A stretch of 64,000 nucleotides of DNA from NCBI GenBank assembly GCA_963827985.1, contig CAWHDI010000023.1, positions 26 to 64,025 of the forward strand, written 5' to 3'. Positions 1 through 64,000 of the stretch are shown one piece after another (positions within the stretch are counted from its first letter, which is position 1; every line of letters begins with the position of its first letter). This DNA comes from an uncultured Chloroflexia bacterium (lineage in GTDB: Bacteria; Chloroflexota; Dehalococcoidia; GIF9; UBA5629). Below the pieces are notes generated by a model. The model searched no databases. It had not been told where the DNA came from and saw nothing but the letters and a program-made list of their open reading frames with translations. The translations under genes were made by a program, and so were the position numbers.

Positions 1-1041
1 GTAACCCATGATAATAAGCAATGTATTATTGAGCGTCGCATTGGCTCCAACCACTCATGCCTGTGAATAAAATCATGAGCATAGCCAGAGGGAAGGATTG
101 AAACTGTGCGGCCAGCGCCACACTACATCCGAAGGTAAAAACTAACGCCAACATCAGGACTCCCCTTTTTTTTACAGAGGTAAGTGAACCGGCAGCCAGG
201 CTGCCGATCAACGCCCCCAGACCCGCGGCTGTAAATAAAAACCCAGCCCTTTCTGGTCGAGTTTTAATGTGCCTACGGCCAGGGCCGGCATTATTAGAAG
301 ATGTATGGTACACAAAAAAATGACAGGACCGAGCCAAAATTATTACCAAAGCCTGAAACCAATCCCCAATGACTGAAAGGATAAACCGGAAACCATCCAC
401 CAGGGTCCAGGTGGAAAGCCCCTGTTGTGCCTGCCTGCTGCTTCCCTCTGCAGATCGTATAAAATGACAGAAGAACTGCTCCCTACTACGTAGAACCCGA
501 CAATTATGTAATAGACATGCTCAGGCTGCAAGAAAGTCAGCAGCAAACCGACGGCCGCCTGCGCGGCAATACACATTATATTGAAGCTGGTCGAGCTTAG
601 AGCTATGGCGCTCATCCCAAGGTTAGCCGGCTTTACCAGCCTGGGGGTGATAATTGATTGGCGCAAGGGTGCGATAAAGGCTGAAGGTGATTCCCTGAAG
701 AATAGCAAGTATTATGAAATGCCAGAACAACACTATTAGCTTGGTGGCTATCCAGCCATCTCGCGGTCATCAGAGCGATAAGGCCTGCGGATGGCCTGCG
801 TCACAAGGAGGAATTTCAACCTGTCCACGCGGTCCGCCACCACTCCCCTCAAAAGAATGAAATTATTACAAGGGGGGATGCTTCTGCGGTACAGACTAAG
901 TCCGAGATCGGCGGCCGAACCGGTCATATTGTAAACCGAGCCAGCCCTTTATCATGGCATCCATTTGTGAGGCCGCATAGGTAGACAGCGTGCTGATCCA
1001 TATCCACCGAAATCCTGTCTCGCTTAAAGACGAAAAAGAGC
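1..1041 (-). repeat. Left arm of ~1 kb inverted duplication (mirror copy of the MFS gene at 1068-2282); probable fold-back read artefact
   Basis: 961-1041 (ccatttgtgaggccgcataggtagacagcg...cgcttaaagacgaaaaagagc) is the reverse complement of 1100-1180; base 1 maps to ~2090; minus-strand ORFs 26..400 and 343..708 repeat peptides of plus-strand ORF 1544..2023 (LTFLQPEHVYYIIVGFYVVG, GALIGSLAAGSLTSVKKRGVLMLALVFTFGCSV). Confidence 0.85.
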
Positions 1042-1067
1042 AAAACAACTAACCGAGCCAAGCAGGT

Positions 1068-2282
1068 ATGACATAACAACATAAAAAGGTCACATATCGG
1101 CTCTTTTTCGTCTTTAAGCGAGACAGGATTTCGGTGGTACTGGATCAGCACGCTGTCTACCTATGCGGCCTCACAAATGGATGCCATGATAAAGGGCTGG
1201 CTGGTTTACAATATGACCGGTTCGGCCGCTGATCTCGGACTAGTCTGTCCGCGGCCGGCGTCCCCCTCGTAATAATTTCATTCTTTCGGGGAGTCGTGGC
1301 GGACCGCGTGGACAGGTTGAAATTCCTCCTCGTGACGCAGGCCATGGCCGGCCTTATTGCTCTGATAACCGCAGTTCTTCATAGCCACCAAGCTAATAGG
1401 TTGTGGCATTCATCATACTTGCTATTCTTCAGGGAATCACCTTCGCCTTTATCGCACCCTTGGCCAATCAGTAATACAGCCAGGCTCGAAAGCCGGCTAA
1501 CCTGATCAGCGCCATAGCTCTAAGCTCGACCAGCTTCAATATAATGTGTATTGCCGGGCCGGCGGCCGTCGGTTTGCTGCTGACTTTCTTGCAGCCTGAA
1601 CATGTCTATTACATAATTGTCGGGTTCTACGTAGTGGGAGCAGTTCTCTGTCATTTATCGATCTGCAGAGGGAAGCGGCCGCGACAGGGGCTTTCCACCT
1701 GGACCTGGTGGATGGTTTCCGGTTTATCGTGGCAGCCGTCAAATCGTTGTACTGCTGATGATTGCCCTCGTCCTGTCATTTTTTGTGTACCATACGTCTG
1801 TATGATGCCGGCGCTGGCCGTAGGCACATTAAAACTCGACCAGAAAGGGCTGGGTTTCCTGCTTGCGGCCGCAGGCATGGGGGCGTTGATCGGCAGCCTG
1901 GCTGCCGGTTCACTTACCTCTGTAAAAAAAAGGGGAGTCCTGATGTTGGCGTTAGTTTTTACCTTCGGATGTAGTGTGCGCTGGCCGCACAGTTCCAATC
2001 ATTCCCTCTGGCTATGCTCATGATTTTATTAGCCGGCATAAGTGGTACAGCCAATGCGACGCTCAATAATACATTGCTTCTACTGGGTACACCCCCTGCC
2101 CTGCATGGCCGGGTCATCAGCATATTTACTATGACTGCCGCCCTGATTCCCATCGGTGCGCTTCCCATGGGGGCGATGGCTGATTTTATTGGGATTCCCT
2201 CCACATTCCTGATAGCGGGTTCAATCGCCGTTGTGTTTGTCATCCTTTTATGGCGATTTGCTCCGGCTTCAAAAAGGTGTAA
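1068..2282 (+). CDS. MFS transporter (MFS_3/EntS-like), multiply frameshifted
   Basis: Stitched frames read GSFSSLSETGFRWYWISTLSTYAASQMDAMIKGWLVYNMTGS...ADRVDRLK...GRVISIFTM; hydrophobic TM segments; start and stop approximate. Confidence 0.7.
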
Positions 2283-2342
2283 CCGGGGGAAGTCTGCCTG
2301 GTGTATAATAGCGGCAGTGCGAATAAATGATTGTACAGGTTG

Positions 2343-3609
2343 ATGATGAGGCTTAAGAATGCTTCGCTTATCGTATTACTCGTGTCCCTTATTTTCACAT
2401 TGGTCTTTACATCATCTTCATGTACATCCGAAGTCAAACCCGTCGCCCAAGCAGAAAATCCTTAAGCTCGGATGCCTAATGCCATTCAGTGGTCCCGCAG
2501 CTATGTACGGGAGAAGGGCAAACAAATCACGGATGTTTACATTGAACTCCTCAACGAAGACGGCGGCGTAAAAATCGGCAACGATACTTATAAAGTTCAA
2601 CTCCTCTGGGGTGACGACCAGTATGCCCCGGCCCCGGCAGCCGCCGCGGCCAGGAAACTTATTTATGATGACCACGTCATTGCCATAGTTGGCTATATTG
2701 GTCCCGGATTTTCGGCGCTCAGCCCTGTTACCAACCCGGAAAAAGTGATTCTCATTTGCCGGACAGGCGGTGTCATATATAGTCCCCAAAAGGACCCATA
2801 TGTTATCTTTGGATCACCTACGGGTGAGGTTACTCTGAACCAGGCCCTCGCTGCAATGCAGGCGCACCCGGATCTTCATGTGCTGGCATGGACCGGCACG
2901 ATGGATGACCGCCGGATGGCGGAAGCGGCCTTCAAACCGGTTGATGACCGGCTTGAGAAGGAATTCGGTATCAAGAGCCTTCGCGATTTATTATCCGGTC
3001 GGCACTACAAATTTCACCCCGTATCTCACTAAAATGAAGGAAGAAGGCGCCCAGGTAATTGATGTAGGTGGTACCGTGCTGGAAGTGGCGCTCATGGCCA
3101 AGCAACGCTGGGAAATGGGATATAAATGCCCCATTGTTCAGTCGTCAGATAACCTGCTCGATATATATTTTAGTATCTGCGGCAAGGATGCTGCGCAAGG
3201 CATTATGGGCAACCGCAATAACCCTATGGAACTCAAGAAAGTCGTTGTGGCACAGAAATACTTGGACATGACCAATAGGATAGTGGAAAGGTTCCAGGAG
3301 AAATATGGTAAGCCAATCGATAATTATGGCGTGTTCTCCATGGCCATTGCGCATCTCTCCCAGTATTTTGAGTGTGCGCAGAGCATAGGCAGCATAGATC
3401 CCGATGCTATGATGAAGGCGTTCAAAGGCGGTACCTTTGATTCGTTCCTCGGCAGGTTTACATTCTCAGGCACCAAGACTTACGGAGCGCCCGTAGTTTT
3501 CGGCTATCCCTGCGCCATGGGCGAAGTACAGGGGGACAAAGATGTCTACCTGGCCGAATACCCGCTGATGGATGCCGATATGTGGTACGACTACTTTAAT
3601 ACAAAATAA
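2343..3609 (+). CDS. ABC branched-chain amino acid-type substrate-binding lipoprotein (Peripla_BP_6), frameshifted
   Basis: Signal peptide with Cys (VFTSSSC), KILKLGCLMPFSGPAA, NEDGGVKIG, YYPVGTTNFTPYLTKM; ORF pieces 2359-2571, 2472-3032, 2878-3609; paralog of 16448-17725. Confidence 0.8.
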
Positions 3610-3625
3610 CCGGTGGCCAGGGTTA

Positions 3626-4669
3626 TTACCTGGCCGGCCTCTTGCCTGTCACAAGGCCGCTTCCGCGATGCGGATTGCTCGCTATAAGTGAGACGTCCTT
3701 AAACCCCGCCCTTCGGACCACGTCGATCAACTCGTTAACCGTATAGGCGCCCAGCCACAGGTTGAACAACGCCGCCGGCAGTGGCCCGCTCCTGTCGTTA
3801 TCCATCAGGAAGTCGTGAACAATCAATAACCCTTCTGGCTGCAGGGCTCGCCTTGCCTGTTTCAATCGTACCTCGGCCTGGCTTGCCGGGCCGTGTAAAA
3901 CATTGGACAAAAGCAGGCAGTCGTAGCCTGCGCCGAACTCGTCCTTATGCCAATCGCCCTTTTGAACTTTTATACGCTCTTTCATTCCGAACTGATCGAT
4001 CAACTTGCGTGTGATGATGAGTGTGTCGGGCAGGTCCCACACAACTGCTTCTAAATCAGGAAAGCGCTGGCAGATTGCGATGCTGTATGTGCCTGGCCCC
4101 CCGGCCACGTCCAGCATCAGTTTGCGATCACTGAGATCAAGTTGGCTGGCCAGCCACTGTGCCGGCCCGTTCGCCGCTATACCGTGCATCGCCCATATCC
4201 AGTGCTCGAACATATGCTTTTGGAAATGTTCGGGTGGCGGAGGCGCCGAGCTACGTTTTCCCGTTCTCACTACTTGCGGAAGACCGGTAGCACCCCACCA
4301 CAGCATTTCATTGTGATCCAGAGTGCCGCCAGCATACCTGGAACTCTCCGGCAAAAATAGATCGGCCGCCAGTTTGTTCAGTGAGAAGATCTCGCCGTCG
4401 CGCTTCAGCACACCCAGGGCGCAGCAGACTGTAAGCAGCTTCTCTGTCATAGGCACGTCTGAGCCGCATTTTTTCGCCACACCTGCGGCTTTGCCCGGCT
4501 TTCGCAGTGCTTCAAAGAAACCCAATTGGTGGGCTGTCATCAGGGACCTGGACGCGCGAAACTGCCAGTTCAATTCAAGCAGGTTTGATGCTTGCTCGAG
4601 ATTGTCGACGTCGAAGAGGTCCACGCCGCGGCTTTCTTTTATCTTACTTTCTACCAACTTTTTCGCCAT
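3626..4669 (-). CDS. SAM-dependent O-methyltransferase (Methyltransf_2 with dimerisation domain)
   Basis: 347 aa; MLDVAGGPG SAM motif, VWDLP, GDW, LLSNVLH; N-terminal winged-helix dimerisation region; RBS ggagg. Confidence 0.85.
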   Translation of the reverse strand: MAKKLVESKIKESRGVDLFDVDNLEQASNLLELNWQFRASRSLMTAHQLGFFEALRKPGKAAGVAKKCGSDVPMTEKLLTVCCALGVLKRDGEIFSLNKLAADLFLPESSRYAGGTLDHNEMLWWGATGLPQVVRTGKRSSAPPPPEHFQKHMFEHWIWAMHGIAANGPAQWLASQLDLSDRKLMLDVAGGPGTYSIAICQRFPDLEAVVWDLPDTLIITRKLIDQFGMKERIKVQKGDWHKDEFGAGYDCLLLSNVLHGPASQAEVRLKQARRALQPEGLLIVHDFLMDNDRSGPLPAALFNLWLGAYTVNELIDVVRRAGFKDVSLIASNPHRGSGLVTGKRPAR

Positions 4670-4723
4670 ATTGCCGCCTCCCTCCTTCTCACTGATAAGT
4701 CATCGGTATCGGACTCTTGAATA

Positions 4724-4816
4724 ATGCTAGGCTTTAGTGAACGTGTTGTCAAAAGCAGGACAGTATAAAAAGGGTCGCCATTAATAATTGCAAATGAAGG
4801 TCTCCTATAGTATGCT
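4724..4816. promoter_or_regulatory. Divergent sigma70-type promoters
   Basis: Minus: TTGACA(4752-4747)-17-TAGCAT(4729-4724); plus: TTGCAA(4788-4793)-17-TATGCT(4811-4816). Confidence 0.55.
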
Positions 4817-4924
4817 TTTCAACGTAAGTTCCACAGGATAATCCATCCCGGTTAACAGCTTCAGGGCCTGCATACAGCTACTTGGATCAAATAGTAACAG
4901 ACCGGACTATTTAAGGAGTAGAAA

Positions 4925-5629
4925 ATGCCCAAGCAATATGGCCACGATGAGATCCTCTCACTTTGTACCCGTCTGGAAAAAACCTATACACCGGCAGTAG
5001 CAGATACTCTGGACGATATGGGCTTCATGAACCAGTCACTGGAATCCGGCTTTGCTCCTATTATCCCGGATGCTGTCATGGCTGGACCCGCTTACACGCT
5101 CGAAGAAGCCAAGACCAAAAAGTCCACGAAACTCGCTGAGTATGATCCCAGCTTTGTGGCCCAGGCTCTGAACGCGGTGTTCGGAAGTATGAAGAAGGGC
5201 CAGATTATCGCCGTCACAGCCAACGGCTTCTGGGGAGCGGGCGCTTTCGGCGAGTTGATGGCCACGACTTCCAGGTACATTGGAGGTGTCAAGGCCGCTG
5301 TCGTGGACGGTCCAATTCGCGACATAAGTAGGATCCTCGAAATTGATTTTCCAGTTTGGGCCCGGGGTAATATACCTACCGATTCGATAGGCCGCGTTGA
5401 TTTAATCGGTGTGGGCAACCCAATTTTCTGCGGCGGCGTACGTATTAACCCGGGTGATATTATCTTTGCAGACAGGGACGGTGTGGTGGTCATCCCTCAG
5501 CCTGACGTTGATCTTGAAGAGGTCGTTGTTAAGGCGGAAGAAATAGTTGCTGCGGAGCGCAGGTCGAGGCTAGAGATCAGGGGTGGTATGTCATTGCCTG
5601 ATGTTTATAAAAAATATGGGAAGTTGTGA
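4925..5629 (+). CDS. RraA family / 4-hydroxy-4-methyl-2-oxoglutarate (HMG) aldolase-like protein
   Basis: TPAVADTLD, GAFGELMAT, VVDGPIRD, FPVWARG, INPGDIIFADRDGVVVIP motifs. Confidence 0.85.
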   Translation: MPKQYGHDEILSLCTRLEKTYTPAVADTLDDMGFMNQSLESGFAPIIPDAVMAGPAYTLEEAKTKKSTKLAEYDPSFVAQALNAVFGSMKKGQIIAVTANGFWGAGAFGELMATTSRYIGGVKAAVVDGPIRDISRILEIDFPVWARGNIPTDSIGRVDLIGVGNPIFCGGVRINPGDIIFADRDGVVVIPQPDVDLEEVVVKAEEIVAAERRSRLEIRGGMSLPDVYKKYGKL

Positions 5630-7266
5630 AAAAGATGGTTAAAAAAGAACGTATCAGCAAGAGTCTGCTTAATAATACCGACCGCCTGGCAACCGCCATG
5701 GTCCGGGCGGAGATGATTAAAGCCTGTGGCGTTCCTCTCAAGGATTTGGAAGATAGGCCTCTGATTGGCATAGTGAATTCATGGAATGAGGTGCTTCCCG
5801 GACATCTTCACTTACGTGAAGTTGCACGGTTCGTGAAGGATGGGGTCCTGATGGCTGGCGGGATACCCCTGGAATTCAATACTATCGCTCCATGCGACGG
5901 CTATTCCAACGGTCTCGATGGGATGAAGTATGTATTGCCCATGAGGGATATCATCGCCGACGCCATAGAGACTATGACGCATGCCCACTGCTTCGACGGC
6001 CTGGTGTTTTTGTCCAGCTGCGACAAAATCGTTCCCGGTCAACTCATCGCAGCGGCCCGTCTTAACTTGCCCTCCATATTTGTCACCGGCGGCCCGATGC
6101 TTCCGTTCAATGAGTTCGCTCCCAAGGGTACTCCTCCCATAATGTCCATGATTAGCTGTCCCGGGCCCGGCGCCTGCAGCGGAATGGGCACGGCCAATTC
6201 CATGCAATTCCTTGTAGAAGCTATGGGCATGTCATTGCCCAACAGCGCCGTTACGCATGCAGTCCATAACCAGAAGTACCTGATGGCCCGCGAAAGCGGA
6301 AAACGCATCGTTTCCATGGTGAACGAATCTTTATCGCCGCGTGATATCCTGACCGGCGATGCTTTTCATAACGCGCTTGTCACTACTGCAGCTGCAGGTT
6401 GCTCTACTAATGTGACGATCCATCTCCTGGCGCTTGCGACTGAACTCGGCATTTCTTTGGAACTGGCCGACTTCGATCGTATATCGAAGCAGGTCCCACA
6501 CATATTGGGCGTATATCCATCGGGACCGTACTTTTTGCTGGATGTGTATAAGGCCGGTGGATTGCCGGCAATGTTGAATAAACTGAAGGGCCATTTGAAA
6601 AACGATGTGGTGACGGTTACCGGTAAAACACTTGCAGAAAACAATGCGCCGTTTGCTTGCGCAGACGATGACGTAATACGTAATCTCGATAACCCGTATC
6701 ACAGTGAAGGCGGGCTGGCAATTTTAAAAGGCAGCCTTTCGCCCACAGGGGCCGTCGTCAAGAGCTCGGGCGTGCCGGAAAACATGATGGTTTTCTCCGG
6801 ACCAGCCAGGATCTTTGACAGTGAAGAGCAGGCTATCGAAGCTGCCCTGAACAAAGAGTTCAAAGCAGGCGATGTTATAGTTATCCGTTATGAGGGACCG
6901 AAGGGAGGTCCGGGCATGAGGGAGATGCTCACGGTTACAGAGCTGCTATTTCAGCTGAGTTTGGGTGATAAAGTGGCCCTGGTCACTGATGGTCGCTTTT
7001 CGGGCTTTAGCCATGGTCCCGCTATCGGTCACGTGACCCCGGAGGCTTTTAACGGCGGTCCCCTGGCGCTGGCCAAGGATGGTGACATAATCAAGATAGA
7101 TATACCGGGGCGTAAGTTGGATCTGTCAGTCTCATCCGGTGAGCTTGAGAAACGACGTGCAAATTGGAAGAGGCCGGCACGCACTCTGACGGGGCACCTG
7201 AAGAAGTATGCAGCGCTGGTTTCCGAGGCGGATAAAGGCTGTACGGTAATGCCCGCCGATATCTAG
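5626..7266 (+). CDS. IlvD/Edd family dihydroxy-acid / sugar-acid dehydratase
   Basis: CDG, SCDKIVPG, CPGPGACSGMGTANSM, STN, IRYEGPKGGPGMREM, TDGRFSG, GHVTPEA; overlaps upstream stop (GTGA). Confidence 0.9.
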   Translation: MKKMVKKERISKSLLNNTDRLATAMVRAEMIKACGVPLKDLEDRPLIGIVNSWNEVLPGHLHLREVARFVKDGVLMAGGIPLEFNTIAPCDGYSNGLDGMKYVLPMRDIIADAIETMTHAHCFDGLVFLSSCDKIVPGQLIAAARLNLPSIFVTGGPMLPFNEFAPKGTPPIMSMISCPGPGACSGMGTANSMQFLVEAMGMSLPNSAVTHAVHNQKYLMARESGKRIVSMVNESLSPRDILTGDAFHNALVTTAAAGCSTNVTIHLLALATELGISLELADFDRISKQVPHILGVYPSGPYFLLDVYKAGGLPAMLNKLKGHLKNDVVTVTGKTLAENNAPFACADDDVIRNLDNPYHSEGGLAILKGSLSPTGAVVKSSGVPENMMVFSGPARIFDSEEQAIEAALNKEFKAGDVIVIRYEGPKGGPGMREMLTVTELLFQLSLGDKVALVTDGRFSGFSHGPAIGHVTPEAFNGGPLALAKDGDIIKIDIPGRKLDLSVSSGELEKRRANWKRPARTLTGHLKKYAALVSEADKGCTVMPADI

Positions 7267-7371
7267 GTAATTTCCAGGCCGGGCCCTGCGAAAAAATCGA
7301 ACGATCGAGGCGCAATCTTTCATATGGTTGTCACACGCAATCTAACGTTGAGGTAGAGGTAGGTTTGCAAC

Positions 7372-8670
7372 ATGGACAACAGTAAAGTCGCGACCGAACA
7401 AACGGTAACCAACGGCCAGAGAAACTACGTATTCATTCTTCTGTTCATTTTGATGCTGTGTGATCAGGCGGACAGGATGGTGATCTCCTCACTTTTCCCT
7501 TACATTCAGAAGGACTGGGGGATTTCCGATCTGGAATGCGGCCTTCTGATATCTATGTTTTACTGGGCCGCTGTTATTTGCGTTTTCCCCGCTTCAATTT
7601 TAGTGGACCGCTGGAGCCGTAAGAAAAGCATTGGGATTCTCTCGATAATCTGGAGTATAGCTTCGTTTGCCGGCGCTTTTACGCTCAATTTCAGACAACT
7701 GCTCACCACCAGGACGATCATTGGAGTCGGTGAAGCCGGGTATGGACCGGCCGGGGCAGCCATGCTTTCCTGGCTTTACCCCCTGGAAAAGCGAGCGAGG
7801 ATTTTCGGTATCTGGAATGCTGCACAGCCGCTGGGCATGGCGGTTGGCGTAGCTCTCGGCGGTATCATAGCCGTAAACTTGGGATGGAGGCACGCTTTCG
7901 GCATAGTTGCCATACCCGGCTTGATCGCAGCCATACTTTTCTTCTTTGCCAAGGATTATAAGTCGGTGGCCCTGGAGAAAACAGTTGCCGGGTCGGGTAC
8001 CGAGGCCGCTTCGAAGCTTAAAATGAAGGCCAAGGACGTAGCCAAAGAATTCCTGGGCACACCGACTCTGATACTCACCTATCTCGGCTTTGCCGGCGTA
8101 ATCTTTGTAGTCACGGCAATATCTACCTGGCTCCCCAGCTATTTTCATCGTATATCAGGCATGCCGCAGGACCAGGCCAGCCTGAAGGCCAGCCTCGTGC
8201 TTGTACTCTCCATGGTGGGCTTCTTCATCGGCGGTTTCTTCTCAGATATGTGGGTCAAAAAGAAGTTGAACTCCCGCCCGCTGTTTGCTGCCATCACCAC
8301 GCTCGTATCCGCCCTGCTGGTTTTCATCGCATTCTCCCTGACAGGGGACGCTCAGTACGCAGTGCTTATCGTAATGGGAGTATTGATCACGACCTTTGCG
8401 CCGGCCGGTTTAGCTGTGGTGCAGGAAGTCGTTCACCCCGGTCTGCGAGGCATGTCCTATGCCTTTGCAGTGCTATGCATGAACCTGCTGGGCGGTTCAC
8501 TGGGGCCCATCGTGGTAGGTTCGATTTCCGATGCTTCTAATCTTCAGACGGCGATGCTCACGCTTCCCATCTTCCTCGTTTTTGCTGCTGCACTATTCTT
8601 TGCCGCTTCCTTTTTCTATGTGCGTGATTTCAACAAGGTCGAGAAGGTTGCCCTTGAAGTGGAAGCCTGA
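7372..8670 (+). CDS. MFS transporter (spinster-like)
   Basis: 432 aa, ~12 TM; DQADR, LVDRWSRK, RTIIGVGEAGY motifs. Confidence 0.9.
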   Translation: MDNSKVATEQTVTNGQRNYVFILLFILMLCDQADRMVISSLFPYIQKDWGISDLECGLLISMFYWAAVICVFPASILVDRWSRKKSIGILSIIWSIASFAGAFTLNFRQLLTTRTIIGVGEAGYGPAGAAMLSWLYPLEKRARIFGIWNAAQPLGMAVGVALGGIIAVNLGWRHAFGIVAIPGLIAAILFFFAKDYKSVALEKTVAGSGTEAASKLKMKAKDVAKEFLGTPTLILTYLGFAGVIFVVTAISTWLPSYFHRISGMPQDQASLKASLVLVLSMVGFFIGGFFSDMWVKKKLNSRPLFAAITTLVSALLVFIAFSLTGDAQYAVLIVMGVLITTFAPAGLAVVQEVVHPGLRGMSYAFAVLCMNLLGGSLGPIVVGSISDASNLQTAMLTLPIFLVFAAALFFAASFFYVRDFNKVEKVALEVEA

Positions 8671-8729
8671 TTGATGGTTAGGATTATGCTGCATCTCTAA
8701 GGGGCTCGAATAGCAGGGGGATAGTTGAT

Positions 8730-9695
8730 ATGAAAATACTTATTACCGGCAGTTCCGGGTACCTGGGCAGGAATACAGTCAGGATGGCTCTCGAGAGAGG
8801 CCATGACGTCGTAGGACTGGATATTAAGTCATCAGGAGTTACCCACGTTTCCTTCAAGGAGTTCACAGGGGATATAACAGACCTTCAGACCGTAAAGCAG
8901 GCAGCAACCGGATGCAAGGCGGTATTTCATCTGGCCGCTGCTTTGGCCCAGTTCGAGCATGACGAAAAACGCATGCATGAGATAAACGTAAGAGGGACGG
9001 AAAATGCTTTGGTGGCCGCGTTTGAAATCCGGGCAAAGAAGTTTATTTACACTTCTTCTGTAGAAGTTTATGGAATAGATGTTCCTGTTCCCTGTACGGA
9101 AGAAGCGCCGATCGCTCCCATTTGTCAATACGGAAGAGATAAAGTTGAAAGCGAGAATCTTTGCCGGGAATATTTGGCAAAGGGATTGGACATTACTATT
9201 TTCCGCCCTCCTACTATTAACGGACCGGGCCAAAATGAGCCCTTCCTTGTATCACAGATGGAGGGGATTTCGCAGGGGAAGGCCACACTGCTTCCGGGAG
9301 GAGGCAAAACCAGGCTTCAGATGGTCGATGTAGATGATGTCTCGGCAGCATTTTTCCGGGCCATGGAGGTCCCGGCATCGAAGGGCGCGGTGATGAACCT
9401 GGGAAGTGATAACGTCCCGACTTTGCGGGCTATGGCCGAAGCTCTCTACAAACATGCCGGGAAGCCTTCCAAATTCATAATCATAAATGCTTCAGTGGCG
9501 CGGGCAATCGTCTCAGTGTTGGCTGCCCTGCACGTGTCTCCCATAGAGCCACAGCACCTGGAAATAGCGCTGCGAGATTATGTATTCGATAGTTCGCGAG
9601 CTAAAGATATACTCGGATGGAAGCCTGCCAGAGATGACATTCAGTCGTCCATAGCTGCCTACGACTATCAACTGAAAAAATTGTCAGGGTCATGA
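8730..9695 (+). CDS. NAD-dependent epimerase/dehydratase (extended SDR)
   Basis: ILITGSSGYLG, VFHLAA, YTSSVEVYG, YGRDK (YxxxK). Confidence 0.9.
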   Translation: MKILITGSSGYLGRNTVRMALERGHDVVGLDIKSSGVTHVSFKEFTGDITDLQTVKQAATGCKAVFHLAAALAQFEHDEKRMHEINVRGTENALVAAFEIRAKKFIYTSSVEVYGIDVPVPCTEEAPIAPICQYGRDKVESENLCREYLAKGLDITIFRPPTINGPGQNEPFLVSQMEGISQGKATLLPGGGKTRLQMVDVDDVSAAFFRAMEVPASKGAVMNLGSDNVPTLRAMAEALYKHAGKPSKFIIINASVARAIVSVLAALHVSPIEPQHLEIALRDYVFDSSRAKDILGWKPARDDIQSSIAAYDYQLKKLSGS

Positions 9696-9738
9696 CGGTT
9701 CTGGAGCACATTTTACGATTAACAGGAGGTTGTAATTC

Positions 9739-10890
9739 ATGGCTGGAGACAAAGTAAAAGCCGCCGTAATGACGGAATTCGAAAAAATTGAGGTGCAGTA
9801 TTTCCCTAAACCTGCGATATCCAAAGACAGCGCGCTCGTAAAAATGAAAATGTGCGGCATTTGCGGCACGGATAAACACCTTTTTCATGGCCTGCCTCCT
9901 GCCCCGCTTTTTGTAAAACGTCCTTTGATACTCGGTCATGAAAATCTCGGAATCATCGAAGAGGTCGGGGATGAAGCTAAAAAGAAGATGGCCGTTCAGG
10001 GTGGTGAGATCAGTCCCGGTGATCGTGTAACCTGGTATGCCGGTATCCCCTGCGGCGAATGCTGGTATTGCCGCTTCCTGCCTTCTAATCACGCCGCCAC
10101 GCTCTGTCCCAATGCCAAAGGGTACGGCCAAAATATGTGTGCAGCCGACCCTCCCCATCTTTTTGGGGGTTATTCTGAGTATTGCTACCTGCTGCCTGGC
10201 GTGTGGGTATATAAGATTCCGGATGATATGCCGGACAAGGTGGCAGTGCTCACCGATATTTTTGCGGCTACCATCGGCGTACGTAAGGGAATGATGCCCT
10301 ACCCGGTGCTGAAAGAAGGATTCGGTCCCGGCGATACTGCTGTCATTCTGGGGTCCGGTCCTATAGGGATGGCTGCCGGAATAACTGCACGTTTGGCTGG
10401 TGCTTACCGTGTCATATTGGTAGGCGGTATCAAGGAAAGGCTTAAGCTGGCAGAAGAATTGGGGGTCTTCGACCACATCGTTGATATCGAGCAAATGCCG
10501 GATGCAGATGAGCGCGCTTTTTATGTGCTTTCGCTTACTCCCGGCGAAGTTGGACCGGATATGGTCGTGGATTGTACGGGCTCTCCTCACGCGGTTCCCC
10601 AGGGTCTTAGCATGCTGCGCCGCGGCGGCACATTTGTTGAATTGGGGAATTTCCTGGATACTGGCACTACCACGATAAATCCATTCATGCACTTGTGCTT
10701 TAAAGATGTGATACTGGTGGGACAGTGGTCCTGCCCTCCACAATCCTTCGACAATGCGCTCAAATTGATGGAGCTCGCCATGAAACGCGGCATACCTCTT
10801 GAAAAAATAGTCACGCACAGCTACAAGATTGAGCAAGCTGGCGAGGCTTTGCTTTCGGACGTCTACATGAAAGGTATTATAACTCCGTGA
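9739..10890 (+). CDS. Zinc-binding medium-chain alcohol/sugar dehydrogenase
   Basis: CGICGTD, LGHE, CGECWYC...C structural Zn, GSGPIG. Confidence 0.9.
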   Translation: MAGDKVKAAVMTEFEKIEVQYFPKPAISKDSALVKMKMCGICGTDKHLFHGLPPAPLFVKRPLILGHENLGIIEEVGDEAKKKMAVQGGEISPGDRVTWYAGIPCGECWYCRFLPSNHAATLCPNAKGYGQNMCAADPPHLFGGYSEYCYLLPGVWVYKIPDDMPDKVAVLTDIFAATIGVRKGMMPYPVLKEGFGPGDTAVILGSGPIGMAAGITARLAGAYRVILVGGIKERLKLAEELGVFDHIVDIEQMPDADERAFYVLSLTPGEVGPDMVVDCTGSPHAVPQGLSMLRRGGTFVELGNFLDTGTTTINPFMHLCFKDVILVGQWSCPPQSFDNALKLMELAMKRGIPLEKIVTHSYKIEQAGEALLSDVYMKGIITP

Positions 10891-10899
10891 GGTGAAGGC

Positions 10900-11586
10900 A
10901 TGGATGTCAGTTTGATCGGGCAGAGCACTTTGCTGATAAATACGTCGGGGGTCCTGATGATGACCGACCCATGGTGGGGGCAGTGGGAGAATATCCGCGC
11001 TGTTCCCCTGGCGATGGACCCTGATAAGCTGGAAAAATTGGATTTAATGCTGGTATCGCATAATCACATAGACCATTGGTCGGACCCTGCCATCAGGCTT
11101 GCCGGCAAGTTGGGTTGCCACGTAGTGGGTTCAAAGAAAGCCATAGAACGCGGGAGAAAGAAAGGACTTACAAAGCTGACAGAGCTTGCTCCCGGTGACA
11201 AATTTACTTTCGGGGATATCACAATATTGGCGGTCCCGGCGGTACACCCGTTTGCTCCGGATGCCATAGGGTTTGTTGTTTCGGGCGAGAAGACCTTCTA
11301 TTTCTCCGGTGATTCGCGCTACAAGCCGCCTGTCAGGCATAGTCTCGAAGGGATTTCACTGGATGTCGCATTCTTGCAGGTGGCCGCTTCCACTTATCCC
11401 TTTGTGGGAAGGGACGGTATGGATCTGGCAGAGGCTGCCTCGTTTGTACAGGAAATAAAGCCAGTGATAGTTGTACCCATGCATTACCAGGTAAAGGGCA
11501 AAGTGCTTGAACCGGCTGCCCTCCGGAAATGGCAAATACCTGCTAAACTGGTGGTGCTGGAACCGGGTACAACCAGCGTTATATAG
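10900..11586 (+). CDS. MBL-fold metallohydrolase (UlaG/lactonase-like)
   Basis: TDPW, SHNHIDH, AVPAVH, YFSGDS, VPMHY. Confidence 0.85.
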   Translation: MDVSLIGQSTLLINTSGVLMMTDPWWGQWENIRAVPLAMDPDKLEKLDLMLVSHNHIDHWSDPAIRLAGKLGCHVVGSKKAIERGRKKGLTKLTELAPGDKFTFGDITILAVPAVHPFAPDAIGFVVSGEKTFYFSGDSRYKPPVRHSLEGISLDVAFLQVAASTYPFVGRDGMDLAEAASFVQEIKPVIVVPMHYQVKGKVLEPAALRKWQIPAKLVVLEPGTTSVI

Positions 11587-11594
11587 AGATTTAT

Positions 11595-12923
11595 ATGGAT
11601 CTGCAAAATTCGCTAACGCAAAAGATACCATGGGGCAACTCGGAGAGTCTGGATTTTGAGTTGCCTGCTGGCTGGAACCTGATGGGAACATTCAAGCCGT
11701 CAGAGTTCACACCCCTGGCCGATGTAAATGCAGCATTGGAGACTATTCTGTCCAAACCCGAAGGGTGCGCTCCATTAAAAGAGCTTGCGCAGGGGAAAAA
11801 GAAAATCGCGATAGTTGTGGACGACATCTCAAGGCCCACTCCGGCGTATTTACTGCTAGGCAAGATCCTCGATCACCTGGTACAGGGCGGCGTGGACCTG
11901 AAATCGGTTACCATCGTGACTGCGCCGGGGCTTCACAGGGAAATGTCGCTTGAAGACATGGAACGGAAAGTAGGCAAAGGCGTGCTGGAGAAGATCTGCT
12001 GGGAGAACAGCGATTGCCGCAATAAAGACAAGCTCACCTTCCTGGGCAAGACGGACAGGGGCACGCCCGTGTACATCAACCAAACAGTGGCAGAGGCGGA
12101 TTTGCGCGTTCTGGTAGGCACAATTGAACCACATCCGCATGCCGGCTTCGGCGGCGGGTTTAAGAATATTCTTCCCGGTGTTGCCGGTGTCGAGACCATA
12201 GCGGCCAACCATGCTATCTGTGCAAGTCCCAGGTATTTCTTTATGCTCGGGTCCGATCCCGCCAATAATCCCATGCGTCTTGACATGGAGCAAGCGGGAT
12301 CGATGTTGAAGGGCAACACTTTCATCGTCAATACCGTTTTGAACGCACAGATGAAGATTATCGGACTGGTAGCAGGGGACCCGGTAAAGGCCCATCGACT
12401 GGGGGTAAAGCTGGCAGCCAGGGTGTTTGGCGTGAAGATTCCTGCCCAGGCGCACGTGGTAATCACGGACTCGTTTCCGATGGATATAGACCTCAGACAG
12501 GGCGTGAAGGCCATCGCCAATGTGCTTTACGCCGCCAGGCCGGGTGGGGTCATACTTGCCGCCCTCAAATGTGAAGAGGGAATGGGCAACATGCGCGTGC
12601 CGCAACTCAAGCTTTCGGGGTTGCCTGCCTTTATCTGGAGGCCGATTATCTGGCTTCTGGGTATCCTGATAACGAAGGTTTCGCCGCCGGGGACCTCTCC
12701 CGAGGAGCGTTTCTCCACTTATTTCATGCTGAAAGCTCTTCTGCGCAATAAAATATTGATTTATGCCCCATCTGTTGTCAGCCAGGCGAAAGGGCTATTG
12801 CCCGGAATAGAAATATTCGGGAGTTTCCCGGAAGCGCTGAAAGCTGCCGCGAAAGTTTTCCCGCAGGGCGATATTGTGATATTCCCGCACGGCGGAGCTA
12901 TTTATCCTGAAATAGGGAAGTAG
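11595..12923 (+). CDS. larA: LarA-family nickel-pincer racemase/epimerase
   Basis: VVDDISRPTP, GLHR, IEPHPHAGFGGGFKNILPGVAG motifs; substrate not determinable from sequence alone. Confidence 0.85.
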   Translation: MDLQNSLTQKIPWGNSESLDFELPAGWNLMGTFKPSEFTPLADVNAALETILSKPEGCAPLKELAQGKKKIAIVVDDISRPTPAYLLLGKILDHLVQGGVDLKSVTIVTAPGLHREMSLEDMERKVGKGVLEKICWENSDCRNKDKLTFLGKTDRGTPVYINQTVAEADLRVLVGTIEPHPHAGFGGGFKNILPGVAGVETIAANHAICASPRYFFMLGSDPANNPMRLDMEQAGSMLKGNTFIVNTVLNAQMKIIGLVAGDPVKAHRLGVKLAARVFGVKIPAQAHVVITDSFPMDIDLRQGVKAIANVLYAARPGGVILAALKCEEGMGNMRVPQLKLSGLPAFIWRPIIWLLGILITKVSPPGTSPEERFSTYFMLKALLRNKILIYAPSVVSQAKGLLPGIEIFGSFPEALKAAAKVFPQGDIVIFPHGGAIYPEIGK

Positions 12924-12968
12924 CTGCGTAACAACGGTCGCGGGAACTTGTAGTTACACGTGAAATGG

Positions 12969-13619
12969 TTACGCCGTCCTGGCGTTTTTTACAGCTTCCA
13001 GGAATTTGCGTGAATTTTCGGTTATTACATCGAATTTGCCGAGCGAAACGGCCTTTTTGTCGATGATATTGCCTCCCACGGCAACCGCGACCGCTCCTGC
13101 CTTAATAAACTGACCAACGTTATCAAGTGTCACGCCGCCTGTGGGCAGGAATTTTATTTGAGGAAAAGGTCCTCGCAGGTCCTTTATAAGCTCGGGCCCC
13201 CCCATAGAAGCGGGAAAGATCTTCACGATGTCAGCACCGCCTTTCCAAGCCGCCACGATTTCCGTTGGTGTGAAAGCCCCGGGTATGGCGATTTTGCCAT
13301 TTTTCCTGCACAAGCGGACCATGTCCGGGTTTAGCATAGGGCTCACCAGGAACTCGGCACCCGCCCGGATGGCCCGTCGGGCGCCTTCAGCATCAAGCAC
13401 TGTCCCTGCTCCGAGCAACATGCGTTGCCCAAGACTCCTGCGCACTTCCTCCATTACCGTGAATGCGTCCGGAACTGTCAGAGTGATTTCAATCAGCGCT
13501 ATTCCGCCATCGAAGACAGCTCGTGCTATCTTCACAGCTTCCTCTGCTTTTTGTGCCCGAATTACGGCAATGATGCCCGAATCCTCGATGATTTTTAGCC
13601 TATCTTCCTTTTCGCCCAT
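12969..13619 (-). CDS. eda: KDPG/KHG aldolase
   Basis: IIAVIR, IEITLT, GAGTVL, FLVSP, PGAFTPTE, VKIFPA, PTGGV. Confidence 0.9.
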   Translation of the reverse strand: MGEKEDRLKIIEDSGIIAVIRAQKAEEAVKIARAVFDGGIALIEITLTVPDAFTVMEEVRRSLGQRMLLGAGTVLDAEGARRAIRAGAEFLVSPMLNPDMVRLCRKNGKIAIPGAFTPTEIVAAWKGGADIVKIFPASMGGPELIKDLRGPFPQIKFLPTGGVTLDNVGQFIKAGAVAVAVGGNIIDKKAVSLGKFDVITENSRKFLEAVKNARTA

Positions 13620-13644
13620 TTACATTCTCGATTTATGCTATTTG

Positions 13645-14641
13645 TTACCGTACGATACGCAGGGTGCCTCCCTTGATAAGCGCTTCCACCTCTTTAAGGT
13701 CGCTCCAGCAGAAGTCTCCGGGTATCGAATGTTTAATAGCGGCCAGGGCGTTGCCGTACTGCAACCCCATGTCCACACCGCCGGATAGATAACCGTATAT
13801 GAACCCGGCCGAGAACGAATCACCCGCTCCCACCCTGTCTATGATCTCCACCTCGTACATTTTATCCCTGTGTATCTTGCCCGCGGAAAAAGCAATTGCG
13901 GTCCAGGTATTCTTAAGCACTGATAGATCGCCTCTTAATGTAATGGCGACTGCTTTGAAACCGAATTTTTGGGCCAGTTTCCGAGCAGTCTCCTCGTAGT
14001 TTTTCCCTTTCAGGCCAAATACTTTGTTGGTATCTTCTTCGGTGGTTATCAATATATCCACATAGTCCATTAACGGTGTCTGGCATTTGCTGGCCTCCTG
14101 CGTGGTCCACAACTTGGCACGATAGTTCAGATCGTAGCTGACGAGACACCTGTTTTTCTTCGCCGATTTTAGGGCGGACAGTGTGGTTTCAGCAGCGGTT
14201 TTACTTAGGGCCGGGGTAATGCCGCTCACGTGAAATGCTTTGGATTGGCTGAAGATTTTATCCCACTCTATGTCAGGTGGGCTCAATGAGGCTAACTGAC
14301 GAGTTTTGGCGGTCGTAAAGGACCTGGCTTGCCCGGGGGGACGCACCGAACTCCACGAAATAGAGGCCCTGGCGGCCCCTTGGGCTCAGGATTACGTTTG
14401 ATGTGTCAACTCCCTGCTCGCGCACTTTATTGCGTACCATTTTTCCCAGTTGGTTATCGGGTACTGCTGAAATCCATGCGCATTTGAGTCCCAGCCTGGC
14501 CGAAGCGACGGCTACGTTGAGTTCTCCTCCGCCCACCTTAACGTCGAACAGGTCAGTCTGCTCCAGTCTGTGAGAGCACGGAGGTGACAGGCGCACCATT
14601 GCTTCTCCAAATGTGACCAGGTCGAATTTTTTCTGCCTCAT
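13645..14641 (-). CDS. kdgK: 2-keto-3-deoxygluconate kinase (PfkB family), one frameshift near 14280
   Basis: TFGEAMVRLSPP, GGGELNVA, FHVSGITPALS, YDLNYRAKLW, DRVGAGDSF; two overlapping ORFs. Confidence 0.85.
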
Positions 14642-14671
14642 AGCGGCTACTCCGTCAATTAGCTGTCCGGA

Positions 14672-15457
14672 TTATTTTTTGCCTTCCTGGAGCTTCGTCA
14701 GATCGGGAAATTGTGTGGCATGCAGCGAGGTGGCCGTCTCAAACTGCAAAGCGGCATCCAGTGGCGAGGACAGGCTGTAGTTAATTACCATTTTGGCGCC
14801 ATGTACCACTGAAGGATGAGCGGCAGCGATCTCTTCCGCCATCTTCCACGCCTGAGTCATCAGGTCCTCCTTTGCATAGACATGCTCGACCAGGCCGATG
14901 CGCAGCGCTTCCTTCGCATCTATCCTGCGGCCCGTGTAAATCATCTCTTTGGCCATCCCCGCACCGATAATACGAGGCAGCCGTGAGCTGCCGCCCATGT
15001 CAGGCACAATCTTTAGCCCGACCTCCGGCATGGCGAATATGGCATTTTCTGCCGCCAACCGTATATCGCAGCACAGGACTATCTCGATGCCTCCGCCCAG
15101 ACAATACCCGTGGATCGCCGCGATGACAGGGACGGGCAACTTCTCGTACATAGTGAACGTGTCTCTGCATTTCACAATGGCGTCATGCATCGTGCGCGTG
15201 TTCCAGCCATCCAGGATGCTCTCACCCGGGATGGCCATCATTTTGAGGTCCAACCCCGCGCAGAAGGCGCGGTCGCCCGAGCCGGTGAGTATCACAGCCC
15301 GTATATCGGGTGTCGTGCCGATATGTTCCGCGGCCTCCTTCAGGCCAACGATAAGCCCCCGGCTGATCGCATTGAGGGACTTCGGCCTATTCAGCGTGAG
15401 CAGAGCTACATGGTCTTTAGTTTCCAGCGTGACATCTTTAAATACGGGCATTGTCAA
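14672..15457 (-). CDS. Enoyl-CoA hydratase/isomerase family protein
   Basis: [42 protein letters not shown]. Confidence 0.9.
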
Positions 15458-15597
15458 TTACTCCTTTTTTCAAGGCTATTTTTATTTTACGGCATTATAC
15501 CATTACTTGCGCTCAAGGTCAGATGTGATAATTGCCTGGAAGATTTCAACTTGGCGAAAAGTATGTCAATGCAATACCGGGGAGCGGCATCCATTCT

Positions 15598-16389
15598 TCA
15601 CTCTTCTGCACTGACTTCCATCGGCCTCCCATGGTTCTTCCGCCTGAGAAAGTATAGCGGGATGGCTGTAGCCAGCATGACAATGCTGAATAGCTGGGCC
15701 TGCTGGAGACCCAGGAAGAACTCGTTGTCATCCCTGAATATGCGTGTAACGAAGTCTCCGAAAGCGTGCATGATTATAAAGAGCAGCAGGAGTGAACCCT
15801 GTGGCTTGAGATTTTTACGCATCAGCCAGAGCAAGATAAAGGTGAGTGAATACCATATTACCTGGTAAAGCTGGACGGGATGAAGTGGCGTATCAAGGGG
15901 GGCTCGTGAGTGCTCGCTGGTATAGATAACTGCCCACGGCAGGTCACAGGCTAGACCATAACAGCAGCCATTAAAGAAACATGCCCATCTGCCCAGCGCC
16001 ATGACGATAGCCATGTCCATGGTTACTGCGTCGCCCAGATACCAGAATGAGTACTTCGAAAGACGAGCGTAAATAAGCAGCAGGACGATGAATCCTATGA
16101 CCGCACCGTCCAACCTTGCGCCCGAGAGGCTGAGCATCCTGGCTGGTACTGCTGAGTAATAGTCCCATTGATCCCAGATGATAAAAAGCCTGCCGAAAAA
16201 GGCGGCAAAGAGCAGTGCCCACAGGTAGATGCGTACCGCATGCGTGCGGGGAAGTGCAAGCCGCCTGGCTTCCAGCAATATGACGACGAGTCCCATAGCA
16301 AGAGAGATTGCCAGGATGAGGTTATACCAGCGGAACGCAAATGACCCGATATAGAAAAGTATTGGATCGAGCGAGACCTGCATGGCCAA
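15598..16389 (-). CDS. lgt: Prolipoprotein diacylglyceryl transferase family protein (divergent)
   Basis: RWY, GRLF, LGRWACFFNGCCYG, LPWAVIY, LHPVQLY motifs. Confidence 0.8.
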   Translation of the reverse strand: MAMQVSLDPILFYIGSFAFRWYNLILAISLAMGLVVILLEARRLALPRTHAVRIYLWALLFAAFFGRLFIIWDQWDYYSAVPARMLSLSGARLDGAVIGFIVLLLIYARLSKYSFWYLGDAVTMDMAIVMALGRWACFFNGCCYGLACDLPWAVIYTSEHSRAPLDTPLHPVQLYQVIWYSLTFILLWLMRKNLKPQGSLLLLFIIMHAFGDFVTRIFRDDNEFFLGLQQAQLFSIVMLATAIPLYFLRRKNHGRPMEVSAEE

Positions 16390-16447
16390 TTATAATACGT
16401 GAGGCTTATGCTTGTATTATCGAGCTTGCCGTGGCATCGATGTTTTA

Positions 16448-17725
16448 TTAATTGGCGCCGTTGGTGCTCTGCTCAAACTCGGCGAAAGGTATGTCCACGT
16501 TCGTCAACGGGTACTCCCCCAGGTAAAAATTTTCTTTTCCCTTAGATATGCCCATGGCGCAGGGATGTCCGAAAACTACGTCTGATCCATAAAATCTCTT
16601 GCCTGTCAGTTTATATCTACCGAGGAATGAATCGAACGTTCCGCCCCGCAATGTTTTCATGACCACGTCGGGGTCTGTGGTGCCCGCCTGCTCCAGGGCC
16701 TCAAAATATTGTCCCTGTGCTGTGATCGCAGAACCGCCATACGCTCCGGTGAACATGTCCTTTTCGTACAATTCTCTATATCTTGCCCATATTCTTTTTG
16801 CCATATCAATATATTTTGGAGCGACTACTACTTTCTTAAGCTCCCATGGTACCGGATAGTCGCTGACTATGTTCTGTATGGCTTCTTCACTGCCGCCTAT
16901 GCCTTTCATAATATCGGAGTCCAGCGCTGCTGCAATCTGGCATATTGGCCATTTATAGCCCATTTGCCACCTCTGCTTGGCCATCAGGCCGACCTCCAGT
17001 GGGGAACCCACACAGTAAATTACCTCCGTTCCCTGTTCGGCCATTTTTGTGAGGTATGGCGTGAAGTTCAAAGTTCCTTCCGGGTAATACGCCCTTACGC
17101 TCTTGATCCCGAACTCTTTCAGTAGTTTGGCGTCTGTTGTAGCAAAGGTCGCATCGATGTTGTGTTCACCGGAACTGGGCCCGGTCCACGCCAGTGTGTG
17201 GTATTGAGGAAAAGCCTGCATGGCTGCAATCGCCTGGTATATGGTGATCTCCATAGAGGGGAACCCGTACATTACGTAAGATTTCTCCGGCGGTGAGGGG
17301 TCAAGTCCTCCAATAGTGCCAATATTCAGGATCACCTTTTCTGGATTCGTGACCTGGGTCATAGCCGCTATGCCCAGGCCAAAATAGCCTACGATAGCTT
17401 TGACCCCGCTATCATATACGAGATTCCTGGTCGCCGTTGCAGCCGGGCCCGGAGCAAATCCGTCTTTGAAGATCATCTCTATTTTGTATTTATCGTTGCC
17501 TACCTTAAGTCCGCCATCCTCGTTGATCAGGTCCGCGTATATTTGCATGGCCGGCCTGATATTTTGGCCCCACAGGGCAGCCGGTCCGGTGAATGGCATT
17601 ATACAGCCGACTTTTAGAATTTTCTGAGTTTCAGGCGTTTGAGGGGCAGGGGCGCACGATAATATCAAAAGTGCGGCCAGAATGGTCGGCAGTACGTACG
17701 CCCATACCAGACGTTTTCGCATCAT
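16448..17725 (-). CDS. ABC branched-chain amino acid-type substrate-binding lipoprotein
   Basis: Lipobox LILSC; KVGCIMPFTGPAALWG; paralog of 2343-3609. Confidence 0.85.
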   Translation of the reverse strand: MMRKRLVWAYVLPTILAALLILSCAPAPQTPETQKILKVGCIMPFTGPAALWGQNIRPAMQIYADLINEDGGLKVGNDKYKIEMIFKDGFAPGPAATATRNLVYDSGVKAIVGYFGLGIAAMTQVTNPEKVILNIGTIGGLDPSPPEKSYVMYGFPSMEITIYQAIAAMQAFPQYHTLAWTGPSSGEHNIDATFATTDAKLLKEFGIKSVRAYYPEGTLNFTPYLTKMAEQGTEVIYCVGSPLEVGLMAKQRWQMGYKWPICQIAAALDSDIMKGIGGSEEAIQNIVSDYPVPWELKKVVVAPKYIDMAKRIWARYRELYEKDMFTGAYGGSAITAQGQYFEALEQAGTTDPDVVMKTLRGGTFDSFLGRYKLTGKRFYGSDVVFGHPCAMGISKGKENFYLGEYPLTNVDIPFAEFEQSTNGAN

Positions 17726-17755
17726 TTTAGACCAGCCTCCCCCTATTTATATTGC

Positions 17756-19163
17756 TCAGGGCAGCGATTCGAAATCAACCGCTATAACGGTTGCATACGG
17801 TTCAATTACAGACTCGGGCACGGTAATTACGATGTCGCCTACGGGGTCGTTGAAGTTCGCCAATTCCTTGCGAATCTGATCGAATAAGGTAATCCTTTTA
17901 ACAAATTGCAACTCCTTACCCGAGCTCAAAATATGTACTGATTTAATCTTGTTGACATGAACCGAGCGCATCGTGACCGTTTCGTAGGGTTTGGCCAGCA
18001 GGTGCAGGTAAACGGTATTTCCCTTCTGCGTGGAAGGGCCATAAAACTGCCACGGCTCAAGACCGGGTTTAGTTCCGGTAATGCTCTCGTGGTTTTTCGA
18101 CATCCAATCTGCGATGGCATTAAGGCGGTCGATTTGTTCGGGCGGCAGTTGGCCGTCGCCCATAGGGCTTACATTAAGAAGCAGATGCCCGCCCTTGCCT
18201 GCGACCTCGCACAGGGTCTGGATGAGCTCGGTAGCTGACTTGTAAGACGGGTCGTCCTTGTTATAGCCCCAGCTATCATTCATTGTCATGCAGATTTCGA
18301 AGGGACGGGAAGGTGGTTGGGCCGGGATAAATTTTTCAGGCGTATCAAAATCTCCCTGCCCGTATAGCCGGTCATTGATTTTTATGCCGGGCTGAAGCTG
18401 CCTGTACCATTGCTCCCATGTCCTGGACTTTCCAGTCAGCAGGCTTATGTTCAAACTGGCCATCGAACCAGATTTCATCGATCTTGCCGTAGTTGGTAAG
18501 TATCTCCCGTACCTGGCCGAACATGAAATCCAGGTATCTTTGCCATTGTTCAGGCGGAGGTAGGGGTGCGCCCAGGTAGTAATGATACGGTTTATCAGCT
18601 TCGGTAAAAGCGGGATAGTCCGGATGGTGCCAGTCTTTCATATTGAAATAAAGTCCCACGCCCATGCCTTCGGCCCGCACCGCATCGACATAGTCACGTA
18701 TCAGGTCTCTGCCCACCGGCGAATGCATGACTCCAAAATCGGAAAGCTTGGTGTCGAACATGGCGTATCCGTCACCGTGCTTGGCGGTCATCACAGCGTA
18801 TTGTGCCCCCGCCTTTTTGAAGAGCTTGGCCAGGGCAACCGGGTCCCATTTCTTCGGATTAAATGTTGCGGCACTGCTCTGATACTGTTCTACAGTCATG
18901 TTCTGGCAGTAGGGCATGGTGAAGGTCCCGCCTGCCAGCGGCCAGGATATTTCGACGCCCTGCTGCGAAGAATGCGACCAGTGTATGAATATGCCAAAGC
19001 GGGCATCTTCCCAGTTTGTAAAATTATCGCCGGCATATTTTCCGCTTGTCTGGACCTGACCAGGAGAAGTGCAGCCTGGCAGGATAAAGGACAGTGTCAG
19101 GATAATGGATACGAAGATGACTGTCGGTAAGCGGAACCAGTGTCCGTTGCTTCCAAGTTTCAT
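17756..19163 (-). CDS. GH29 alpha-L-fucosidase-like lipoprotein, one frameshift near 18420
   Basis: ARFGIFIHW, MTAKHGDGY, DWHHPDY, WFDG, INDRL, EICMTMNDSWGY, LLNVSP; lipobox ILPGC. Confidence 0.85.
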
Positions 19164-19371
19164 CCGCGTCCGCCAGGCTGTAAAGGGAAGAAAATTACGT
19201 TTGTACATCCTGCCTCCAATTTGATGGGGAAAATACTGCCAGTTAATCTGCACGTATAGTAAGGAGTGTGTATGGTTATGATAAGTGCAACCTCGGTCAC
19301 TGTCAAGCTGCGCAGGACAGTACCTGTATAAAAGAATCTGTCAGTTGTTTATTGGGGCAAAGATCTTTTTT

Positions 19372-20963
19372 TCAATTGACCGGTAGACCGGCTACTATGG
19401 TCCTTTCAACTTTAATGTCTTTGATCCGGTCCGCCTCCACTTTGAATGGGTCTTCGCTTAATATCACAAGGTCGGCGCGTTTGCCCGGCGTGATGCTGCC
19501 CTTGATGTTCTCTTCGAACTGGGCGAAGGCGGCGTCGATAGTATACATGCGCAGGGCTTCTTCCACAGTAATGCACTCGTGAGGTTCAAATCCTTCCCGC
19601 GGTAACGCAGCACTGGATAGCATGCATCACATCCTGTGATTCAACCGGGCCGTCCGAGGCCCCTGCCATCTTTATTCCAGCGTCCAGCAGGGACCGGAAG
19701 GGATAGACGATCTTACAGCGCTCGGCGACCTAACCTCTTTGCAAGCCAGCCCTTTTCTGAATGGATGAACAGGGGCTGCGTGGATACTACGATACCCAAA
19801 CGTGACAGCTCTTTGATTGTCCATTTGTCCATTATTGAAGCATGCTCCAGGCGGTGGCGACACCCCTTCCGCGGGAATTCTCTCATTAAGCGGCCGTACA
19901 AGCTCTGCGCATAACCTGTTGGCCGCGTCGCCTATGGCATGTATGCATACCTGCCATCCTGCATTATGAGCTTCCGCCATTCTCCTGATAAAGCACCTCG
20001 GCTGGATGCATTAGCTGTCCTTTTCGCCGGGTTTATCCGAAAACGGCTCAAGCATATAAGCCGTGGATGAACCGAACGTTCCATCTGCAAAGAGCTTGAC
20101 GCCCCCAAGCCTGTTGGGTGCCGTCAGCCAGGGACGTATTCTCGAGTGCGTCCAGGCTGGCAATATCGGCCGTTACCAGAAGGGAATAGAGACTCTAGTG
20201 GGCAGTGCTCGCTGAAAAGCTGCATGGCCATTGTGTCGAATGCGCCTATGGAACCGGCCGGGCCTTCTTCACCTGTCTGCAGCACCACGCCGAGGGACGT
20301 CAGTCCCAGCGAAGCAAGACGCTTGAAGGTGTTACGTGCGCCTTCTATCAGAGCCGGCATTTCTGGCATGGGCATGACTTTCATGATCAGTTGCCCGGCC
20401 GTCTCCCGGAAGGGTCCGGACGGGTAGCCGTCGGCCTCCCGCTCGATCGTGCCTGCCTCCGGGTTGGATGTTGAAGCTGTTATTCCCGCCGCCTCGATGG
20501 CCCGGGTGCTGGCGAAAACTGAATGCCCGTCGTGTTTGAGAATGATAATGGGACGGTCCCTGCTAATTTCGTCGAGGTCATGCCGGAGGGGCACCCTCTT
20601 TTCCACCAGGTTTTGCTCATCGAAATTCAAACCGATCAGCCAGGAGTCATCGTTTTTCCTGGATAGGGCACTGCGCAATTCCTGCTTCAATTCACCCATA
20701 GAGGCAGCGTTGCCCAGGTCGCAGTTAATGGAGAAATAGATGACCATCACCGGGTGCAGGTGGGTATCCATGAAACCTGGTACCATGGCTCCGCGCCGCA
20801 AATCTATTTGTTCATATCCTTTTCCCAGCGCTGTTGTGCAGGCGCTCTTTTGGCCGGCAGCGATGATCTTGCCGTCTTTGACAGCGACTGCTTCCGCTAC
20901 CGGGCAGGCCGAGTCCATTGTGTGAACGATGCCATTAAAATAGAGCTGTTCGTTGTCTGACAT
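19372..20963 (-). CDS. Amidohydrolase_3 (YtcJ-like) metallohydrolase, several frameshifts
   Basis: PGFMDTHLH, DGHS, KLFADG region, HAIGD, RLEHA, STQP, GSITPGKRADLVIL across ORF fragments. Confidence 0.85.
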
Positions 20964-21030
20964 AAGATACCTCCTTTATTTAACCGGGGTCGCCTGCGCC
21001 GCTTCAAAATAGGCTAAATATTCAGGGCGT

Positions 21031-22479
21031 TCAATTATTGGCAGCTCCTTTCATTATTAATTTTGGTGTGGCCTGTTCAGGTTTATAGGTCATCTTGCTG
21101 ACAATCCACATCAGCATCAAGCTGACCGCCAGGCTGATGATAATAGGTTCCAGCCAGGGGATCTCGATAAATTGTTTTATGGCGTAAAGGGCAACGCACA
21201 CTATTGTGGAAACTATGCTGCTTACGATCGCCCCCTGGCGGGTGGCCTGTTTCCAGAAGAAAGCGGCCATGGACGGGACAAATACAGCCGATACATAAAC
21301 AGCAAAGGCGAGCAGAAGTATATCGAAGATGCCGCGCATGACCAGCGCAAAAACAATGCCGAGCGCACCCACAGCGACGATGACTATTTTAGCCCACAGA
21401 AGCAGTTTTTTTTCACTCGTTTGTGGGCGGGCAGCCTTGATTACATCATTGGCTATGGTTGTGCCGGATATGAGCAACGCGACCGAGGCCGTGCTCATCA
21501 TCACTGCCATCAAGCCGGCAAGGCACAACCCAACAATCCCGGGAGGGAGGAATTTCACTATCATAGCCGGGATCACTGCATCAGTGGAGCCATAGGTGGA
21601 CGCAACTTGGGGCAGCAGGCTGATGCCCAGTATGCCAAGGATCACCACGATAACGGACCAGTAAAGGTAAACCCCGGCTGTTACGAATAGCGAGTTTTTT
21701 ATTACCTTTCCGCTTCTGGCAGCGTTGGCCCTCTGCCAGAGCCCGGGATCGACCATACAGAAGCAGAAATCGATGATCCAGATGGAAATAAGGTAGACGG
21801 GAGATACGCCTCCCACCGTTCCTGCTTGTGTAGATTGCCAGTTACTGACCAGTGTTGCCGTCCCGTCGCCTGCCAGAAGCATCAAAGGCATGATGATGCC
21901 GATGCTGACCAGCATGATTATGCTCTGTATCAGGTCGGTGTAGGCCACGGCAAACAGACCACCCAGCACCGTGTATATAATCATAATGACCCCGGCCAGG
22001 ATAATGGAGGTGGAATAGGTAAGCCCGATCGATTTGCCCACTGCAGTAAATATAAGGCCGATGCCGATTATCTGCCCGCCGAATAAGGCTATCACGGTGA
22101 TGAACATGGCGGCGCCGCAGGCCAAATTGATACCGCTGCCATAGCGTTTATAGAGGGCATCCGGTATGGTCCAGATGCCCAGCTTGCGCAGCCTGCTGGA
22201 AAGTAATCCAAAGACGATCAGCCCGGCGATATAGCCGAACCCGGCCGTCACGAAGATGATGCCCATTTCATAGGCTTTTGCGGCCTTGCCCATGGTGGAG
22301 GCTGCCCCGATGGCTGCTCCTACGAGTGTGCCGATCATGACTACGTAGCCCAGGGATTTACCAGCCAGGGCGTAATCGTCCAGGTTTTTTATCTTCCGCT
22401 GGAACCAGATGCCCACACCTATCATCAAGAGCAGGTAAGCGGCTATCACGCTGATATCGATCCAGCTTATATCCTGCAT
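21031..22479 (-). CDS. Sodium:solute symporter family transporter
   Basis: 482 aa multi-TM; DYALAGKSL, YTVLGGLFAVAYTDLIQ, WQR, AVMMST. Confidence 0.9.
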   Translation of the reverse strand: MQDISWIDISVIAAYLLLMIGVGIWFQRKIKNLDDYALAGKSLGYVVMIGTLVGAAIGAASTMGKAAKAYEMGIIFVTAGFGYIAGLIVFGLLSSRLRKLGIWTIPDALYKRYGSGINLACGAAMFITVIALFGGQIIGIGLIFTAVGKSIGLTYSTSIILAGVIMIIYTVLGGLFAVAYTDLIQSIIMLVSIGIIMPLMLLAGDGTATLVSNWQSTQAGTVGGVSPVYLISIWIIDFCFCMVDPGLWQRANAARSGKVIKNSLFVTAGVYLYWSVIVVILGILGISLLPQVASTYGSTDAVIPAMIVKFLPPGIVGLCLAGLMAVMMSTASVALLISGTTIANDVIKAARPQTSEKKLLLWAKIVIVAVGALGIVFALVMRGIFDILLLAFAVYVSAVFVPSMAAFFWKQATRQGAIVSSIVSTIVCVALYAIKQFIEIPWLEPIIISLAVSLMLMWIVSKMTYKPEQATPKLIMKGAANN

Positions 22480-22509
22480 TTAAGCGCTCCTCCTTTCACT
22501 TTACATCTG

Positions 22510-23701
22510 CTACAGCTTTATAACTACCGTTGGTCCGGTCGCGTATCTTTCAAGGGCAGCCTCGTCAAGTTCCACTCCCCAACCCGGACCATGAGGCACT
22601 CTGACCGTGCCTGCACTGAAATCCAGTGGAGTGATAATCAGGTCATCTTCGTACATCACGTTGCCGAAAAGCTCGGGAGCATGTCCCAGGGAAGAGTAAT
22701 GCGCTGTTGCCAGGTGTATCATCATTGAGTCGGCAATTCCCAGCGTCTGGTTATGTATGACTACTCCCGTCCTTTGGCGAGTCGCATACTTAATAGCTTC
22801 CAGGGCGTTGGTCACTCCTCCGGGGCGCTCTGAATTGATGCCTATTATACGCACGGCCTTCAAGCTCATGAGTGTATTAATGTCTTGCAGTGAGAAGCAT
22901 CCTTCGTGCGACATTAAAGGAGTGTTTACTCTGCACTGAACGTAAGCCATGCCTGAGAAATCGGTGGCGGATACAGGCTGTTCAGCCAGTTCAATATCAA
23001 AAGGTTCTATCGCTTTTATCGCCTCGACTGCATCCTGAGGGCGATATGCTTGATTGTAATCTACTCGTATGCGGGCCTTCTTTCCCAGTCGTTCCCTAAC
23101 GAGCTGCACGATTTCCGTATCGTCTTTCACATTTCTGCCCAATTTCAGACGGATTGTATTGTAGCCGGCCTGCTGCCAGCCGCCCGCCATATCTGCCATT
23201 TCCCGGGCATTCATGAGAGGGACGAGAGCGGCCAGCTCGAGCGAATCAGACTGTTTGCCCCCCATCAGTTCGCAAGCCGGCTTTTTCTTTTGCTTTCCCA
23301 TGAGGTCCCAGCAGGCCATATCCAGTATGCCTTTGGCAGTCTCGCTGCCGCGCAACGTTGTTGTTCATGTGAAGGCGGACTTTCTGGTAATCGAAAGGGC
23401 TCTCTCCGAGGACGTATTTGTATAGAGCTTCCTGCACAGCCAGGATTATCTGTTTGGGGCTGACGCCGGTTTCAGGCCACCAGACGAACTGCTCCCCCAA
23501 CCCGGTATTCCCTGCTTCGTCAGTTAGTTTGCAGATGGCGAAGTCTCCTCCGGGCCAGTCCTCTTCCGCTGCTATCGCCATACCCAGACCCCCGGCATGT
23601 TGCATAGCTTCCCGTACCATTTGCTTGAAGGGAACCTGCAAGGGCGTAAGTTCAATGCCGACGATTTTAGGCTTTTGTTTTGGCATTTTGTTTTTCGACA
23701 T
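22510..23701 (-). CDS. Mandelate racemase/muconate lactonizing enzyme (enolase superfamily), one frameshift near 23350
   Basis: GNTGLGE, DMACWDLMGK, RVDYNQ, AEQP, VPHGPGWGVELDE. Confidence 0.85.
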
Positions 23702-23781
23702 TTGCCCTCCGCTCGCTGCTGACCTTTTGCCGGAATTGCTATATTCTAATCTTTTGCTAATGGTTTTGACTACAGCAACCA

Positions 23782-23810
23782 TTGACGTATTCGGGAGAAA
23801 ACGGTATATT
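23782..23810 (+). promoter_or_regulatory. sigma70-type promoter for the 23855 gene
   Basis: TTGACG-17-TATATT followed by RBS ggagg. Confidence 0.5.
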
Positions 23811-23854
23811 ACGGTAGCTTTGAAACAGCATTAAATGCAGGCGGGAGGATAGCT

Positions 23855-24415
23855 ATGAAGGATGAAAAAACGGTCACTCCCCGTCGGACCTGGAAAACAT
23901 ACCTGTCTGTGTTCATGCCTGTAATTCTGCTGATAGGGTTTGCCATTTTTTTTTCAGGTTCTTCTTCCAGTAGTGATTGCGGATCGGACTCTGATTGCAG
24001 CAGTTCCGGCGCCGACCTCAGCGGGTCGTGTGGGGAACCTGCCAATTTAGATAAGAGCGGGACAATCAGGACGCTGCAATCGCTCAGTCTCAAATCCGGC
24101 TCGACGGACACGCGATGCGGATACGGCGTGAGCTGGAAATACAGCTGGACAAAAGAGAAGAAACCTCCCAAGACTCCCAACGTGAGCATCTCAGTCAGCG
24201 GCCCCAAGTCGAGCTCTTCCAAAGTCAACAGGTCAGATACGGGCGGGTCCGACGGCTGGTCAGGTACCTATAACGTTGCAAGGGGCAGCGTAGGGGGAAA
24301 AGATCCGATCACCGGCACTATAACAGTTACAGCTTCTTTTACACCGGACGTGACGTCGCTTCTTGACTCGGTAAATGTCAGCCTGCACCTTGTATACTCG
24401 CCGCTTAAGAAGTAA
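23855..24415 (+). CDS. Hypothetical membrane-anchored/secreted Ser/Cys/Gly-rich protein
   Basis: 186 aa; RBS; N-terminal hydrophobic helix, SSSSSDCGSDSDCSSSG linker, beta-rich C-terminus. Confidence 0.65.
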   Translation: MKDEKTVTPRRTWKTYLSVFMPVILLIGFAIFFSGSSSSSDCGSDSDCSSSGADLSGSCGEPANLDKSGTIRTLQSLSLKSGSTDTRCGYGVSWKYSWTKEKKPPKTPNVSISVSGPKSSSSKVNRSDTGGSDGWSGTYNVARGSVGGKDPITGTITVTASFTPDVTSLLDSVNVSLHLVYSPLKK

Positions 24416-24448
24416 AACCAGGCCTGCGATTCAACGCAGGCCAGGTTT
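24415..24448. terminator. Bidirectional intrinsic terminator
   Basis: aaacca-ggcctgcg-attcaa-cgcaggcc-aggttt hairpin between convergent genes. Confidence 0.65.
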
Positions 24449-24467
24449 GTAATCTCACGGAATACGC

Positions 24468-25180
24468 TTAGAATTGGAATTTCCTGGGTGGCCTTCCCTT
24501 ATTTGTTCTAAGTACAATCAATAGCAACTTGTTTATATGGGCAATATATGGCTGTTCACCATTTCTACTTTGCCAGTCCCATAACCATTTATTAAAGGCT
24601 TTAACATCATTGTAATAATCTTCAACTAAATCATATATGATTATATAGTCTCCAGAGCGTAGAATTCTTTGTCGTGCCAGCAATTTCCACTCTTCCCATT
24701 TCAACAAAGGTCCTGTTCTAATTCTAATAGTCCGTTCCTCTCCTTCATCCCTAGTCCATTGCCAATGGTGAGAACCTTCCACGAGGCTAAAATGAAGCAT
24801 GTAATTGCGAAGTCCTTGAATGAGCTGATGGTTTTCGTTTTGCTCAAAACGTTTTTCCTTTGGATTTCTTCGTTATACTCATTTCTGAAAGATGACAGTT
24901 GGGGTACAGAATCAAGCTTGTTGGCTTCATTTCTAGTATGGTCCACCAGAGTCATCGCCCCTGCAGCAAAGTTATGGAGGAGTCGTATTATTTCTTCGAT
25001 AATATAGAAAGAATTTAGATTGGGTTGAGTCTCTATCCACAATGCAGTTGATTCAGGTGATTCGTAGAATATTAATGCTTTCGCTAATTGCTCATAGTTG
25101 CCACAGAACAATCGAAACGTCGGCTCAACTGAGCCGGAGACGGGTGGTAACAATTATGTGTTTATTTCGACAGCGGTCAT
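24468..25180 (-). CDS. HEPN-like (Cthe_2314-type) putative RNase, frameshifted
   Basis: Stitched: ...IIRLLHNFAAGAMTLVDHTR...EIQRK/RFEQNENHQLIQGLRNYMLHFSL...; RNYMLH is an Rx4H motif; ATG at 25180 with gaggagg RBS. Confidence 0.6.
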
Positions 25181-25580
25181 CCTCCTCTTTCTTTGGACTT
25201 TTTCAGCTTTTCAATCGCCTTCCCAACTTTCAGGAATTCGATAAGAGAAAATGTCGCTTTTTGCATTGTTGCAAGGGTAACAAGCTAAAACACAATTGCT
25301 TGGTGAATACAGAGACTTGGCATCTTTTCTATCAACCTCTAAATTAAATCCCCTTTTCCCTTGCCTAAACTGTCTAAGATAATACTGCTGGGTATCCCCC
25401 AGGTAGATGACAATAATGGCATCCGTTTTGCGCTGCTAACTGGGCTTCATACCAGGAATAGAAACTGTCCCGACCGTCTTTCCATTCTGCGCAACAATTA
25501 TTCTTGATGCGTTGATAAACCGAATAAAGATGGCGTCTGTTAATCATCTGTCCTTTCCCCAGTAGTGGCATATATTCCAT
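25177..25580 (-). CDS. HNH endonuclease-like protein, frameshifted
   Basis: Stitched: QNGCHYCHLP...RGFNLEVDRKDAKSLYSPSNCVLACYPCNNAKSDIFSY/EFLKVGKAIEKLKKSKERGG*; two CxxC pairs plus the ..N..C..CN pattern. Confidence 0.7.
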
Positions 25581-25755
25581 ATAATCTATTATAGTCTCAT
25601 TGAATGATTAATAACTTGTCATCCACGTGTGATTACTAGCATGCATGTTAATCACGGAATCGAACCAGCCGGCAAAATCCGTTAGCTACCCATTGGATAT
25701 TTCAACTTTAACCGGATTTGGAACTTAGCGAAAAGGTCAGATTAAATACGAAAGG

Positions 25756-25832
25756 TGGCACGCCTGGAGGGATTCGAACCCACGACCCTTGGTTCCGAAG
25801 ACCAATGCTCTTGTCCACTGAGCTACAGGCGC
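25756..25832 (-). tRNA. tRNA-Arg (TCG)
   Basis: gcgcctgtagctcagtgg...ttggt-cttcgga-accaa...ggttcgaatccc...gcgtgcca; cloverleaf with encoded CCA. Confidence 0.95.
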
Positions 25833-26020
25833 ATAGTACCGGTCTGTTGTTTTTTTATACGTTCCATATTTTACCAAAATTAGGCAATTGGTGATACTTG
25901 GAACGAGTGGCAGTTGTATATGTGGGGGAGGTTGGCCTGCAGAGAGGTAAACAGTCGAATATGGCAACGGAGCCGGGCAATGCAGCTCCGGTTAATAAAG
26001 CATGGCTATGGATCCGTTAT

Positions 26021-27919
26021 TTAGTTTCCTGATCCAAAAGTATTAATCAGCGGCAGAATTTTGCCCTTGTAGCCGGTTTGTCCCTGGTATTTATCCAGGA
26101 TGGCATTGATCTGCTGGCCATACTGGTCAGATTTTAGCCTGGTCCTTGTCCTTCCAGGCCTTTTGCAGCGCCGTCAGGCGGTACAGCTCCTCGGCAGGAT
26201 AGATATCGCTGGTCTTGATATCTTCGAGGATGCTGATCACTTTGTCGTAGTTTTTGGATGAAAGGCGGCCAGCCCGGCAAACAGCTTGTACTCGACATTG
26301 TCAGGTTTCAGGGCGTAAGCCTTCTCGAAATAGCTGGCGTACTTATCAGGCTGTTTGAACGCGAAGGCGTGCCACCCGACAATGAACTGGGCCTGGGGAT
26401 CATCACTGTATTTGGCAGCCAGTGCGGCATAATCTTTCAGGACGTCTGCAGTATCCGGAAGCTGGCGCAGGTCGGCATAGTCCTGGGCGGCCTGTTTCAC
26501 GCCGATGGCCTTGCGGTAAAGTGTCGGCTGTTTGGAGAAATCGTTATCTATATAATAGATATCCCGCCGGCTGGCGTAAGTGGGGTTGAGCGACATGTAC
26601 ATGCCCTTGCCAGTGGGGTCGTACATGATAAAGAGGTCGGAATTCAGGTTGCTGACGGGCCATTTTGTGCCGGACCAGGAATAATCCGTGCCGTCCGGCC
26701 CAGTAATCATCTGCATGGCAGCGATACCATCGTCGATGGTATAGACATCCTTGACCTTGAATGTGGATGCGATCTTCCAGCGGTCACCGTTAGAATCTCC
26801 CCAGGGGACACCGAAACCCATGCTTTTGCTGGCTATCTGCTGCGGATAAAGCTTGGGATCGGTGATATCGTTGAAGACGAAAACCGGGTTGTTGTCTTTC
26901 AGTTCACGCTTGGCTATAGAGGTGGGCGTGATCTCGAAGACAGCTCCTGTGCCGGCCTTCTGGTCACTGAGGGTGACTGTGTAACCGTTGATAGGGAGAT
27001 GCGTGGCGAGGACCTTTTCAGCCTCGGGAATGCTGGAACACTCTTCCAGCAACACACGGGCGGTAAAACCGGAGGGGAACCCGTCGGCGTTGGGGTTATT
27101 GGCACGTGTCATATTATGGGCGAAGGTAATACGCTTGTCGTTCCAGCCCTGGTAGATGCCGCCGATAAGGCCGGCGTAACTGACCTCCGTTACTGCATTG
27201 TATTCCCTGGGCTTTTGACGAGTAATGATCTGGTACATTGAATTCCCCAGCGTGCCGCCCCAATCGTGGTTACGCGCATGGATAACTGTGCCGTTGGCGC
27301 CTTTCAGCAGCACACCGGCGCAGGCCGTGCTGTCATATATCCTGCCGACGTCGTACATCAACGTATAGGTAACAATATCTTCATAGGACAGCCCGCTGCC
27401 CTCGGCAATACCCTTCATCTCGTCTTGATACCGCTGAGGCAACTGCTTGGCCATTTCCTGGGCAGGATCCTTCATGTATTTAAATCCCTCCACAGGATCA
27501 TAGCCGCTGCTCCGCAACTGCAATTCTATGATCTTGCCCCAGATGTCGATGGACTTGTAAATCTCGGGGCGGGCCAGCACACCGTACTGCAGCCCCATCT
27601 CGTAATAGTCTCCGGACACCTCCAGCATGACTGGCACCCCGGTATAGCGGTAGATCACACCATCATGGAAGGTGGATTTTACGCCATTGGTGACAATATC
27701 CTTGCCGTACGTTGTATCTTTGGCCGAATCCACCCAGTACTTGCGGATCAGTTCCCCGGTGTCAACCGAAGCGTACAATTGCTTCGTTTGTGTGGTGATA
27801 GCAGCATCAGCTGCGCTCATTGCGGGCGCCGGGCTGCACCCGGCGGCCAGGCCTATGACCGTAATGATAATGATCAGGGCCGACAGTGCCTTGTAGTAGA
27901 ACCATCCGTGTTTGTACAA
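26021..27919 (-). CDS. Peptidase C45 / Ntn-hydrolase lipoprotein with C-terminal TPR-like region, copy 1 (frameshift near 26250)
   Basis: Lipobox LAAGC; GDYYEMGLQYG, EMKGIAEG, TACAGV (N-terminal nucleophile Cys), HARNHDW, GWNDK. Confidence 0.8.
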
Positions 27920-27957
27920 AGCAAGTTCTCCTATATCTTTCTACCTTATATTAGAGT

Positions 27958-28618
27958 CTATTTTGCGACCGTGGTCTTAACGATCTCTTTAAGCAGATCT
28001 GTGGGATCGCCGAAGGTATAGGTGGTAACGATGATGGTCTTTCCGTCCTTGTTGAAGCCAATGGCATAGGTCCACATGTTATAGGTGCCCATGATATCGC
28101 AGGTGCCGACCATTTCCATGGCGTCAGTCTTGCCGTCAGCCAGCTTGATGGCATTGCTTGATTCAATTTTGATGATAGCGTTGTACGATTTCATGCCCGG
28201 GACATTTTCCCAGGAAGCCTTGAAGTCAGCAGGAATGTCCTTGGCCTCGGGATTGACGAAGGCAGTTACGTGATCAGCAAGAACATTGGTGGTTTTACCG
28301 TAATTAGCTATCTCGGTGCTTACCGTTGCATCTTTGACCCAAATCTTGGGGTATTGGAATGAAAAGCCGTTGGTACTGTCGGTATATGTAGCCGACTCGA
28401 AAGATGTCTTAATGGCAGGGGCGGTGGCAGCGGCAGCCGGTGTAGCATCGGCGGGTTTCTCGACAGGTTTTGCCGGAGTGGTAGCAGGGGCCGCGGCGGC
28501 CGGTTTTTGTTGTTCCGCAGGTTTCGCCGGTGCTGTTGCCGGGCGCGCACGACACGAACATGATTGCCAGGATGAGTACCAGGATTGAAATAACGAGCGA
28601 TACCTTGTAACTTACCAT
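27958..28618 (-). CDS. Lipoprotein with Pro/Ala-rich linker and PsbP/DcrB-like domain, frameshifted
   Basis: aggagg RBS; MVSYKVSLVISILVLILAIMFVSC lipobox; PAKPAE/PATTPAKP linker; YTDSTNGFSFQYPKIW. Confidence 0.6.
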
Positions 28619-28705
28619 TAGAACCTCCTCCAATAATAATATTTAGGTCAACCGTGTCCGCAGTGAACACCATGCATCTTAAGCTCTGTGACAAACGGAA
28701 AATGC

Positions 28706-28756
28706 TCTACCGGTCGACCGATAGAATACTTTAATGCAGAACGGACCGTTTGTCAA
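28706..28756 (-). promoter_or_regulatory. Promoter with two palindromic operator-like boxes
   Basis: TTGACA(28756-28751)-17-TAAAGT(28733-28728); palindromes aacggaccgtt (28740-28750, in spacer) and tctaccggtcgaccgataga (28706-28725, just downstream of the -10). Confidence 0.6.
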
Positions 28757-28791
28757 TAGCTCGAGTGGACCATAATAATTGTTACTTCACA

Positions 28792-28840
28792 TAACAACAG
28801 CAAGGCTCTGCTTTTTACATGCAGAGCCTTGCTGTTGTTA
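28792..28840. terminator. Long hairpin terminator after C45 copy 2
   Basis: taacaacagcaaggctctgc / gcagagccttgctgttgtta perfect 20-bp stem immediately after the stop at 28842. Confidence 0.8.
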
Positions 28841-28841
28841 G

Positions 28842-30749
28842 TTAATTTTGTGTCCCGAGGGCGTTGATAAGAGGTACAATTCTTCCCTTGTAGCCAGCCT
28901 GTCCCTGGTATTTATCCAGTATGACGTTGATCTGCTGCCCGTACTGGTCCGATTTGGCCTGGTCCTTATCCTTCCAGGCTTTTTGCAGCGCCGTCAGTCG
29001 GTACAGCTCCTCAGCAGGGTAGATATCGCTGGTCTTGATGTCTTCCAGGATGCTGATCACCTTGTCATAGTTCCTGGATGACAGGGCAGCCAGCCCGGCA
29101 AACAGCTTGTATTCGACATTGTCCGGCTTCATGCATAGGCCTTCTCGAAATAGCTGGCATATTTATCCGGCTGTTTGAGAGTGAACGCATGGAAGGCCGC
29201 CATGAACTGCGCCTGGGGGTCATCAGTGTATTTGGCTGCCAGGTCGACATAGTCTTATCTGTCCTTGTCGTTATAAATCGGCAATTTCTGGCGGAGGTCG
29301 GCATAGTCCTGCGCAGCCTTTGTCACGCCGATGGCCTTGCGGTAGAGTGTTGGCTGCTTGGAGAAATCATTGTCTATGTAATAGATATCCCCCCTGCTGG
29401 CGTAACTGGTATTGAGGCCCAGATACATACCTTTGCCGTTGGGGTCGTAGGTAATAAAGACGTCGGTCATACAGGTTGCTGATGCCTTGCCTGGTGCCCG
29501 ACCAGGAATAATCGTGCCGTCCGGCCCTGTAATCATCTGCATGGCGTCAATGCCGTCGTCGATGGTATATACATCCTTGACTTTGAAGGTGGAGGCGAGC
29601 CGCCAGCGGTCGCCGTTGGTGTCGCCCCAGGGAACGGAGAAACCCATGCTCTTGCTGGCTGTCTGCTGGGGATACAGATCTGGTCGGTGATATCATTGAA
29701 GACCCAGACCGGGTTATTGTCTTTCAGTTCACGCTTGGCTCAGGCCGTAGGCGTCATTTCGAAGACTGCGCCTGTGCCGGCATGCTGGTCGCTGATGGTG
29801 CATTGAAGCCGTTGACGGGGAGGTGCGTGCTCAGGACCTTTTCAGCCTCGGCAATGGTAGAACATTCTTCCAGTATAATCCAGGCAGTAGCACCGGAAGG
29901 GAAACCATCAGAATTGGGTTTTCTGACTGTCGTGGTATTGTGGGCGAAAGTAATTCCCTTGTCGTTCCAACCCTGGAAAAGGCCGCCCATATTACCGGCC
30001 CAGCCCACTTCTGTTACCGTATTATATCCTTTGGCCTTCTGGCGGACGATATCAGGTATTTGTTATGTTCCTGAGCGCCGCCGTCGCTGCAATCCCTGAC
30101 GCGGGCATGGATGACGGTGCCGTCAGCGCCCTTCAGCAGCACACCGCCGCAGGATGTACTGGCCCAGATCCTTCCGACATCATACATTAGCGAATAGGCT
30201 ATGATCGCTTCCACCGGCAACCCCGTGCCGTCGGCAATGCCCTTCATTTCATCCATAAACCTTTGCGGCAGCTGCTTGGCAAGTTCGACGGCAGGATCCT
30301 TCATATACTTAAATCCATCCACCGGGTCGAGCCCGCCATTGCGTAAGTTCCGCTTCAATGATCTTGCCCCAGGCATCGATAGCCCCATAAATCTCGGGGC
30401 GCATGAGTACTCCGTACTGCAGCCCCATCTCGTAATAGTCGCCCGAAACCTCCAGCATTGGGGGCAGGCCGGGATAACGGTATACCACACCGTCATGGAA
30501 GGTGGATTTTACGCCGTTTATTACTATATCCTTGCCGTACTGCGTATCTTTGGCCGAATCTACCCAGTACTTGCGGATCAGTCCCTTGGTATCTACCGAA
30601 GTATAGAGTTGCTTCGTCTGTGCCGTGATAGCGGCATCAGCCGGACTTGCTGCGGGCGCCGGGCTGCATCCCGCGGCCAGGCCTAATACTGTGATGATAA
30701 GAATGAGGACCGATAAAACTTGGTAACATAACGTTCCGTGCCCGTTCAA
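28842..30749 (-). CDS. Peptidase C45 / Ntn-hydrolase lipoprotein, copy 2 (multiple frameshifts)
   Basis: Paralog of 26021-27919 throughout (LIRKYWVDSAKDT, STFHDGV, TSCGGVLLKG, PWGDTNGDRW, KPDNVEYKLFAGLAA). Confidence 0.8.
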
Positions 30750-30770
30750 AATACATCTCCTTATATTTTA

Positions 30771-31424
30771 TTAAGTTATTTTGTGAGCTTTGTTCCTAGC
30801 TATTCCCTTCAAGATCATGTCTATCTGGATTTTTATATAGTCATCCATCGGACATAAATTGAATATATACCGGCTACGGAGCACCCACATATGGGCGAGC
30901 GTGATAATGCTATTTGCCATGACCTGGGCGTCAGCTATTTTAAATTCACCGTTCTGTGCGCCCCTGCGTAAAATCGCCGCGCAGGTATCCATTTCACTGA
31001 TAGAGTTTGCTTTTATCGCTTGCTGCCATTTGGGGCTGAGGTTAAGGAATTCCTGGTAGATGAACAATGTGGACTCGAAATGTTTTTCGACATCCTTATA
31101 AAACCTGTCTATGTAACCTTTAAGTACTTCTGTTGCGCTGGCATCGGCCAGGCGCGCTTCGACGTTTTTGTATCGTTTATCCGTACTGGCAACTATTCTG
31201 CTCATAATCATGACCAGTATGTCCTGTTTGGAACCGAAATAGTGGTAAATGCCGCCGATACTCATGCCAGTGGCAGCAGCCAGGTCCTGCATGCTGGTCT
31301 TGTTATATCCCTGCCGGTTAAATACTATTAGAGCCTGGTCTGCTATTTCCTTTCTTTTGGTGTCGACCAGGTCAACGTCTTTACTGAATGTGCGAATACC
31401 GTCCTTATTGCGTGTGCGTCTCAT
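30771..31424 (-). CDS. TetR/AcrR family transcriptional regulator
   Basis: FNRQGYNKTSMQDLAAATGMSIGGIYHYFGSKQDIL HTH; likely start MRRTRNK at 31424. Confidence 0.9.
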   Translation of the reverse strand: MRRTRNKDGIRTFSKDVDLVDTKRKEIADQALIVFNRQGYNKTSMQDLAAATGMSIGGIYHYFGSKQDILVMIMSRIVASTDKRYKNVEARLADASATEVLKGYIDRFYKDVEKHFESTLFIYQEFLNLSPKWQQAIKANSISEMDTCAAILRRGAQNGEFKIADAQVMANSIITLAHMWVLRSRYIFNLCPMDDYIKIQIDMILKGIARNKAHKIT

Positions 31425-31451
31425 CCATATACTTCCTGCAGCCCAGAATAA

Positions 31452-31505
31452 GTTGCCGAATCTTGATTCGGCAACAATAATATCGTAGTCCCCCTTTTTT
31501 GTCAA
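31452..31505 (-). promoter_or_regulatory. tetR promoter with overlapping palindromic operator
   Basis: TTGACA(31505-31500)-17-TATTAT(31482-31477); perfect inverted repeat gttgccgaatc-tt-gattcggcaac (31452-31475). Confidence 0.65.
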
Positions 31506-31670
31506 GGGTCTAGGGGGCGTACGGTTCGTCGCAGGTATGGCAGAATGCAAGGTCATCAGGGGCAAGTGTTCGTATGGAGGTAGTATACTATTGGCATGTT
31601 GAGGGTGTTAGTATCTATATCACCTTCACTCATGGGATACTAACCACTAATAATCCAGAAGGAGTCTACA

Positions 31671-32507
31671 ATGAACAAAGTTGCTATCGTATCCGGATCG
31701 AATCAGGGGCTGGGCTTTGCCATTGTCGAGGCTCTTTGCAAGAATCTCGGGCCCGATGACTCCGTTTATCTTACGGCACGCAATGCTATCCGTGGGAACG
31801 AAGCAATAAATGAGTTGCGTACCCGGGGTCTCTCACCGATCTTACATATGCTAGATGTTACGGACGACGCGAGCGTTGCCATGTTGGCTGAAACGATCCG
31901 AAGGCGTCATGGGGGAGTCGACATCGTTATCTCCAATGCAGCAGCCAGAATCTCGCGTAACCTTTCTCAGGCCGAACAGGTTGGTCAGTTCATAAATACG
32001 AACAACCACGGCACTTTCCGGATGATCCGGGCGTTCGAGCCGATTCTGAGGGACAATGCACGTTTCCTCGTCGTTGCGAGCGCATTTGGCTCGTTGCGAA
32101 ATCTATCGCCCAGTCTCCATAAAGAGTTCGATGTCACGACGCGGTCGCTGCAGGACATTGAGCGGTTAATGGACGAATATGTATCTCTCGTGGAAGCAGG
32201 TCAGGCAGAGGCCCATCAGTGGCCGGAATGGATTAATATCCCATCCAAAGTCGCACAAGTTGCCTCCACCAGGATCATGGCTCGCCTCATGAGAGAAGAG
32301 GCATCACGAAGGGGCATACTGATTAACGCCGTATGTCCAGGAATGGTGGATACGGACGCGTCGCGTCCATGGTTTGATGATATGTCGGCGGCGCAGAGCC
32401 CGTCTCAAGCGGCGGTGGACGTCATCTGGCTTGCTACACTTCCGGCTGGAACGGAGACCCCTTATGGGGAACTTGTCCAGCACCGAAAGGTACTCCGGTG
32501 GCTTTAG
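31671..32507 (+). CDS. SDR family oxidoreductase (carbonyl reductase CBR-like)
   Basis: SGSNQGLG, LTAR, LDVTD, ISNAA, INAVCPGMVDT. Confidence 0.85.
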   Translation: MNKVAIVSGSNQGLGFAIVEALCKNLGPDDSVYLTARNAIRGNEAINELRTRGLSPILHMLDVTDDASVAMLAETIRRRHGGVDIVISNAAARISRNLSQAEQVGQFINTNNHGTFRMIRAFEPILRDNARFLVVASAFGSLRNLSPSLHKEFDVTTRSLQDIERLMDEYVSLVEAGQAEAHQWPEWINIPSKVAQVASTRIMARLMREEASRRGILINAVCPGMVDTDASRPWFDDMSAAQSPSQAAVDVIWLATLPAGTETPYGELVQHRKVLRWL

Positions 32508-32596
32508 ACGTTAACACGCGCTATTCAACGCATACCGGACTGAAGATATTAATAACTATTTATTAAACGGTTTACTGCCGCTTGGGAAAGGTGAGA

Positions 32597-32674
32597 TGGG
32601 GTGAGTGGAGGGATTTGAACCCTCGATATCCAGGGCCACAACCTGGCGCCTTAGGCCTCTGGGCTACACTCACC
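32597..32674 (-). tRNA. tRNA-His (GTG)
   Basis: g-gtgagtgtagcccag...ccagg-ttgtggc-cctgg...ggttcaaatccc...cactcac-ccca; G-1/C73 His signature. Confidence 0.95.
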
Positions 32675-32723
32675 ACAGCGGGACAAATTATAGCGTAAGG
32701 CGCACCATTTTGACTAATCTGTT

Positions 32724-35700
32724 TTAGCCCCTCCTGCGAAAAAAGACCACCTGCACCCAGACAGCGCAAATAATGACCACAATCAAGGCAACGAGAAGGG
32801 CATTGGTGATGTTATTTTCCGATGATGCAGGCTGCGTGGGCGCCGGCGGCCTGTCCTGCGTTGTAAATGAGAAAACAGGGCTAGGATCGCCAGGGATAGG
32901 TTCCAATGGAGTGACCTGCCAGTAGTAGGCGGTCTTGTAGTTGAGACGGTCAAATAACTTGTACGCAGTGCCCTCAATTTTCTGGTCGATAACCGGATTG
33001 TCCAGTCTTGGATCCATGGCTAGCACAAATTGGTAACTGGTAGTACCGTAAACAGGTGACCAGGAGAAGCTTATAGGGTAGGCTGGCACATCATAAGCGT
33101 CGTAGGAAGGTGAAAGTGATTGAATGCCGGGATATGACGATGCCGACACTCGAAAACCAGGTTTGACATTAAAACTGAGTTCGTGTGACCAGTAACTCCG
33201 TATGCTTTGCCCTGTGGCGGCACGTCTGACTCGTACATGCCAATAGTAACTGCTTCCAGCCTCAGGGAGCACGCCGCCCGCGATATAATAGGCAGGGTAA
33301 AGTACATCGGGTGGGGTATAAAACGGGCTTGTATCAGGGGCGGCTCCGCTTATGATCAGGTCAAACCAGTTGTCTTTCGCAACTTCCAGCTCATATGCGT
33401 CTGCAAGTGAAAGCTGTTGCCACTTAAGGTCGACCGGGCTGTTTCGCCCGGTTACGGGATCGCAATATATAAGGCTGTTTCCCTTGGGCGCTATTAACCA
33501 TGGCGAGTGATCGGCGAGCGTATCTCTAAAAGCCCACAGGCAGCCAACTCCGGTACCCGGGTTGTAATCTCGGGCATCAATTGCCCAGATAGTCTCTTGA
33601 GAATGTACAAGCGCATTTGGTTCCAGCCTGAAAACAACGCCTGGATTAAGGCCGACCGTCAAAGAATCCCAGGACACACCTGATTTGGGTATGGCGGCGC
33701 GTGAATAAATAGTGCGGTCAACTCCCTTGGAGAGGGGACTGTAGGCAGCGTAACAGACCCCGTGCCCGCCTGTGGCTATCCCATAATAACTGTTGTTGGG
33801 TGGGACCATGTCGTCCCAGCGGTTGCTCGTTCCTATTGCCCAGCGGTACAGTCCACCTGCATCATCCGCAAGGTACATGAGGCGATTGTCCTTGAATTCA
33901 TCGTCGAACGCCGCGTGCCTGTTGCCGTTACTGTAGGCCGGTTGCGTTATCAGCGTCCAGGTCTCTCCTTTGTCGAATGAATAGGAAACGGGGCAGATTT
34001 GGCCTGATGCAGCCCCAACCAATATGTTATTACGTTGAGCGTTGATACTATGCGCCGGATTTATTCCAGTGTCTTTGAACTGATTCCAGGACCAGCCCCC
34101 GGCTTCCGATACGCCGCGCCGGAACAATCCGTTGGCCTGGATTATGTATAGCTCGTTGCTGTCGTTGCACGCCATATCCTGAAGCATGGCGCCGGAAAGG
34201 CAGTTAAGCCAGGTCTGTCCGCTGTCAACGGACCTTATTACAATGGTCGTGCCCTGGTTGCCCAGAAATATAGTTGAGCCACATTTTTTGTCAGGAGCTG
34301 CTCGTAGCAGGGGCGCCGAGCAATCGGCGCATATCACCCGTTGCCAGGAACTCCCCGCAATGGAAGTCTGGCTTCGCCAGAGGCTATCCAAGCCGTTATC
34401 ATTGACGGATGAGATGTACGCTGTTGTTCCATCTTCTCCAGCGCCAAACGATCGAAAACGGTTGATGCGAGTATCGATAAGCCCAAGCTCGTTCCAGGAC
34501 GTTCCATCGTCCAGGCTGACGGAAAAAGCGGATTCATCGAGAGATTGAGAATTCCATGAGCTGTCAGTGGGGTTCGCCCATTTTGCGGGCGTATCGCGGT
34601 TTCCCGATCCTGTCCCTGCCAGGGCCTTCAGTCCATCCTGGGTCCAGGCGACCTTGACGTTGGCAAATCCTGTTCCATAGCCGCCCGTCGGCGGTTTGAG
34701 AGGTTTTAGCCACACGGCACAGTTATCCAGGGGATTATTCGTAATCCAGGTTGTGGCTGCCGCTGAAACCGAATCTGCAATAACTCCGCCGGCAAGCAGC
34801 TTACCAGACCGGGTAGTTCCCGTATAGCTAATAGATGAAATACGCGGCTTGTTCCCGCTATTAGGAACATTAAGACGGGTTACGATTGTATCAGTTAGCC
34901 GATATATGTCATCCAAAGGTAAGCTTGCTCCTGACGATAGTCCATTGGAATCATAAGAGGCAAAGACCACACGCTTATCGGCCGAGTTCCCATTAAAATC
35001 GGCTGGAAGCGCTAGACTCCCTGTTATGATTTTATTTTCTCCGCTTCCGTTTCCTCCAACCTGATCTGGACTGCACAGTTCTACGGGCCAACCATGGCAC
35101 AAATTCCACGAGCAGGCGCCGGCCGCCGGGTCGCGTGAGCCGACATTGATGTAAGTCCGTTGCGTGGAGCTCGACATGACCACTATTGTTGCATCGGATG
35201 CGTAACCGGCGGATACCGACAGTGTAATAACATCTCCACCGCTAAAACCCTGGGCCTTCCATCCTGCGAGGCTGGGATATGGCAGGATATATACTTCACC
35301 CTGTGCCAGCCCATCGGGGTTGCGGCTGCCTGTGACGATATCATGCACTATTTTCCCCTGGTAACTGTATGCTTCGCTGATGACGATTGCACCTATTTGT
35401 TCAGCGGTTCCATACAGCCACGGAATTCGCCCGCTGTATGTCCAATTTGTTCCTCCGTCTTCGGATATATAGACCTCTCTCCGGTGTGTTTTCGCTGGAT
35501 CCATACAAACCACTGCCACAAAATCAGGATTATCTGGGGCTATCGCCAGTTCGGAGATTGGGAAAAATGGGGTCGTCGTGTTCTGCTGAAGCCATTTTGT
35601 GGGCCGCGAGGTCCATGATATGCCACTGTCAGTGCTTCTCCACAGGCCTGCGTTTACCACGGGACCGGCGCTTGCGTTAGGAACGTCAATTGCGTACACG

Positions 35701-35945
35701 CTCTTTCCATCTGAGGAAACCACAAGGGCATTAATTTCACAGAGTGTCCTAATATCATTACGTTGCGGGTAGCTGCCGGGCGTGTCAATTATGCCCCACC
35801 TTAGCACACAGGTAGACGGCGTATCTGCGGTGGCCCGCTGCGACATCAGGGATGCGGCAAGAATCGCTACTGCCATGAGAAGACAGGTAACTTTTAAGTG
35901 GCGGCGGCTGTCTATTTTTCTTGTGTAAGAGTGGGGTCTATCCAA
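32724..35945 (-). CDS. Large secreted BNR/Asp-box repeat protein with C-terminal FN3-like modules and TM anchor (S-layer-like)
   Basis: Signal peptide; repeats SxDxGxxW (RSTDSGISW, SEDGGTNW, SLDDGTSW, RSVDSGQTW, SFDKGETW); YYWHVRV/YYWQV; C-terminal TM + RRR. Confidence 0.8.
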   Translation of the reverse strand: MDRPHSYTRKIDSRRHLKVTCLLMAVAILAASLMSQRATADTPSTCVLRWGIIDTPGSYPQRNDIRTLCEINALVVSSDGKSVYAIDVPNASAGPVVNAGLWRSTDSGISWTSRPTKWLQQNTTTPFFPISELAIAPDNPDFVAVVCMDPAKTHRREVYISEDGGTNWTYSGRIPWLYGTAEQIGAIVISEAYSYQGKIVHDIVTGSRNPDGLAQGEVYILPYPSLAGWKAQGFSGGDVITLSVSAGYASDATIVVMSSSTQRTYINVGSRDPAAGACSWNLCHGWPVELCSPDQVGGNGSGENKIITGSLALPADFNGNSADKRVVFASYDSNGLSSGASLPLDDIYRLTDTIVTRLNVPNSGNKPRISSISYTGTTRSGKLLAGGVIADSVSAAATTWITNNPLDNCAVWLKPLKPPTGGYGTGFANVKVAWTQDGLKALAGTGSGNRDTPAKWANPTDSSWNSQSLDESAFSVSLDDGTSWNELGLIDTRINRFRSFGAGEDGTTAYISSVNDNGLDSLWRSQTSIAGSSWQRVICADCSAPLLRAAPDKKCGSTIFLGNQGTTIVIRSVDSGQTWLNCLSGAMLQDMACNDSNELYIIQANGLFRRGVSEAGGWSWNQFKDTGINPAHSINAQRNNILVGAASGQICPVSYSFDKGETWTLITQPAYSNGNRHAAFDDEFKDNRLMYLADDAGGLYRWAIGTSNRWDDMVPPNNSYYGIATGGHGVCYAAYSPLSKGVDRTIYSRAAIPKSGVSWDSLTVGLNPGVVFRLEPNALVHSQETIWAIDARDYNPGTGVGCLWAFRDTLADHSPWLIAPKGNSLIYCDPVTGRNSPVDLKWQQLSLADAYELEVAKDNWFDLIISGAAPDTSPFYTPPDVLYPAYYIAGGVLPEAGSSYYWHVRVRRAATGQSIRSYWSHELSFNVKPGFRVSASSYPGIQSLSPSYDAYDVPAYPISFSWSPVYGTTSYQFVLAMDPRLDNPVIDQKIEGTAYKLFDRLNYKTAYYWQVTPLEPIPGDPSPVFSFTTQDRPPAPTQPASSENNITNALLVALIVVIICAVWVQVVFFRRRG

Positions 35946-37477
35946 ACAGCACTTCCCTGCTGCAGGGGCTCGCTGGATTCCACCCTGAAGATAAACTGTA
36001 CTTGTTTCCCGGCAAGCTTGCTCAAATCAACCTCATATATCTCCGGCTTGCCAATGGTATTTATAATGACGGGCGGATAGTAAGTAATATCGCTGCCCTG
36101 CGCAGTGCCGATAATGAATTTAACCGTTGCGGCGGCCGGCGCGTCTGGCGTCAGCCCCACCTCGGCGCTTAATTTGCATTTGTGCGGGATAGTAAAGGGC
36201 TGAAGCACAACCGGGTTGCCCTGCGGAAGACCCATGCGTGCTTGCATCCAACTGTTGGCACTTACTGGCAAGGTCATAATCACTGAATTAGGGTCGCTTT
36301 CCCCGTTATCCATCTGGGCTGATCCTAGCTGTGCCCAACCGCCCTTTGAGTCTCTCATCATCGGCGAACTCAACGTTCCAGTATTGCTCTGCCATTGGGC
36401 CGGCCCCGCGTAATGAGCCAGGTGAACTTCTAACAGAGGACCGAAATTGTGTTCCATACAATTGTTGGCCATATCAGATTCCGGGCAAGTGGAATCCGCG
36501 TTGACACAAATCCGCATATTGACTGCATCGGTCGTGGCTTCTGTCGCGCCGCCCCCTATAATTGATGTGAAGCGCGGTGAAAAATGATACTGTGAAAATG
36601 ATTCGACACGCTCGGCTCCGGGATCAAGAGGTCCAACATAGTCCTGCGAAACCAGGGAGTCGTTTTTATACAGGTATGATTGGCAGGCCGTCGATGCCAG
36701 GTCGCCGTTATTCTTAACGTTATAGAAGAGTATATTGCCCGTGTTCCAGAAGTCAGTGATGGTCAAATCCGCCCATTCTTTTGCCTTTCCGGCGACTTTG
36801 ACGCTCAGGGCGTTGGAGCTGGTCCCGCTCCTGTTAACTGCCCACAGCGTATAGGTCGTATCTGATGCAGGATTTAGACTCAGTTTGCCTTCAAATTTAA
36901 CCTGTCCGGGGGAAGGCAGTATTTCAACACGGCTGGCGTTGGTAACAGCCCAGCTTATAGTCAGTGGTTCACCTTCGGCCAAGCTGAGAGGGCTGGCAAC
37001 AAAGCTTTTGATTTGGGGAATGGGACCGGCCTGATCGCGCCGTATATAGAACTTGTAGTCTGCTTTATGCTTGCCATCCACTGAAATATCCGTTTTGTAC
37101 TCGCCGCTAATAAAACCGCCTGGTGGTGGTGTCAGGGTGAATCCGAAATAGCAGTCCGTGTCGCAATGTGCTTTTTCCGTATTTATCAAGGATTTGGCTT
37201 CCTTTGACATCTCACCCTGAATATATACCCAATCCACCTGGATCTCTGTATTATGGTTCGCCCCATTCAGCTTACCTGACACGCATATCTGCGGGCTATC
37301 TATGTAGAAGTTGTTCGTCTTATCAACGGGCTGAAAGGTTGAAATCAGCCCTGTGGTCGTGGTTAGCTCCGAGATGGAAGGCCCAAAAATAAATATATTC
37401 GAACAGGAAGTCGACAAGAGAACGACTATGACTGTAACGAGTGCCAATGATAGGAACCAGGTGTTAAGAAATTTCAT
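35912..37477 (-). CDS. Secreted/lipoprotein with CARDB-like and Ig/NPCBM-like domains
   Basis: Hydrophobic leader with STSC; IKSFVASP...LTISWAV Ig motif; ADLTIT...VKNNG...ESDMANN CARDB pattern. Confidence 0.65.
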   Translation of the reverse strand: MKFLNTWFLSLALVTVIVVLLSTSCSNIFIFGPSISELTTTTGLISTFQPVDKTNNFYIDSPQICVSGKLNGANHNTEIQVDWVYIQGEMSKEAKSLINTEKAHCDTDCYFGFTLTPPPGGFISGEYKTDISVDGKHKADYKFYIRRDQAGPIPQIKSFVASPLSLAEGEPLTISWAVTNASRVEILPSPGQVKFEGKLSLNPASDTTYTLWAVNRSGTSSNALSVKVAGKAKEWADLTITDFWNTGNILFYNVKNNGDLASTACQSYLYKNDSLVSQDYVGPLDPGAERVESFSQYHFSPRFTSIIGGGATEATTDAVNMRICVNADSTCPESDMANNCMEHNFGPLLEVHLAHYAGPAQWQSNTGTLSSPMMRDSKGGWAQLGSAQMDNGESDPNSVIMTLPVSANSWMQARMGLPQGNPVVLQPFTIPHKCKLSAEVGLTPDAPAAATVKFIIGTAQGSDITYYPPVIINTIGKPEIYEVDLSKLAGKQVQFIFRVESSEPLQQGSAVWIDPTLTQEK

Positions 37478-37607
37478 GGCGCAACGGTCAATAATAGGTT
37501 TTTATCAAGTGCTATGTCAAGGATGGAAGCGATTATCTTTGCGGAATAGAAAGGCACGTAAACAAATCTGGATATAAAAAAGGTAGGCTGTCAAATTGTT
37601 TGCCGGC

Positions 37608-37814
37608 CTACCTCGAGCTTCGTTCCACTACTCCTGCTTCTTGCTCAACTGAGCAACGGCGGCTCGATATTCCGCTTGAGCCTTTTTTCCCAATCGAAAA
37701 CCAGCAGCTTGGGAACCTTCCAACTCCTTCACCGGCGCCCTCTCTCAAGGCCTCCGGCGAGGAGTGATTCCAATCAATCTGGAAGCGACATAACGTACTG
37801 AGTATGTACTTCAT
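37608..37814 (-). CDS. Small hypothetical protein (possibly frameshifted)
   Basis: Strong RBS aggaggtga before ATG; an alternative frame ends KAQAEYRAAVAQLSKKQE*. Confidence 0.35.
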   Translation of the reverse strand: MKYILSTLCRFQIDWNHSSPEALREGAGEGVGRFPSCWFSIGKKGSSGISSRRCSVEQEAGVVERSSR

Positions 37815-37986
37815 ATCATCTCACCTCCTTCTTCCATTTCCTCCATCTCTCTCTTCCCATCTATAGGTACAATAGCACCTTATCAGCGTATTAACTGTAA
37901 CTTTTATACCATTATTTGTACTATCCGGGTGATTTCACAGATATGATCCCATAAGTTGGCCCTTCTGTAATGTAGTAGCGCCGTCA

Positions 37987-39108
37987 ATGTCGTTTTTTCG
38001 GTGGACGCATTGTGAGTGTCTTGCTAGAATCTCTATTGTGACCACGAAAACAGGTTTGTCAATTGCATCTGAGGAAATGGAACGCGGATTCTACAGTAAA
38101 GACGCCAGCTATGATGGTGTTTTCTATGTGGCTGTACGAACGACCGGCATTTTCTGTCGCCCTTCGTGTCCTGCGAGGCCTAAACGCGAGAATGTAGAAT
38201 TTTTCCCGTCTATACGCGGTGCTATTTTTGCGGGCTACCGGCCGTGTAAGAGATGTCGTCCGACTGAAGTAGATGGAACGCCCCCGCCGTGGGTTGCGGA
38301 TCTGATGAAAAGAATAGAGGATCAACCGGAACGTAAAATCACTGCTGGTGAGTTGCGCACGTTAGGTATCTCCGCTGAACGTGCAAGGCGGTGGTTTTCA
38401 GATCATTATGGCATGACCTTCGCTGAATGGCAGCGCGGACGGCGTCTTGCCGAAGCGTTCACGCAAATACGCGATGGCTCTCCTATAGATGATGTCGTAT
38501 TTGCTAACGGCTATGCGTCGCATAGCGGGTTCCGCAGCGCATTCGCCAAAACCTTCGGATCATCTCCCGGAAAATTGAAGCCGGCCGAATTTATTGCAGC
38601 CAGGTTTATTGAAACTCCGCTTGGGCCCATGCTGGCCGCCGCTGTCTTGAACGGAATTTGCTTTCTGGAGTTTTCGGACCGGCGCATGCTGGAGCATAAT
38701 TATCGCCAGATCAGGCAGCGTTTTGGGCTTCCGGTATTGCCTGCTACGAACCCTCTACTTGATCAGCTGCATGCAGAACTCGACTCATATTTCAAGGGTG
38801 GACTGAACCGGTTTACGGTTTCCCTCGCCTTAAGCGGAACCCCATTCCAGGAGCGTGTGTGGCACGAACTGCTTCTCATCCCTTATGGGGAGACAATATC
38901 TTATCAGGAGCTGGCGCAACGTGTTGGCGATGTGAAATCGTCCCGTGCGGTCGCTCGGGCGAACGGGATGAATCGCATTAGCATTCTGATCCCGTGTCAT
39001 CGTGTCATTGGTAAAGACGGTGAACTGTCCGGCTACGGAGGCGGCGTGTGGCGCAAGCGTTTATTGCTGGAACTTGAGCGTAATGGACGCCTGCCCGGTT
39101 CCGAATGA
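37987..39108 (+). CDS. ada: Bifunctional Ada regulator / O6-methylguanine-DNA methyltransferase
   Basis: TTGIFCRPSC, GYRPCKRC Zn site, AraC HTH, GTPFQ, IPCHRV; real start may be 38038 or 38077. Confidence 0.95.
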   Translation: MSFFRWTHCECLARISIVTTKTGLSIASEEMERGFYSKDASYDGVFYVAVRTTGIFCRPSCPARPKRENVEFFPSIRGAIFAGYRPCKRCRPTEVDGTPPPWVADLMKRIEDQPERKITAGELRTLGISAERARRWFSDHYGMTFAEWQRGRRLAEAFTQIRDGSPIDDVVFANGYASHSGFRSAFAKTFGSSPGKLKPAEFIAARFIETPLGPMLAAAVLNGICFLEFSDRRMLEHNYRQIRQRFGLPVLPATNPLLDQLHAELDSYFKGGLNRFTVSLALSGTPFQERVWHELLLIPYGETISYQELAQRVGDVKSSRAVARANGMNRISILIPCHRVIGKDGELSGYGGGVWRKRLLLELERNGRLPGSE

Positions 39109-39148
39109 GGATGGGAAAACAATTGTTTATCGCGGACCGCCAACTTAA

Positions 39149-39427
39149 CTAACTCAAGCCGTCTTTGTTTGACCTCGAGAATAGCTTTCTGGTCATATAC
39201 CAGAGCCATGTCCAGTGCGTGAGAACGTGCGTGCTGAAGAAAACCAGAAGTGCCACTGCTAGCCACCTGTGCGTAAGTACCCACGTATGCCGGTCGAATA
39301 ACAGTATCTTGCTGACTTCGCTTTCCTCGGGTAAGGCAAACCAAAGTATGAAACCCGATACCACGAGGAGCAATAATATCAAGCCCTCCATGATATCCAG
39401 GACGTAGTGCATTTTAGCTTTGCGCAT
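39149..39427 (-). CDS. DUF4405-like small membrane protein
   Basis: VSGFILW...RHTWVLTHRW...HVLTHWTW His/Trp pattern. Confidence 0.7.
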   Translation of the reverse strand: MRKAKMHYVLDIMEGLILLLLVVSGFILWFALPEESEVSKILLFDRHTWVLTHRWLAVALLVFFSTHVLTHWTWLWYMTRKLFSRSNKDGLS

Positions 39428-39512
39428 GTGTGCCTCCCGGCGCACCGTGAAGAATTCCGCTAAAAGGATATCATTTTTTGGGCTATAATTTGAACAAAGG
39501 ATTGATATCAAT

Positions 39513-40220
39513 TTGACTACCGTACTTGTGGTTGATGATGAGCCTAATATCCAGGAACTGGCCCGGCTATACCTGGAAAAAGATGGATACAAGGTGGAGT
39601 TGGCCTCCACAGGTGAGGAAGCTATACGGAAGCTGGAACTTATTAGACCTTCGCTGGTAGTACTTGATATCATGCTGCCGGATATCGATGGATTCGAAGT
39701 GTGCCGGGAAATAAGGAAAAAAAGTGATGTGCCGGTGCTTATGCTGACGGCCAGGAAGGATGACATCGATAAAATATTGGGTCTTGAGCTAGGAGCAGAT
39801 GACTACCTGACCAAACCCTTCAACCCTCGGGAGCTTGTCGCCAGGGTCAAGGCTATTCTTCGTCGATATGCCGCCGGTCAAAGGCCGGGAAAATTGATAG
39901 AGGCAGGGAATTTGCAGATAGACCTCGCACGCCGCGAGGTTAAGATAGCGGGCAGCGCTATTAAAATGCGAACAAAGGAGTTCGAATTGTTAACGGCACT
40001 TGCTCAAAATCCTGGAATCGTATTAACGCGTGAGCGGCTGTTGGAAATGATCTGGGATACGGATTATTATGGGGAAACACGCACGGTGGACATACACATA
40101 AATCATGTCCGTGACAAGATCGGCAGCGCGGATGTGGCAATAGCAACAGTGCGTGGGGTTGGCTACAAGCTGGTTCACAAGGATGAATTGCCGGAAAGCG
40201 AAGTACCCGGTGATCGATAG
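39513..40220 (+). CDS. OmpR-family response regulator
   Basis: VVDDE, LDIMLP, GADDYLTKPF, winged HTH TVRGVGY. Confidence 0.95.
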   Translation: MTTVLVVDDEPNIQELARLYLEKDGYKVELASTGEEAIRKLELIRPSLVVLDIMLPDIDGFEVCREIRKKSDVPVLMLTARKDDIDKILGLELGADDYLTKPFNPRELVARVKAILRRYAAGQRPGKLIEAGNLQIDLARREVKIAGSAIKMRTKEFELLTALAQNPGIVLTRERLLEMIWDTDYYGETRTVDIHINHVRDKIGSADVAIATVRGVGYKLVHKDELPESEVPGDR

Positions 40221-40248
40221 CGCAGGTATATTATGACGGGAAGATAAT

Positions 40249-41685
40249 ATGGGATTGAGGAACCGCCTGATCTTATCATTTCTGCTGGTGATCCTGGTTT
40301 GCCTTGGAATAATAGCGGCTTTCCTAACGCTAATGGCGGGGAGTGCATTGGACAGGTTGGCGGCATCCAGGTTAAACGATATGGCACTGCCAGTTTATAT
40401 ACAGGTCAGGTCAATTCTGCGAAATCAGGTGACTCTCGAGCAGGCATGGCCGAGTATAGAGGAGCAGGCCAACGCCAGCAATGTGGAAATCTACCTTTAC
40501 GATTCCTCTGGTAAGTTAATAAGGCAGACTTCTGATAACGATACTAACGGAGGACCGCCTCAATCTGTATTTTCCAGGAGGCAGCAGGGAATACGCCCGC
40601 TGCGGGGCAACTACACGGGGCAGGATGGAAAGACATATGTCTACTCTGCATTTTCGCTAACGGGATTTCCCAGGTTTAAGGATACCAGTGGCGCAGAATG
40701 GCTTGTCCTATCGATTTCCACTTCGGGTACCGTCAACATTCTGTCCGATCTGATGCGTCCACTACTGTTGGCAGGCCTGGCGGCGCTCATACTATCGATC
40801 ATTCTTGCCTTCTTCCTGGCCCGGTCCGTCTATGGACCAGTGGGACGAGTTACCCATGCAGCCTCAGAAATGGCAGCCGGCAAATACGACCAGGAAGTGC
40901 CGGTCGATGGGCCGATGGAAGTACGTGACCTTGCGACCAGCTTCAATGCTATGGCAAAGGAGGTGAAAGGTTCACATCAGACTCTCAGAGATTTTGTTGC
41001 TGATGTTTCACATGAGCTGCGTACACCGCTGACGTCCATTAAAGGCTTTGCGCAGGCCATACACGATGGTACCGCACAATCTAAAGAAACGATTGACAGG
41101 GCGGCAGGTATAATCGAGGAAGAATCACAACGCATGATACGTTTGGTCAACAACCTTTTGGAGCTTTCTAAACTGGAATCCGGACAGGTTGATATCAAGA
41201 AGGAACAGGTGGATTTGAAGGAAGTGATCGAACAGTCCAGTGAGATTTTCAGCATGCGGGCTGATGAGAAAGGAATCATCCTTATTCAGGACGTTGAAAC
41301 TCTACCGCCGGTGATGGGTGATATTGATCGTCTCGAGCAGGTCTTCGCCAACCTGCTGGATAATGCGATAAAACACACACCCCAGGGCGGCACTGTAACC
41401 ATCCGCGGCCGCCACATTTCTTCGGAGACCGTGGAGATCTCTGTGGTAGATACAGGCCCGGGCATATCAAAGGAGCAACTGCCGCACGTATTTGAGAGAT
41501 TCTTCCATGATGAAGGCCAGGGCGACCGTTCAGGCACGGGGTTGGGGTTGGCTATTGCCCGGCAAATTGTGCTGTCCCATGGTGGCGATATCAGGGTCAG
41601 CAGCCAGGAGGGAAAGGGAGCCGAGTTTACAGTGAAATTGCCGGCAATGGATATACTGAAATATGGTAATACCCAGATTATTTGA
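40249..41685 (+). CDS. HAMP-containing sensor histidine kinase
   Basis: 2 TM, HAMP, SHELRTPL, NLLDNA, DTGPG, GTGLGL. Confidence 0.95.
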   Translation: MGLRNRLILSFLLVILVCLGIIAAFLTLMAGSALDRLAASRLNDMALPVYIQVRSILRNQVTLEQAWPSIEEQANASNVEIYLYDSSGKLIRQTSDNDTNGGPPQSVFSRRQQGIRPLRGNYTGQDGKTYVYSAFSLTGFPRFKDTSGAEWLVLSISTSGTVNILSDLMRPLLLAGLAALILSIILAFFLARSVYGPVGRVTHAASEMAAGKYDQEVPVDGPMEVRDLATSFNAMAKEVKGSHQTLRDFVADVSHELRTPLTSIKGFAQAIHDGTAQSKETIDRAAGIIEEESQRMIRLVNNLLELSKLESGQVDIKKEQVDLKEVIEQSSEIFSMRADEKGIILIQDVETLPPVMGDIDRLEQVFANLLDNAIKHTPQGGTVTIRGRHISSETVEISVVDTGPGISKEQLPHVFERFFHDEGQGDRSGTGLGLAIARQIVLSHGGDIRVSSQEGKGAEFTVKLPAMDILKYGNTQII

Positions 41686-42340
41686 TAAAGCTCTTGTAGC
41701 TCGGGCAGATGCCGGCCAGAACGCACGTGCGGCACAGTGGACGCTGGGCTTTGCACGTTTTTCTGCCGTGCTCGATCAGCAAGACGTGGCAGCGATAAGT
41801 ATCTTCTGCTGGAGTTATCCGTTCCATCTCCAGGTGAGCAGCGTCCGCCGAAATCTTTTTCCCGATCAGTCCCAGCCTTCCGGCCACACGGTGGACGTGC
41901 GTGTCTACCGGGAACGCCGGCATTCCCAGCGAAAACAACAGGACGCAACTGGCAGTTTTCATGCCAACTCCAGGCAGCCTGGTTAACCAATTGCGCGCTT
42001 TCTCCACTGTCAAATCTTTCAGGAAAGTCAGATCAAAGTCACCGGTTTCCTTTTCCAGTGCCAGAAGAGCGTTTTTTATGTATTTGGCTTTTACATCCGC
42101 CAGTCCTCCGCTGCGTATTGCGGCGGCGATCTCTCCTGTATCAGCCCTCGATATCATTTTCCAGTTTTCAAAGAAATGCGTTAGCGATGCATAAGCTCTG
42201 TGCGAATTGGTATCCGATGTGTTCTGCGACAGTATCGTCAGCACCAGTTCTCCCACAGGTTCGAGCCGCTTTTTCCAGGCGCGGTCTCCATAAGCGCTGA
42301 TCAGAAGGCTGATTATTTCACGCATTTTTGGTTTATTCAT
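41678..42340 (-). CDS. nth: Endonuclease III family DNA glycosylase
   Basis: ILSQNTSD, LPGVGMKTA HhH, PVDTHV, CKAQRPLCRTCVLAGIC 4Fe-4S motif. Confidence 0.9.
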   Translation of the reverse strand: MNKPKMREIISLLISAYGDRAWKKRLEPVGELVLTILSQNTSDTNSHRAYASLTHFFENWKMISRADTGEIAAAIRSGGLADVKAKYIKNALLALEKETGDFDLTFLKDLTVEKARNWLTRLPGVGMKTASCVLLFSLGMPAFPVDTHVHRVAGRLGLIGKKISADAAHLEMERITPAEDTYRCHVLLIEHGRKTCKAQRPLCRTCVLAGICPSYKSFIK

Positions 42341-42360
42341 TTAAACTTAACCATCGACAT

Positions 42361-42498
42361 AAATTCCACATGAAATATTAAACTCTAAACAAACCCTAGA
42401 TACTAAAGTACAAATTTTGAATTTGTTTAGAACCTAGTATTTAGTGTTTGGAGTTTTCTCCCTTTGTTTGGCATTTGGAATCTGGAGCTTGGAATTTT
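42361..42498. repeat. Heptamer-built palindromic element, copy A
   Basis: aaattcca...aactctaaacaaaccctagatactaaa / tttgaatttgtttagaacctagtatttagtgtttggagtttt...ggagcttggaattt; 42416-42459 matches 56352-56395 at 41/44. Confidence 0.8.
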
Positions 42499-43806
42499 AT
42501 CCTCCTGTGCACAATCTCCTGATAATGTCTTTGTATACTTCCGTTCCTTTGACCATGCTTTTCACTGATATCTTTTCATCGATGCCATGTACGGATTTCA
42601 TGTCTTCCATCGGCACCACTGCCGGGCAGAATCCGTACGACGCTATACCCTTTTCCCTGAAAAAACGTGAGTCGGTTGCGCCCAGCATAAGGAACGGCGC
42701 TGTGATGGCGCCCGGATAGTGCTTTTTTAATACCTTTTCGATTATGCGGTAGCTTTCAGATATTGGTTTCTGAAGAATTGCCTTCGCCCCTGCTAACAAA
42801 CTCTATCTCAATTTCATTGTCGGCAAGCTGTTCTTTGACGAAATTTACCCATTCGGTAATGTTCTGGCCGGGCAGCAGTCTGGTGTCCACCTCGGCCTCG
42901 GCGTATGAAGGAATAACGTTTACCCTGCTGCCGGAGTGCAGCGAATTAAGGCTGATAGTATTTTGCAGCAACGCCCTGATACGTGGAGTATCCATCAAGC
43001 CATTCTGCTCGATAATCTTGAACAGCGTACTTTCTTTGCTATCATGCAGCATATGGTTTGAGGTAATCCAATCCTTCCGCCAGCTTCTTAAAATATTCTG
43101 CTACTATCGGCGTCACCATGCGCGGGTTTTTATGGGCCAGCAGTCTGCTTACCGCTGCTGTCAGTCTCTCCAGCGGGTTCTGGTCGTGTGGAGTTGACCC
43201 ATGCCCGGGCATCCCCTTTCGTTTAAGGCGGAACCAGCAAGGTCCTTTCTCTCCGGGCGAAATCATGGCGACAAGACGGTCAGGTATCATGCCGCTCTGC
43301 ACATAACTGCCTTCATTGAGCAGCAGTCCCGCCTTGAAATCGTCCGGATGGTCGCGCAGAAGGAATTCCACACCGCAATCAGCCCCGGATTCTTCATCCG
43401 CTGTAGCCAGGAATATCAGGTCGCAATCCGGTTTGCTGCCGCAATTCTTAATGTCCAGCATTGCCAGCAGTTGCATGATACCCAGGCATTTGGTGTCCAG
43501 TGCGCCGCGGCCGCAGATATAGCCCTCGATTATCTCTCCACCGAACGGATCGAAGCTCCATTCCTCCCTGTTGGCAGGCACTACATCCATGTGATGAAGC
43601 ATGATGATTGGCTTCTTCTTGCCGGAACCCTTGATCTCGGCGCGTATGGAGGTCCTACCCGGCCTGTACTCATAGGTCTTGCATGCAATTCCTTCAGATT
43701 GGAATATCTTCGAAAAAAAAGCGGCTGCCAGGTGCTCGTTACCGGGCGGGTTTGATGTGTTCAACCTGATATACTGGCATAGAAGGTCTACTGCAACATC
43801 GTTCAT
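42497..43806 (-). CDS. M20/M25/M40 family metallo-hydrolase, frameshifted into three ORFs
   Basis: NPPGNE, HHMDVVP, GRGALDTK, ADEE, NEG, GHGS, NVIP, GATDSR, HGIDE. Confidence 0.9.
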
Positions 43807-43973
43807 ACTATCGTCCTTACAGAATTTTGATACTTCTAAAATTATACTCTTTTGGTATTGATTCAGTGGTTTTATTTGATCGTGTACTGGAACGGACGAT
43901 ATTGTAGAAAGTTATTTGAGCTCAACAGTTGATGCTATAATTATGTGTCATTTTGCTTGGAGGTATTATAAGT

Positions 43974-44936
43974 ATGAATCAATTCGCCGGCCAAGACGAG
44001 ATCAAGGTATTTTGCGGCAATGCTCATCCTTCACTGGCCAAAGAAGTATGCGCCTATCTGGGAATACCCCTTGGCAAAATGGAGGTTTTCGAATTCAGCA
44101 ACGAGAACATATTCGTGCGCATCATGGAAAATGTGCGCGAACGTGATGTTTTTATCATCCAGCCGATTTGCTCGCCGGTCCAGAGAAACCTGGTTGAGCT
44201 GCTGATCATACTCGATGCCTTTAAGCGCGCTTCTGCCGACCGGATAACGGCTGTACTTCCCTATTACGGCTATTCACGTACGGACAAGAAAGACCAGCCC
44301 CGCGTTCCCATTACGGCGCGGTTGGTGGCCGATCTGCTTACTACGGCGGGCGCCAACCGCATACTGACGGTGGACCTGCATGCGCCGCAGATACAGGGAT
44401 TCTTCAATATCCCGGTTGATGAGCTGACTGCGCTCTCTATTCTTGAGCGATTACTGGAAGAACAAGAATTTAAAGGATGTGGTGGTGGTGGCCACCGATA
44501 TCGGCATCAGCAAACGGGCGCGTGACCTGGCTGAGAAGCTCGATGCTCCGCTGGCGATTATCGAGAAGCGCCGCCTGGGCAACCAGGATACCACTGAAAC
44601 ACTGAATATCATCGGTGACGTGAAAGGCAAGCGGGCCATCACGGTCGACGATGAGATAGATACGGCCGGTTCACTGGTCAACGCTGTTGATGCGCTTCTC
44701 AAGAGCCGGCGCCAAAGAGGTTTACTCCTGCTGCACCCATCCCGTTTTCTCCGGCCCGGCCATTGAGCGCATCTCCAAGTCTGCCTGTAAAAGAAGTGGT
44801 GGTAGCGGATACCGTTCCGGTCAATGGGTCGAAGAAACTGGATAAAATTACCGTACTGCCGATGGCGGCGCTGCTGGGCGAAGCTATCCACCGCATCCAT
44901 ACGGGTATGTCGATCGGCGCCATGTTCGAAGATTAA
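43974..44936 (+). CDS. prs: Ribose-phosphate pyrophosphokinase (frameshifts)
   Basis: [37 protein letters not shown]. Confidence 0.9.
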
Positions 44937-44944
44937 GGTAGACT

Positions 44945-47569
44945 ATGCCAAGCTGGTTAGGGAAACTATTCGATTCCAACGAAAAAGAGATAAATCGCCT
45001 TCGGCCCCTGGTAAAGGAAATCAATGCCCTTGAGCCCGAGTTCCAGAAGCTCTCTGACGATGAACTGAAAGCCAAGACCGCCGAGTTCAAAGAGCGGCTG
45101 TCCAAAGGCGAGACCCTGGACGATCTTTTGCCGGAAGCTTTTGCTGCTGTCAGGGAGGCAGCCAGGCGCACTATAGGCATGCGCCATTTTGATGTCCAGT
45201 TGATGGGCGGCATCGTTCTTCATCAGGGCAAGATAGCCGAAATGAAGACCGGCGAAGGCAAAACGCTGGTCGCCACTCTTCCCCTGTATTTAAATTCACT
45301 TGAAGGCAAAGGCTGTCACCTGGTTACTGTCAATGATTATCTGGCACGCCGCGATGCTTACTGGATGAGCCCGGTTTATCATGCGCTGGGGGTATCAGTG
45401 GCCAGCATCTACCCGGTCCAGAGTTCCGATGGCCAGCTTACCTGCGCTGAAATATGATCCCGAATATGTGAATGAGCAAGATAAGCGATGGCCTCATTTC
45501 AAGCCGGTCGGCCGGCAGGAAGCGTACCTGGCTGATATCACCTACGGCACCAATAACGAGTTTGGTTTCGATTACCTCAGGGACAATATGGCGATAGACC
45601 TCTCGCACAAGGTCCAGAGGCCGCTAAACTATGCCATAGTCGACGAGGTCGACAATATCCTGATCGATGAAGCCCGTACCCCGCTTATTATCAGCGGACA
45701 GGGAGAGGACCCGGCTCAAAAGTACTATATCTTTGCGGATCTGGTTGCGAAGCTTACGCCCGAAGACTACAAGATAGAAGAAAGGGAACGCCAGGTTTAT
45801 CTGACCGATGAGGGCAGCGCTCGTATGGAGGAGATGCTCAAACGGGCAGGGTTGTTAAAGGCGCCTGACCTGTATGACGCAGTCAACTTACACCTGACCG
45901 AGTATATGGATAATGCCCTTAAGGCGCAGGTGCTGTTCCGCCGTGACAAAGACTATATGCTCAAGAATGGTGAGGTCATCATCGTCGATGAGTTCACCGG
46001 CCGGCTGATGTTCGGCCGCAGGTATTCTGAAGGTCTGCACCAGGCCATCGAGGCCAAAGAGCATGTCAAAATCCAGAAAGAGAGCGTTACACTGGCAACC
46101 ATCACGTTCCAGAACTATTTCAGGCTTTACAAAAAACTTGCAGGCATGACCGGGACGGCGGCTACTGAGGCGGAAGAGCTGTTCAAGATATACAAACTCG
46201 ACGTTGTGGTCGATCCCGACCAATAAACCCATGATCCGTGTCGATCAGAATGACATGATCTATAAGGACGAGGACTCCAAGTTCAAGGCAATTGCGGCTG
46301 AGATCGAGAAGCTGAACAAGGACGGCAAGCCTGTGCTCATCGGCACAGTCTCCATCGAGAAGTCCGAGTTATTGGGCGACCTTCTGAAACGCAGAGGCGT
46401 TCAGCACCAGGTGCTCAATGCCAAGTACCATGAAAGGGAAGCTGAAATTATCAAGAATGCGGGACGTGCCGGCGCAGTGACGGTTGCCACCAATATGGCG
46501 GGCCGCGGCGTTGATATAATTCTGGGCGGCAAAACGCCGGAACGCGATGAGTTTGCCGACGAAAAAGAGTATCAGAGAAAGTATGACGAGTGGAAGCAGG
46601 AGCACGAAAAGGTTGATAGCCATGGGCGGCCTGCAGGTGATCGGCACAGAGCGGCATGAAGCCAGGCGCATCGACAACCAGCTTCGTGGGCGTGCCGGCA
46701 GGCAGGGTGACCCGGGCAACTCGGTGTTCTTTGTCTCGTTGGAAGACGACATTGTCAAACGCTTCGGCGGTGACCGTGTCAAAGGCGTAATGGAATGGGC
46801 CGGCATGGATGAGACCACGCACATCGAACATCCTATGATCAGCAGGGCGATTGAAAACTCCCAGGTGAAGGTGGAGGCATTCCATTTCGATATCCGCAAA
46901 CATCTGGTTGACTACGACAACGTGGTCAACAAGCACAGGGAAGTGATCTATGGCGAGCGCGACAAGATACTGCAGGGCGCCGACCTGAAGGCCAACATAC
47001 TTGATATGGTGACGGACCATATTGAGGAGCAGGTCAAAGATTCATTTGGCCGTGAGTATGAAGGTCCTGACCTGAAAGGTCTGCTGGAGAGGACCCAGGA
47101 GATATTTGCCCAGCCGATTGATATTACGGAGAACGACGTGAAGGGGCTTAACGCCAAACAAGTGAGCGAGAAACTGATCGATTATGCCTGCGAGATATAT
47201 GACGGCAAAGAGCAGGAGATCGGCCCGGACGATATGAGACTGCTTGAGCGGCTGATAATGCTGCGTATCATAGACGACCAATGGAAAGAACACCTGACCG
47301 CCATGGACCATTTGAGGCAGAGGGTCGGGCTGGAGTCGGTCCGGCAGATCGATCCGCTGGTGGTCTATAAGAAGGAGGGCGGCGCTTACTTCGATACTCT
47401 AACCGCTGCAATCAAACATAGCATCGTTCACATGATTTTCAGGACCAACCTGGAGAAGCGTGAGGCAGCACCCAGACCGCCCACTGCGCCGGTCGGAGGC
47501 AGAGTCGGCCGCAATGATCCCTGCCCCTGCGGTTCAGGCAAGAAATACAAGCACTGCCACGGAAAATAG
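44945..47569 (+). CDS. secA: Preprotein translocase subunit SecA (frameshifts)
   Basis: [66 protein letters not shown]. Confidence 0.95.
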
Positions 47570-47577
47570 AAGATAAA

Positions 47578-47690
47578 AGCCTAACAACGACCAAATCCCA
47601 AACGGTTCCTCTTGGATTCTCACCTGATGAATCATTTCGGAGTTTTTAGATTCTAGTTTCTTTGCCTTAGAGTTTAGCACCTAGAATTAT
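47578..47690. repeat. Degenerate copy of the heptamer-palindrome family
   Basis: C/A-rich arm (cctaac..ccaaatcccaaac) followed by T/G-rich arm (ggagtttttagattctag..ttagagtttagc..tagaatt) between secA and polX. Confidence 0.4.
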
Positions 47691-47704
47691 ATATAATATA
47701 CCTG

Positions 47705-49432
47705 ATGAAAAACTCCGACATCGCCGTCGTTTTCGAGAATATCGCCGACCTGCTTGAATTGAAAGGCGAAAACAAATTTAAAATTCGCGCATATTCACGC
47801 GCCGCCCAGGTGATATCCCACCTTAGAAAAGAAATGGAGCTGATGCAGGAAGAGGGCGAGGACTTCCGTGATATACCAGGGATAGGTGAGGCCATTGCAA
47901 AGAAATCCGTGGAACTGATCACTACGGGTAAGCTAAAGTTTTATGATGACCTGAAGGCGGAGTTCCCCGAGGGCATCATCAATCTGCTGGACATCCCGGG
48001 CATAGGGCCCAAAACCGCCTATCGGCTCTCCACGGAGCTTGGCGTGGGGTCCGTCGAGCAGCTTGAGCAGGCCATCAGGGATGGCAGGGTGGCTTCCCTT
48101 GATCGCATGGGGGAAAAGACGGCGGACAATATCCTGCACGCCATCGAGGCTTTCAGACGCAAGGACAGGCGTATCCCGATCGGCGAGGCCCTCCCGGCAG
48201 TGGAAGAGGTGATCGCCCAGTTGGCAAAGGTCCCGGGAGTGCAGAATCTAACAGCGGCCGGCAGCCTGAGGCGCTTTAAAGAGACGGTTGGTGACATAGA
48301 TTTAATGGGCACGGCCGATGACCCTGAATCCGTTATCAAAGCATTCGTCAAATTACCGCAGGTCAGGCAGGTATTGTCGCAGGGCCCGACCAAGGCCAGC
48401 GTGATCCTTCCGAAAGGGCTGCAGGCTGATCTCAGGATGGTTGCGCATGATGAATTCGGGTCCCTGCTGCAGCATTTCACGGGAAGCAAAGAGCACAATG
48501 TGGCTTTGCGTACCAGGACGCAGGCACAGGGTTTGAGCTTGAGCGAATATGGTATTACCGACACGAAAACCGGCGAAGTGGAAAAATTCGCTGACGAGCA
48601 CTCCTTTTACCAACGCCTCGGCCTCCAGTATATCCCTCCCGAGATAAGAGAAGATATGGGTGAGATCGACCTTGCCGCCAAAAACGCCATTCCTGCTCTG
48701 GTGGAGGTGAAAGATATTAGGGGTGATCTCCATTCGCATACCCTCGCCAGCGATGGCTTGGATTCCATCGAGGATATGGCGAAGGCTGCCAGGGCTCTTG
48801 GCTACGAGTACCTGGCGATCACTGACCACTCCAGCGGACGCATGATCCCGGCGGATAAAAAACTGGATCGCGTCAAACGGCAGACAGCCGAGATAAAGCG
48901 GATCAATGGCTCATCGCTGGGTATATATTTGCTGGATGGTGTCGAGGTGGATATCAAGGCGGACGGCAGTCTTGACCTGCCGGATGAAGTGCTGGCCGGG
49001 CTGGACATCGTGATCGGGTCGGTACACTCATCTTTCCTGCAGGACAGGGCACAGATGACCCGGCGCATCATTGGCGCTATTGAGAACCCGAATATTGATG
49101 TTATCGCTCATCCCACGTGCCGCAAGATCGGCGAAAGGGAACCGGTCGATGTTGACCTGGAAGCTGTTTACCGGGCGGCAGCCAAATACGGCAAAGTGCT
49201 GGAGATCAATGCCATGCCTGAGCGGCTCGACCTGAACGATCTGCACGCTTACCGGGCACGCGAGCTCGGCGTTACCTTGTCCGTTGGGACTGACTCACAT
49301 GCGACTGTTCATCTTGCATTAATGAAATACGGCATCGGCGTTGCCCGCCGTGCGTGGTGTCAGTCAAAAGATATCCTGAACACGCGGACTCTGAAGGACA
49401 TATTGAAGTATTTGAAGAGGGACAAGTCCTGA
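47705..49432 (+). CDS. polX: DNA polymerase/3'-5' exonuclease PolX (PolX + PHP)
   Basis: GSLRRFKETVGDID, FTGSKEHN, DLHSHT, TDHS, HPT, TDSH. Confidence 0.95.
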   Translation: MKNSDIAVVFENIADLLELKGENKFKIRAYSRAAQVISHLRKEMELMQEEGEDFRDIPGIGEAIAKKSVELITTGKLKFYDDLKAEFPEGIINLLDIPGIGPKTAYRLSTELGVGSVEQLEQAIRDGRVASLDRMGEKTADNILHAIEAFRRKDRRIPIGEALPAVEEVIAQLAKVPGVQNLTAAGSLRRFKETVGDIDLMGTADDPESVIKAFVKLPQVRQVLSQGPTKASVILPKGLQADLRMVAHDEFGSLLQHFTGSKEHNVALRTRTQAQGLSLSEYGITDTKTGEVEKFADEHSFYQRLGLQYIPPEIREDMGEIDLAAKNAIPALVEVKDIRGDLHSHTLASDGLDSIEDMAKAARALGYEYLAITDHSSGRMIPADKKLDRVKRQTAEIKRINGSSLGIYLLDGVEVDIKADGSLDLPDEVLAGLDIVIGSVHSSFLQDRAQMTRRIIGAIENPNIDVIAHPTCRKIGEREPVDVDLEAVYRAAAKYGKVLEINAMPERLDLNDLHAYRARELGVTLSVGTDSHATVHLALMKYGIGVARRAWCQSKDILNTRTLKDILKYLKRDKS

Positions 49433-49642
49433 TGATCGACGCCAAACCCTACGGGGAGGTCCTTCAGATTGATCGACTACCTGGAGGAATTGGGCAGCAA
49501 GATCGAACGGCTATACAATGAAGGGAAAGATGTTGACCGTATAAGAGATGAAATCTTCGGCGCCGAAGGTCCAATAGCCGAATTTACCCAGCAGCAATTC
49601 TCATCAGTCAACATGGTGAAATCATTTCTGAGAAAAACATGA
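49432..49642 (+). pseudogene. Gene remnant, resembling N- and C-termini of an MBL-fold hydrolase with the middle missing
   Basis: MIDAKPYGEVLQI followed out of frame by LIDYLEELGSKIERLYNEG...FSSVNMVKSFLRKT*; start overlaps polX stop and stop overlaps next ATG. Confidence 0.45.
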
Positions 49643-50340
49643 CAAACGAAACATCACCTTTTAACGAAAGCAGCGAACAGGCGGCAGCCCTTGCGGGGGA
49701 CGCCCTTGCCATTCAACATCTCCGCAGTGACGTGAGGAGCGGGCGCAACTGGTATCTCGCTTTGTTGGAAGCTATCAGGATGTGGAGAAGCCCGGAGGAA
49801 TGTTATAAAGAAGAGCAGTTTAAGTACCTGCTGGGCGGCGAGGCTTTCGATTGGCTGCGTCTAGCGGAAAGGTTGTGCGATGAGATCAGGGAATACATTC
49901 CCGAGGCCGAGTTGGTCAACCTTCTCTTCTTCGACCGGCCTCCCATAGAGATTTCGGAAGCTGAGTTCAAGGAAGCGCTGGGGCCTGCCAAGTACCGCGC
50001 CTATCTTAATTACCTTTACGGCGTGCTTATCGAGCAGGCGTTGCTGCTGGCTGCTGTCTACGAGCTCAGGAAGGGCAGAATATCTCCCTTGAACCCGGAA
50101 GACGAGATCGAACAGGCATACCGGAAAATCTACCGCGCCGGGCAGGCCGAGCTATTGGATACTTTTGAGAAAGAGATGAAATATCCCCGCCGAGTATCGC
50201 TGACTCTGACCGAGATGAAGGAGTTCACCTACTGGCTGTTCCAATATCGCATCAAGATAAGCGAGAAACCCAGAGTTGCCAGCGACACGAAAAAGGCGCT
50301 GGCCCTGATGTACCGCAAGATGTCGCCGCGAAGTTCCTAG
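49639..50340 (+). CDS. Hypothetical protein
   Basis: 233-aa open frame with natural composition (WYLALLEAI, EAFDWLRLAERL, YLNYLYG, EFTYWLF, ASDTKK). Confidence 0.7.
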   Translation: MTNETSPFNESSEQAAALAGDALAIQHLRSDVRSGRNWYLALLEAIRMWRSPEECYKEEQFKYLLGGEAFDWLRLAERLCDEIREYIPEAELVNLLFFDRPPIEISEAEFKEALGPAKYRAYLNYLYGVLIEQALLLAAVYELRKGRISPLNPEDEIEQAYRKIYRAGQAELLDTFEKEMKYPRRVSLTLTEMKEFTYWLFQYRIKISEKPRVASDTKKALALMYRKMSPRSS

Positions 50341-53002
50341 CCAAGCTGTTCCAGCTCCGTCTTCATACGGGCAGCCTTACTTTCATATTCTAGGAGCCTG
50401 CTTTTTTCCTTCTCGATTACTGCGGCAGGAGCTTTTGAAGTGAACTGCGCATCTCCCAGGCGCTGAGTGAGCCGGCCGATTTCCCTGTCCATGATTTCTA
50501 TTTCTTTGGACAGCCGTGCTTTCTCGGCCTGGATATCAACCATGCCCGCCAGGGGTATTACCACGTCGGCATCTTTCAACACGGACACCATGGCTTTCTC
50601 GGCTTTCGATGGACGTTTGTCCCTGGGGAGAATAGTAAGCGGCCTGGTCTTGGCCAGTGTTTCGATGATGCCGGACCTTGCCTTGATATCCTGCAGCAGG
50701 TTGTCGGTGTAAACGAACGATTCCACCCATTTGCCGATGTCCACCTTGTATTCGGACCTGGCGTTGCGTATGGTACGCACGATATCCATCACGGCCCCCA
50801 TGACCTGCTCAGCCTCGGGATCGAGCAGTTTCTCATTGTACTGAGGGTAAGGTGCGACGATCAGTGCGGGAGAGGTCAGCGTTCCTTCAGGCAGGCGTTC
50901 CTTCAGGTTCTGCCACAGCTCTTCCGTAATAAACGGCATAAAGGGATGGAGCAGCCGTAGTGACATCTCAAGTACATAAGCCAGCACGGGCATGGGTGAA
51001 TTAGGTTTACCCAGCCTTTGCTTGCAGATCTCGATATACCAGTCGCAGAACTCGCCCCAGATAAAATCGTGTATCTCACGCTCAGCTTCGCCGAACTGGA
51101 AGTCCTTCATCAGGACATCCACTTCTTTGCACAGCCTGCTCAGTCTCGAGATGATCCAGCGGTCTTCTGTCTCCGTCAATTTCTTAACAGCCGGGTCAGA
51201 AAACGCTTGCTTGGTGAGGGGCTCTTTCTCCAGGGACGTCAGGACGAACCTGCTGGCATTCCAAAGCTTATTGGCGAAATTTCTGCCGGCTTCAAAACGG
51301 TGCTCTCCGATATTCATATCATTTCCGGGCGCGTTGCCGGTGGTGAGGCGCGAAGCGCATTGCATCGCAGCCGTACTGGTCAATGGTGACCAGGGGGTTG
51401 ACCACATTGCCCTTCATTTTGCTCATCTTCTCGCCCTTTTCGTCCCGGATCAGGCCGTGCAGATAGACCACACGGAAAGGTATATCACCGGTGTCTTCGA
51501 TGCCCATCATGATCATGCGTACTACCCAGAAGAAAAGAATGTCGTAGCTGGTTTCCATAACTGATGTAGGATAGAAATACTTGAGGTCCTCCGTTTGGTC
51601 GGGCCAGCCCAGCGTGGAATGCGGCCATAGTCCTGAACTGAACCATGTGTCCAGCACATCAGGGTCCTGTACCAGGTCGCTGCTGCCGCATTTGTCGCAT
51701 TTCGTGGGTGTTTCTATCGAAGCGATCATCTCGCCGCATTTCTGGCAGTACCAGACTGGTATGCGGTGTCCCCACCAGAGCTGGCGGCTGATGCACCAGT
51801 CGCGGATGTTTTCCATCCAGTTAAGATAGATCTTGGTGAACCTGTCGGGGATAATCTTTATCCTGCCGTCGTTGACAGCCTCGATGGCGGGCTGTGCCAG
51901 CGGCTGAATTTTCACAAACCATTGCTTGCTGACTTCAGGCTCGAGCACGGTGGAGCATCTGAAGCAGTGAGGAATGGCATGCGAGTAGGGCTCGATCTTA
52001 TCCATCAATCCCGCTTTCTCGAAGTCCTCGACGATCTTTTTGCGGGCTTCGAAGCGGTCCAGCCCGGCATACGGGCCGGCATTCTCGTTCATGGTGGCGT
52101 CGGGATTCAGCAGATGTATTACAGGCAGGTTGTGCCTCTGGGATATCTCGAAGTCGACCGGGTCATGGGCCGGAGTTACCTTGACCATGCCCGTGCCGAA
52201 GTTCCTTATCGATAGCATTGTCGGCAATGATAGGTATGGCCCGGTTGATAAAAGGCAATATCAACTTTCTTACCGACCAGGTGGGTGTATCTTTCGTCCT
52301 CGGGATTGACCGCCACGGCGGAGTCACCCAGGTAGGTTTCCGGGCGTGTGGTGGCCACTGTAACATAGCCGCTGCCGTCCTCGTACGGATATTTCATGTG
52401 CCACATGTTGCTGGTCAGGTCTTTGCTCTGCACTTCGAGGTCGGAGAGCGCGGTCCCGCAGCGCGGGCACCAGTTGATGATGCGCTCGCCCCGATAAATC
52501 AGCCCTTTCTTATACAGGCGGACAAAGGCTGTCTTGACCGCTTTAACCGGTCCTTCATCCAGGGTAAATTTTTCCCTGTGACCAGTCGCAGGATGCGCCC
52601 AGCCGCTCGTGCTGGTGTGTGATTGTGCTGCGGGATTTACTGGACCCACTGCCAGACACGCTCTTCGAATTTTTCCCTGCCTATCTGGTGGCGGTCGAGT
52701 CCCTCTTTGGCCAGCTCCCTTTCCACCACAACCTGGGTGGCGATGCCGGCGTGGTCGACGCCCGGCAGCCACAGCGAAGGGTCGCCCAGCATCCTGTGCC
52801 AGCGCGTCATGATATCTTCGAGAGTTGCCGTCAGGGCATGGCCTACATGCAGTTCGCCCGTTACGTTGGGAGGAGGCATGATTATGGTGAACGGCTTCTT
52901 CTTCGGGTCGATCTTCGGCTTGAAGTAGCCGCCATCCATCCAGAACTTATAGCGTTCCTGTTCGACCAGCTTCGGTTCATAGGCTTTAGGTATATCAGTC
53001 AT
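50337..53002 (-). CDS. valS: Valine--tRNA ligase (frameshifts)
   Basis: [53 protein letters not shown]-terminal coiled coil. Confidence 0.95.
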
Positions 53003-53019
53003 GTGTTACCCCGGTTTTA

Positions 53020-53664
53020 TTAAATATCATCGTCGGCTTTGGGCAGTCTAAAAATGTAAGTTAACAACATTCGCACAATAAATATGCTGATCCAGCTATA
53101 CTGGGCCAACTCAACATTGACGAAGGCAATGCCAATCGACAACGTAAACACAATGGGAGAGATCAGAGTGATTATTATACCGCGTCTAATAGCGGCTTGA
53201 CCAAGCTCCTCATTCACAAGCTTGTGATTGTGAGTGGCGTAGGCCCATATTGCCACTGACATGAACCCGGCGCAGGCCATTAACGCAGCATAGACGATGA
53301 CTGACAGAACTGCCTGGTAGCTGCTCATCACGCTGGTAGAGAATGGGATAGTCACGATGAACAACAGGAATATCAGGTTCAGCCATAACAGGCGAGTGTC
53401 ATACTTCTTTATTGAGCGGAATTGCCGCACGTGCGTGAACCAGTATAGCCCGATTACAAAAAAGCTTATTAAAAAGGCGAGGTATTTGGGCCAGAGCGCA
53501 GCCAGCGCTGCCGGCAGATCGGCCTTGACTGTACCCTCCGGCACGGCAACGTTCAATATCAGCAGCGTGATGGCGAAGGCAAAAATACCATCGCTGAGCG
53601 AATTTATGCGTCCGAGAACTTTTTCGTGAGTTCCTGATTCTTCTTTCATTGGTGATCCGACCAC
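53020..53664 (-). CDS. TMEM175 family (DUF1211) membrane protein / K+ channel
   Basis: RINSLSDGIFAFAITLLIL, YWFTH, LNLIFL motifs; 6 TM. Confidence 0.85.
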   Translation of the reverse strand: MVGSPMKEESGTHEKVLGRINSLSDGIFAFAITLLILNVAVPEGTVKADLPAALAALWPKYLAFLISFFVIGLYWFTHVRQFRSIKKYDTRLLWLNLIFLLFIVTIPFSTSVMSSYQAVLSVIVYAALMACAGFMSVAIWAYATHNHKLVNEELGQAAIRRGIIITLISPIVFTLSIGIAFVNVELAQYSWISIFIVRMLLTYIFRLPKADDDI

Positions 53665-53671
53665 AATGATA

Positions 53672-53866
53672 TTAGATTTGGGGCAGTTTTGGAATGCCGA
53701 GATCGCGGCATATATCCGCGGCCGTATATTCGTTTATTTCTAAGTGCCTTGGTACGGAGGATGTTCTCAGACTGTAAATATTGTAGTAAATAGTGTGCTT
53801 CTTTCCTTCCCTCAGGATTCGGCATCCGTTGTTGCTCAGGTATCGGATCAGCTCTTTGCGCCTCAT
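53672..53866 (-). CDS. hicA: HicA family toxin
   Basis: 64 aa; LREGKKH, VPRH, ICRDLGI. Confidence 0.9.
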   Translation of the reverse strand: MRRKELIRYLSNNGCRILREGKKHTIYYNIYSLRTSSVPRHLEINEYTAADICRDLGIPKLPQI

Positions 53867-53878
53867 CCGATAGACCAG

Positions 53879-54100
53879 CTAGATATTGATTTCGATAGAT
53901 TCTTTTACCACAGGAACATCGGGATGGGAACGCTGATATAATTCCCGGTTTGACTCGATGACCAGTTGAAGGGCTTCTTTCAAGTTTTCCCTCACCTCTT
54001 TTAAAGTTCGTCCCTGCGTATTTACGCCTGGCACTTCTTCGATGTGCCCGATATACCACTTGCCTTGTTTTTCAATAACACTGGTGAATTTGCGTTTCAT
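53879..54100 (-). CDS. hicB: HicB family antitoxin (short, no DNA-binding domain)
   Basis: WYIGHIEEVPGVNTQGRTLKEVRENLKEALQLV. Confidence 0.9.
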   Translation of the reverse strand: MKRKFTSVIEKQGKWYIGHIEEVPGVNTQGRTLKEVRENLKEALQLVIESNRELYQRSHPDVPVVKESIEINI

Positions 54101-54209
54101 AGCTGTCAATCCCATTTTATTGTTGGTTTATGCCGCGGCTTCCCCTCTAACATAGATTTTAGGTTATCTCATATCTTATGCCGTCGATTAACAACATGCG
54201 ACTTAGTCT

Positions 54210-55413
54210 TCAGCTTTTCTTCTTCAGCAGGGCTGCTACCCGGTCGAGTATCTCGTCCGCTACTTCACCCTTGGTCTTCAGAGGAAGCTCATCTACTTTG
54301 CCCTCTGCTGTTGATGATGGTCACGCGGTTGGTATCTGTCCCGAAGCCGCTGCCTTTCTCAGTAATATCATTGGCGACGATGAGGTCCAGCCCCTTTCTC
54401 TTGACCTTGTCTTTGGCGTTATCGACAATGTTGTCGCTTTCGGCTGCGAACCCCACCCGGATGAAGTCGCCCTTGACCTCGCCCAGGATATCCTTTGTTT
54501 TCTCCAACTGGAGCGTCAGGTCATTCAACGCCTGCCGCTTTATTTTGGTGCCGGACGGGTTGGCGGGACGGAAATCCGCCACTGCCGCAGACATTACGAG
54601 CGCATCGGTCTTCCTGGCGACAGCTTCGAGCACTGCCTTGAGCATGTCCTCCGCCGTTTTTACGTCTACGAACTTAACGCCGACCGGCCTGGCCAGTGCG
54701 GTTGGCCCGCTGATGAGCGTTACATCGGCGCCCCTGTTGCGCGCAGCTTCGGCGACCGCATAGCCCATCTTGCCCGATGAACGGTTGGTAAGGCAGCGCA
54801 CCGGGTCGACCGGCTCCTGCGTGCCTCCGGCGGTTACAACGATATGTCTATGGACAAGGTCGCCCGTTCTGCCCAGCACTTTCAATGTAACGCCGTAGAT
54901 CTCCTCCAACTCCGTAAGCCGTCCTAATCCGGACTTGCCCGAAGCTAATCTTCCATAAGCCGGTCCCACGAATGTGACCCCCCATTTTTTCAGCTTTGAG
55001 ACGTTCTCCTGGGTTACCGGGTTGGCCCACATATTGTCATTCATAGCGGGCGCTACAACGATGGGGGCCTTGGTAGCCAGCACCGTGGTGGTAAGCATGT
55101 CGTCCGCTATACCGGCAGCCATTTTGGCTATTACGTTGGCTGTGGCGGGCGCTATCAGTACGACATCGGCCGCTTCGGCCAGAGCCACGTGTTCAACGCT
55201 GAACTCGGAGGACAGGTCCCACATGGTGGTAACGACGGGACGGTGTGTTATATTGCGGAAGGTCATGGCGCCAATGAATTCGCCGGCTTCTTTGGTCATG
55301 ATGACCTCTACCTGGTGTCCTGCTTTAGTGAAATAGCTGGCGATCTCAGCAGCCTTATAGGCGGATATGCTGCCCGTTACCCCGAGGACTATCGTCTTTA
55401 CCTTAGTTTCCAT
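54210..55413 (-). CDS. coaBC: Bifunctional phosphopantothenoylcysteine decarboxylase/ligase (frameshift near 3' end)
   Basis: GVTGSISAYK, APATAN, PAMN, TAGGTQE, NRSSGKMG, AAVADF, GFAAES; tail DELPLKTKGEVADEILD in a shifted frame. Confidence 0.95.
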
Positions 55414-55425
55414 CTGAGTGCCTCC

Positions 55426-56193
55426 TCAGCCCCGGTTTAATTCCCATATAAGGCGAAGACCGACCAGGGTCAGGTCGGCGTTTACAATATTGATTACGTT
55501 GCTTGCGTCCACGATCAGGGAGGCAAGCCCTCCGGCAGCCACCACCTTGGCCTTCTCATCAAGTTCGGCCTGGATACGGCCTACGATGCCTTCGATCAGG
55601 CCGATGTATCCGAATACGATACCTGACTGCATGGCAGCGATTGTATTCCTGCCTATGGCTTTCTTGGGCAGTGTAAGCTCGATCCTGGGCAGCACGGCTG
55701 TCCTTGTGAATAAGGCTTCTGTGGAGATAATGATACCCGGTGCGATGGCCCCGCCGATATAACTGCCGTCCTTGGAGACGACGTCCAGCGTGGTGGCGGT
55801 GCCCATGTCAATCACGATGACGGGCCCGCCGTACAGCTTGTGTGCGGCCACGGCATTGACTATCCGGTCCGGCCCAACCTCACGCGGGTTATCCATATCT
55901 ATGCGTATACCGGTCTTCACGCCGGCCTCCACCACCAGAGGGGTCTTCTTCAGGTAGCGCTTGCTGACTTCCTCAAAGATGATCAGCAGGGGCGGAACAA
56001 CGCTGCAGATGACAACGTCTTTTATCTTGCCGGCTGTAACGCCCTGTCTTTCCATGAGCGACAGCATCGTATTTGCATATTCGTCGGATGTCCGGTGGAT
56101 ATTGGTGGAAACGCGCCAGGTGGTCTTGATCCGCTCTCCCTCGAAAACCCCGAAGGTGACGTTGGTATTGCCTATATCAATGGCTAATAACAT
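55426..56193 (-). CDS. coaX: Type III pantothenate kinase
   Basis: IDIGNTN, SVVP, VGPDR, DMGTATT, GGAIAPG. Confidence 0.95.
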   Translation of the reverse strand: MLLAIDIGNTNVTFGVFEGERIKTTWRVSTNIHRTSDEYANTMLSLMERQGVTAGKIKDVVICSVVPPLLIIFEEVSKRYLKKTPLVVEAGVKTGIRIDMDNPREVGPDRIVNAVAAHKLYGGPVIVIDMGTATTLDVVSKDGSYIGGAIAPGIIISTEALFTRTAVLPRIELTLPKKAIGRNTIAAMQSGIVFGYIGLIEGIVGRIQAELDEKAKVVAAGGLASLIVDASNVINIVNADLTLVGLRLIWELNRG

Positions 56194-56222
56194 GGTATTT
56201 CATTATTGCACAAATATGCGGG

Positions 56223-56427
56223 AAAATTCCAAGCTCAAAACACAGCACAGGCTCCAGGCTACAAATATCAAGCGGATGTTACACTCTAAATCCCAAGCTC
56301 TAAACTCTAAAAAAACCCAAAATACTAAATTATAAACTTTGGATTTAGAGCTTTGAATTTGTTTAGAACTTAGTATTTACTATTTGGAGTTTTCTTCCCT
56401 TTGCTTGGAATTTGGTTATTGGGCTTT
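56223..56427. repeat. Heptamer-built palindromic element, copy B
   Basis: aaattccaagctc...ctaaatcccaagctctaaactctaa...tactaaa / tttggatttagagctttgaatttgtttagaacttagtattt...cttggaattt. Confidence 0.85.
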
Positions 56428-56428
56428 A

Positions 56429-56773
56429 TTACATGAACACGTTAGTGAAGGTTATTGCCAGCATAACGATTACGATAATCAGGGAGACGGCACAGCCGGC
56501 AAAGAAACCCCATCCAAAAGCCGACCACAACCTCTGCATCTTAGTGAACTGTTCTAAGTTCTCCCATTTCTTGTTCCTCCACGCCCATTCGTTGCCCCTT
56601 GCTCCGAGGATAAAGGCCATCACTATGCTTACCACGGGGACCAGGCCCAATAGGGCGATATAGGTTCTATTCCCCAGGCCCCAGATCCAGCCCATCCAGA
56701 AAGCGCCCCAGTTCCATCTCCTGGCTGCCGCGGGTAGTTCAATTTCTGCTGCTGAATTGTTGGCTATGCTCAT
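56429..56773 (-). CDS. Small membrane protein with WNWGAF motif
   Basis: RWNWGAFWMGWIWGLGN...GARGNEWAWRNKKW...FTKMQRLW. Confidence 0.75.
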   Translation of the reverse strand: MSIANNSAAEIELPAAARRWNWGAFWMGWIWGLGNRTYIALLGLVPVVSIVMAFILGARGNEWAWRNKKWENLEQFTKMQRLWSAFGWGFFAGCAVSLIIVIVMLAITFTNVFM

Positions 56774-56805
56774 ATCGGTCCCCCTTTTATTATTCGTAAT
56801 GCCGT

Positions 56806-58398
56806 CTACCATTTTTCCCACTGCCATGAATCTACCGGGTCAAGCGGATAAATCGGCCTGGAGATATTATTGTATTTAATCGAAAAGACATCGATATTGG
56901 TGGTGCCCGGGGTTATCACGTTGAGTGTCTTGCGGTTATATTTCAGGAACCATACTCGGAATGGGAAGAGATTCTTGACTACGACAATATTAGCTTTCCA
57001 CATATCCAATCCAACGCTGGTGAAGAAGGTCGGGTACATCGTAGGGTCGGGAAACTCCGTTAATATCAGGTGCACCCCGTTATTCTTGAGCACAACCGCG
57101 CGGATCTCCGGCTTGTTATAGCCGCGGCAATTACCCTTGAAAATAACTTGCCCCGTAAACTGATAAGGCTGGCCATATAATTTGTCCACTTTGCCGCCGA
57201 CCGACAGTGTAACCGTTTGATTTAACGGCACGTCCCAAAGCTGCGTCACGGCCTGGCTGTCCGCGACTGGAATATATGACACAAGGTCGGGCCCCTCTTC
57301 CACGAGCGCCTTTAGGATCCGCGTGCTTTCACCCGGGGCGCCCGCGCCAACAGCATCCGACAGGTCACAGAACACAGTCGTCCCCGTTAACCTTTCAAAC
57401 CAGGCGTCACGGGCGGCCTTGACCGCCTCAGACGGCGAATACAGTTTCTGCGTCATTTTGAAGTCCCGGACGGCCCAGTCACGGTCTGCAATCTCATCTG
57501 CCAGCTTATCCGCAAGGGCTTTGTTGGCATCTGTTACAGCCACCGTGCTCCAGCCAAGTCCTGGTTCATCCAGCCAGATGTGCACCATGAAGTTTGATAC
57601 ACAGAGGACACCTGGCATTTTTTCCATTTCCTTCATGCGGTTGAAAATGCTGTCCATCGGCGGGAGAAAATCAATATCCTGGCCTCCACCCCTCAAAAGC
57701 TTCATTTTATTGACGGTCATGACCGGGTGGATCTCACCCTGCACTGTCTTTATCAGTATTTTACCGGCAGTATAGCCCGTGGCGAACAGGTCGCGGTGGG
57801 GATTCGTCTTGAAGCCCACTATAAATGTGGCCAGTTTGGCCTTTCTCTCGGTCATATTGGCGTGCAGGTCGTAGGAAGTGGCTATTGGCAGGTCTGGGCC
57901 GAATTCATCCCTGATGGCCTGCAGCAGGTCCCCTTCAGGATCGTAAAGGCCGTCCACTCCCATGGCGCCGTGCAGTGAAAGATAGATACCGTCCAGCTTT
58001 TTAATACCGCGCAGCCCCTCGAGGATTTCTTTTTTGAAGCGAGCATAGACCTCTTTTTCAACGGGAGCGCCGGCGTCCGCTCTGGCGCTCAAAATCGGAA
58101 CGACGGTTATCTTCCCTGCCCCGAAATCTTTGACGGCAGATAGAAATCCGCCCACCATGGCCTTCTCTTTTGTAGCGGAAGAGATCATATCATCGCCGTA
58201 ATGAAGGACAAAATCAATCAGGGTGGTCTTAATGGGTAAAGCAACGTTTGTTTCCTGCATTAATTCGGCGACAGCAATGGTCTTTTCGGTCAGTGGGGAC
58301 GAAGTGGCGGCGTTGCCGGTGGTATCCGTGGGCTGGCTGCAGCTGGCCGGCAGCAGAAAAATAAATATCAAAATCGATCCGATAATCTTCCTGCACAT
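56806..58398 (-). CDS. M81 family (MlrC-like) metallopeptidase, lipoprotein
   Basis: MQETN, LSLHGAM, DPEGDLL, DLHAN, TNPHRD, DAVGAGAPG; lipobox LPASC; ggagg RBS. Confidence 0.85.
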   Translation of the reverse strand: MCRKIIGSILIFIFLLPASCSQPTDTTGNAATSSPLTEKTIAVAELMQETNVALPIKTTLIDFVLHYGDDMISSATKEKAMVGGFLSAVKDFGAGKITVVPILSARADAGAPVEKEVYARFKKEILEGLRGIKKLDGIYLSLHGAMGVDGLYDPEGDLLQAIRDEFGPDLPIATSYDLHANMTERKAKLATFIVGFKTNPHRDLFATGYTAGKILIKTVQGEIHPVMTVNKMKLLRGGGQDIDFLPPMDSIFNRMKEMEKMPGVLCVSNFMVHIWLDEPGLGWSTVAVTDANKALADKLADEIADRDWAVRDFKMTQKLYSPSEAVKAARDAWFERLTGTTVFCDLSDAVGAGAPGESTRILKALVEEGPDLVSYIPVADSQAVTQLWDVPLNQTVTLSVGGKVDKLYGQPYQFTGQVIFKGNCRGYNKPEIRAVVLKNNGVHLILTEFPDPTMYPTFFTSVGLDMWKANIVVVKNLFPFRVWFLKYNRKTLNVITPGTTNIDVFSIKYNNISRPIYPLDPVDSWQWEKW

Positions 58399-58699
58399 TT
58401 GCCGACCTCCTTCAATCTGATATCAAGAAAAGGCTGCGGATGCTACCCGTTTGTTTGTCATTGTCTTTTCCGGTGCCAGCTTCTATGGGGAATGCCGATC
58501 GATTCCCTGTCAATCAGCTGATGACACGATGGAGATGACGCTATACAAAAAGTAACATTCTTGTCTATCTTGTCACATGACCGGCGAAAAAGTCAAGCAA
58601 ATATGCTGTTTCACACTGCGCTTGGGAACGTCTGTGTAATGCTGAATTTATCTTCGTAGAGCACGAGTCTTCAGCCCCGCTCAAATGCAAAACAAACGA

Positions 58700-58823
58700 A
58701 ATTCTCTGAAATCCAAACGCAAAGAAACTCTAAATCCTGAATACTAAACAAGTTCAAAACTCTAAGCTCGAACATTTGAATTTTGAGTTTGTTTAGAGTG
58801 TAGAGTTTAGTATTTAGGGTTTT
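58700..58823. repeat. Heptamer-built palindromic element, copy C (overlaps nnr stop)
   Basis: aaactctaaatcctgaatactaaacaagttcaaaactctaag / tttgaattttgagtttgtttagagtgtagagtttagtatttagggtttt. Confidence 0.85.
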
Positions 58824-60373
58824 CCCTTTAATTCTTTTATTACTCTCGGCAGTGCCGGCAGCAGGTCGCCTGCCAGCATCCCGGTATCTCCCATCTCATC
58901 TTTTACCAGTTCGCCCGCTCCCGCATGCAGGTATACTCCCAGCGCGGCCGCATCGAACAGCGGGATGCCCTGTGCTGCCAGCCCCGCTATCGCCCCGGCC
59001 AGCACATCTCCCGTCCCCGCCGTAGCCAGCCCGGGATTGGCAGCCCCGCTTACCCTGGTCTTTCCACCCGGCTCCGCTATAACTGTAAATGCCCCTTTCA
59101 AAACAACTATTTTATGCCAGTCGGCGGCGGCTTTCCTGGCGATTTCCAGCCGGTTGGCCTGTATTTCTTCGATCGATATGCCCAGCAGCCGCGCCATCTC
59201 CCCTGCGTGTGGTGTGACAATCGTCCCCGCAGGCAGTTTTTTCCACCACTGGTTGGCCCCGGATAGTACGTTAAGCGCGTCGGCGTCCAGCACCAGCATG
59301 GGCGGTTTTTCCGGCAGGTGGAAGAGTATGTTCCTTACGAATTCTTTGGTGTGTTCATGCTGTCCCAGCCCGCATCCCATCAGCATCACCCTGTAATACG
59401 GCAGGATGCTCAATATGGCGGCGGCCGCCTTTTCTGAGAGCGTCCCCTTTTCTGATTCCGGCAACGGCGCATAGGTCACCTCGGTCAGCTTGGAGGCCAG
59501 GATGGGCTGCAGGCTTTTGGCGGTGGACAGCGTTACCACCCCGGCGCCTACCCTGGCGGCGCCCATGCATGCCAGGAACGCCGCACCGATGTAGTTCTCC
59601 GAGCCCACGACTGCCAGCAATCTGCCAAACGTCCCTTTGTTGGCGCTGGCCGGCCGTGGGGGCAGTGCGGATTTTGCCCAGCTTTCCGTTATCAGTTCGG
59701 TCTGGATATCGTGGCTCAGTGCGTCCGGTATCCCTATATCTGCAATGATCACTTTGCCGGCCCTTTCCGCACCCGGGAAATTGTAAAGGCCGGGTTTTGG
59801 CAATCCGAGCGTCACCGTCAGGTTGGCCTGGGGGCAGTTATGGTCGATTTCGCCGGTGTCGGCGTTCAATCCCGTGGGTATGTCTACGGCCACGATCACC
59901 AGGTTCGGCCTCTTCAGCTTCTCCTGGTTCAGCCTGTTTAGTACTTCCTTGAACTCACCTTCCAGCGGCCGCGCCCTGCCCGTGCCAAGTATGCCGTCGA
60001 TAACGACGCCCGCCGTGGACAGCAGGCCCTTGATCTTGGTGTATTTTGCGTCTTTGGACAATGGAATGACCGGCACATCACGGTCCTTTAGCTTTTTCAG
60101 GTTCTTGTCATCAGAGGTGCGATCAGCAAGGAGGTAAACGCTTACGTCTGCGCCCCACTCGTGCAGGTAGCGGGCGGCCACCAGCGCGTCGCCTCCGTTA
60201 TTGCCGGGGCCGGCCAAAGCAAGTACATGCTTGCCCGCAATGAAGTCAATTAATTCCCTGGTCTCTTCGGCCACTGCCCTGCCTGCGTTCTCCATCAGGA
60301 ACTCGGTGCTGATGCCCGATGCCGCGGCTTTGCCGTCGATCTCTCTCATCTGCTGGGCGGTCACAATCTTCAT
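58814..60373 (-). CDS. nnr: Bifunctional NAD(P)H-hydrate epimerase/dehydratase
   Basis: LMENAG, GPGNNGGD, DIPTG, NKGTFG, DADALN, TPHAGE, TAGTGDVLAG. Confidence 0.95.
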   Translation of the reverse strand: MKIVTAQQMREIDGKAAASGISTEFLMENAGRAVAEETRELIDFIAGKHVLALAGPGNNGGDALVAARYLHEWGADVSVYLLADRTSDDKNLKKLKDRDVPVIPLSKDAKYTKIKGLLSTAGVVIDGILGTGRARPLEGEFKEVLNRLNQEKLKRPNLVIVAVDIPTGLNADTGEIDHNCPQANLTVTLGLPKPGLYNFPGAERAGKVIIADIGIPDALSHDIQTELITESWAKSALPPRPASANKGTFGRLLAVVGSENYIGAAFLACMGAARVGAGVVTLSTAKSLQPILASKLTEVTYAPLPESEKGTLSEKAAAAILSILPYYRVMLMGCGLGQHEHTKEFVRNILFHLPEKPPMLVLDADALNVLSGANQWWKKLPAGTIVTPHAGEMARLLGISIEEIQANRLEIARKAAADWHKIVVLKGAFTVIAEPGGKTRVSGAANPGLATAGTGDVLAGAIAGLAAQGIPLFDAAALGVYLHAGAGELVKDEMGDTGMLAGDLLPALPRVIKELKGKP

Positions 60374-60873
60374 GATCGTCCTCCTTTACTTCCTTCCACC
60401 TGGCTGGAGTCGAATTCATGCAATTTATCCGTCATGGCCTTCCAGTGCGTGCCGCGCCAGTAGACGCGGCGGCAGGAAGGGCAAATCATATACTGATCCT
60501 GTATCTCGTAGACCCTCTCCGGCACCAGTCCTTCCGCCTCGCTTTTATCCAGTTCCTTCAGATCGGCATTGCATTCCAGACAGCGTGTAAACGGCCTGGT
60601 TTTGTCAGAGAGTCCCAATTCATTGATCACCGTGTACATCTGGGACTCGGAGTTATCGCCCGATACCAGGATGGCCTTGACCCTGCCGGTGGTTATGGCG
60701 CGCCTCTTCATAAACTCCGTGTCCTTGGTGATGATGATCCTGTCCTGCGCCAGTGCCATCTTGACCATTTTGCCGTCATCCAACTCATCGAAAAACAGCG
60801 TATCGAACCCCATCATCCTCAGCCATTTGGCCAGTTTGCCAACGTTAGCGTCAACTATGAACTTCGGTTCCAC
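60370..60873 (-). CDS. Mut7-C RNase domain protein
   Basis: FIVDANVGKLAKWLRMMGFD, RIIITKD, RCLECN, CPSCRRVYWRGTH. Confidence 0.9.
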   Translation of the reverse strand: MEPKFIVDANVGKLAKWLRMMGFDTLFFDELDDGKMVKMALAQDRIIITKDTEFMKRRAITTGRVKAILVSGDNSESQMYTVINELGLSDKTRPFTRCLECNADLKELDKSEAEGLVPERVYEIQDQYMICPSCRRVYWRGTHWKAMTDKLHEFDSSQVEGSKGGRS

Positions 60874-60897
60874 TTCCCTTAGAATTTTATGCTTTGC

Positions 60898-61566
60898 TCA
60901 GTCAGCCCGCAAGGGGTTGAAATCGGTGTTATAGTCGTAGTGGTCCTTTTTCTCAGTCCGCTTGAGATAGCCGACCAGCCAGTAGGTAAAGGGCGTGGCA
61001 ACTATTTCGTAAGAGGACTTGAATATCCAGTGCCACAGCATCATCCCCAGCAGGATATCCCGGGGCAGTACGCCCCAGAAGCCTATGGACAGCACGATAA
61101 CGGTATCTACAGCCTGGCCGGCGATCGTTGAGCCGACAGTACGCGTCCACAGCCATTTGCCTTTGGTGAGGATCTTCATCCTGGCCAGGATGTAGGAGTT
61201 AATGAACTCTCCCGCCAGGTAGGCTGCGAAAGAGGCGACCAGGAAGCGCGGCGTATTGCCCAGTATCCTGTCATAAGCTGACTGCGCATCGAACACGGGG
61301 GCCGCCGGCAGGATGCCCACCAGCCATATGGCCGCCACCAGCAGCAGGTTGCAGAAGAATCCCAGCCAGATGACGCGCCGTGCCTGGGCATAACCGTAAA
61401 CCTCGGTGAGGACGTCGCCGAATATATAGCTCATGGGGAAAATAACGATGGCGGCGGGCAGCGTGATACTGCCCACGGCGATCTGTTTGACGATCAGGAT
61501 ATTGGCCGCCAGCAGGCAGGTCACAAAAAGTGCCGCTATCGCGACGAATCTATAAGAGTAGTTCAA
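60898..61566 (-). CDS. yhhQ: Queuosine precursor transporter (VUT/YhhQ family)
   Basis: ANILIVK, FPMSYIFGDVLTEVYG, ASFAAYLAG, WTRTVGSTIAGQAVDT. Confidence 0.9.
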   Translation of the reverse strand: MNYSYRFVAIAALFVTCLLAANILIVKQIAVGSITLPAAIVIFPMSYIFGDVLTEVYGYAQARRVIWLGFFCNLLLVAAIWLVGILPAAPVFDAQSAYDRILGNTPRFLVASFAAYLAGEFINSYILARMKILTKGKWLWTRTVGSTIAGQAVDTVIVLSIGFWGVLPRDILLGMMLWHWIFKSSYEIVATPFTYWLVGYLKRTEKKDHYDYNTDFNPLRAD

Positions 61567-61602
61567 GTTACTGTTCCTTTAACAAAAGTTGCGGTTTATA
61601 AA

Positions 61603-61767
61603 TAAATCCTAAGCCCTAAATACTAAATCCTAAACAAACCCAAATGTCAAAATCCGAAGCTCAAAATTCTCTGTGGCTTTGGATTTTGAGTTTGTTTAGA
61701 GCTTAGAGTTTAGGATTTAGAATTTTCTCATTTTGTTTGGAATTTGGTTTTTGGAGCTTGGAATTTC
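61603..61767. repeat. Heptamer-built palindromic element, copy D
   Basis: aaatcctaagccctaaatactaaatcctaaacaaacccaaatgtcaaaatcc / ggattttgagtttgtttagagcttagagtttaggatttagaattt...ggagcttggaattt. Confidence 0.9.
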
Positions 61768-61791
61768 ATCCGAGACGTGAGGGTAATCCTA

Positions 61792-62517
61792 CTACCAGAT
61801 GAACGGCGCCAGCCTGTATTTCACCGTCTGCGCATATTCGCGGTAGCCCGTCAATTCCTTTTGCAGCGTCCTGTCTTCGAGCGCCGTGCGGGTGATGATC
61901 ACGATAGTAAGAATGCCGCTCAGCACCAGTCCCCACCAGGACCCCAATATAAACGGGTAAAGCAGCACGGACAATATCAGTCCCGCATAACCCGGATGCC
62001 TTACAAACCTGTACGGGCCGTCCTTGCACACATACTGGCTGCTATCTTCCTGGATACGGACGGTCCACTCGAAGAACTTGTTAACGGCCATCGCCCAGGT
62101 CGCTATAACCAGCGCCGGGATAAACAGGACTATCCCCACAATGCTCAGCCAGATGGGCATGGACGACCAGTGAAAGCGCACGGCATCGAACCCGATGACG
62201 ATGATGTTGGCTACGCTCAGCAGGGGGTAAAGGGCGATCCATATCTTGTCGAATGTCTTGGTGCCTTCCTTGACCACGCCGGCGCGGGCGTTAAGCACCT
62301 GCGGATTAACCTTGGCCAGTACAGCAGTGGTGATGATCTGTGAAAGGCACGCCAGGACGAAATAGACCCAGCCGTTCACCCATGCGATCGTACCCGCCGC
62401 CAAAAACATTATAGCGAAGCTGATCAGTATAAAGACCCATTGTGCGGCAATTGCCCTTTTAGCTGCCTTGTTCAACGCTCCCATATCTAATTCTCCTTGT
62501 GTACCAGCGGTACGCAT
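61792..62517 (-). CDS. Isoprenylcysteine carboxyl methyltransferase (ICMT/PEMT) family membrane protein
   Basis: WAMAVNKFF, VRIQ, GPYRFVRHPGY, RTALEDRTL, GYREY, RLAPFIW; start may be 62484. Confidence 0.9.
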   Translation of the reverse strand: MRTAGTQGELDMGALNKAAKRAIAAQWVFILISFAIMFLAAGTIAWVNGWVYFVLACLSQIITTAVLAKVNPQVLNARAGVVKEGTKTFDKIWIALYPLLSVANIIVIGFDAVRFHWSSMPIWLSIVGIVLFIPALVIATWAMAVNKFFEWTVRIQEDSSQYVCKDGPYRFVRHPGYAGLILSVLLYPFILGSWWGLVLSGILTIVIITRTALEDRTLQKELTGYREYAQTVKYRLAPFIW

Positions 62518-62523
62518 CGGAAA

Positions 62524-62606
62524 GAAACTCCAAGCCCTAAATACTAAATCCTAAACAAACCCAAATGTCAAAATTCAAAGCACAAGCCGTTTGGCCTTTG
62601 GATTTT
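62524..62606. repeat. Heptamer-built palindromic element, copy E (right arm missing)
   Basis: 62532-62574 identical (43/43) to 61611-61653; similarity stops after ctttggatttt at 62606. Confidence 0.85.
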
Positions 62607-62723
62607 AACAAAGAGGCGGCGTCTTCGTCCCGCCGACAGTCCATTCGAATAATAAACAGGGTCCCGGTCGTCATGATGAGGTTGTATAGACCGCTTGATA
62701 TAGTGTTTATAAGGGACTATCCG

Positions 62724-64000
62724 CATTGCGTCATAATAATTGTTACTGAAAGTAGTATCGTTGCCTCAAAAGTAGTGTTACCCAGGGGAGGAACACATGA
62801 CACGAGGCAGCATACTGGAATACTTGCAAGCTGTGCGAGGAAGGTATCTTAGAGCAATCAAAGCAGAGAAGAAAGAAGTCCTGGATGAGTTTGTCAGGGT
62901 AACGGGCTATCATCGAAAATCAGCTATCAGGGCGTTAAATAGGCCGAGCCACGTTAAACGAATTGGAAAACGTGGCCGTCCGAAAAAATATAAATCTTCA
63001 GTTGCCCGCGAATTGAAGTATATGTGGGAAATAACTGACCACCTATGCAGCAAGCGTTTGCATCCCTTCTTGCCTGAGCTTTTGAATGTCTTAAAGAGGA
63101 GTGGCAGTCACATTATCAGTCCCGAGGTGGAGACTGACCTGAGCACGCTTAGCCCATCGACCATAGATAGATTATTGAGGACCTGTCACCAGAAAGGGAT
63201 GAGTAGCCGATTTTCCACTACCAGGCCTGGGACACTAATCAAGAATTCTATCCCGATAAGGACTTTCACAGATTGGACGGAGAACTCACCTGGCTTTTTC
63301 GAAGCTGATACTGTGGCACATTGTGGGGATAGCGTGGAGGGATTTTATCTAAATACGTTATCGGCAGTAGATGTGGCTACAGGCTGGATAGAATGCATGG
63401 GCACGTGGGGCAAAGGGCAGTCACGTATACGGTCAGGTATCCACCGGATTCGACAGCGTTTGCCGTTCTCTATGCTGGGGTTAGATTCAGACAACGGCAG
63501 TGAGTTTATTAATCATCACCTTCTCAGCTACTGCCGGCAGGAACATATAACCTTCACTCGTTCCCGTTCATACAAAAAGAACGATGGTTGCCATGTTGAA
63601 CAAAAGAATTGGAACGTGATCAGGCGTGTTGTGGGCTATGGCCGCTACAGCTCGCATGCGGCATTGGAAGCATTAAACGACGTGTATGACGACCTTCGAC
63701 TGTATATGAATTTCTTCCAGCCTGTGATGAAGATAGTATCCAAAACAAGGCATGGAGCCCGAGTGCACAAAATATACGACACCGCACAGACGCCTTATCA
63801 ACGCCTGCTCAAATACAATACCCTATCTGAAAACAAACGCACAGAACTTTCGAATCTCTATTATTCGTTTAATCCGGCTACTCTTCTTGATAGAATCAAC
63901 AGCAACTTGGAAAAACTCTGGCAACTGGAAGATATTGCTAACAAACGTAAACCGTTTCGGATCCACAAAATTTAGGTAACCCGATTTATGACGCAATGAT
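62724..64000 (+). mobile_element. Insertion sequence with DDE transposase and repeated sub-terminal motifs (true ends not resolved; right end may extend beyond window)
   Basis: cattgcgtcataa-taatt-gttac (62724-62746) is inverted at 63976-63998 (cattgcgtcataa-atcgg-gttac on minus); a second left copy cgttgcctcaaaa-gtagt-gttac at 62759-62781. Confidence 0.8.
62797..63975 (+). CDS. DDE (rve integrase-core) transposase, ISNCY-like
   Basis: 392 aa intact; TGYHRKSAIR HTH, EADTVAHCG, DSDNGSEFIN, SRSYKKND..HVEQKN catalytic pattern. Confidence 0.9.
   Translation: MTRGSILEYLQAVRGRYLRAIKAEKKEVLDEFVRVTGYHRKSAIRALNRPSHVKRIGKRGRPKKYKSSVARELKYMWEITDHLCSKRLHPFLPELLNVLKRSGSHIISPEVETDLSTLSPSTIDRLLRTCHQKGMSSRFSTTRPGTLIKNSIPIRTFTDWTENSPGFFEADTVAHCGDSVEGFYLNTLSAVDVATGWIECMGTWGKGQSRIRSGIHRIRQRLPFSMLGLDSDNGSEFINHHLLSYCRQEHITFTRSRSYKKNDGCHVEQKNWNVIRRVVGYGRYSSHAALEALNDVYDDLRLYMNFFQPVMKIVSKTRHGARVHKIYDTAQTPYQRLLKYNTLSENKRTELSNLYYSFNPATLLDRINSNLEKLWQLEDIANKRKPFRIHKI

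Follow-up and report, generated by a model that had tools for sequence, protein, structure and literature searches.

The window analysed here is a 64,000-nt stretch of DNA, in which all coordinates are positions, from a metagenome-assembled genome (MAG; G000) that is 56% complete. It carries a short AT-rich islet on the 3' side of a tRNA-Arg gene, with two genes, A and B, on the minus strand. The features are:

25756..25832, minus strand: tRNA-Arg, anticodon TCG, 3' end toward the islet (ARAGORN; Rfam tRNA, 66.4 bits)
25698..25755, no strand assigned: conserved 58-nt flank of the tRNA 3' end, common to the same-genus genome G767 and outside the insert
24415..25697, no strand assigned: variable AT-rich islet of 1283 nt, not at the syntenic site of G767
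25177..25547, minus strand: gene A, PacI-family HNH (His-Me finger) endonuclease of about 124 aa (homologue tiling, PacI profile match)
24533..25153, minus strand: gene B, HEPN-like RNxxxH helical protein of about 204 aa (orthologue at locus L002, tiling of P0002)
24421..24442, minus strand: terminator-like hairpin with a T-rich tail, about 90 nt past the gene B stop

We found that DNA homology to G767 in the left flank stops at 24414 and restarts at 25698, with window 25698-25833 being 85% identical to G767:C23:7927-8062. The GC content is about 0.37-0.42 across approximately 24350-25700, compared with 0.52-0.55 in the flanks, and genes A and B have values of 0.41 and 0.40, respectively. The first-pass annotation had described an AT-rich islet of about 1.3 kb directly downstream of tRNA-Arg; its position 3' of the tRNA and its low GC were borne out, but the last 58 nt before the tRNA belong to the conserved flank. 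Neither gene A nor gene B was found in G767 (89% complete), which carries at the same site a chagasin-type inhibitor, a 47-nt partial copy of tRNA-Arg and an MFS transporter. The tRNA-Arg 3' flank is a variable hotspot with different cargo in G767, and the other cargo and partial tRNA copy found there agree with the earlier suggestion of an integration hotspot at the tRNA 3' end. The integrase model PF00589 gave no match on contig C23, its sole matches being on C19 and C34, and no att-type or tRNA-derived direct repeats were present in window 24200-25900. The hairpin at 24421-24442, also picked up as inverted repeat I2 in the repeat search, was the sole terminator-like site in 24300-25950 (shuffles gave a mean of 1.4). 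A promoter scan of the islet was uninformative (four sites, 3.7 expected), an Rfam search of it returned the tRNA only, and a 560-aa neighbour protein used as a synteny probe was not found in 30 other genomes of the family.

Gene A and the PacI family

The probable start of gene A is the ATG at 25547 (other ATGs are at 25580 and 25571) and its stop is the TGA at 25177-25179. The gene is spread over three minus-strand frames, represented by CHYC..., LEVDRKD and NCVLACYPCNNAKSD, with one break caused by an extra base at 25397, in a G run, and the other lying at 25240, where a single base is left of the three present in relatives. Together, the three pieces cover intact homologues of 124-138 aa from end to end and are 70-77% identical to the family members compared; the small HNH-like protein obtained earlier by rejoining the frames is thus recovered, and can be assigned more precisely to the PacI family. 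A profile of 45 gene A homologues (A7) matched PacI in the PDB with an E-value of 1.4e-14 (57.6 bits; profile 27-118, PacI 47-135), and the top Foldseek match for the family was PacI (3ldy_A; E 4.3e-5, TM 0.61, 27% identity, probability 1.00), followed by Gme HNH, McrA and Cap5. The AF2 model of homologue P0154 had a pLDDT of 82.0, and those of four others 54.6-59.1.

Residues C44, C47, C91 and C94 are invariant in the family alignment. Among 120 family proteins, a set restricted by the search to 70-224 aa, VD[RK] was present in 117 and VDH in none, and a Tyr after D[RK] (D[RK]...YS) in 114; the feature consisting of D-R and the loop Tyr reads LEVDRKDAKSLYSPSN in gene A of the window and VDRSDSFEGYSPQN in the aligned part of PacI. 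Two reviews describe a Tyr in place of His in PacI (PMC4081073, PMC5714182), and the latter describes PacI as having no methyltransferase; in the survey of Jablonska et al. 2017, His-Me finger group 20 has four bacterial members. Gene A encodes an HNH-superfamily nuclease of the PacI family (His-Me finger group 20). Intact homologues scored 27.6, 25.7 and 21.5 bits with the Pfam HNH model PF01844 (cut-off 21.4 bits), in matches spanning only positions 23-46 of the 47 in the profile; the middle fragment of gene A alone scored 18.5 bits, under the cut-off, and a gene A fragment gave only weak PtuB matches in PADLOC-DB v2 (E 0.0056-0.025). The homologues of gene A form 276 clusters, found mainly on short contigs from metagenomes, and extend the PacI group of His-less HNH nucleases by a large bacterial branch of mainly metagenomic origin.

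The gene A product has two CxxC zinc knuckles, a metal-binding Asp with Arg and not the usual His, a loop Tyr and a CxxCN segment. The loop Tyr corresponds to the residue that takes the role of His in PacI, and the protein is predicted to be a site-specific dsDNA cutter, a solitary restriction- or homing-type enzyme without methyltransferase. The PacI site, TTAATTAA, was not seen to be avoided in G000, with 27 occurrences observed and 27.8 (Markov) or 26.2 (zero-order) expected; therefore, gene A either has another specificity or is no unrestrained nuclease, and its specificity is probably different from that of PacI. Small rare-cutter-like enzymes such as those of this family are of practical interest.

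Gene B and the HEPN motif

Gene B starts at the TTG at 25153 and stops at the TAA at 24533-24535 (C-terminus ...MVNSHILPI), and is broken by five extra bases at 24855-24860 and one extra base at 24562. Window 25150-24534 shares 84% DNA identity with an intact 207-aa gene in L002, and the pieces of gene B tile P0002, a close orthologue, end to end. The motifs RLLHNF, LVDHTR and GLRNYMLH, which the first-pass annotation had reported in a helical-protein gene downstream of the HNH-like gene, are present on the minus strand; the length of about 235 aa and the end at 24468 given there resulted from a missed break at about 24562 and are replaced by about 204 aa and the TAA stop above.

The B family comprises 1103 cluster representatives at E<=1e-3. 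An alignment of 60 homologues shows N22, N64, R117 and H122 without variation, RNxxxH is present in 114 of 151 family proteins, fragments included, and the AF2 model (pLDDT 92.6) is mostly helical. Longer forms (361-704 aa) carry the domain N-terminally in otherwise unknown proteins. At six loci, the B genes are 9-15 GC points under their surroundings. Tyrosine integrases adjoin B-family genes in L011, L014, L015 and L016 and in a Micromonospora plasmid, and L011, L012, L014, L015 and L016 represent one soil element family with B beside the recombinase; B is also found far from any integrase, in L002, L003, L008-L010 and the window. Forty-eight of 60 family members matched phrog_12680 (best E 6e-16) and 16 matched phrog_30874, both families without name or function, and the B family is therefore already catalogued among prokaryotic-virus proteins; P0002 had no match to either at E<=0.01. 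NCBIfam gave nothing over cut-off, no PADLOC-DB v2 model was matched by more than two of 60 members, and a PDB sequence search with the B-family profile A2 gave nothing relevant. Each of the 45 Pfam families matched at E<=0.1 was matched by only one of 60 members, and no HEPN model was among the 25 of these families listed. The B family is widespread and without a Pfam, NCBIfam or PADLOC model.

Searches of viral contigs with profiles A5, A6 and A7 revealed no relative of A or B, A7 giving only two partial matches of 19-43 residues. Searches of phage and plasmid records gave one match for P0002, in a Micromonospora plasmid (27% identity), and only weak partial matches for P0154, in seven phage records and three plasmids; P0057 had no match in phage records. 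The ESM Atlas returned unnamed clusters only.

The HEPN superfamily is marked by a conserved Rx4-6H motif, and its families are often undetectable to one another by sequence. Gene B has such a motif, with R117 and H122 invariant and GLRNYMLH in the window. HepT/HEPN chains made up six of the top 50 VIA-align rows for the B model (Z of 8.7 for 7ae2, 8.7 for 8xdj, 8.1 for 1jog, 7.9 for 1ylm, 7.2 for 5yep and 6.6 for 1wwp), with generic and designed helical bundles scoring similarly, up to Z 8.9, and Foldseek found no PDB match for the model at E<=0.001. In hhalign, A2 gave a probability of 0.15% with 16 PF05168 sequences and of 0.5% with 17 PF01934 sequences (E 0.11, 10 columns), those 10 columns placing motif on motif, GLRNYMLH of B over GMRDVLIH of HepT. 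Since HEPN families are often mutually undetectable, the null profile comparison lowers the HEPN claim for B without excluding it. Of the earlier assignment to HEPN, the invariant RNxxxH on a helical bundle resembling HepT/HEPN stands, but the profile methods give no HEPN match; judged from the model, gene B resembles a HEPN-like helical bundle, its HEPN membership being unconfirmed by any profile method.

Frame breaks, gene junction and readings of the islet

Genes A and B have two frameshifts each, that is, four breaks in 1 kb. We compared the islet with Logan contigs, built from short reads of four peat or wetland runs, which are 97-99% identical over it; the shares of the sequencing runs were small (best 0.26), and the runs serve as a source of contigs only, with no claim as to habitat. 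Taken together, the four runs differ from the window by an indel at every break, namely -1 at 24562 (one run), -5 at 24855-24860 (three runs), -1 at 25396/7 (three runs) and +2 at 25239 (one run), and the records show 4-12 other letter differences per 250-386 nt. Applying these indels gives uninterrupted frames of 144 codons for A and 204 codons for B, in near-identical but separate populations that provide no proof for this strain's copies. In the same window, PfkB (13648-14641) and alpha-L-fucosidase (17759-19253) are each present as two overlapping ORFs, and an AAT-family paralogue has internal stops. Because other genes of this MAG are split too, assembly errors are the most likely cause of the four frame breaks, and A and B are both probably intact in the cell; the near-identical contigs with frame-restoring indels favour the earlier treatment of the frameshifts as sequence errors, probably not decay. 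It is very unlikely that both genes are decaying pseudogenes, with the four frameshifts and the loss of the B ATG being real and the islet a dead mobile-element remnant. The presence of four frame-breaking indels within 1 kb, the location of the break at 25240 outside any homopolymer, the lack in B of the orthologue's ATG (a 10-nt gap) with an in-frame TAA after the upstream ATG, and the finding of neither an integrase on the contig nor an att-like repeat would be in keeping with decay, but, indels aside, every conserved motif is kept in both genes, no in-frame stops occur within their homologous parts, the TTG at 25153 is usable as a start for B, frame-restoring indels are found at all four places in the related contigs, and unrelated metabolic genes in the window are split likewise, as expected from error-prone assembly. 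A role for B other than that of a nuclease, for example in regulation or recombination as an accessory protein of integrative elements, with RNxxxH serving another purpose, is also quite unlikely. The location of B genes directly beside tyrosine recombinases in the soil element family and the Micromonospora plasmid, the lack of a HEPN model among the Pfam matches listed for 60 members, the insignificant hhalign results with two HEPN families, and the equal fold-search scores of helical bundles of many unrelated functions speak for such a role; yet the residues kept invariant, R, N and H, make up the catalytic motif of HEPN proteins, the sole hhalign segment to HepT is motif on motif, B also occurs remote from integrases, and the domain is found N-terminally in the longer forms. 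In addition, the place beside the integrase is also one at which prophages keep defence cargo.

At the junction of the two genes, the TTG of gene B lies 23 nt past the gene A stop on the same strand. The ATGA at 25180-25177 had been taken as a stop/start overlap, but its ATG opens only an 8-codon ORF ending in TAA, homology to the intact B orthologue begins at the TTG at 25153, and no coupling is present in the sequence. Some observations count against autonomy of the two genes. The 23-nt spacing, shared strand, equal low GC and single terminator-like site, a hairpin after B, fit a single operon that was gained in one piece. Run X4 has a contig across the A-B junction, and X1 and X2 have contigs across the tRNA-A junction, which shows a stable arrangement in the population. 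Furthermore, in the X4 contig (243 nt, depth 3), one base is missing at 25186 and five are added at 25147/8; with these changes and the other short-read indels, A and B share an open frame of 358 codons, and a fusion would argue for functional linkage. By our estimate, chance alone would yield a matching frame with an open linker of about 15 codons in about 1 in 6 cases. G388, a genome of the same order, encodes a distant B-like protein with RNxxxH and, downstream of it on that strand, another kind of HNH protein (PF13391, HNH_2). A and B might be a genuine two-gene module in this lineage, co-transcribed and present as a fused polypeptide in some strains. In one version, a methyltransferase-less PacI-type DNase would work with, or be restrained by, the RNxxxH protein, and B would be a second, RNA-directed effector or a regulator or immunity partner; the lack of a methyltransferase in PacI-type enzymes, as described in PMC5714182, would leave room for other control. 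We consider such a module rather doubtful, since the A family was found at none of 14 other B loci and an HNH of any kind at only one of 12 B loci with neighbours scanned, and B was absent within 1.5 kb at all four loci of distant A relatives, the only ones in the A-side test. At L002, which has the closest B (84% identity), B stands alone and DNA homology to the window ends at the gene ends; none of 151 B proteins contained an A domain, nor did any of 120 A proteins (70-224 aa) contain a B domain; the fused frame comes from one contig of low depth; and the G388 pair was not seen to recur, P0272 being found in one of 301 genomes, G388 itself. PADLOC-DB v2 gives no system for A or B, in agreement with the earlier remark that no named defence system could be matched, and no paper on the A-B gene pair was found in a non-exhaustive full-text search. 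The dedicated DNase+RNase two-gene module proposed in the first-pass annotation is therefore not upheld, as homologues do not co-occur as a pair, an outcome that the annotation itself had named as refuting it. The more far-reaching proposal of a methyltransferase-less PacI-type nuclease functionally coupled to a new HEPN-like family, with the two encoded side by side or, in a sister strain, fused, and forming a compact tRNA-flank defence cassette of DNase and RNase or of nuclease and controller, is unlikely; if it were true, the RNxxxH and HNH_2 pair of G388 would be a second instance of the same design.

We favour, with a probability of roughly 0.55, the reading that the islet holds two mobile accessory genes, each autonomous, in a hotspot at a tRNA flank. 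Segment 24415-25697 would be a small cassette acquired horizontally into the variable site 3' of tRNA-Arg, from which A and B, lying on one strand, are probably co-transcribed, with the transcript ended by the hairpin at 24421-24442. The B family travels on prophages and integrative elements, often next to an integrase, and gene B is predicted to be a HEPN-like RNase acting as a stand-alone effector of the abortive-infection or exclusion type. A and B may have become neighbours either as mobile cargo that landed in one hotspot or by a single joint acquisition, and would form no obligate two-component system. What the two genes are, where they begin and end, the missing conserved pairing and the restored frames in related contigs are results of the analysis; the enzymatic activities and a role in defence are predictions. 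The invariant RNxxxH, the prophage- or integrase-linked siting and the consistently foreign composition make it reasonable to regard gene B as a candidate for a new HEPN-type gene that acts alone in exclusion or abortive infection. An A-B two-gene system is not supported. Since the locus is in a fragmentary, error-prone MAG, its value is that of a pointer to two families, not to a system.

Comparison with known systems

The islet shares with tRNA-linked islands an insert in the tRNA 3' flank, absence from a relative and a GC content that deviates, at 0.38-0.41 against 0.52; an integrase and flanking repeats of the tRNA 3' end were not found at this locus. Gene B and HepT are both helical bundles with R-[ND]-x-x-x-H after the third long helix, and 7ae2_A aligns with the B model over 126 of 141 residues (VIA-align; Z 8.7, rmsd 3.8 A). 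However, B has no significant sequence or profile similarity to HepT, is longer (about 205-250 aa), and carries additional helices at the C-terminus as well as an inserted beta-hairpin following the motif. In addition, B is mostly solitary or integrase-adjacent, and no MNT nucleotidyltransferase was matched in 29 neighbouring ORFs from 12 B-family loci; the adjacent MNT of the HepT-MntA type VII toxin-antitoxin system is also missing here, where gene A is the sole neighbour in the islet. Gene A differs from PacI (PDB 3ldy/3m7k) in that identity is only about 27% and that its N-terminal third (LYSVYQRIK..CC.EW..FY.WY) is unmatched in the profile alignment. Nevertheless, both proteins are small (about 124 aa in gene A and 142 aa in PacI), no methyltransferase adjoins gene A, as is reported for PacI in PMC5714182, and the gene A family has the two CxxC pairs and beta-beta-alpha-metal core, with V-D-R for D-H, followed by the Tyr-Ser-Pro loop and CxxCN..KS.

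A foreign islet beside tRNA-Arg

A foreign islet holds two neighbouring genes: a PacI-family nuclease gene (gene A) and a member (gene B) of a mobile-element family that is HEPN-like and uncharacterised. It lies at a tRNA-flanking hotspot of the Dehalococcoidia MAG (2.02 Mb, 53 contigs, 56% complete), in which the window spans bases 26-64025 of contig C23. The AT-rich islet that the first-pass annotation had placed 3' of tRNA-Arg was borne out, the GC content being 0.37-0.42 over ~24350-25700, downstream of tRNA-Arg(TCG), and 0.52-0.55 on either side.

Features of the islet and its flank
25756-25832, minus strand, tRNA-Arg(TCG)
ATG 25547 to TGA 25177-25179, minus strand, gene A, seen in three pieces by three-frame translation
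TTG 25153 to TAA 24533-24535, minus strand, gene B, likewise in three pieces, interrupted at ~24855-24860 and ~24562
24421-24442, terminator-like hairpin 3' of gene B

The 89% complete genome G767, of the same genus, aligns to 21000-24414 at 84% identity and to 25698-25833 at 85%, its two matches being separated by 2.76 kb of unrelated content, and the bounds of the islet were set at 24415-25697 because homology to G767 stops and resumes at those points. Neither A nor B was found in G767, in which other genes occupy the syntenic tRNA-Arg flank, and the islet thus occupies a recombination hotspot.

Contents of the 2.76-kb segment that G767 has in place of A and B (L073 195-3010, G767:C23)
Chagasin-type inhibitor lipoprotein
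Partial tRNA-Arg copy (3' half, 47 nt)
MFS transporter (MFS_2)

The partial tRNA-Arg copy in G767 looks like an integration scar. We found no integrase on the islet-bearing contig and no att-like repeat at the islet, and an Rfam scan of the islet returned the tRNA only.

Reading frames and the assembly

The start of gene A, ATG 25547, was chosen by homology, further ATGs being present at 25580 and 25571. Its frame breaks at 25397, with one surplus G within a G run, and at 25240, where relatives have a full codon and gene A a single base; the three pieces tile intact homologues of 124-138 aa at 70%, 77% and 40% identity. Those of gene B tile P0002, an intact 207-aa orthologue from a Dehalococcoidia MAG, at 84%, 73% and 78%. 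The first-pass annotation had recognized pieces of these two broken same-strand genes but had overlooked the break at 24562, and therefore extended B to 24468, although the true stop lies past that break at 24533-24535. The ATGA stop/start overlap by which it coupled the genes is non-functional here, since only seven codons separate that ATG from a TAA, and the coding regions do not overlap, B homology beginning 23 nt past the stop of A.

Logan contigs from four peat/wetland metagenome runs (X1-X4) were mapped onto 24400-25900. Over the islet, the contigs carry 4-12 substitutions per 250-386 nt relative to the window, and thus derive from near-identical populations.

Contig indels relative to the window
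24562, -1, run X1
24855-24860, -5, runs X1, X2 and X3
25239, +2, run X3
25396, -1, runs X1, X3 and X4
25420, +3 (in frame), runs X1, X3 and X4

The insertion at 25420 supplies a residue that is also present in homologues, and in an alignment with the intact orthologue at locus L002, B differs in length by 5 nt and 1 nt just as it does from the contigs. When the indels were applied by script, A became an uninterrupted frame of 144 codons, or 124 aa when counted from the Met that homology supports, and B one of 204 codons. Other genes are similarly split: a PfkB kinase (13648-14641) and an alpha-L-fucosidase (17759-19253) each consist of two overlapping ORFs covering successive parts of one Pfam model, and an AAT-family paralogue (~29063-30743) of the 560-aa gene at 26240-27919 contains internal stops. 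Because contig indels restore the frames and other genes in the window are split, the assembly is indel-prone throughout the window and A and B are probably intact, the contigs representing related populations that are not provably the same strain.

Gene B and its association with gene A

A full HMMER scan with P0002 retrieved 1103 cluster representatives at E<=1e-3 (338 at E<=1e-10), mostly of 235-260 aa, with a few of up to 704 aa in which the domain is N-terminal. Residues N22, N64, R117 and H122 are invariant across 60 aligned members, and 48 of these 60 match the functionally unassigned family phrog_12680. No Pfam, NCBIfam or PADLOC model was matched consistently, and a sequence search of the PDB gave no match. 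The AF2 model (pLDDT 92.6, confident) comprises four long helices and a short one that ends in the motif, together with a beta-hairpin and a long helix at the C-terminus. Foldseek gave no PDB match at E<=0.001; VIA-align gave Z 8.7 against the HepT/HEPN toxins 7ae2 and 8xdj and 6.6-8.1 against four further HEPN chains, but unrelated and designed bundles reach 8.9, so that the evidence for a HEPN fold is no more than suggestive. Comparison by hhalign with HEPN sequences from related genomes was insignificant (probability 0.15% for PF05168 and 0.5% for PF01934), the sole stretch aligned with HepT being GLRNYMLH over GMRDVLIH. The HEPN assignment of the first-pass annotation thus found no significant profile match, and we lean towards B being a HEPN-like RNase.

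At six loci the GC content of the B gene falls 9-15 points short of that of the surrounding DNA. Pfam analysis of 29 ORFs neighbouring B at 12 loci showed tyrosine integrases adjoining B in L011 (3304-5468), L014 (3902-5900), L015 (247-1801) and L016 (3-1755), with the same ORF in L012 (3022-5186). In these related soil metagenome contigs the B-family gene encodes 259-263 aa and the integrase is convergent with it. In L011 and L012 a tRNA-His lies upstream, so that B is bounded by it and the integrase and marks the border of an integrative element. On the mobilizable Micromonospora plasmid NZ_CP108881.1 (L031 4914-6657) a homologue annotated as hypothetical is directly upstream of a tyrosine-type recombinase. 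In G043 (L003 696-1152), a B-family gene of 248 aa is closely preceded by a toxin-antitoxin-type pair (DUF1902/HicA) and by a gene for pterin-4a-carbinolamine dehydratase.

The best-supported reading is that A and B are two autonomous accessory genes (probability about 0.55). The homologues, whose co-occurrence the first-pass annotation had proposed as a check, do not form a pair at the loci surveyed: with four A homologues as tblastn queries, matches were confined to the window's own loci, and A was absent from all 14 other B loci (one in an NCBI MAG, ten on JGI contigs and three in a pair of related genomes; L011 nearly duplicates L012, as does L013 L014, and a truncated paralogue of the L005 gene sits at a contig end in L007). 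The locus with the closest B, L002, lacks A, and its DNA similarity to the window is restricted to the B gene (25150-24534). There B stands alone in a 2.6-kb AT-rich patch (JAQUQM010000027.1, 4970-7600; GC 0.38-0.39 vs 0.50-0.56), beside two ORFs without Pfam matches, one divergent and membrane-protein-like and the other of 148 aa. Of the 401 genomes in the phylum sample, 3 carry B and 1 carries A, and in the class sample A is present in 5 of 401 (both A counts including the MAG under study); the four further genomes of the class sample hold distant A relatives only, with no B-profile match within 1.5 kb. The 151 B-family and 120 A-family proteins include no A-B fusion, and a Pfam scan of 18 long B forms showed no fusion either.

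That A and B form a dedicated module is unlikely, even though the 23-nt gap, equal GC content and single terminator all fit one operon. A 243-nt contig from run X4 (depth 3) has -1 at 25186 and +5 at 25147/8, which with the other indels would make A and B one 358-codon frame; this is a hint only, because chance alone would join the two frames through a short open linker roughly one time in six by our estimate. RNxxxH and HNH proteins are paired once more, without homology to the A-B pair, in a genome of the same taxonomic order (L005 268-2241, G388:C3). There a 299-aa distant B-like protein (RNYTQH motif, profile E 1.2e-9) has directly downstream of it, and on its own strand, an HNH_2 protein of 282 aa (PF13391, E 8.2e-5), but among 301 genomes this pair was found in G388 alone. 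Decay of the islet into a remnant is more improbable still, since contig indels at all four breaks restore the frames.

Gene A and PacI

The A family comprises 276 clusters at E<=0.001, mainly of 55-85% identity and chiefly from short metagenome contigs, some labelled McrA (JGI) and some HNH endonuclease (NCBI); matches in a viral library were uncharacterised giant-virus and phage proteins. Pfam HNH covers only the C-terminal half of the product. The HNH identity given by the first-pass annotation held and could be narrowed to the PacI family, PacI being matched by the A profile in a PDB search (E 1.4e-14). The best of five AF2 models had a pLDDT of 82.0 (the remaining four, 54.6-59.1), and Foldseek ranked PacI first (E 4.3e-5, TM 0.61, 27% identity), followed by other HNH nucleases.

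Across the genome under study, CAGCTG occurs 284 times vs 666 expected (0.43 of Markov expectation) and several CTAG-containing 8-mer palindromes are missing, which could be due to further restriction systems or to a general avoidance of CTAG.

Invariant in the A alignment (n=45) are C-x-Y-C, L-E-V-D-R (rarely K), Y-S-P and N-C-V-L-A-C-Y-P-C-N-N-A-K-S-D, and PacI shares V-D-R, the Y-S-P after it and C-x-x-C-N. The canonical His general base is absent from all 120 A-family proteins examined; in PacI a loop tyrosine takes the place of the histidine (PMC4081073, PMC5714182, PMC3384342). PacI apparently has no methyltransferase and depends on a host genome without its site (PMC5714182, PMC11529989). 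That site, TTAATTAA, is not depleted here (27 observed vs 26-28 expected), which suggests that A, if active, would have a specificity unlike that of PacI.

Follow-up and report, generated by a model that had tools for sequence, protein, structure and literature searches.

Gene-less heptamer-array palindromes in a 64,000-nt window and the link of their family to TIGR02436-type four-helix-bundle genes

The window, meaning the whole 64,000-nt stretch of DNA analyzed here, contains four complete copies (A to D) and one cut-off copy (E) of a single repeat family, all of them intergenic. On balance, these five sites probably belong, as miniature members, to a widespread family of intergenic palindromes, and we lean towards regarding them as gene-less derivatives of an intervening-sequence (IVS)-like, putatively selfish element whose arms are putative protein-binding arrays. 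Heptamer arrays and S23p/TIGR02436 proteins, both without an agreed role, are now tied together by data. The combination of an array with a pentameric protein offers a testable hypothesis that bears on the repeats, on the protein family and on the origin of the rRNA IVS. For annotation, the family matters as a source of AT-rich blocks in operon spacers that risk being taken for terminators, CRISPR-like arrays or assembly noise.

Copies in the window

The arms were searched for with two nhmmer profiles, one built from the window's own arms and the other from 110 arms, 102 of them from elements of other genomes. The window-arm profile returned nine arms at E values of 3e-16 to 2e-7, two each in copies A, B, C and D and one in copy E, and the identical nine were recovered by the 110-arm profile, all at E<=1.6e-6. 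The five main sites that an earlier note had marked on this DNA were confirmed at the positions it gave. Neither profile found a copy at positions 1 to 42000. The sites are as follows.

Copy A, 42361-42498, no strand assigned: complete, gene-less palindrome with the C/A arm at ~42361-42413, the T/G arm at 42414-42462 and extra T/G units at 42463-42498 ending in GGAGCTTGGAATTT; it takes up the spacer that separates two minus-strand genes, one for an HhH-GPD glycosylase (41678-42340) and a fragmented one for an M20 peptidase (42497-43806).
Copy B, 56223-56427, no strand assigned: complete, with core arms at ~56272-56404 and the outer pair AAATTCCAAGC / GCTTGGAATTT; neighbors are coaX (55426-56193, minus strand) and a family-less 132-aa ORF (56429-56827, minus strand).
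Copy C, 58700-58835, no strand assigned: complete, the shortest copy, without outer extension; its neighbors, both on the minus strand, are genes for an MlrC/M81 peptidase (56806-58398) and for NAD(P)HX repair (58814-60373).
Copy D, 61595-61773, no strand assigned: complete, the best preserved copy, with the C/A arm at 61595-61666, a loop, the T/G arm at 61675-61730 and extra units up to 61773; the two neighboring minus-strand genes encode a Vut_1 transporter (60898-61566) and a PEMT/ICMT methyltransferase (61792-62517).
Copy E, 62518-62606, no strand assigned: truncated copy with the left arm, the loop and the first right-arm bases (repeat family D10).
Site F, 47578-47690, no strand assigned: between secA and polX; membership in the family not supported.

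With the window-arm profile, the two arms scored E 1.3e-15 and 1.8e-7 in copy A, 3.4e-16 and 3.8e-13 in copy B, and 9e-12 and 1.4e-11 in copy C; with the 110-arm profile, the values were 1e-8 and 1.6e-6 for copy A and 8e-11 and 1e-10 for copy B. The arms of copy D gave 7e-14 and 6e-12 with the arm profiles, and its inverted repeat (I12) has arms of 48 nt that are 75% complementary. The single arm of copy E scored 9.7e-14 and 5.7e-12 with the window-arm and 110-arm profiles, respectively, and is 89% identical to the left arm of copy D over 65 nt. Copy E, which the earlier note had placed at 62524-62606 as a further copy, is a member of the family, but it is not complete, because its sequence stops where copy D goes on with GAGTTTGTTTAG. 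It directly adjoins the start codon of the PEMT/ICMT gene, and copies D and E form direct repeats on either side of that gene. Site F had been proposed as a degenerate sixth copy; this was not supported, with nhmmer E values of 0.28 and 0.33 for the two arm profiles and a predicted fold no better than that of shuffled sequences (z of -0.4 for the plus and +0.4 for the minus strand). The ORF that follows copy E (62797-63975) has weak similarity to integrase cores (rve, 22.2 bits against a Pfam cut-off of 32.6) and to an IS481 model (29.9 bits, cut-off 224).

In every copy a C/A-rich arm precedes a T/G-rich one, each built of 7-nt units around the junction CTAAACAAA/TTTGTTTAG, and the description of the family as heptamer-built imperfect palindromes dispersed in intergenic gaps holds. 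The junction TTTGTTTAG occurs 7 times in the window against 0.4 expected, and the 23-nt pattern TTTGTTTAGNNNNTAGNNTTTAG, with at most one mismatch, occurs 6 times against 0.00 expected. The outer pair AAATTCCA.../...TGGAATTT, previously noted as frequent, is found in copies A and B and on the right side only in copy D, and is missing from copy C. The copies are AT-rich in GC-richer DNA, as had been observed (30 to 38% G+C against 51.5% for the whole window).

Relatives in other genomes

Relatives were collected by scanning species-representative genomes with an exact 17-base pattern, which gave at least 122 loci; because the loci were chosen by this pattern, their likeness close to the junction is partly built in. 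An arm profile matched 111 of the 122 among the matches listed. By record title, the matches listed come from Patescibacteria, Planctomycetota, Bacteroidota, Omnitrophota, Chloroflexota, Pseudomonadota and other phyla, these labels being MAG titles in which contamination is possible. After removal of three duplicate loci, adjacent arms among the matches listed were ordered C/A then T/G in 55 pairs and reversed in none, with five pairs in the same orientation, and 51 of the 55 had a gap of at most 150 nt. A further 63 arms among the matches listed were called solo, a figure that includes some whose partner was missed by the calling.

The window copies could be aligned with 38 elements of other genomes. 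Copy D is 72 to 76% identical over 116 to 149 nt to the elements of seven other loci among the matches listed, its aligned relatives there being labeled Elusimicrobia, Omnitrophota, Patescibacteria, Planctomycetia, Dehalococcoidia and Deltaproteobacteria, and the housekeeping proteins beside the elements share only 30 to 56% amino-acid identity across those loci. Over 53 nt, the right arm of copy C matches an element from Patescibacteria (L017) at 89% identity. Overall, one sequence type of the element is conserved at >70% identity across phyla as distant as Patescibacteria and Planctomycetota. Element G+C was 0.27 +/- 0.05 against 0.30 to 0.62 for the flanks (36 hairpins among the matches listed). 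A blastn search of plasmid and phage collections with copy D gave no match, a result that the low-complexity filter may have produced by masking the query.

Association with a four-helix-bundle gene

Full-length elements have three parts. The left part comprises 4 to 5 outer units CTAAAnn and the junction CTAAACAAA, with a start codon six bases beyond; the center is a gene of ~120 codons for a TIGR02436/PF05635 four-helix-bundle protein (S23p/Avd fold); and the right part comprises inner units TTTTGRA, the junction TTTGTTTAG and 4 to 5 outer units TTTAGRR. Of the four-helix-bundle ORFs detected among the matches listed, six of six (L019, L046, L048 twice, L074 and L113) sit exactly between arms, in this single layout, with TIGR02436 scores of 62 to 75 bits (cut-off 24). 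In gene-bearing elements the start codon lies inside the arm and the gene at a fixed position. The window copies lack this gene and have a short loop between the two arms; copy D retains CAAATG in its left arm where the gene-bearing relatives have the start codon.

A reciprocal test started from the protein, for which 23 plasmid records matched and 14 regions with 15 genes were analyzed. At least one strict 7-nt array stood beside 11 of these 15 TIGR02436-type genes, and the 7.5 kb lying no more than 250 nt from a gene contained 21 such arrays, compared with 12 in the remaining 79.2 kb. Together, the six genes between arms and the 11 of 15 plasmid genes show that heptamer arrays are really linked to TIGR02436 genes, a link that the earlier note had suggested. 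The same note had stated that the window holds no such gene, and this was borne out: no TIGR02436/PF05635 gene was found there and no tblastn match fell below E=0.2, so the window copies are classed as gene-less. Among the open-access titles, abstract openings and passages covered, no link between TIGR02436/PF05635 genes and heptamer arrays was found.

The predicted model of the protein had its best fold matches in 2rld, 2gsc and the DGR protein Avd (4dwl), with 8ub7 also among the Foldseek matches; 2rld, the closest solved structure, has five chains. The predicted pI of the four-helix-bundle proteins is 8.4 to 9.6. For the S23p/TIGR02436 proteins, PMC4990558 describes solved structures and a role that is not known, and reports a homopentamer ring for the Xanthomonas protein. 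Of 102 arms among the matches listed, 48 have 4 outer units and 28 have 5, but these counts agree only loosely with a pentamer, with an overall range of 1 to 6 units and, in the arrays of other lineages, up to 13 units of different sequence. A start-codon remnant at the fixed position is present in only 13 of 43 hairpins among the matches listed, and unit usage did not separate cleanly by arm in the hairpins among those matches; no model of polarity is therefore proposed beyond the variable-position statistic given below.

These data suggest the following scheme. The element may be selfish and would be carried within operon transcripts. Its heptamer arrays could be platforms for sequence-specific binding, with the ring-forming four-helix-bundle protein as the likeliest partner and perhaps one heptamer unit per protein subunit; its arms would then not be helices kept for pairing. 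The gene-bearing parent encodes no recognizable transposase or recombinase, its sole product being the four-helix-bundle protein. The window copies would have to rely on protein made elsewhere, and the absence of a TIGR02436 gene from the window is consistent with non-autonomous copies.

Folding and covariation

The position of the elements is that of spacer filler within strings of co-directional genes. All neighbors of the window copies are minus-strand protein genes. Among the matches listed, 29 of 32 hairpins with both neighbors called had co-directional genes on both sides, no hairpin lay inside an ORF, and the median gaps to the neighboring ORFs were 5.5 and 9.5 nt. With co-directional genes and gaps of 5 to 10 nt, co-transcription of the elements with their neighbors is very likely. 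The elements might be structured RNAs kept for their hairpin, with a long stem in the operon transcript that keeps exonucleases off the upstream mRNA or provides an RNase III processing site, comparable to REP elements and the rRNA IVS, and with the four-helix-bundle gene as incidental cargo. Besides co-transcription, this explanation has in its favor that the rRNA IVS with the same gene family is cut by RNase III (PMC4990558) and that the predicted hairpins of copies A to D are more stable than 100 mononucleotide shuffles of each: -32.1 (z -2.7), -46.6 (z -2.8), -34.2 (z -4.4) and -52.4 kcal/mol (z -6.0), respectively.

The pairing between the arms, on the other hand, is not conserved. Covariation had been expected by the earlier note and was not found in any of four comparisons over elements among the matches listed. 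The best-matching arm was the element's own partner in only 1 of 54 elements; the column identity of the arms was 0.571 within elements and 0.586 when permuted; at variable unit positions, identity was 0.281 within elements against 0.440 between them, with 0 of 2000 permutations as low, so that the two arms of an element resemble each other no more than they resemble foreign arms and, at these positions, significantly less; and RNAalifold kept only the 8-bp junction of 42 hairpins, with a covariation term of 0.09 and compensatory changes in 0 of 8 consensus pairs. Conservation acts on the sequence of the arms and not on their pairing. In the absence of covariation, a hairpin maintained by selection, as RNA or as DNA, is not supported. 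No bacterial Rfam family matched at the gathering and E-value thresholds (best, the plant miRNA hairpin MIR9563, at 45.9 bits against 90), and an Rfam scan of the window returned two tRNAs only. Together with the solo arms, these results make a structured RNA an unlikely explanation. Under the preferred reading as derivatives of an IVS-like element, RNase III may still cleave the imperfect stem, as it does in the 23S rRNA IVS with the same gene family.

Local slippage of the polymerase has a still smaller chance of accounting for the family. It would make heptamer arrays with no dedicated factor and no transfer, the palindrome and the nearby gene being by-products. Heptamers are over-represented among the long simple repeats of many bacteria, for which slippage has been proposed (Mrazek 2007, cited in PMC4679880 and PMC4692102), and both the differing unit numbers of the copies and the other units of other lineages would fit. 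Slippage does not predict a fixed, non-repetitive junction, a set order of inner and outer unit types, the invariant arm order of the pairs listed, identity over entire elements across phyla at the level seen for copy D among those matches, or a specific gene at a fixed position with its start codon within the arm.

Position relative to genes

Another candidate was a cis-regulatory module acting on the gene downstream, as its promoter or as a ribosome standby site. T/G arms end ~10 nt before start codons and contain AGGA/GGAG-like motifs; among the matches listed, many have a start codon directly after them, and the median distance to the next ORF is the 9.5 nt given above. Solo arms among the matches listed, however, point toward a downstream gene start in 19 cases and toward a gene end in 17, without bias. 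A promoter and terminator scan of 55500-63000 gave no enrichment, with 9 sigma-70-like sites against 7.1 expected and only 2 of them within elements, and the units of other lineages lack Shine-Dalgarno-like content. Such a module therefore appears to be a poor candidate.

The REP/attC-like labels of the earlier note were not upheld. Small co-oriented gene groups are separated by imperfect palindromes at 56 to 62.6 kb, and one gene is flanked by copies D and E; even so, it is hardly credible that the sites are attC sites bounding integron gene cassettes or REP/BIME units mobilized by a RAYT. A scan of 70 window ORFs revealed neither a RAYT/Y1 transposase nor an integron integrase. The arms are long heptamer arrays conserved in sequence while their structure does not covary, the reverse of what attC sites show, and elements in Patescibacteria among the matches listed lie between ribosomal protein genes (e.g., rpsM and rpsK, rpsF and ssb).

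Comparison with known systems

The elements are not CRISPR arrays, as had already been recognized: their 7-nt units are contiguous without spacers and their arms are inverted. Integron attC sites are likewise imperfect palindromes of ~60 to 140 nt between co-oriented genes, but in the present family sequence rather than structure is conserved, no integrase was found among the window ORFs scanned and core housekeeping genes are among the neighbors. MITEs and REP/BIME are, like the window copies, short, AT-rich, multi-copy and intergenic; they also have terminal arms in inverted orientation and carry no gene. A REP unit is a short palindrome of 20 to 40 nt with a conserved head tetranucleotide, whereas the arms here are heptamer arrays of 50 to 90 nt, and no RAYT accompanies them among the window ORFs scanned. 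With regard to MITEs, no target-site duplication was visible at the element ends in 52 flank pairs among the matches listed, the parent here has no recognizable transposase, and the arms are heptamer arrays.

The DGR accessory protein Avd, a pentamer, has the same fold as the protein of the full-length relatives (4dwl, 8ub7) at ~13% sequence identity. Neither a reverse transcriptase nor a template repeat or variable repeat was found beside any element examined, in contrast to a DGR. Avd is nucleic-acid-associated and works with the reverse transcriptase (PMC10053308).

Heptamer arrays have been described in several groups. The STRR sequences of cyanobacteria are arrays of heptamer repeats. Intergenic arrays of GGGAATC in Xanthomonas, with 70 to 75 convergent pairs per genome, and of GGGGA(C/T)T in Nostoc are reported in PMC4692102, and arrays of TAACTGA in marine Beggiatoaceae in PMC4679880; these two sources give no agreed function for the published arrays and suspect horizontal spread, and a term search of both found no mention of a four-helix-bundle gene. 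Like the window copies, the published arrays are tandem 7-nt units in intergenic DNA, often in convergent pairs; the present family differs in its units (TTTAGRR/TTTTGRA), conserved junction, two-zone arm and many-phylum range. More tentatively, and with the odds against it, inverted heptamer arrays could be the cis-acting ends of one unrecognized selfish class whose sole gene is Avd-like and ring-forming, with one heptamer per subunit. This may cover the cross-phylum family, cyanobacterial STRR-type arrays and the Xanthomonas GGGAATC pairs; gene-bearing 23S rRNA IVS may be copies that landed in rRNA, and the abundant gene-less hairpins the non-autonomous progeny of the class.

The closest parallel is the 23S rRNA IVS with an S23p/PF05635 ORF known from Coxiella and Leptospira (PMC4990558), which shares its gene family with the full-length relatives. 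As described there, the IVS, like the element here, has G+C below the host value, is taken to be selfish and lacks a known mechanism of mobility. No conserved rRNA motif was found in the 122 loci among the matches listed, apart from one chance match with two mismatches; the tie to the rRNA IVS runs through the protein family only. The window copies differ from the IVS in being gene-less and in lying between protein genes rather than in rRNA. The IVS (PMC4990558) and the full-length relatives both place the gene in the loop between terminal inverted repeats, in an element of ~0.45 to 0.5 kb, and inverted repeats able to form such a stem are present, according to the predicted folds, in the window copies as well.

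Results

Heptamer-built palindromes in the window

One common design was read directly from the sequence in five of the six stretches inspected. In these five copies, a C/A-rich arm made of the 7-nt unit CTAAAnn runs to CTAAACAAA and a short loop; the T/G-rich arm comes next and consists, in order, of TTTTGRA-type inner units, TTTGTTTAG and outer units TTTAGRR. Extra T/G units, running up to a terminal GCTTGGAATTT, were present in copies A, B and D. Every complete copy (A to D) fills the spacer between minus-strand genes.

Copies in the window and their neighbours
42361-42498, copy A: glycosylase gene and M20 peptidase gene, both minus strand
56223-56427, copy B: coaX and hypothetical gene, both minus strand
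58700-58835, copy C: MlrC gene and NAD(P)HX repair gene, both minus strand
61595-61773, copy D: Vut_1 gene and PEMT gene, both minus strand
62518-62606, copy E: truncated

A repeat search of the window placed the copies in families D6, D7, D10, D12 and D14 and found the arms of copy D to be 75% complementary over 48 nt. With a profile made from the window's own arms, nine arms were detected at E values of 3e-16 to 2e-7, and positions 1-42000 gave zero matches. The identical nine were recovered at E<=1.6e-6 by a second profile of 110 arms, of which other genomes supplied 102, bearing out the palindromes described in the earlier note. TTTGTTTAG was observed 7 times in the window against 0.4 expected. 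The AT richness remarked on in that note also held, with 30-38% G+C in the copies versus 51.5% in the window. The site at 47578-47690, between secA and polX, had been regarded as a degenerate copy; it was dropped because its E value was 0.28-0.33 and shuffles folded as well.

Copy E consists of the left arm and loop and ends at 62606, where copy D runs on into its right arm. An ORF at 62797-63975, 190 nt beyond copy E, has weak, sub-threshold integrase-core and IS481-like similarity; it is possible that an insertion sequence cut copy E, and the window stops short of the putative insertion's far end. The left arms of D (61600-61664) and E (62521-62585), direct repeats either side of the PEMT/ICMT gene, share 89% identity across 65 nt. 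Their similarity to A, B or C is much lower, suggesting a recent, local duplication or copying event.

Other features of the window

16-2079, nested near-perfect palindrome, arms 91-100% complementary, centre near 1070
26016-27823 and 28837-30653, tandem duplication of ~1.8 kb, 2.82-kb spacing, 73-91% identity
25759-25832 and 32600-32673, minus strand, tRNA genes
42497-43806, M20 peptidase gene, 3 ORFs
43953-44766, prs, overlapping ORFs
44945-47569, secA, at least 3 ORFs
50337-52772, valS, 3 ORFs

No Pfam families were found in the ORFs of the palindrome, which looks like a fold-back long-read assembly artefact or a real inverted duplication. In the first copy of the duplication, an ORF of 560 aa encodes an AAT acyltransferase domain; the second copy is broken up into small ORFs. 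Splitting of essential genes across adjacent frames suggests frequent assembly indel errors or pseudogenes. The tRNA genes were the sole Rfam matches in the window at the gathering threshold.

Relatives in other genomes

Species-representative genomes (596 Gb) were scanned with the 17-base pattern TTTGTTTAGNNNNTAGNNTTTAG, for which tens of matches are expected by chance, and at least 122 loci were found. Tallied by hand from record titles, with MAG labels that may reflect contamination, the 122 matches listed comprised Patescibacteria (28), Planctomycetota (23), Bacteroidota (21), Omnitrophota (12), Pseudomonadota (11), Chloroflexota (8), Deltaproteobacteria-type (4), Elusimicrobia (2), Nitrospirota (2), Archaea (2), Bdellovibrio (1) and other groups (8). 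Among these, 111 had an arm match; the other 11 may be chance pattern matches. The scan pattern has no bearing on the inverted partner arms. After removal of three duplicate loci, 55 adjacent pairs among the matches listed ran C/A then T/G (gap <=150 nt in 51), none ran in reverse order and five had the same orientation; 63 solo arms were called, for some of which the partner is too diverged for the threshold. Copy D was 72-76% identical over 116-149 nt to elements of six differently labelled lineages, whereas housekeeping proteins common to those loci were only 30-56% identical. Element G+C was 0.27 +/- 0.05 across hosts, against 0.30-0.62 in the flanks (n=36).

Genomic context was taken from the 36 hairpins whose loci have long flanks. 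Neighbours were co-directional in 29, convergent in two and divergent in one, four lay at a contig edge, and 0/36 were inside an ORF. Given the co-directional neighbours and median distances of 5.5 and 9.5 nt to adjacent ORFs, the element is very likely co-transcribed with the host operon; examples from Patescibacteria lie between rpsM and rpsK and between rpsF and ssb. Solo arms showed no orientation bias toward downstream genes (19 vs 17). In the window (55500-63000), promoter-like or terminator-like sites were not enriched. In three Planctomycetota loci (L037, 2056-2670; L056, 1393-1986; L070, 1069-1653), ORFs with HNH_3 and AP2, the domain make-up of homing-endonuclease-like proteins, adjoin arms, beginning 0-18 nt past the T/G arm in two of the three.

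A four-helix-bundle gene between the arms

Pfam scans detected PF05635 (23S rRNA intervening sequence protein) in 3 of 109 arm-adjacent ORFs. By tblastn the total reached six four-helix-bundle ORFs in five loci among the matches listed, and none in the window, as the earlier note had stated. Each of the six occupies precisely the space between the arms, with its start codon within the C/A arm, six bases past CTAAACAAA, and the inner T/G units coming straight after its stop codon. The proteins scored 62-75 bits against TIGR02436 (cut-off 24). The predicted structure (pLDDT 90) is a four-helix bundle whose first nine residues, coded by arm heptamers, are disordered; its best fold matches were BT_0352 (2rld), Xcc0516 (2gsc) and the DGR protein Avd (4dwl, 8ub7). 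CAAATG is kept at the start-codon position in copy D; of the 43 hairpins having both junctions, 13 keep it.

For the reciprocal test, a tblastn search of plasmids with the four-helix-bundle protein gave 23 records, from which 14 regions with 15 genes annotated "four helix bundle protein" were fetched. The 7.5 kb lying no more than 250 nt from one of these genes contained 21 arrays (>=18/21 matches at a shift of 7), versus 12 in the remaining 79.2 kb. At least one strict array occurred at 11/15 genes, and degenerate arrays were seen by eye at three of the other four, the last giving an ambiguous picture; the association with TIGR02436-type genes mentioned in the earlier note was thus recovered from both directions. 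Arrays are mostly inverted around the gene, and their unit varies with lineage: AATTCAA/TTTTGAA (Nostoc, Aulosira), CCCCAAT and AATCGTA (Planktothrix), GTCGGAG and GGGTGTG (Nostoc punctiforme), ACTGGTC (Euhalothece), GGATGAA (Chlorohelix) and CCGCTCT (Treponema). In a Dolichospermum plasmid (L132), AATTACG arrays (3179-3245, 5747-5804, 6258-6303, 6948-7011, 7718-7781, 7878-7919) fall within coding sequences annotated as helicase, hypothetical protein and DNA methyltransferase and are thus not confined to the flanks of the four-helix-bundle gene.

The plasmid genes sit within larger defence or transport operons (loci L125, L126, L131, L132, L134, L135, L136), with co-oriented genes either side: drmD/MmeI (DISARM), helicase/methylase, DUF1156/Swt1-HEPN, cas2/cas1 and RND adaptor/permease. 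This placement may explain why "23S rRNA IVP" appears in a figure legend of a CRISPR survey as one of the proteins newly linked to CRISPR adaptation modules (PMC10910872).

Pairing and sequence conservation of the arms

Predicted folds of the hairpins were more stable than those of shuffles. Comparative tests speak against selection for pairing. An element's own partner was the best-matching arm in 1/54 elements, the mean arm score was 22.0 within versus 24.6 between elements, and column identity was 0.571 within elements versus 0.586 permuted. The covariation check proposed earlier yielded no compensatory pairs, RNAalifold retaining the 8-bp junction alone across 42 hairpins. Among 24 elements whose junctions are both intact, the variable positions, two per outer unit, showed an identity of 0.281 within versus 0.440 between elements, a value as low being reached in 0/2000 permutations; the constant TTTAG positions did not differ (0.850 vs 0.851). 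Each arm thus follows the family consensus, and within an element the two are, if anything, kept unlike where positions vary.

Discussion

For the copies in the window, the reading that fits best is that of gene-less derivatives of an element which resembles an intervening sequence and, in its full form, has a single small gene of the Avd/S23p type. The element would be selfish and mobile; no transposase, target duplication or empty site was seen. Its arrays may bind a ring-shaped four-helix-bundle protein: 76 of 102 arms have 4-5 outer units and 2rld has five chains, making the arrays a putative platform for such a ring.

A published link between TIGR02436 genes and heptamer arrays was not found in the open-access literature searched. 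Convergent heptamer arrays have been described in intergenic DNA of Xanthomonas and Nostoc (PMC4692102), and direct TAACTGA arrays in Beggiatoaceae, cyanobacteria and Bacteroidetes (PMC4679880); term searches of both texts gave no mention of the four-helix-bundle gene family. The stems of rRNA intervening sequences are cut by RNase III (PMC4990558), and by analogy the stem of the present element may be cut by the same enzyme.
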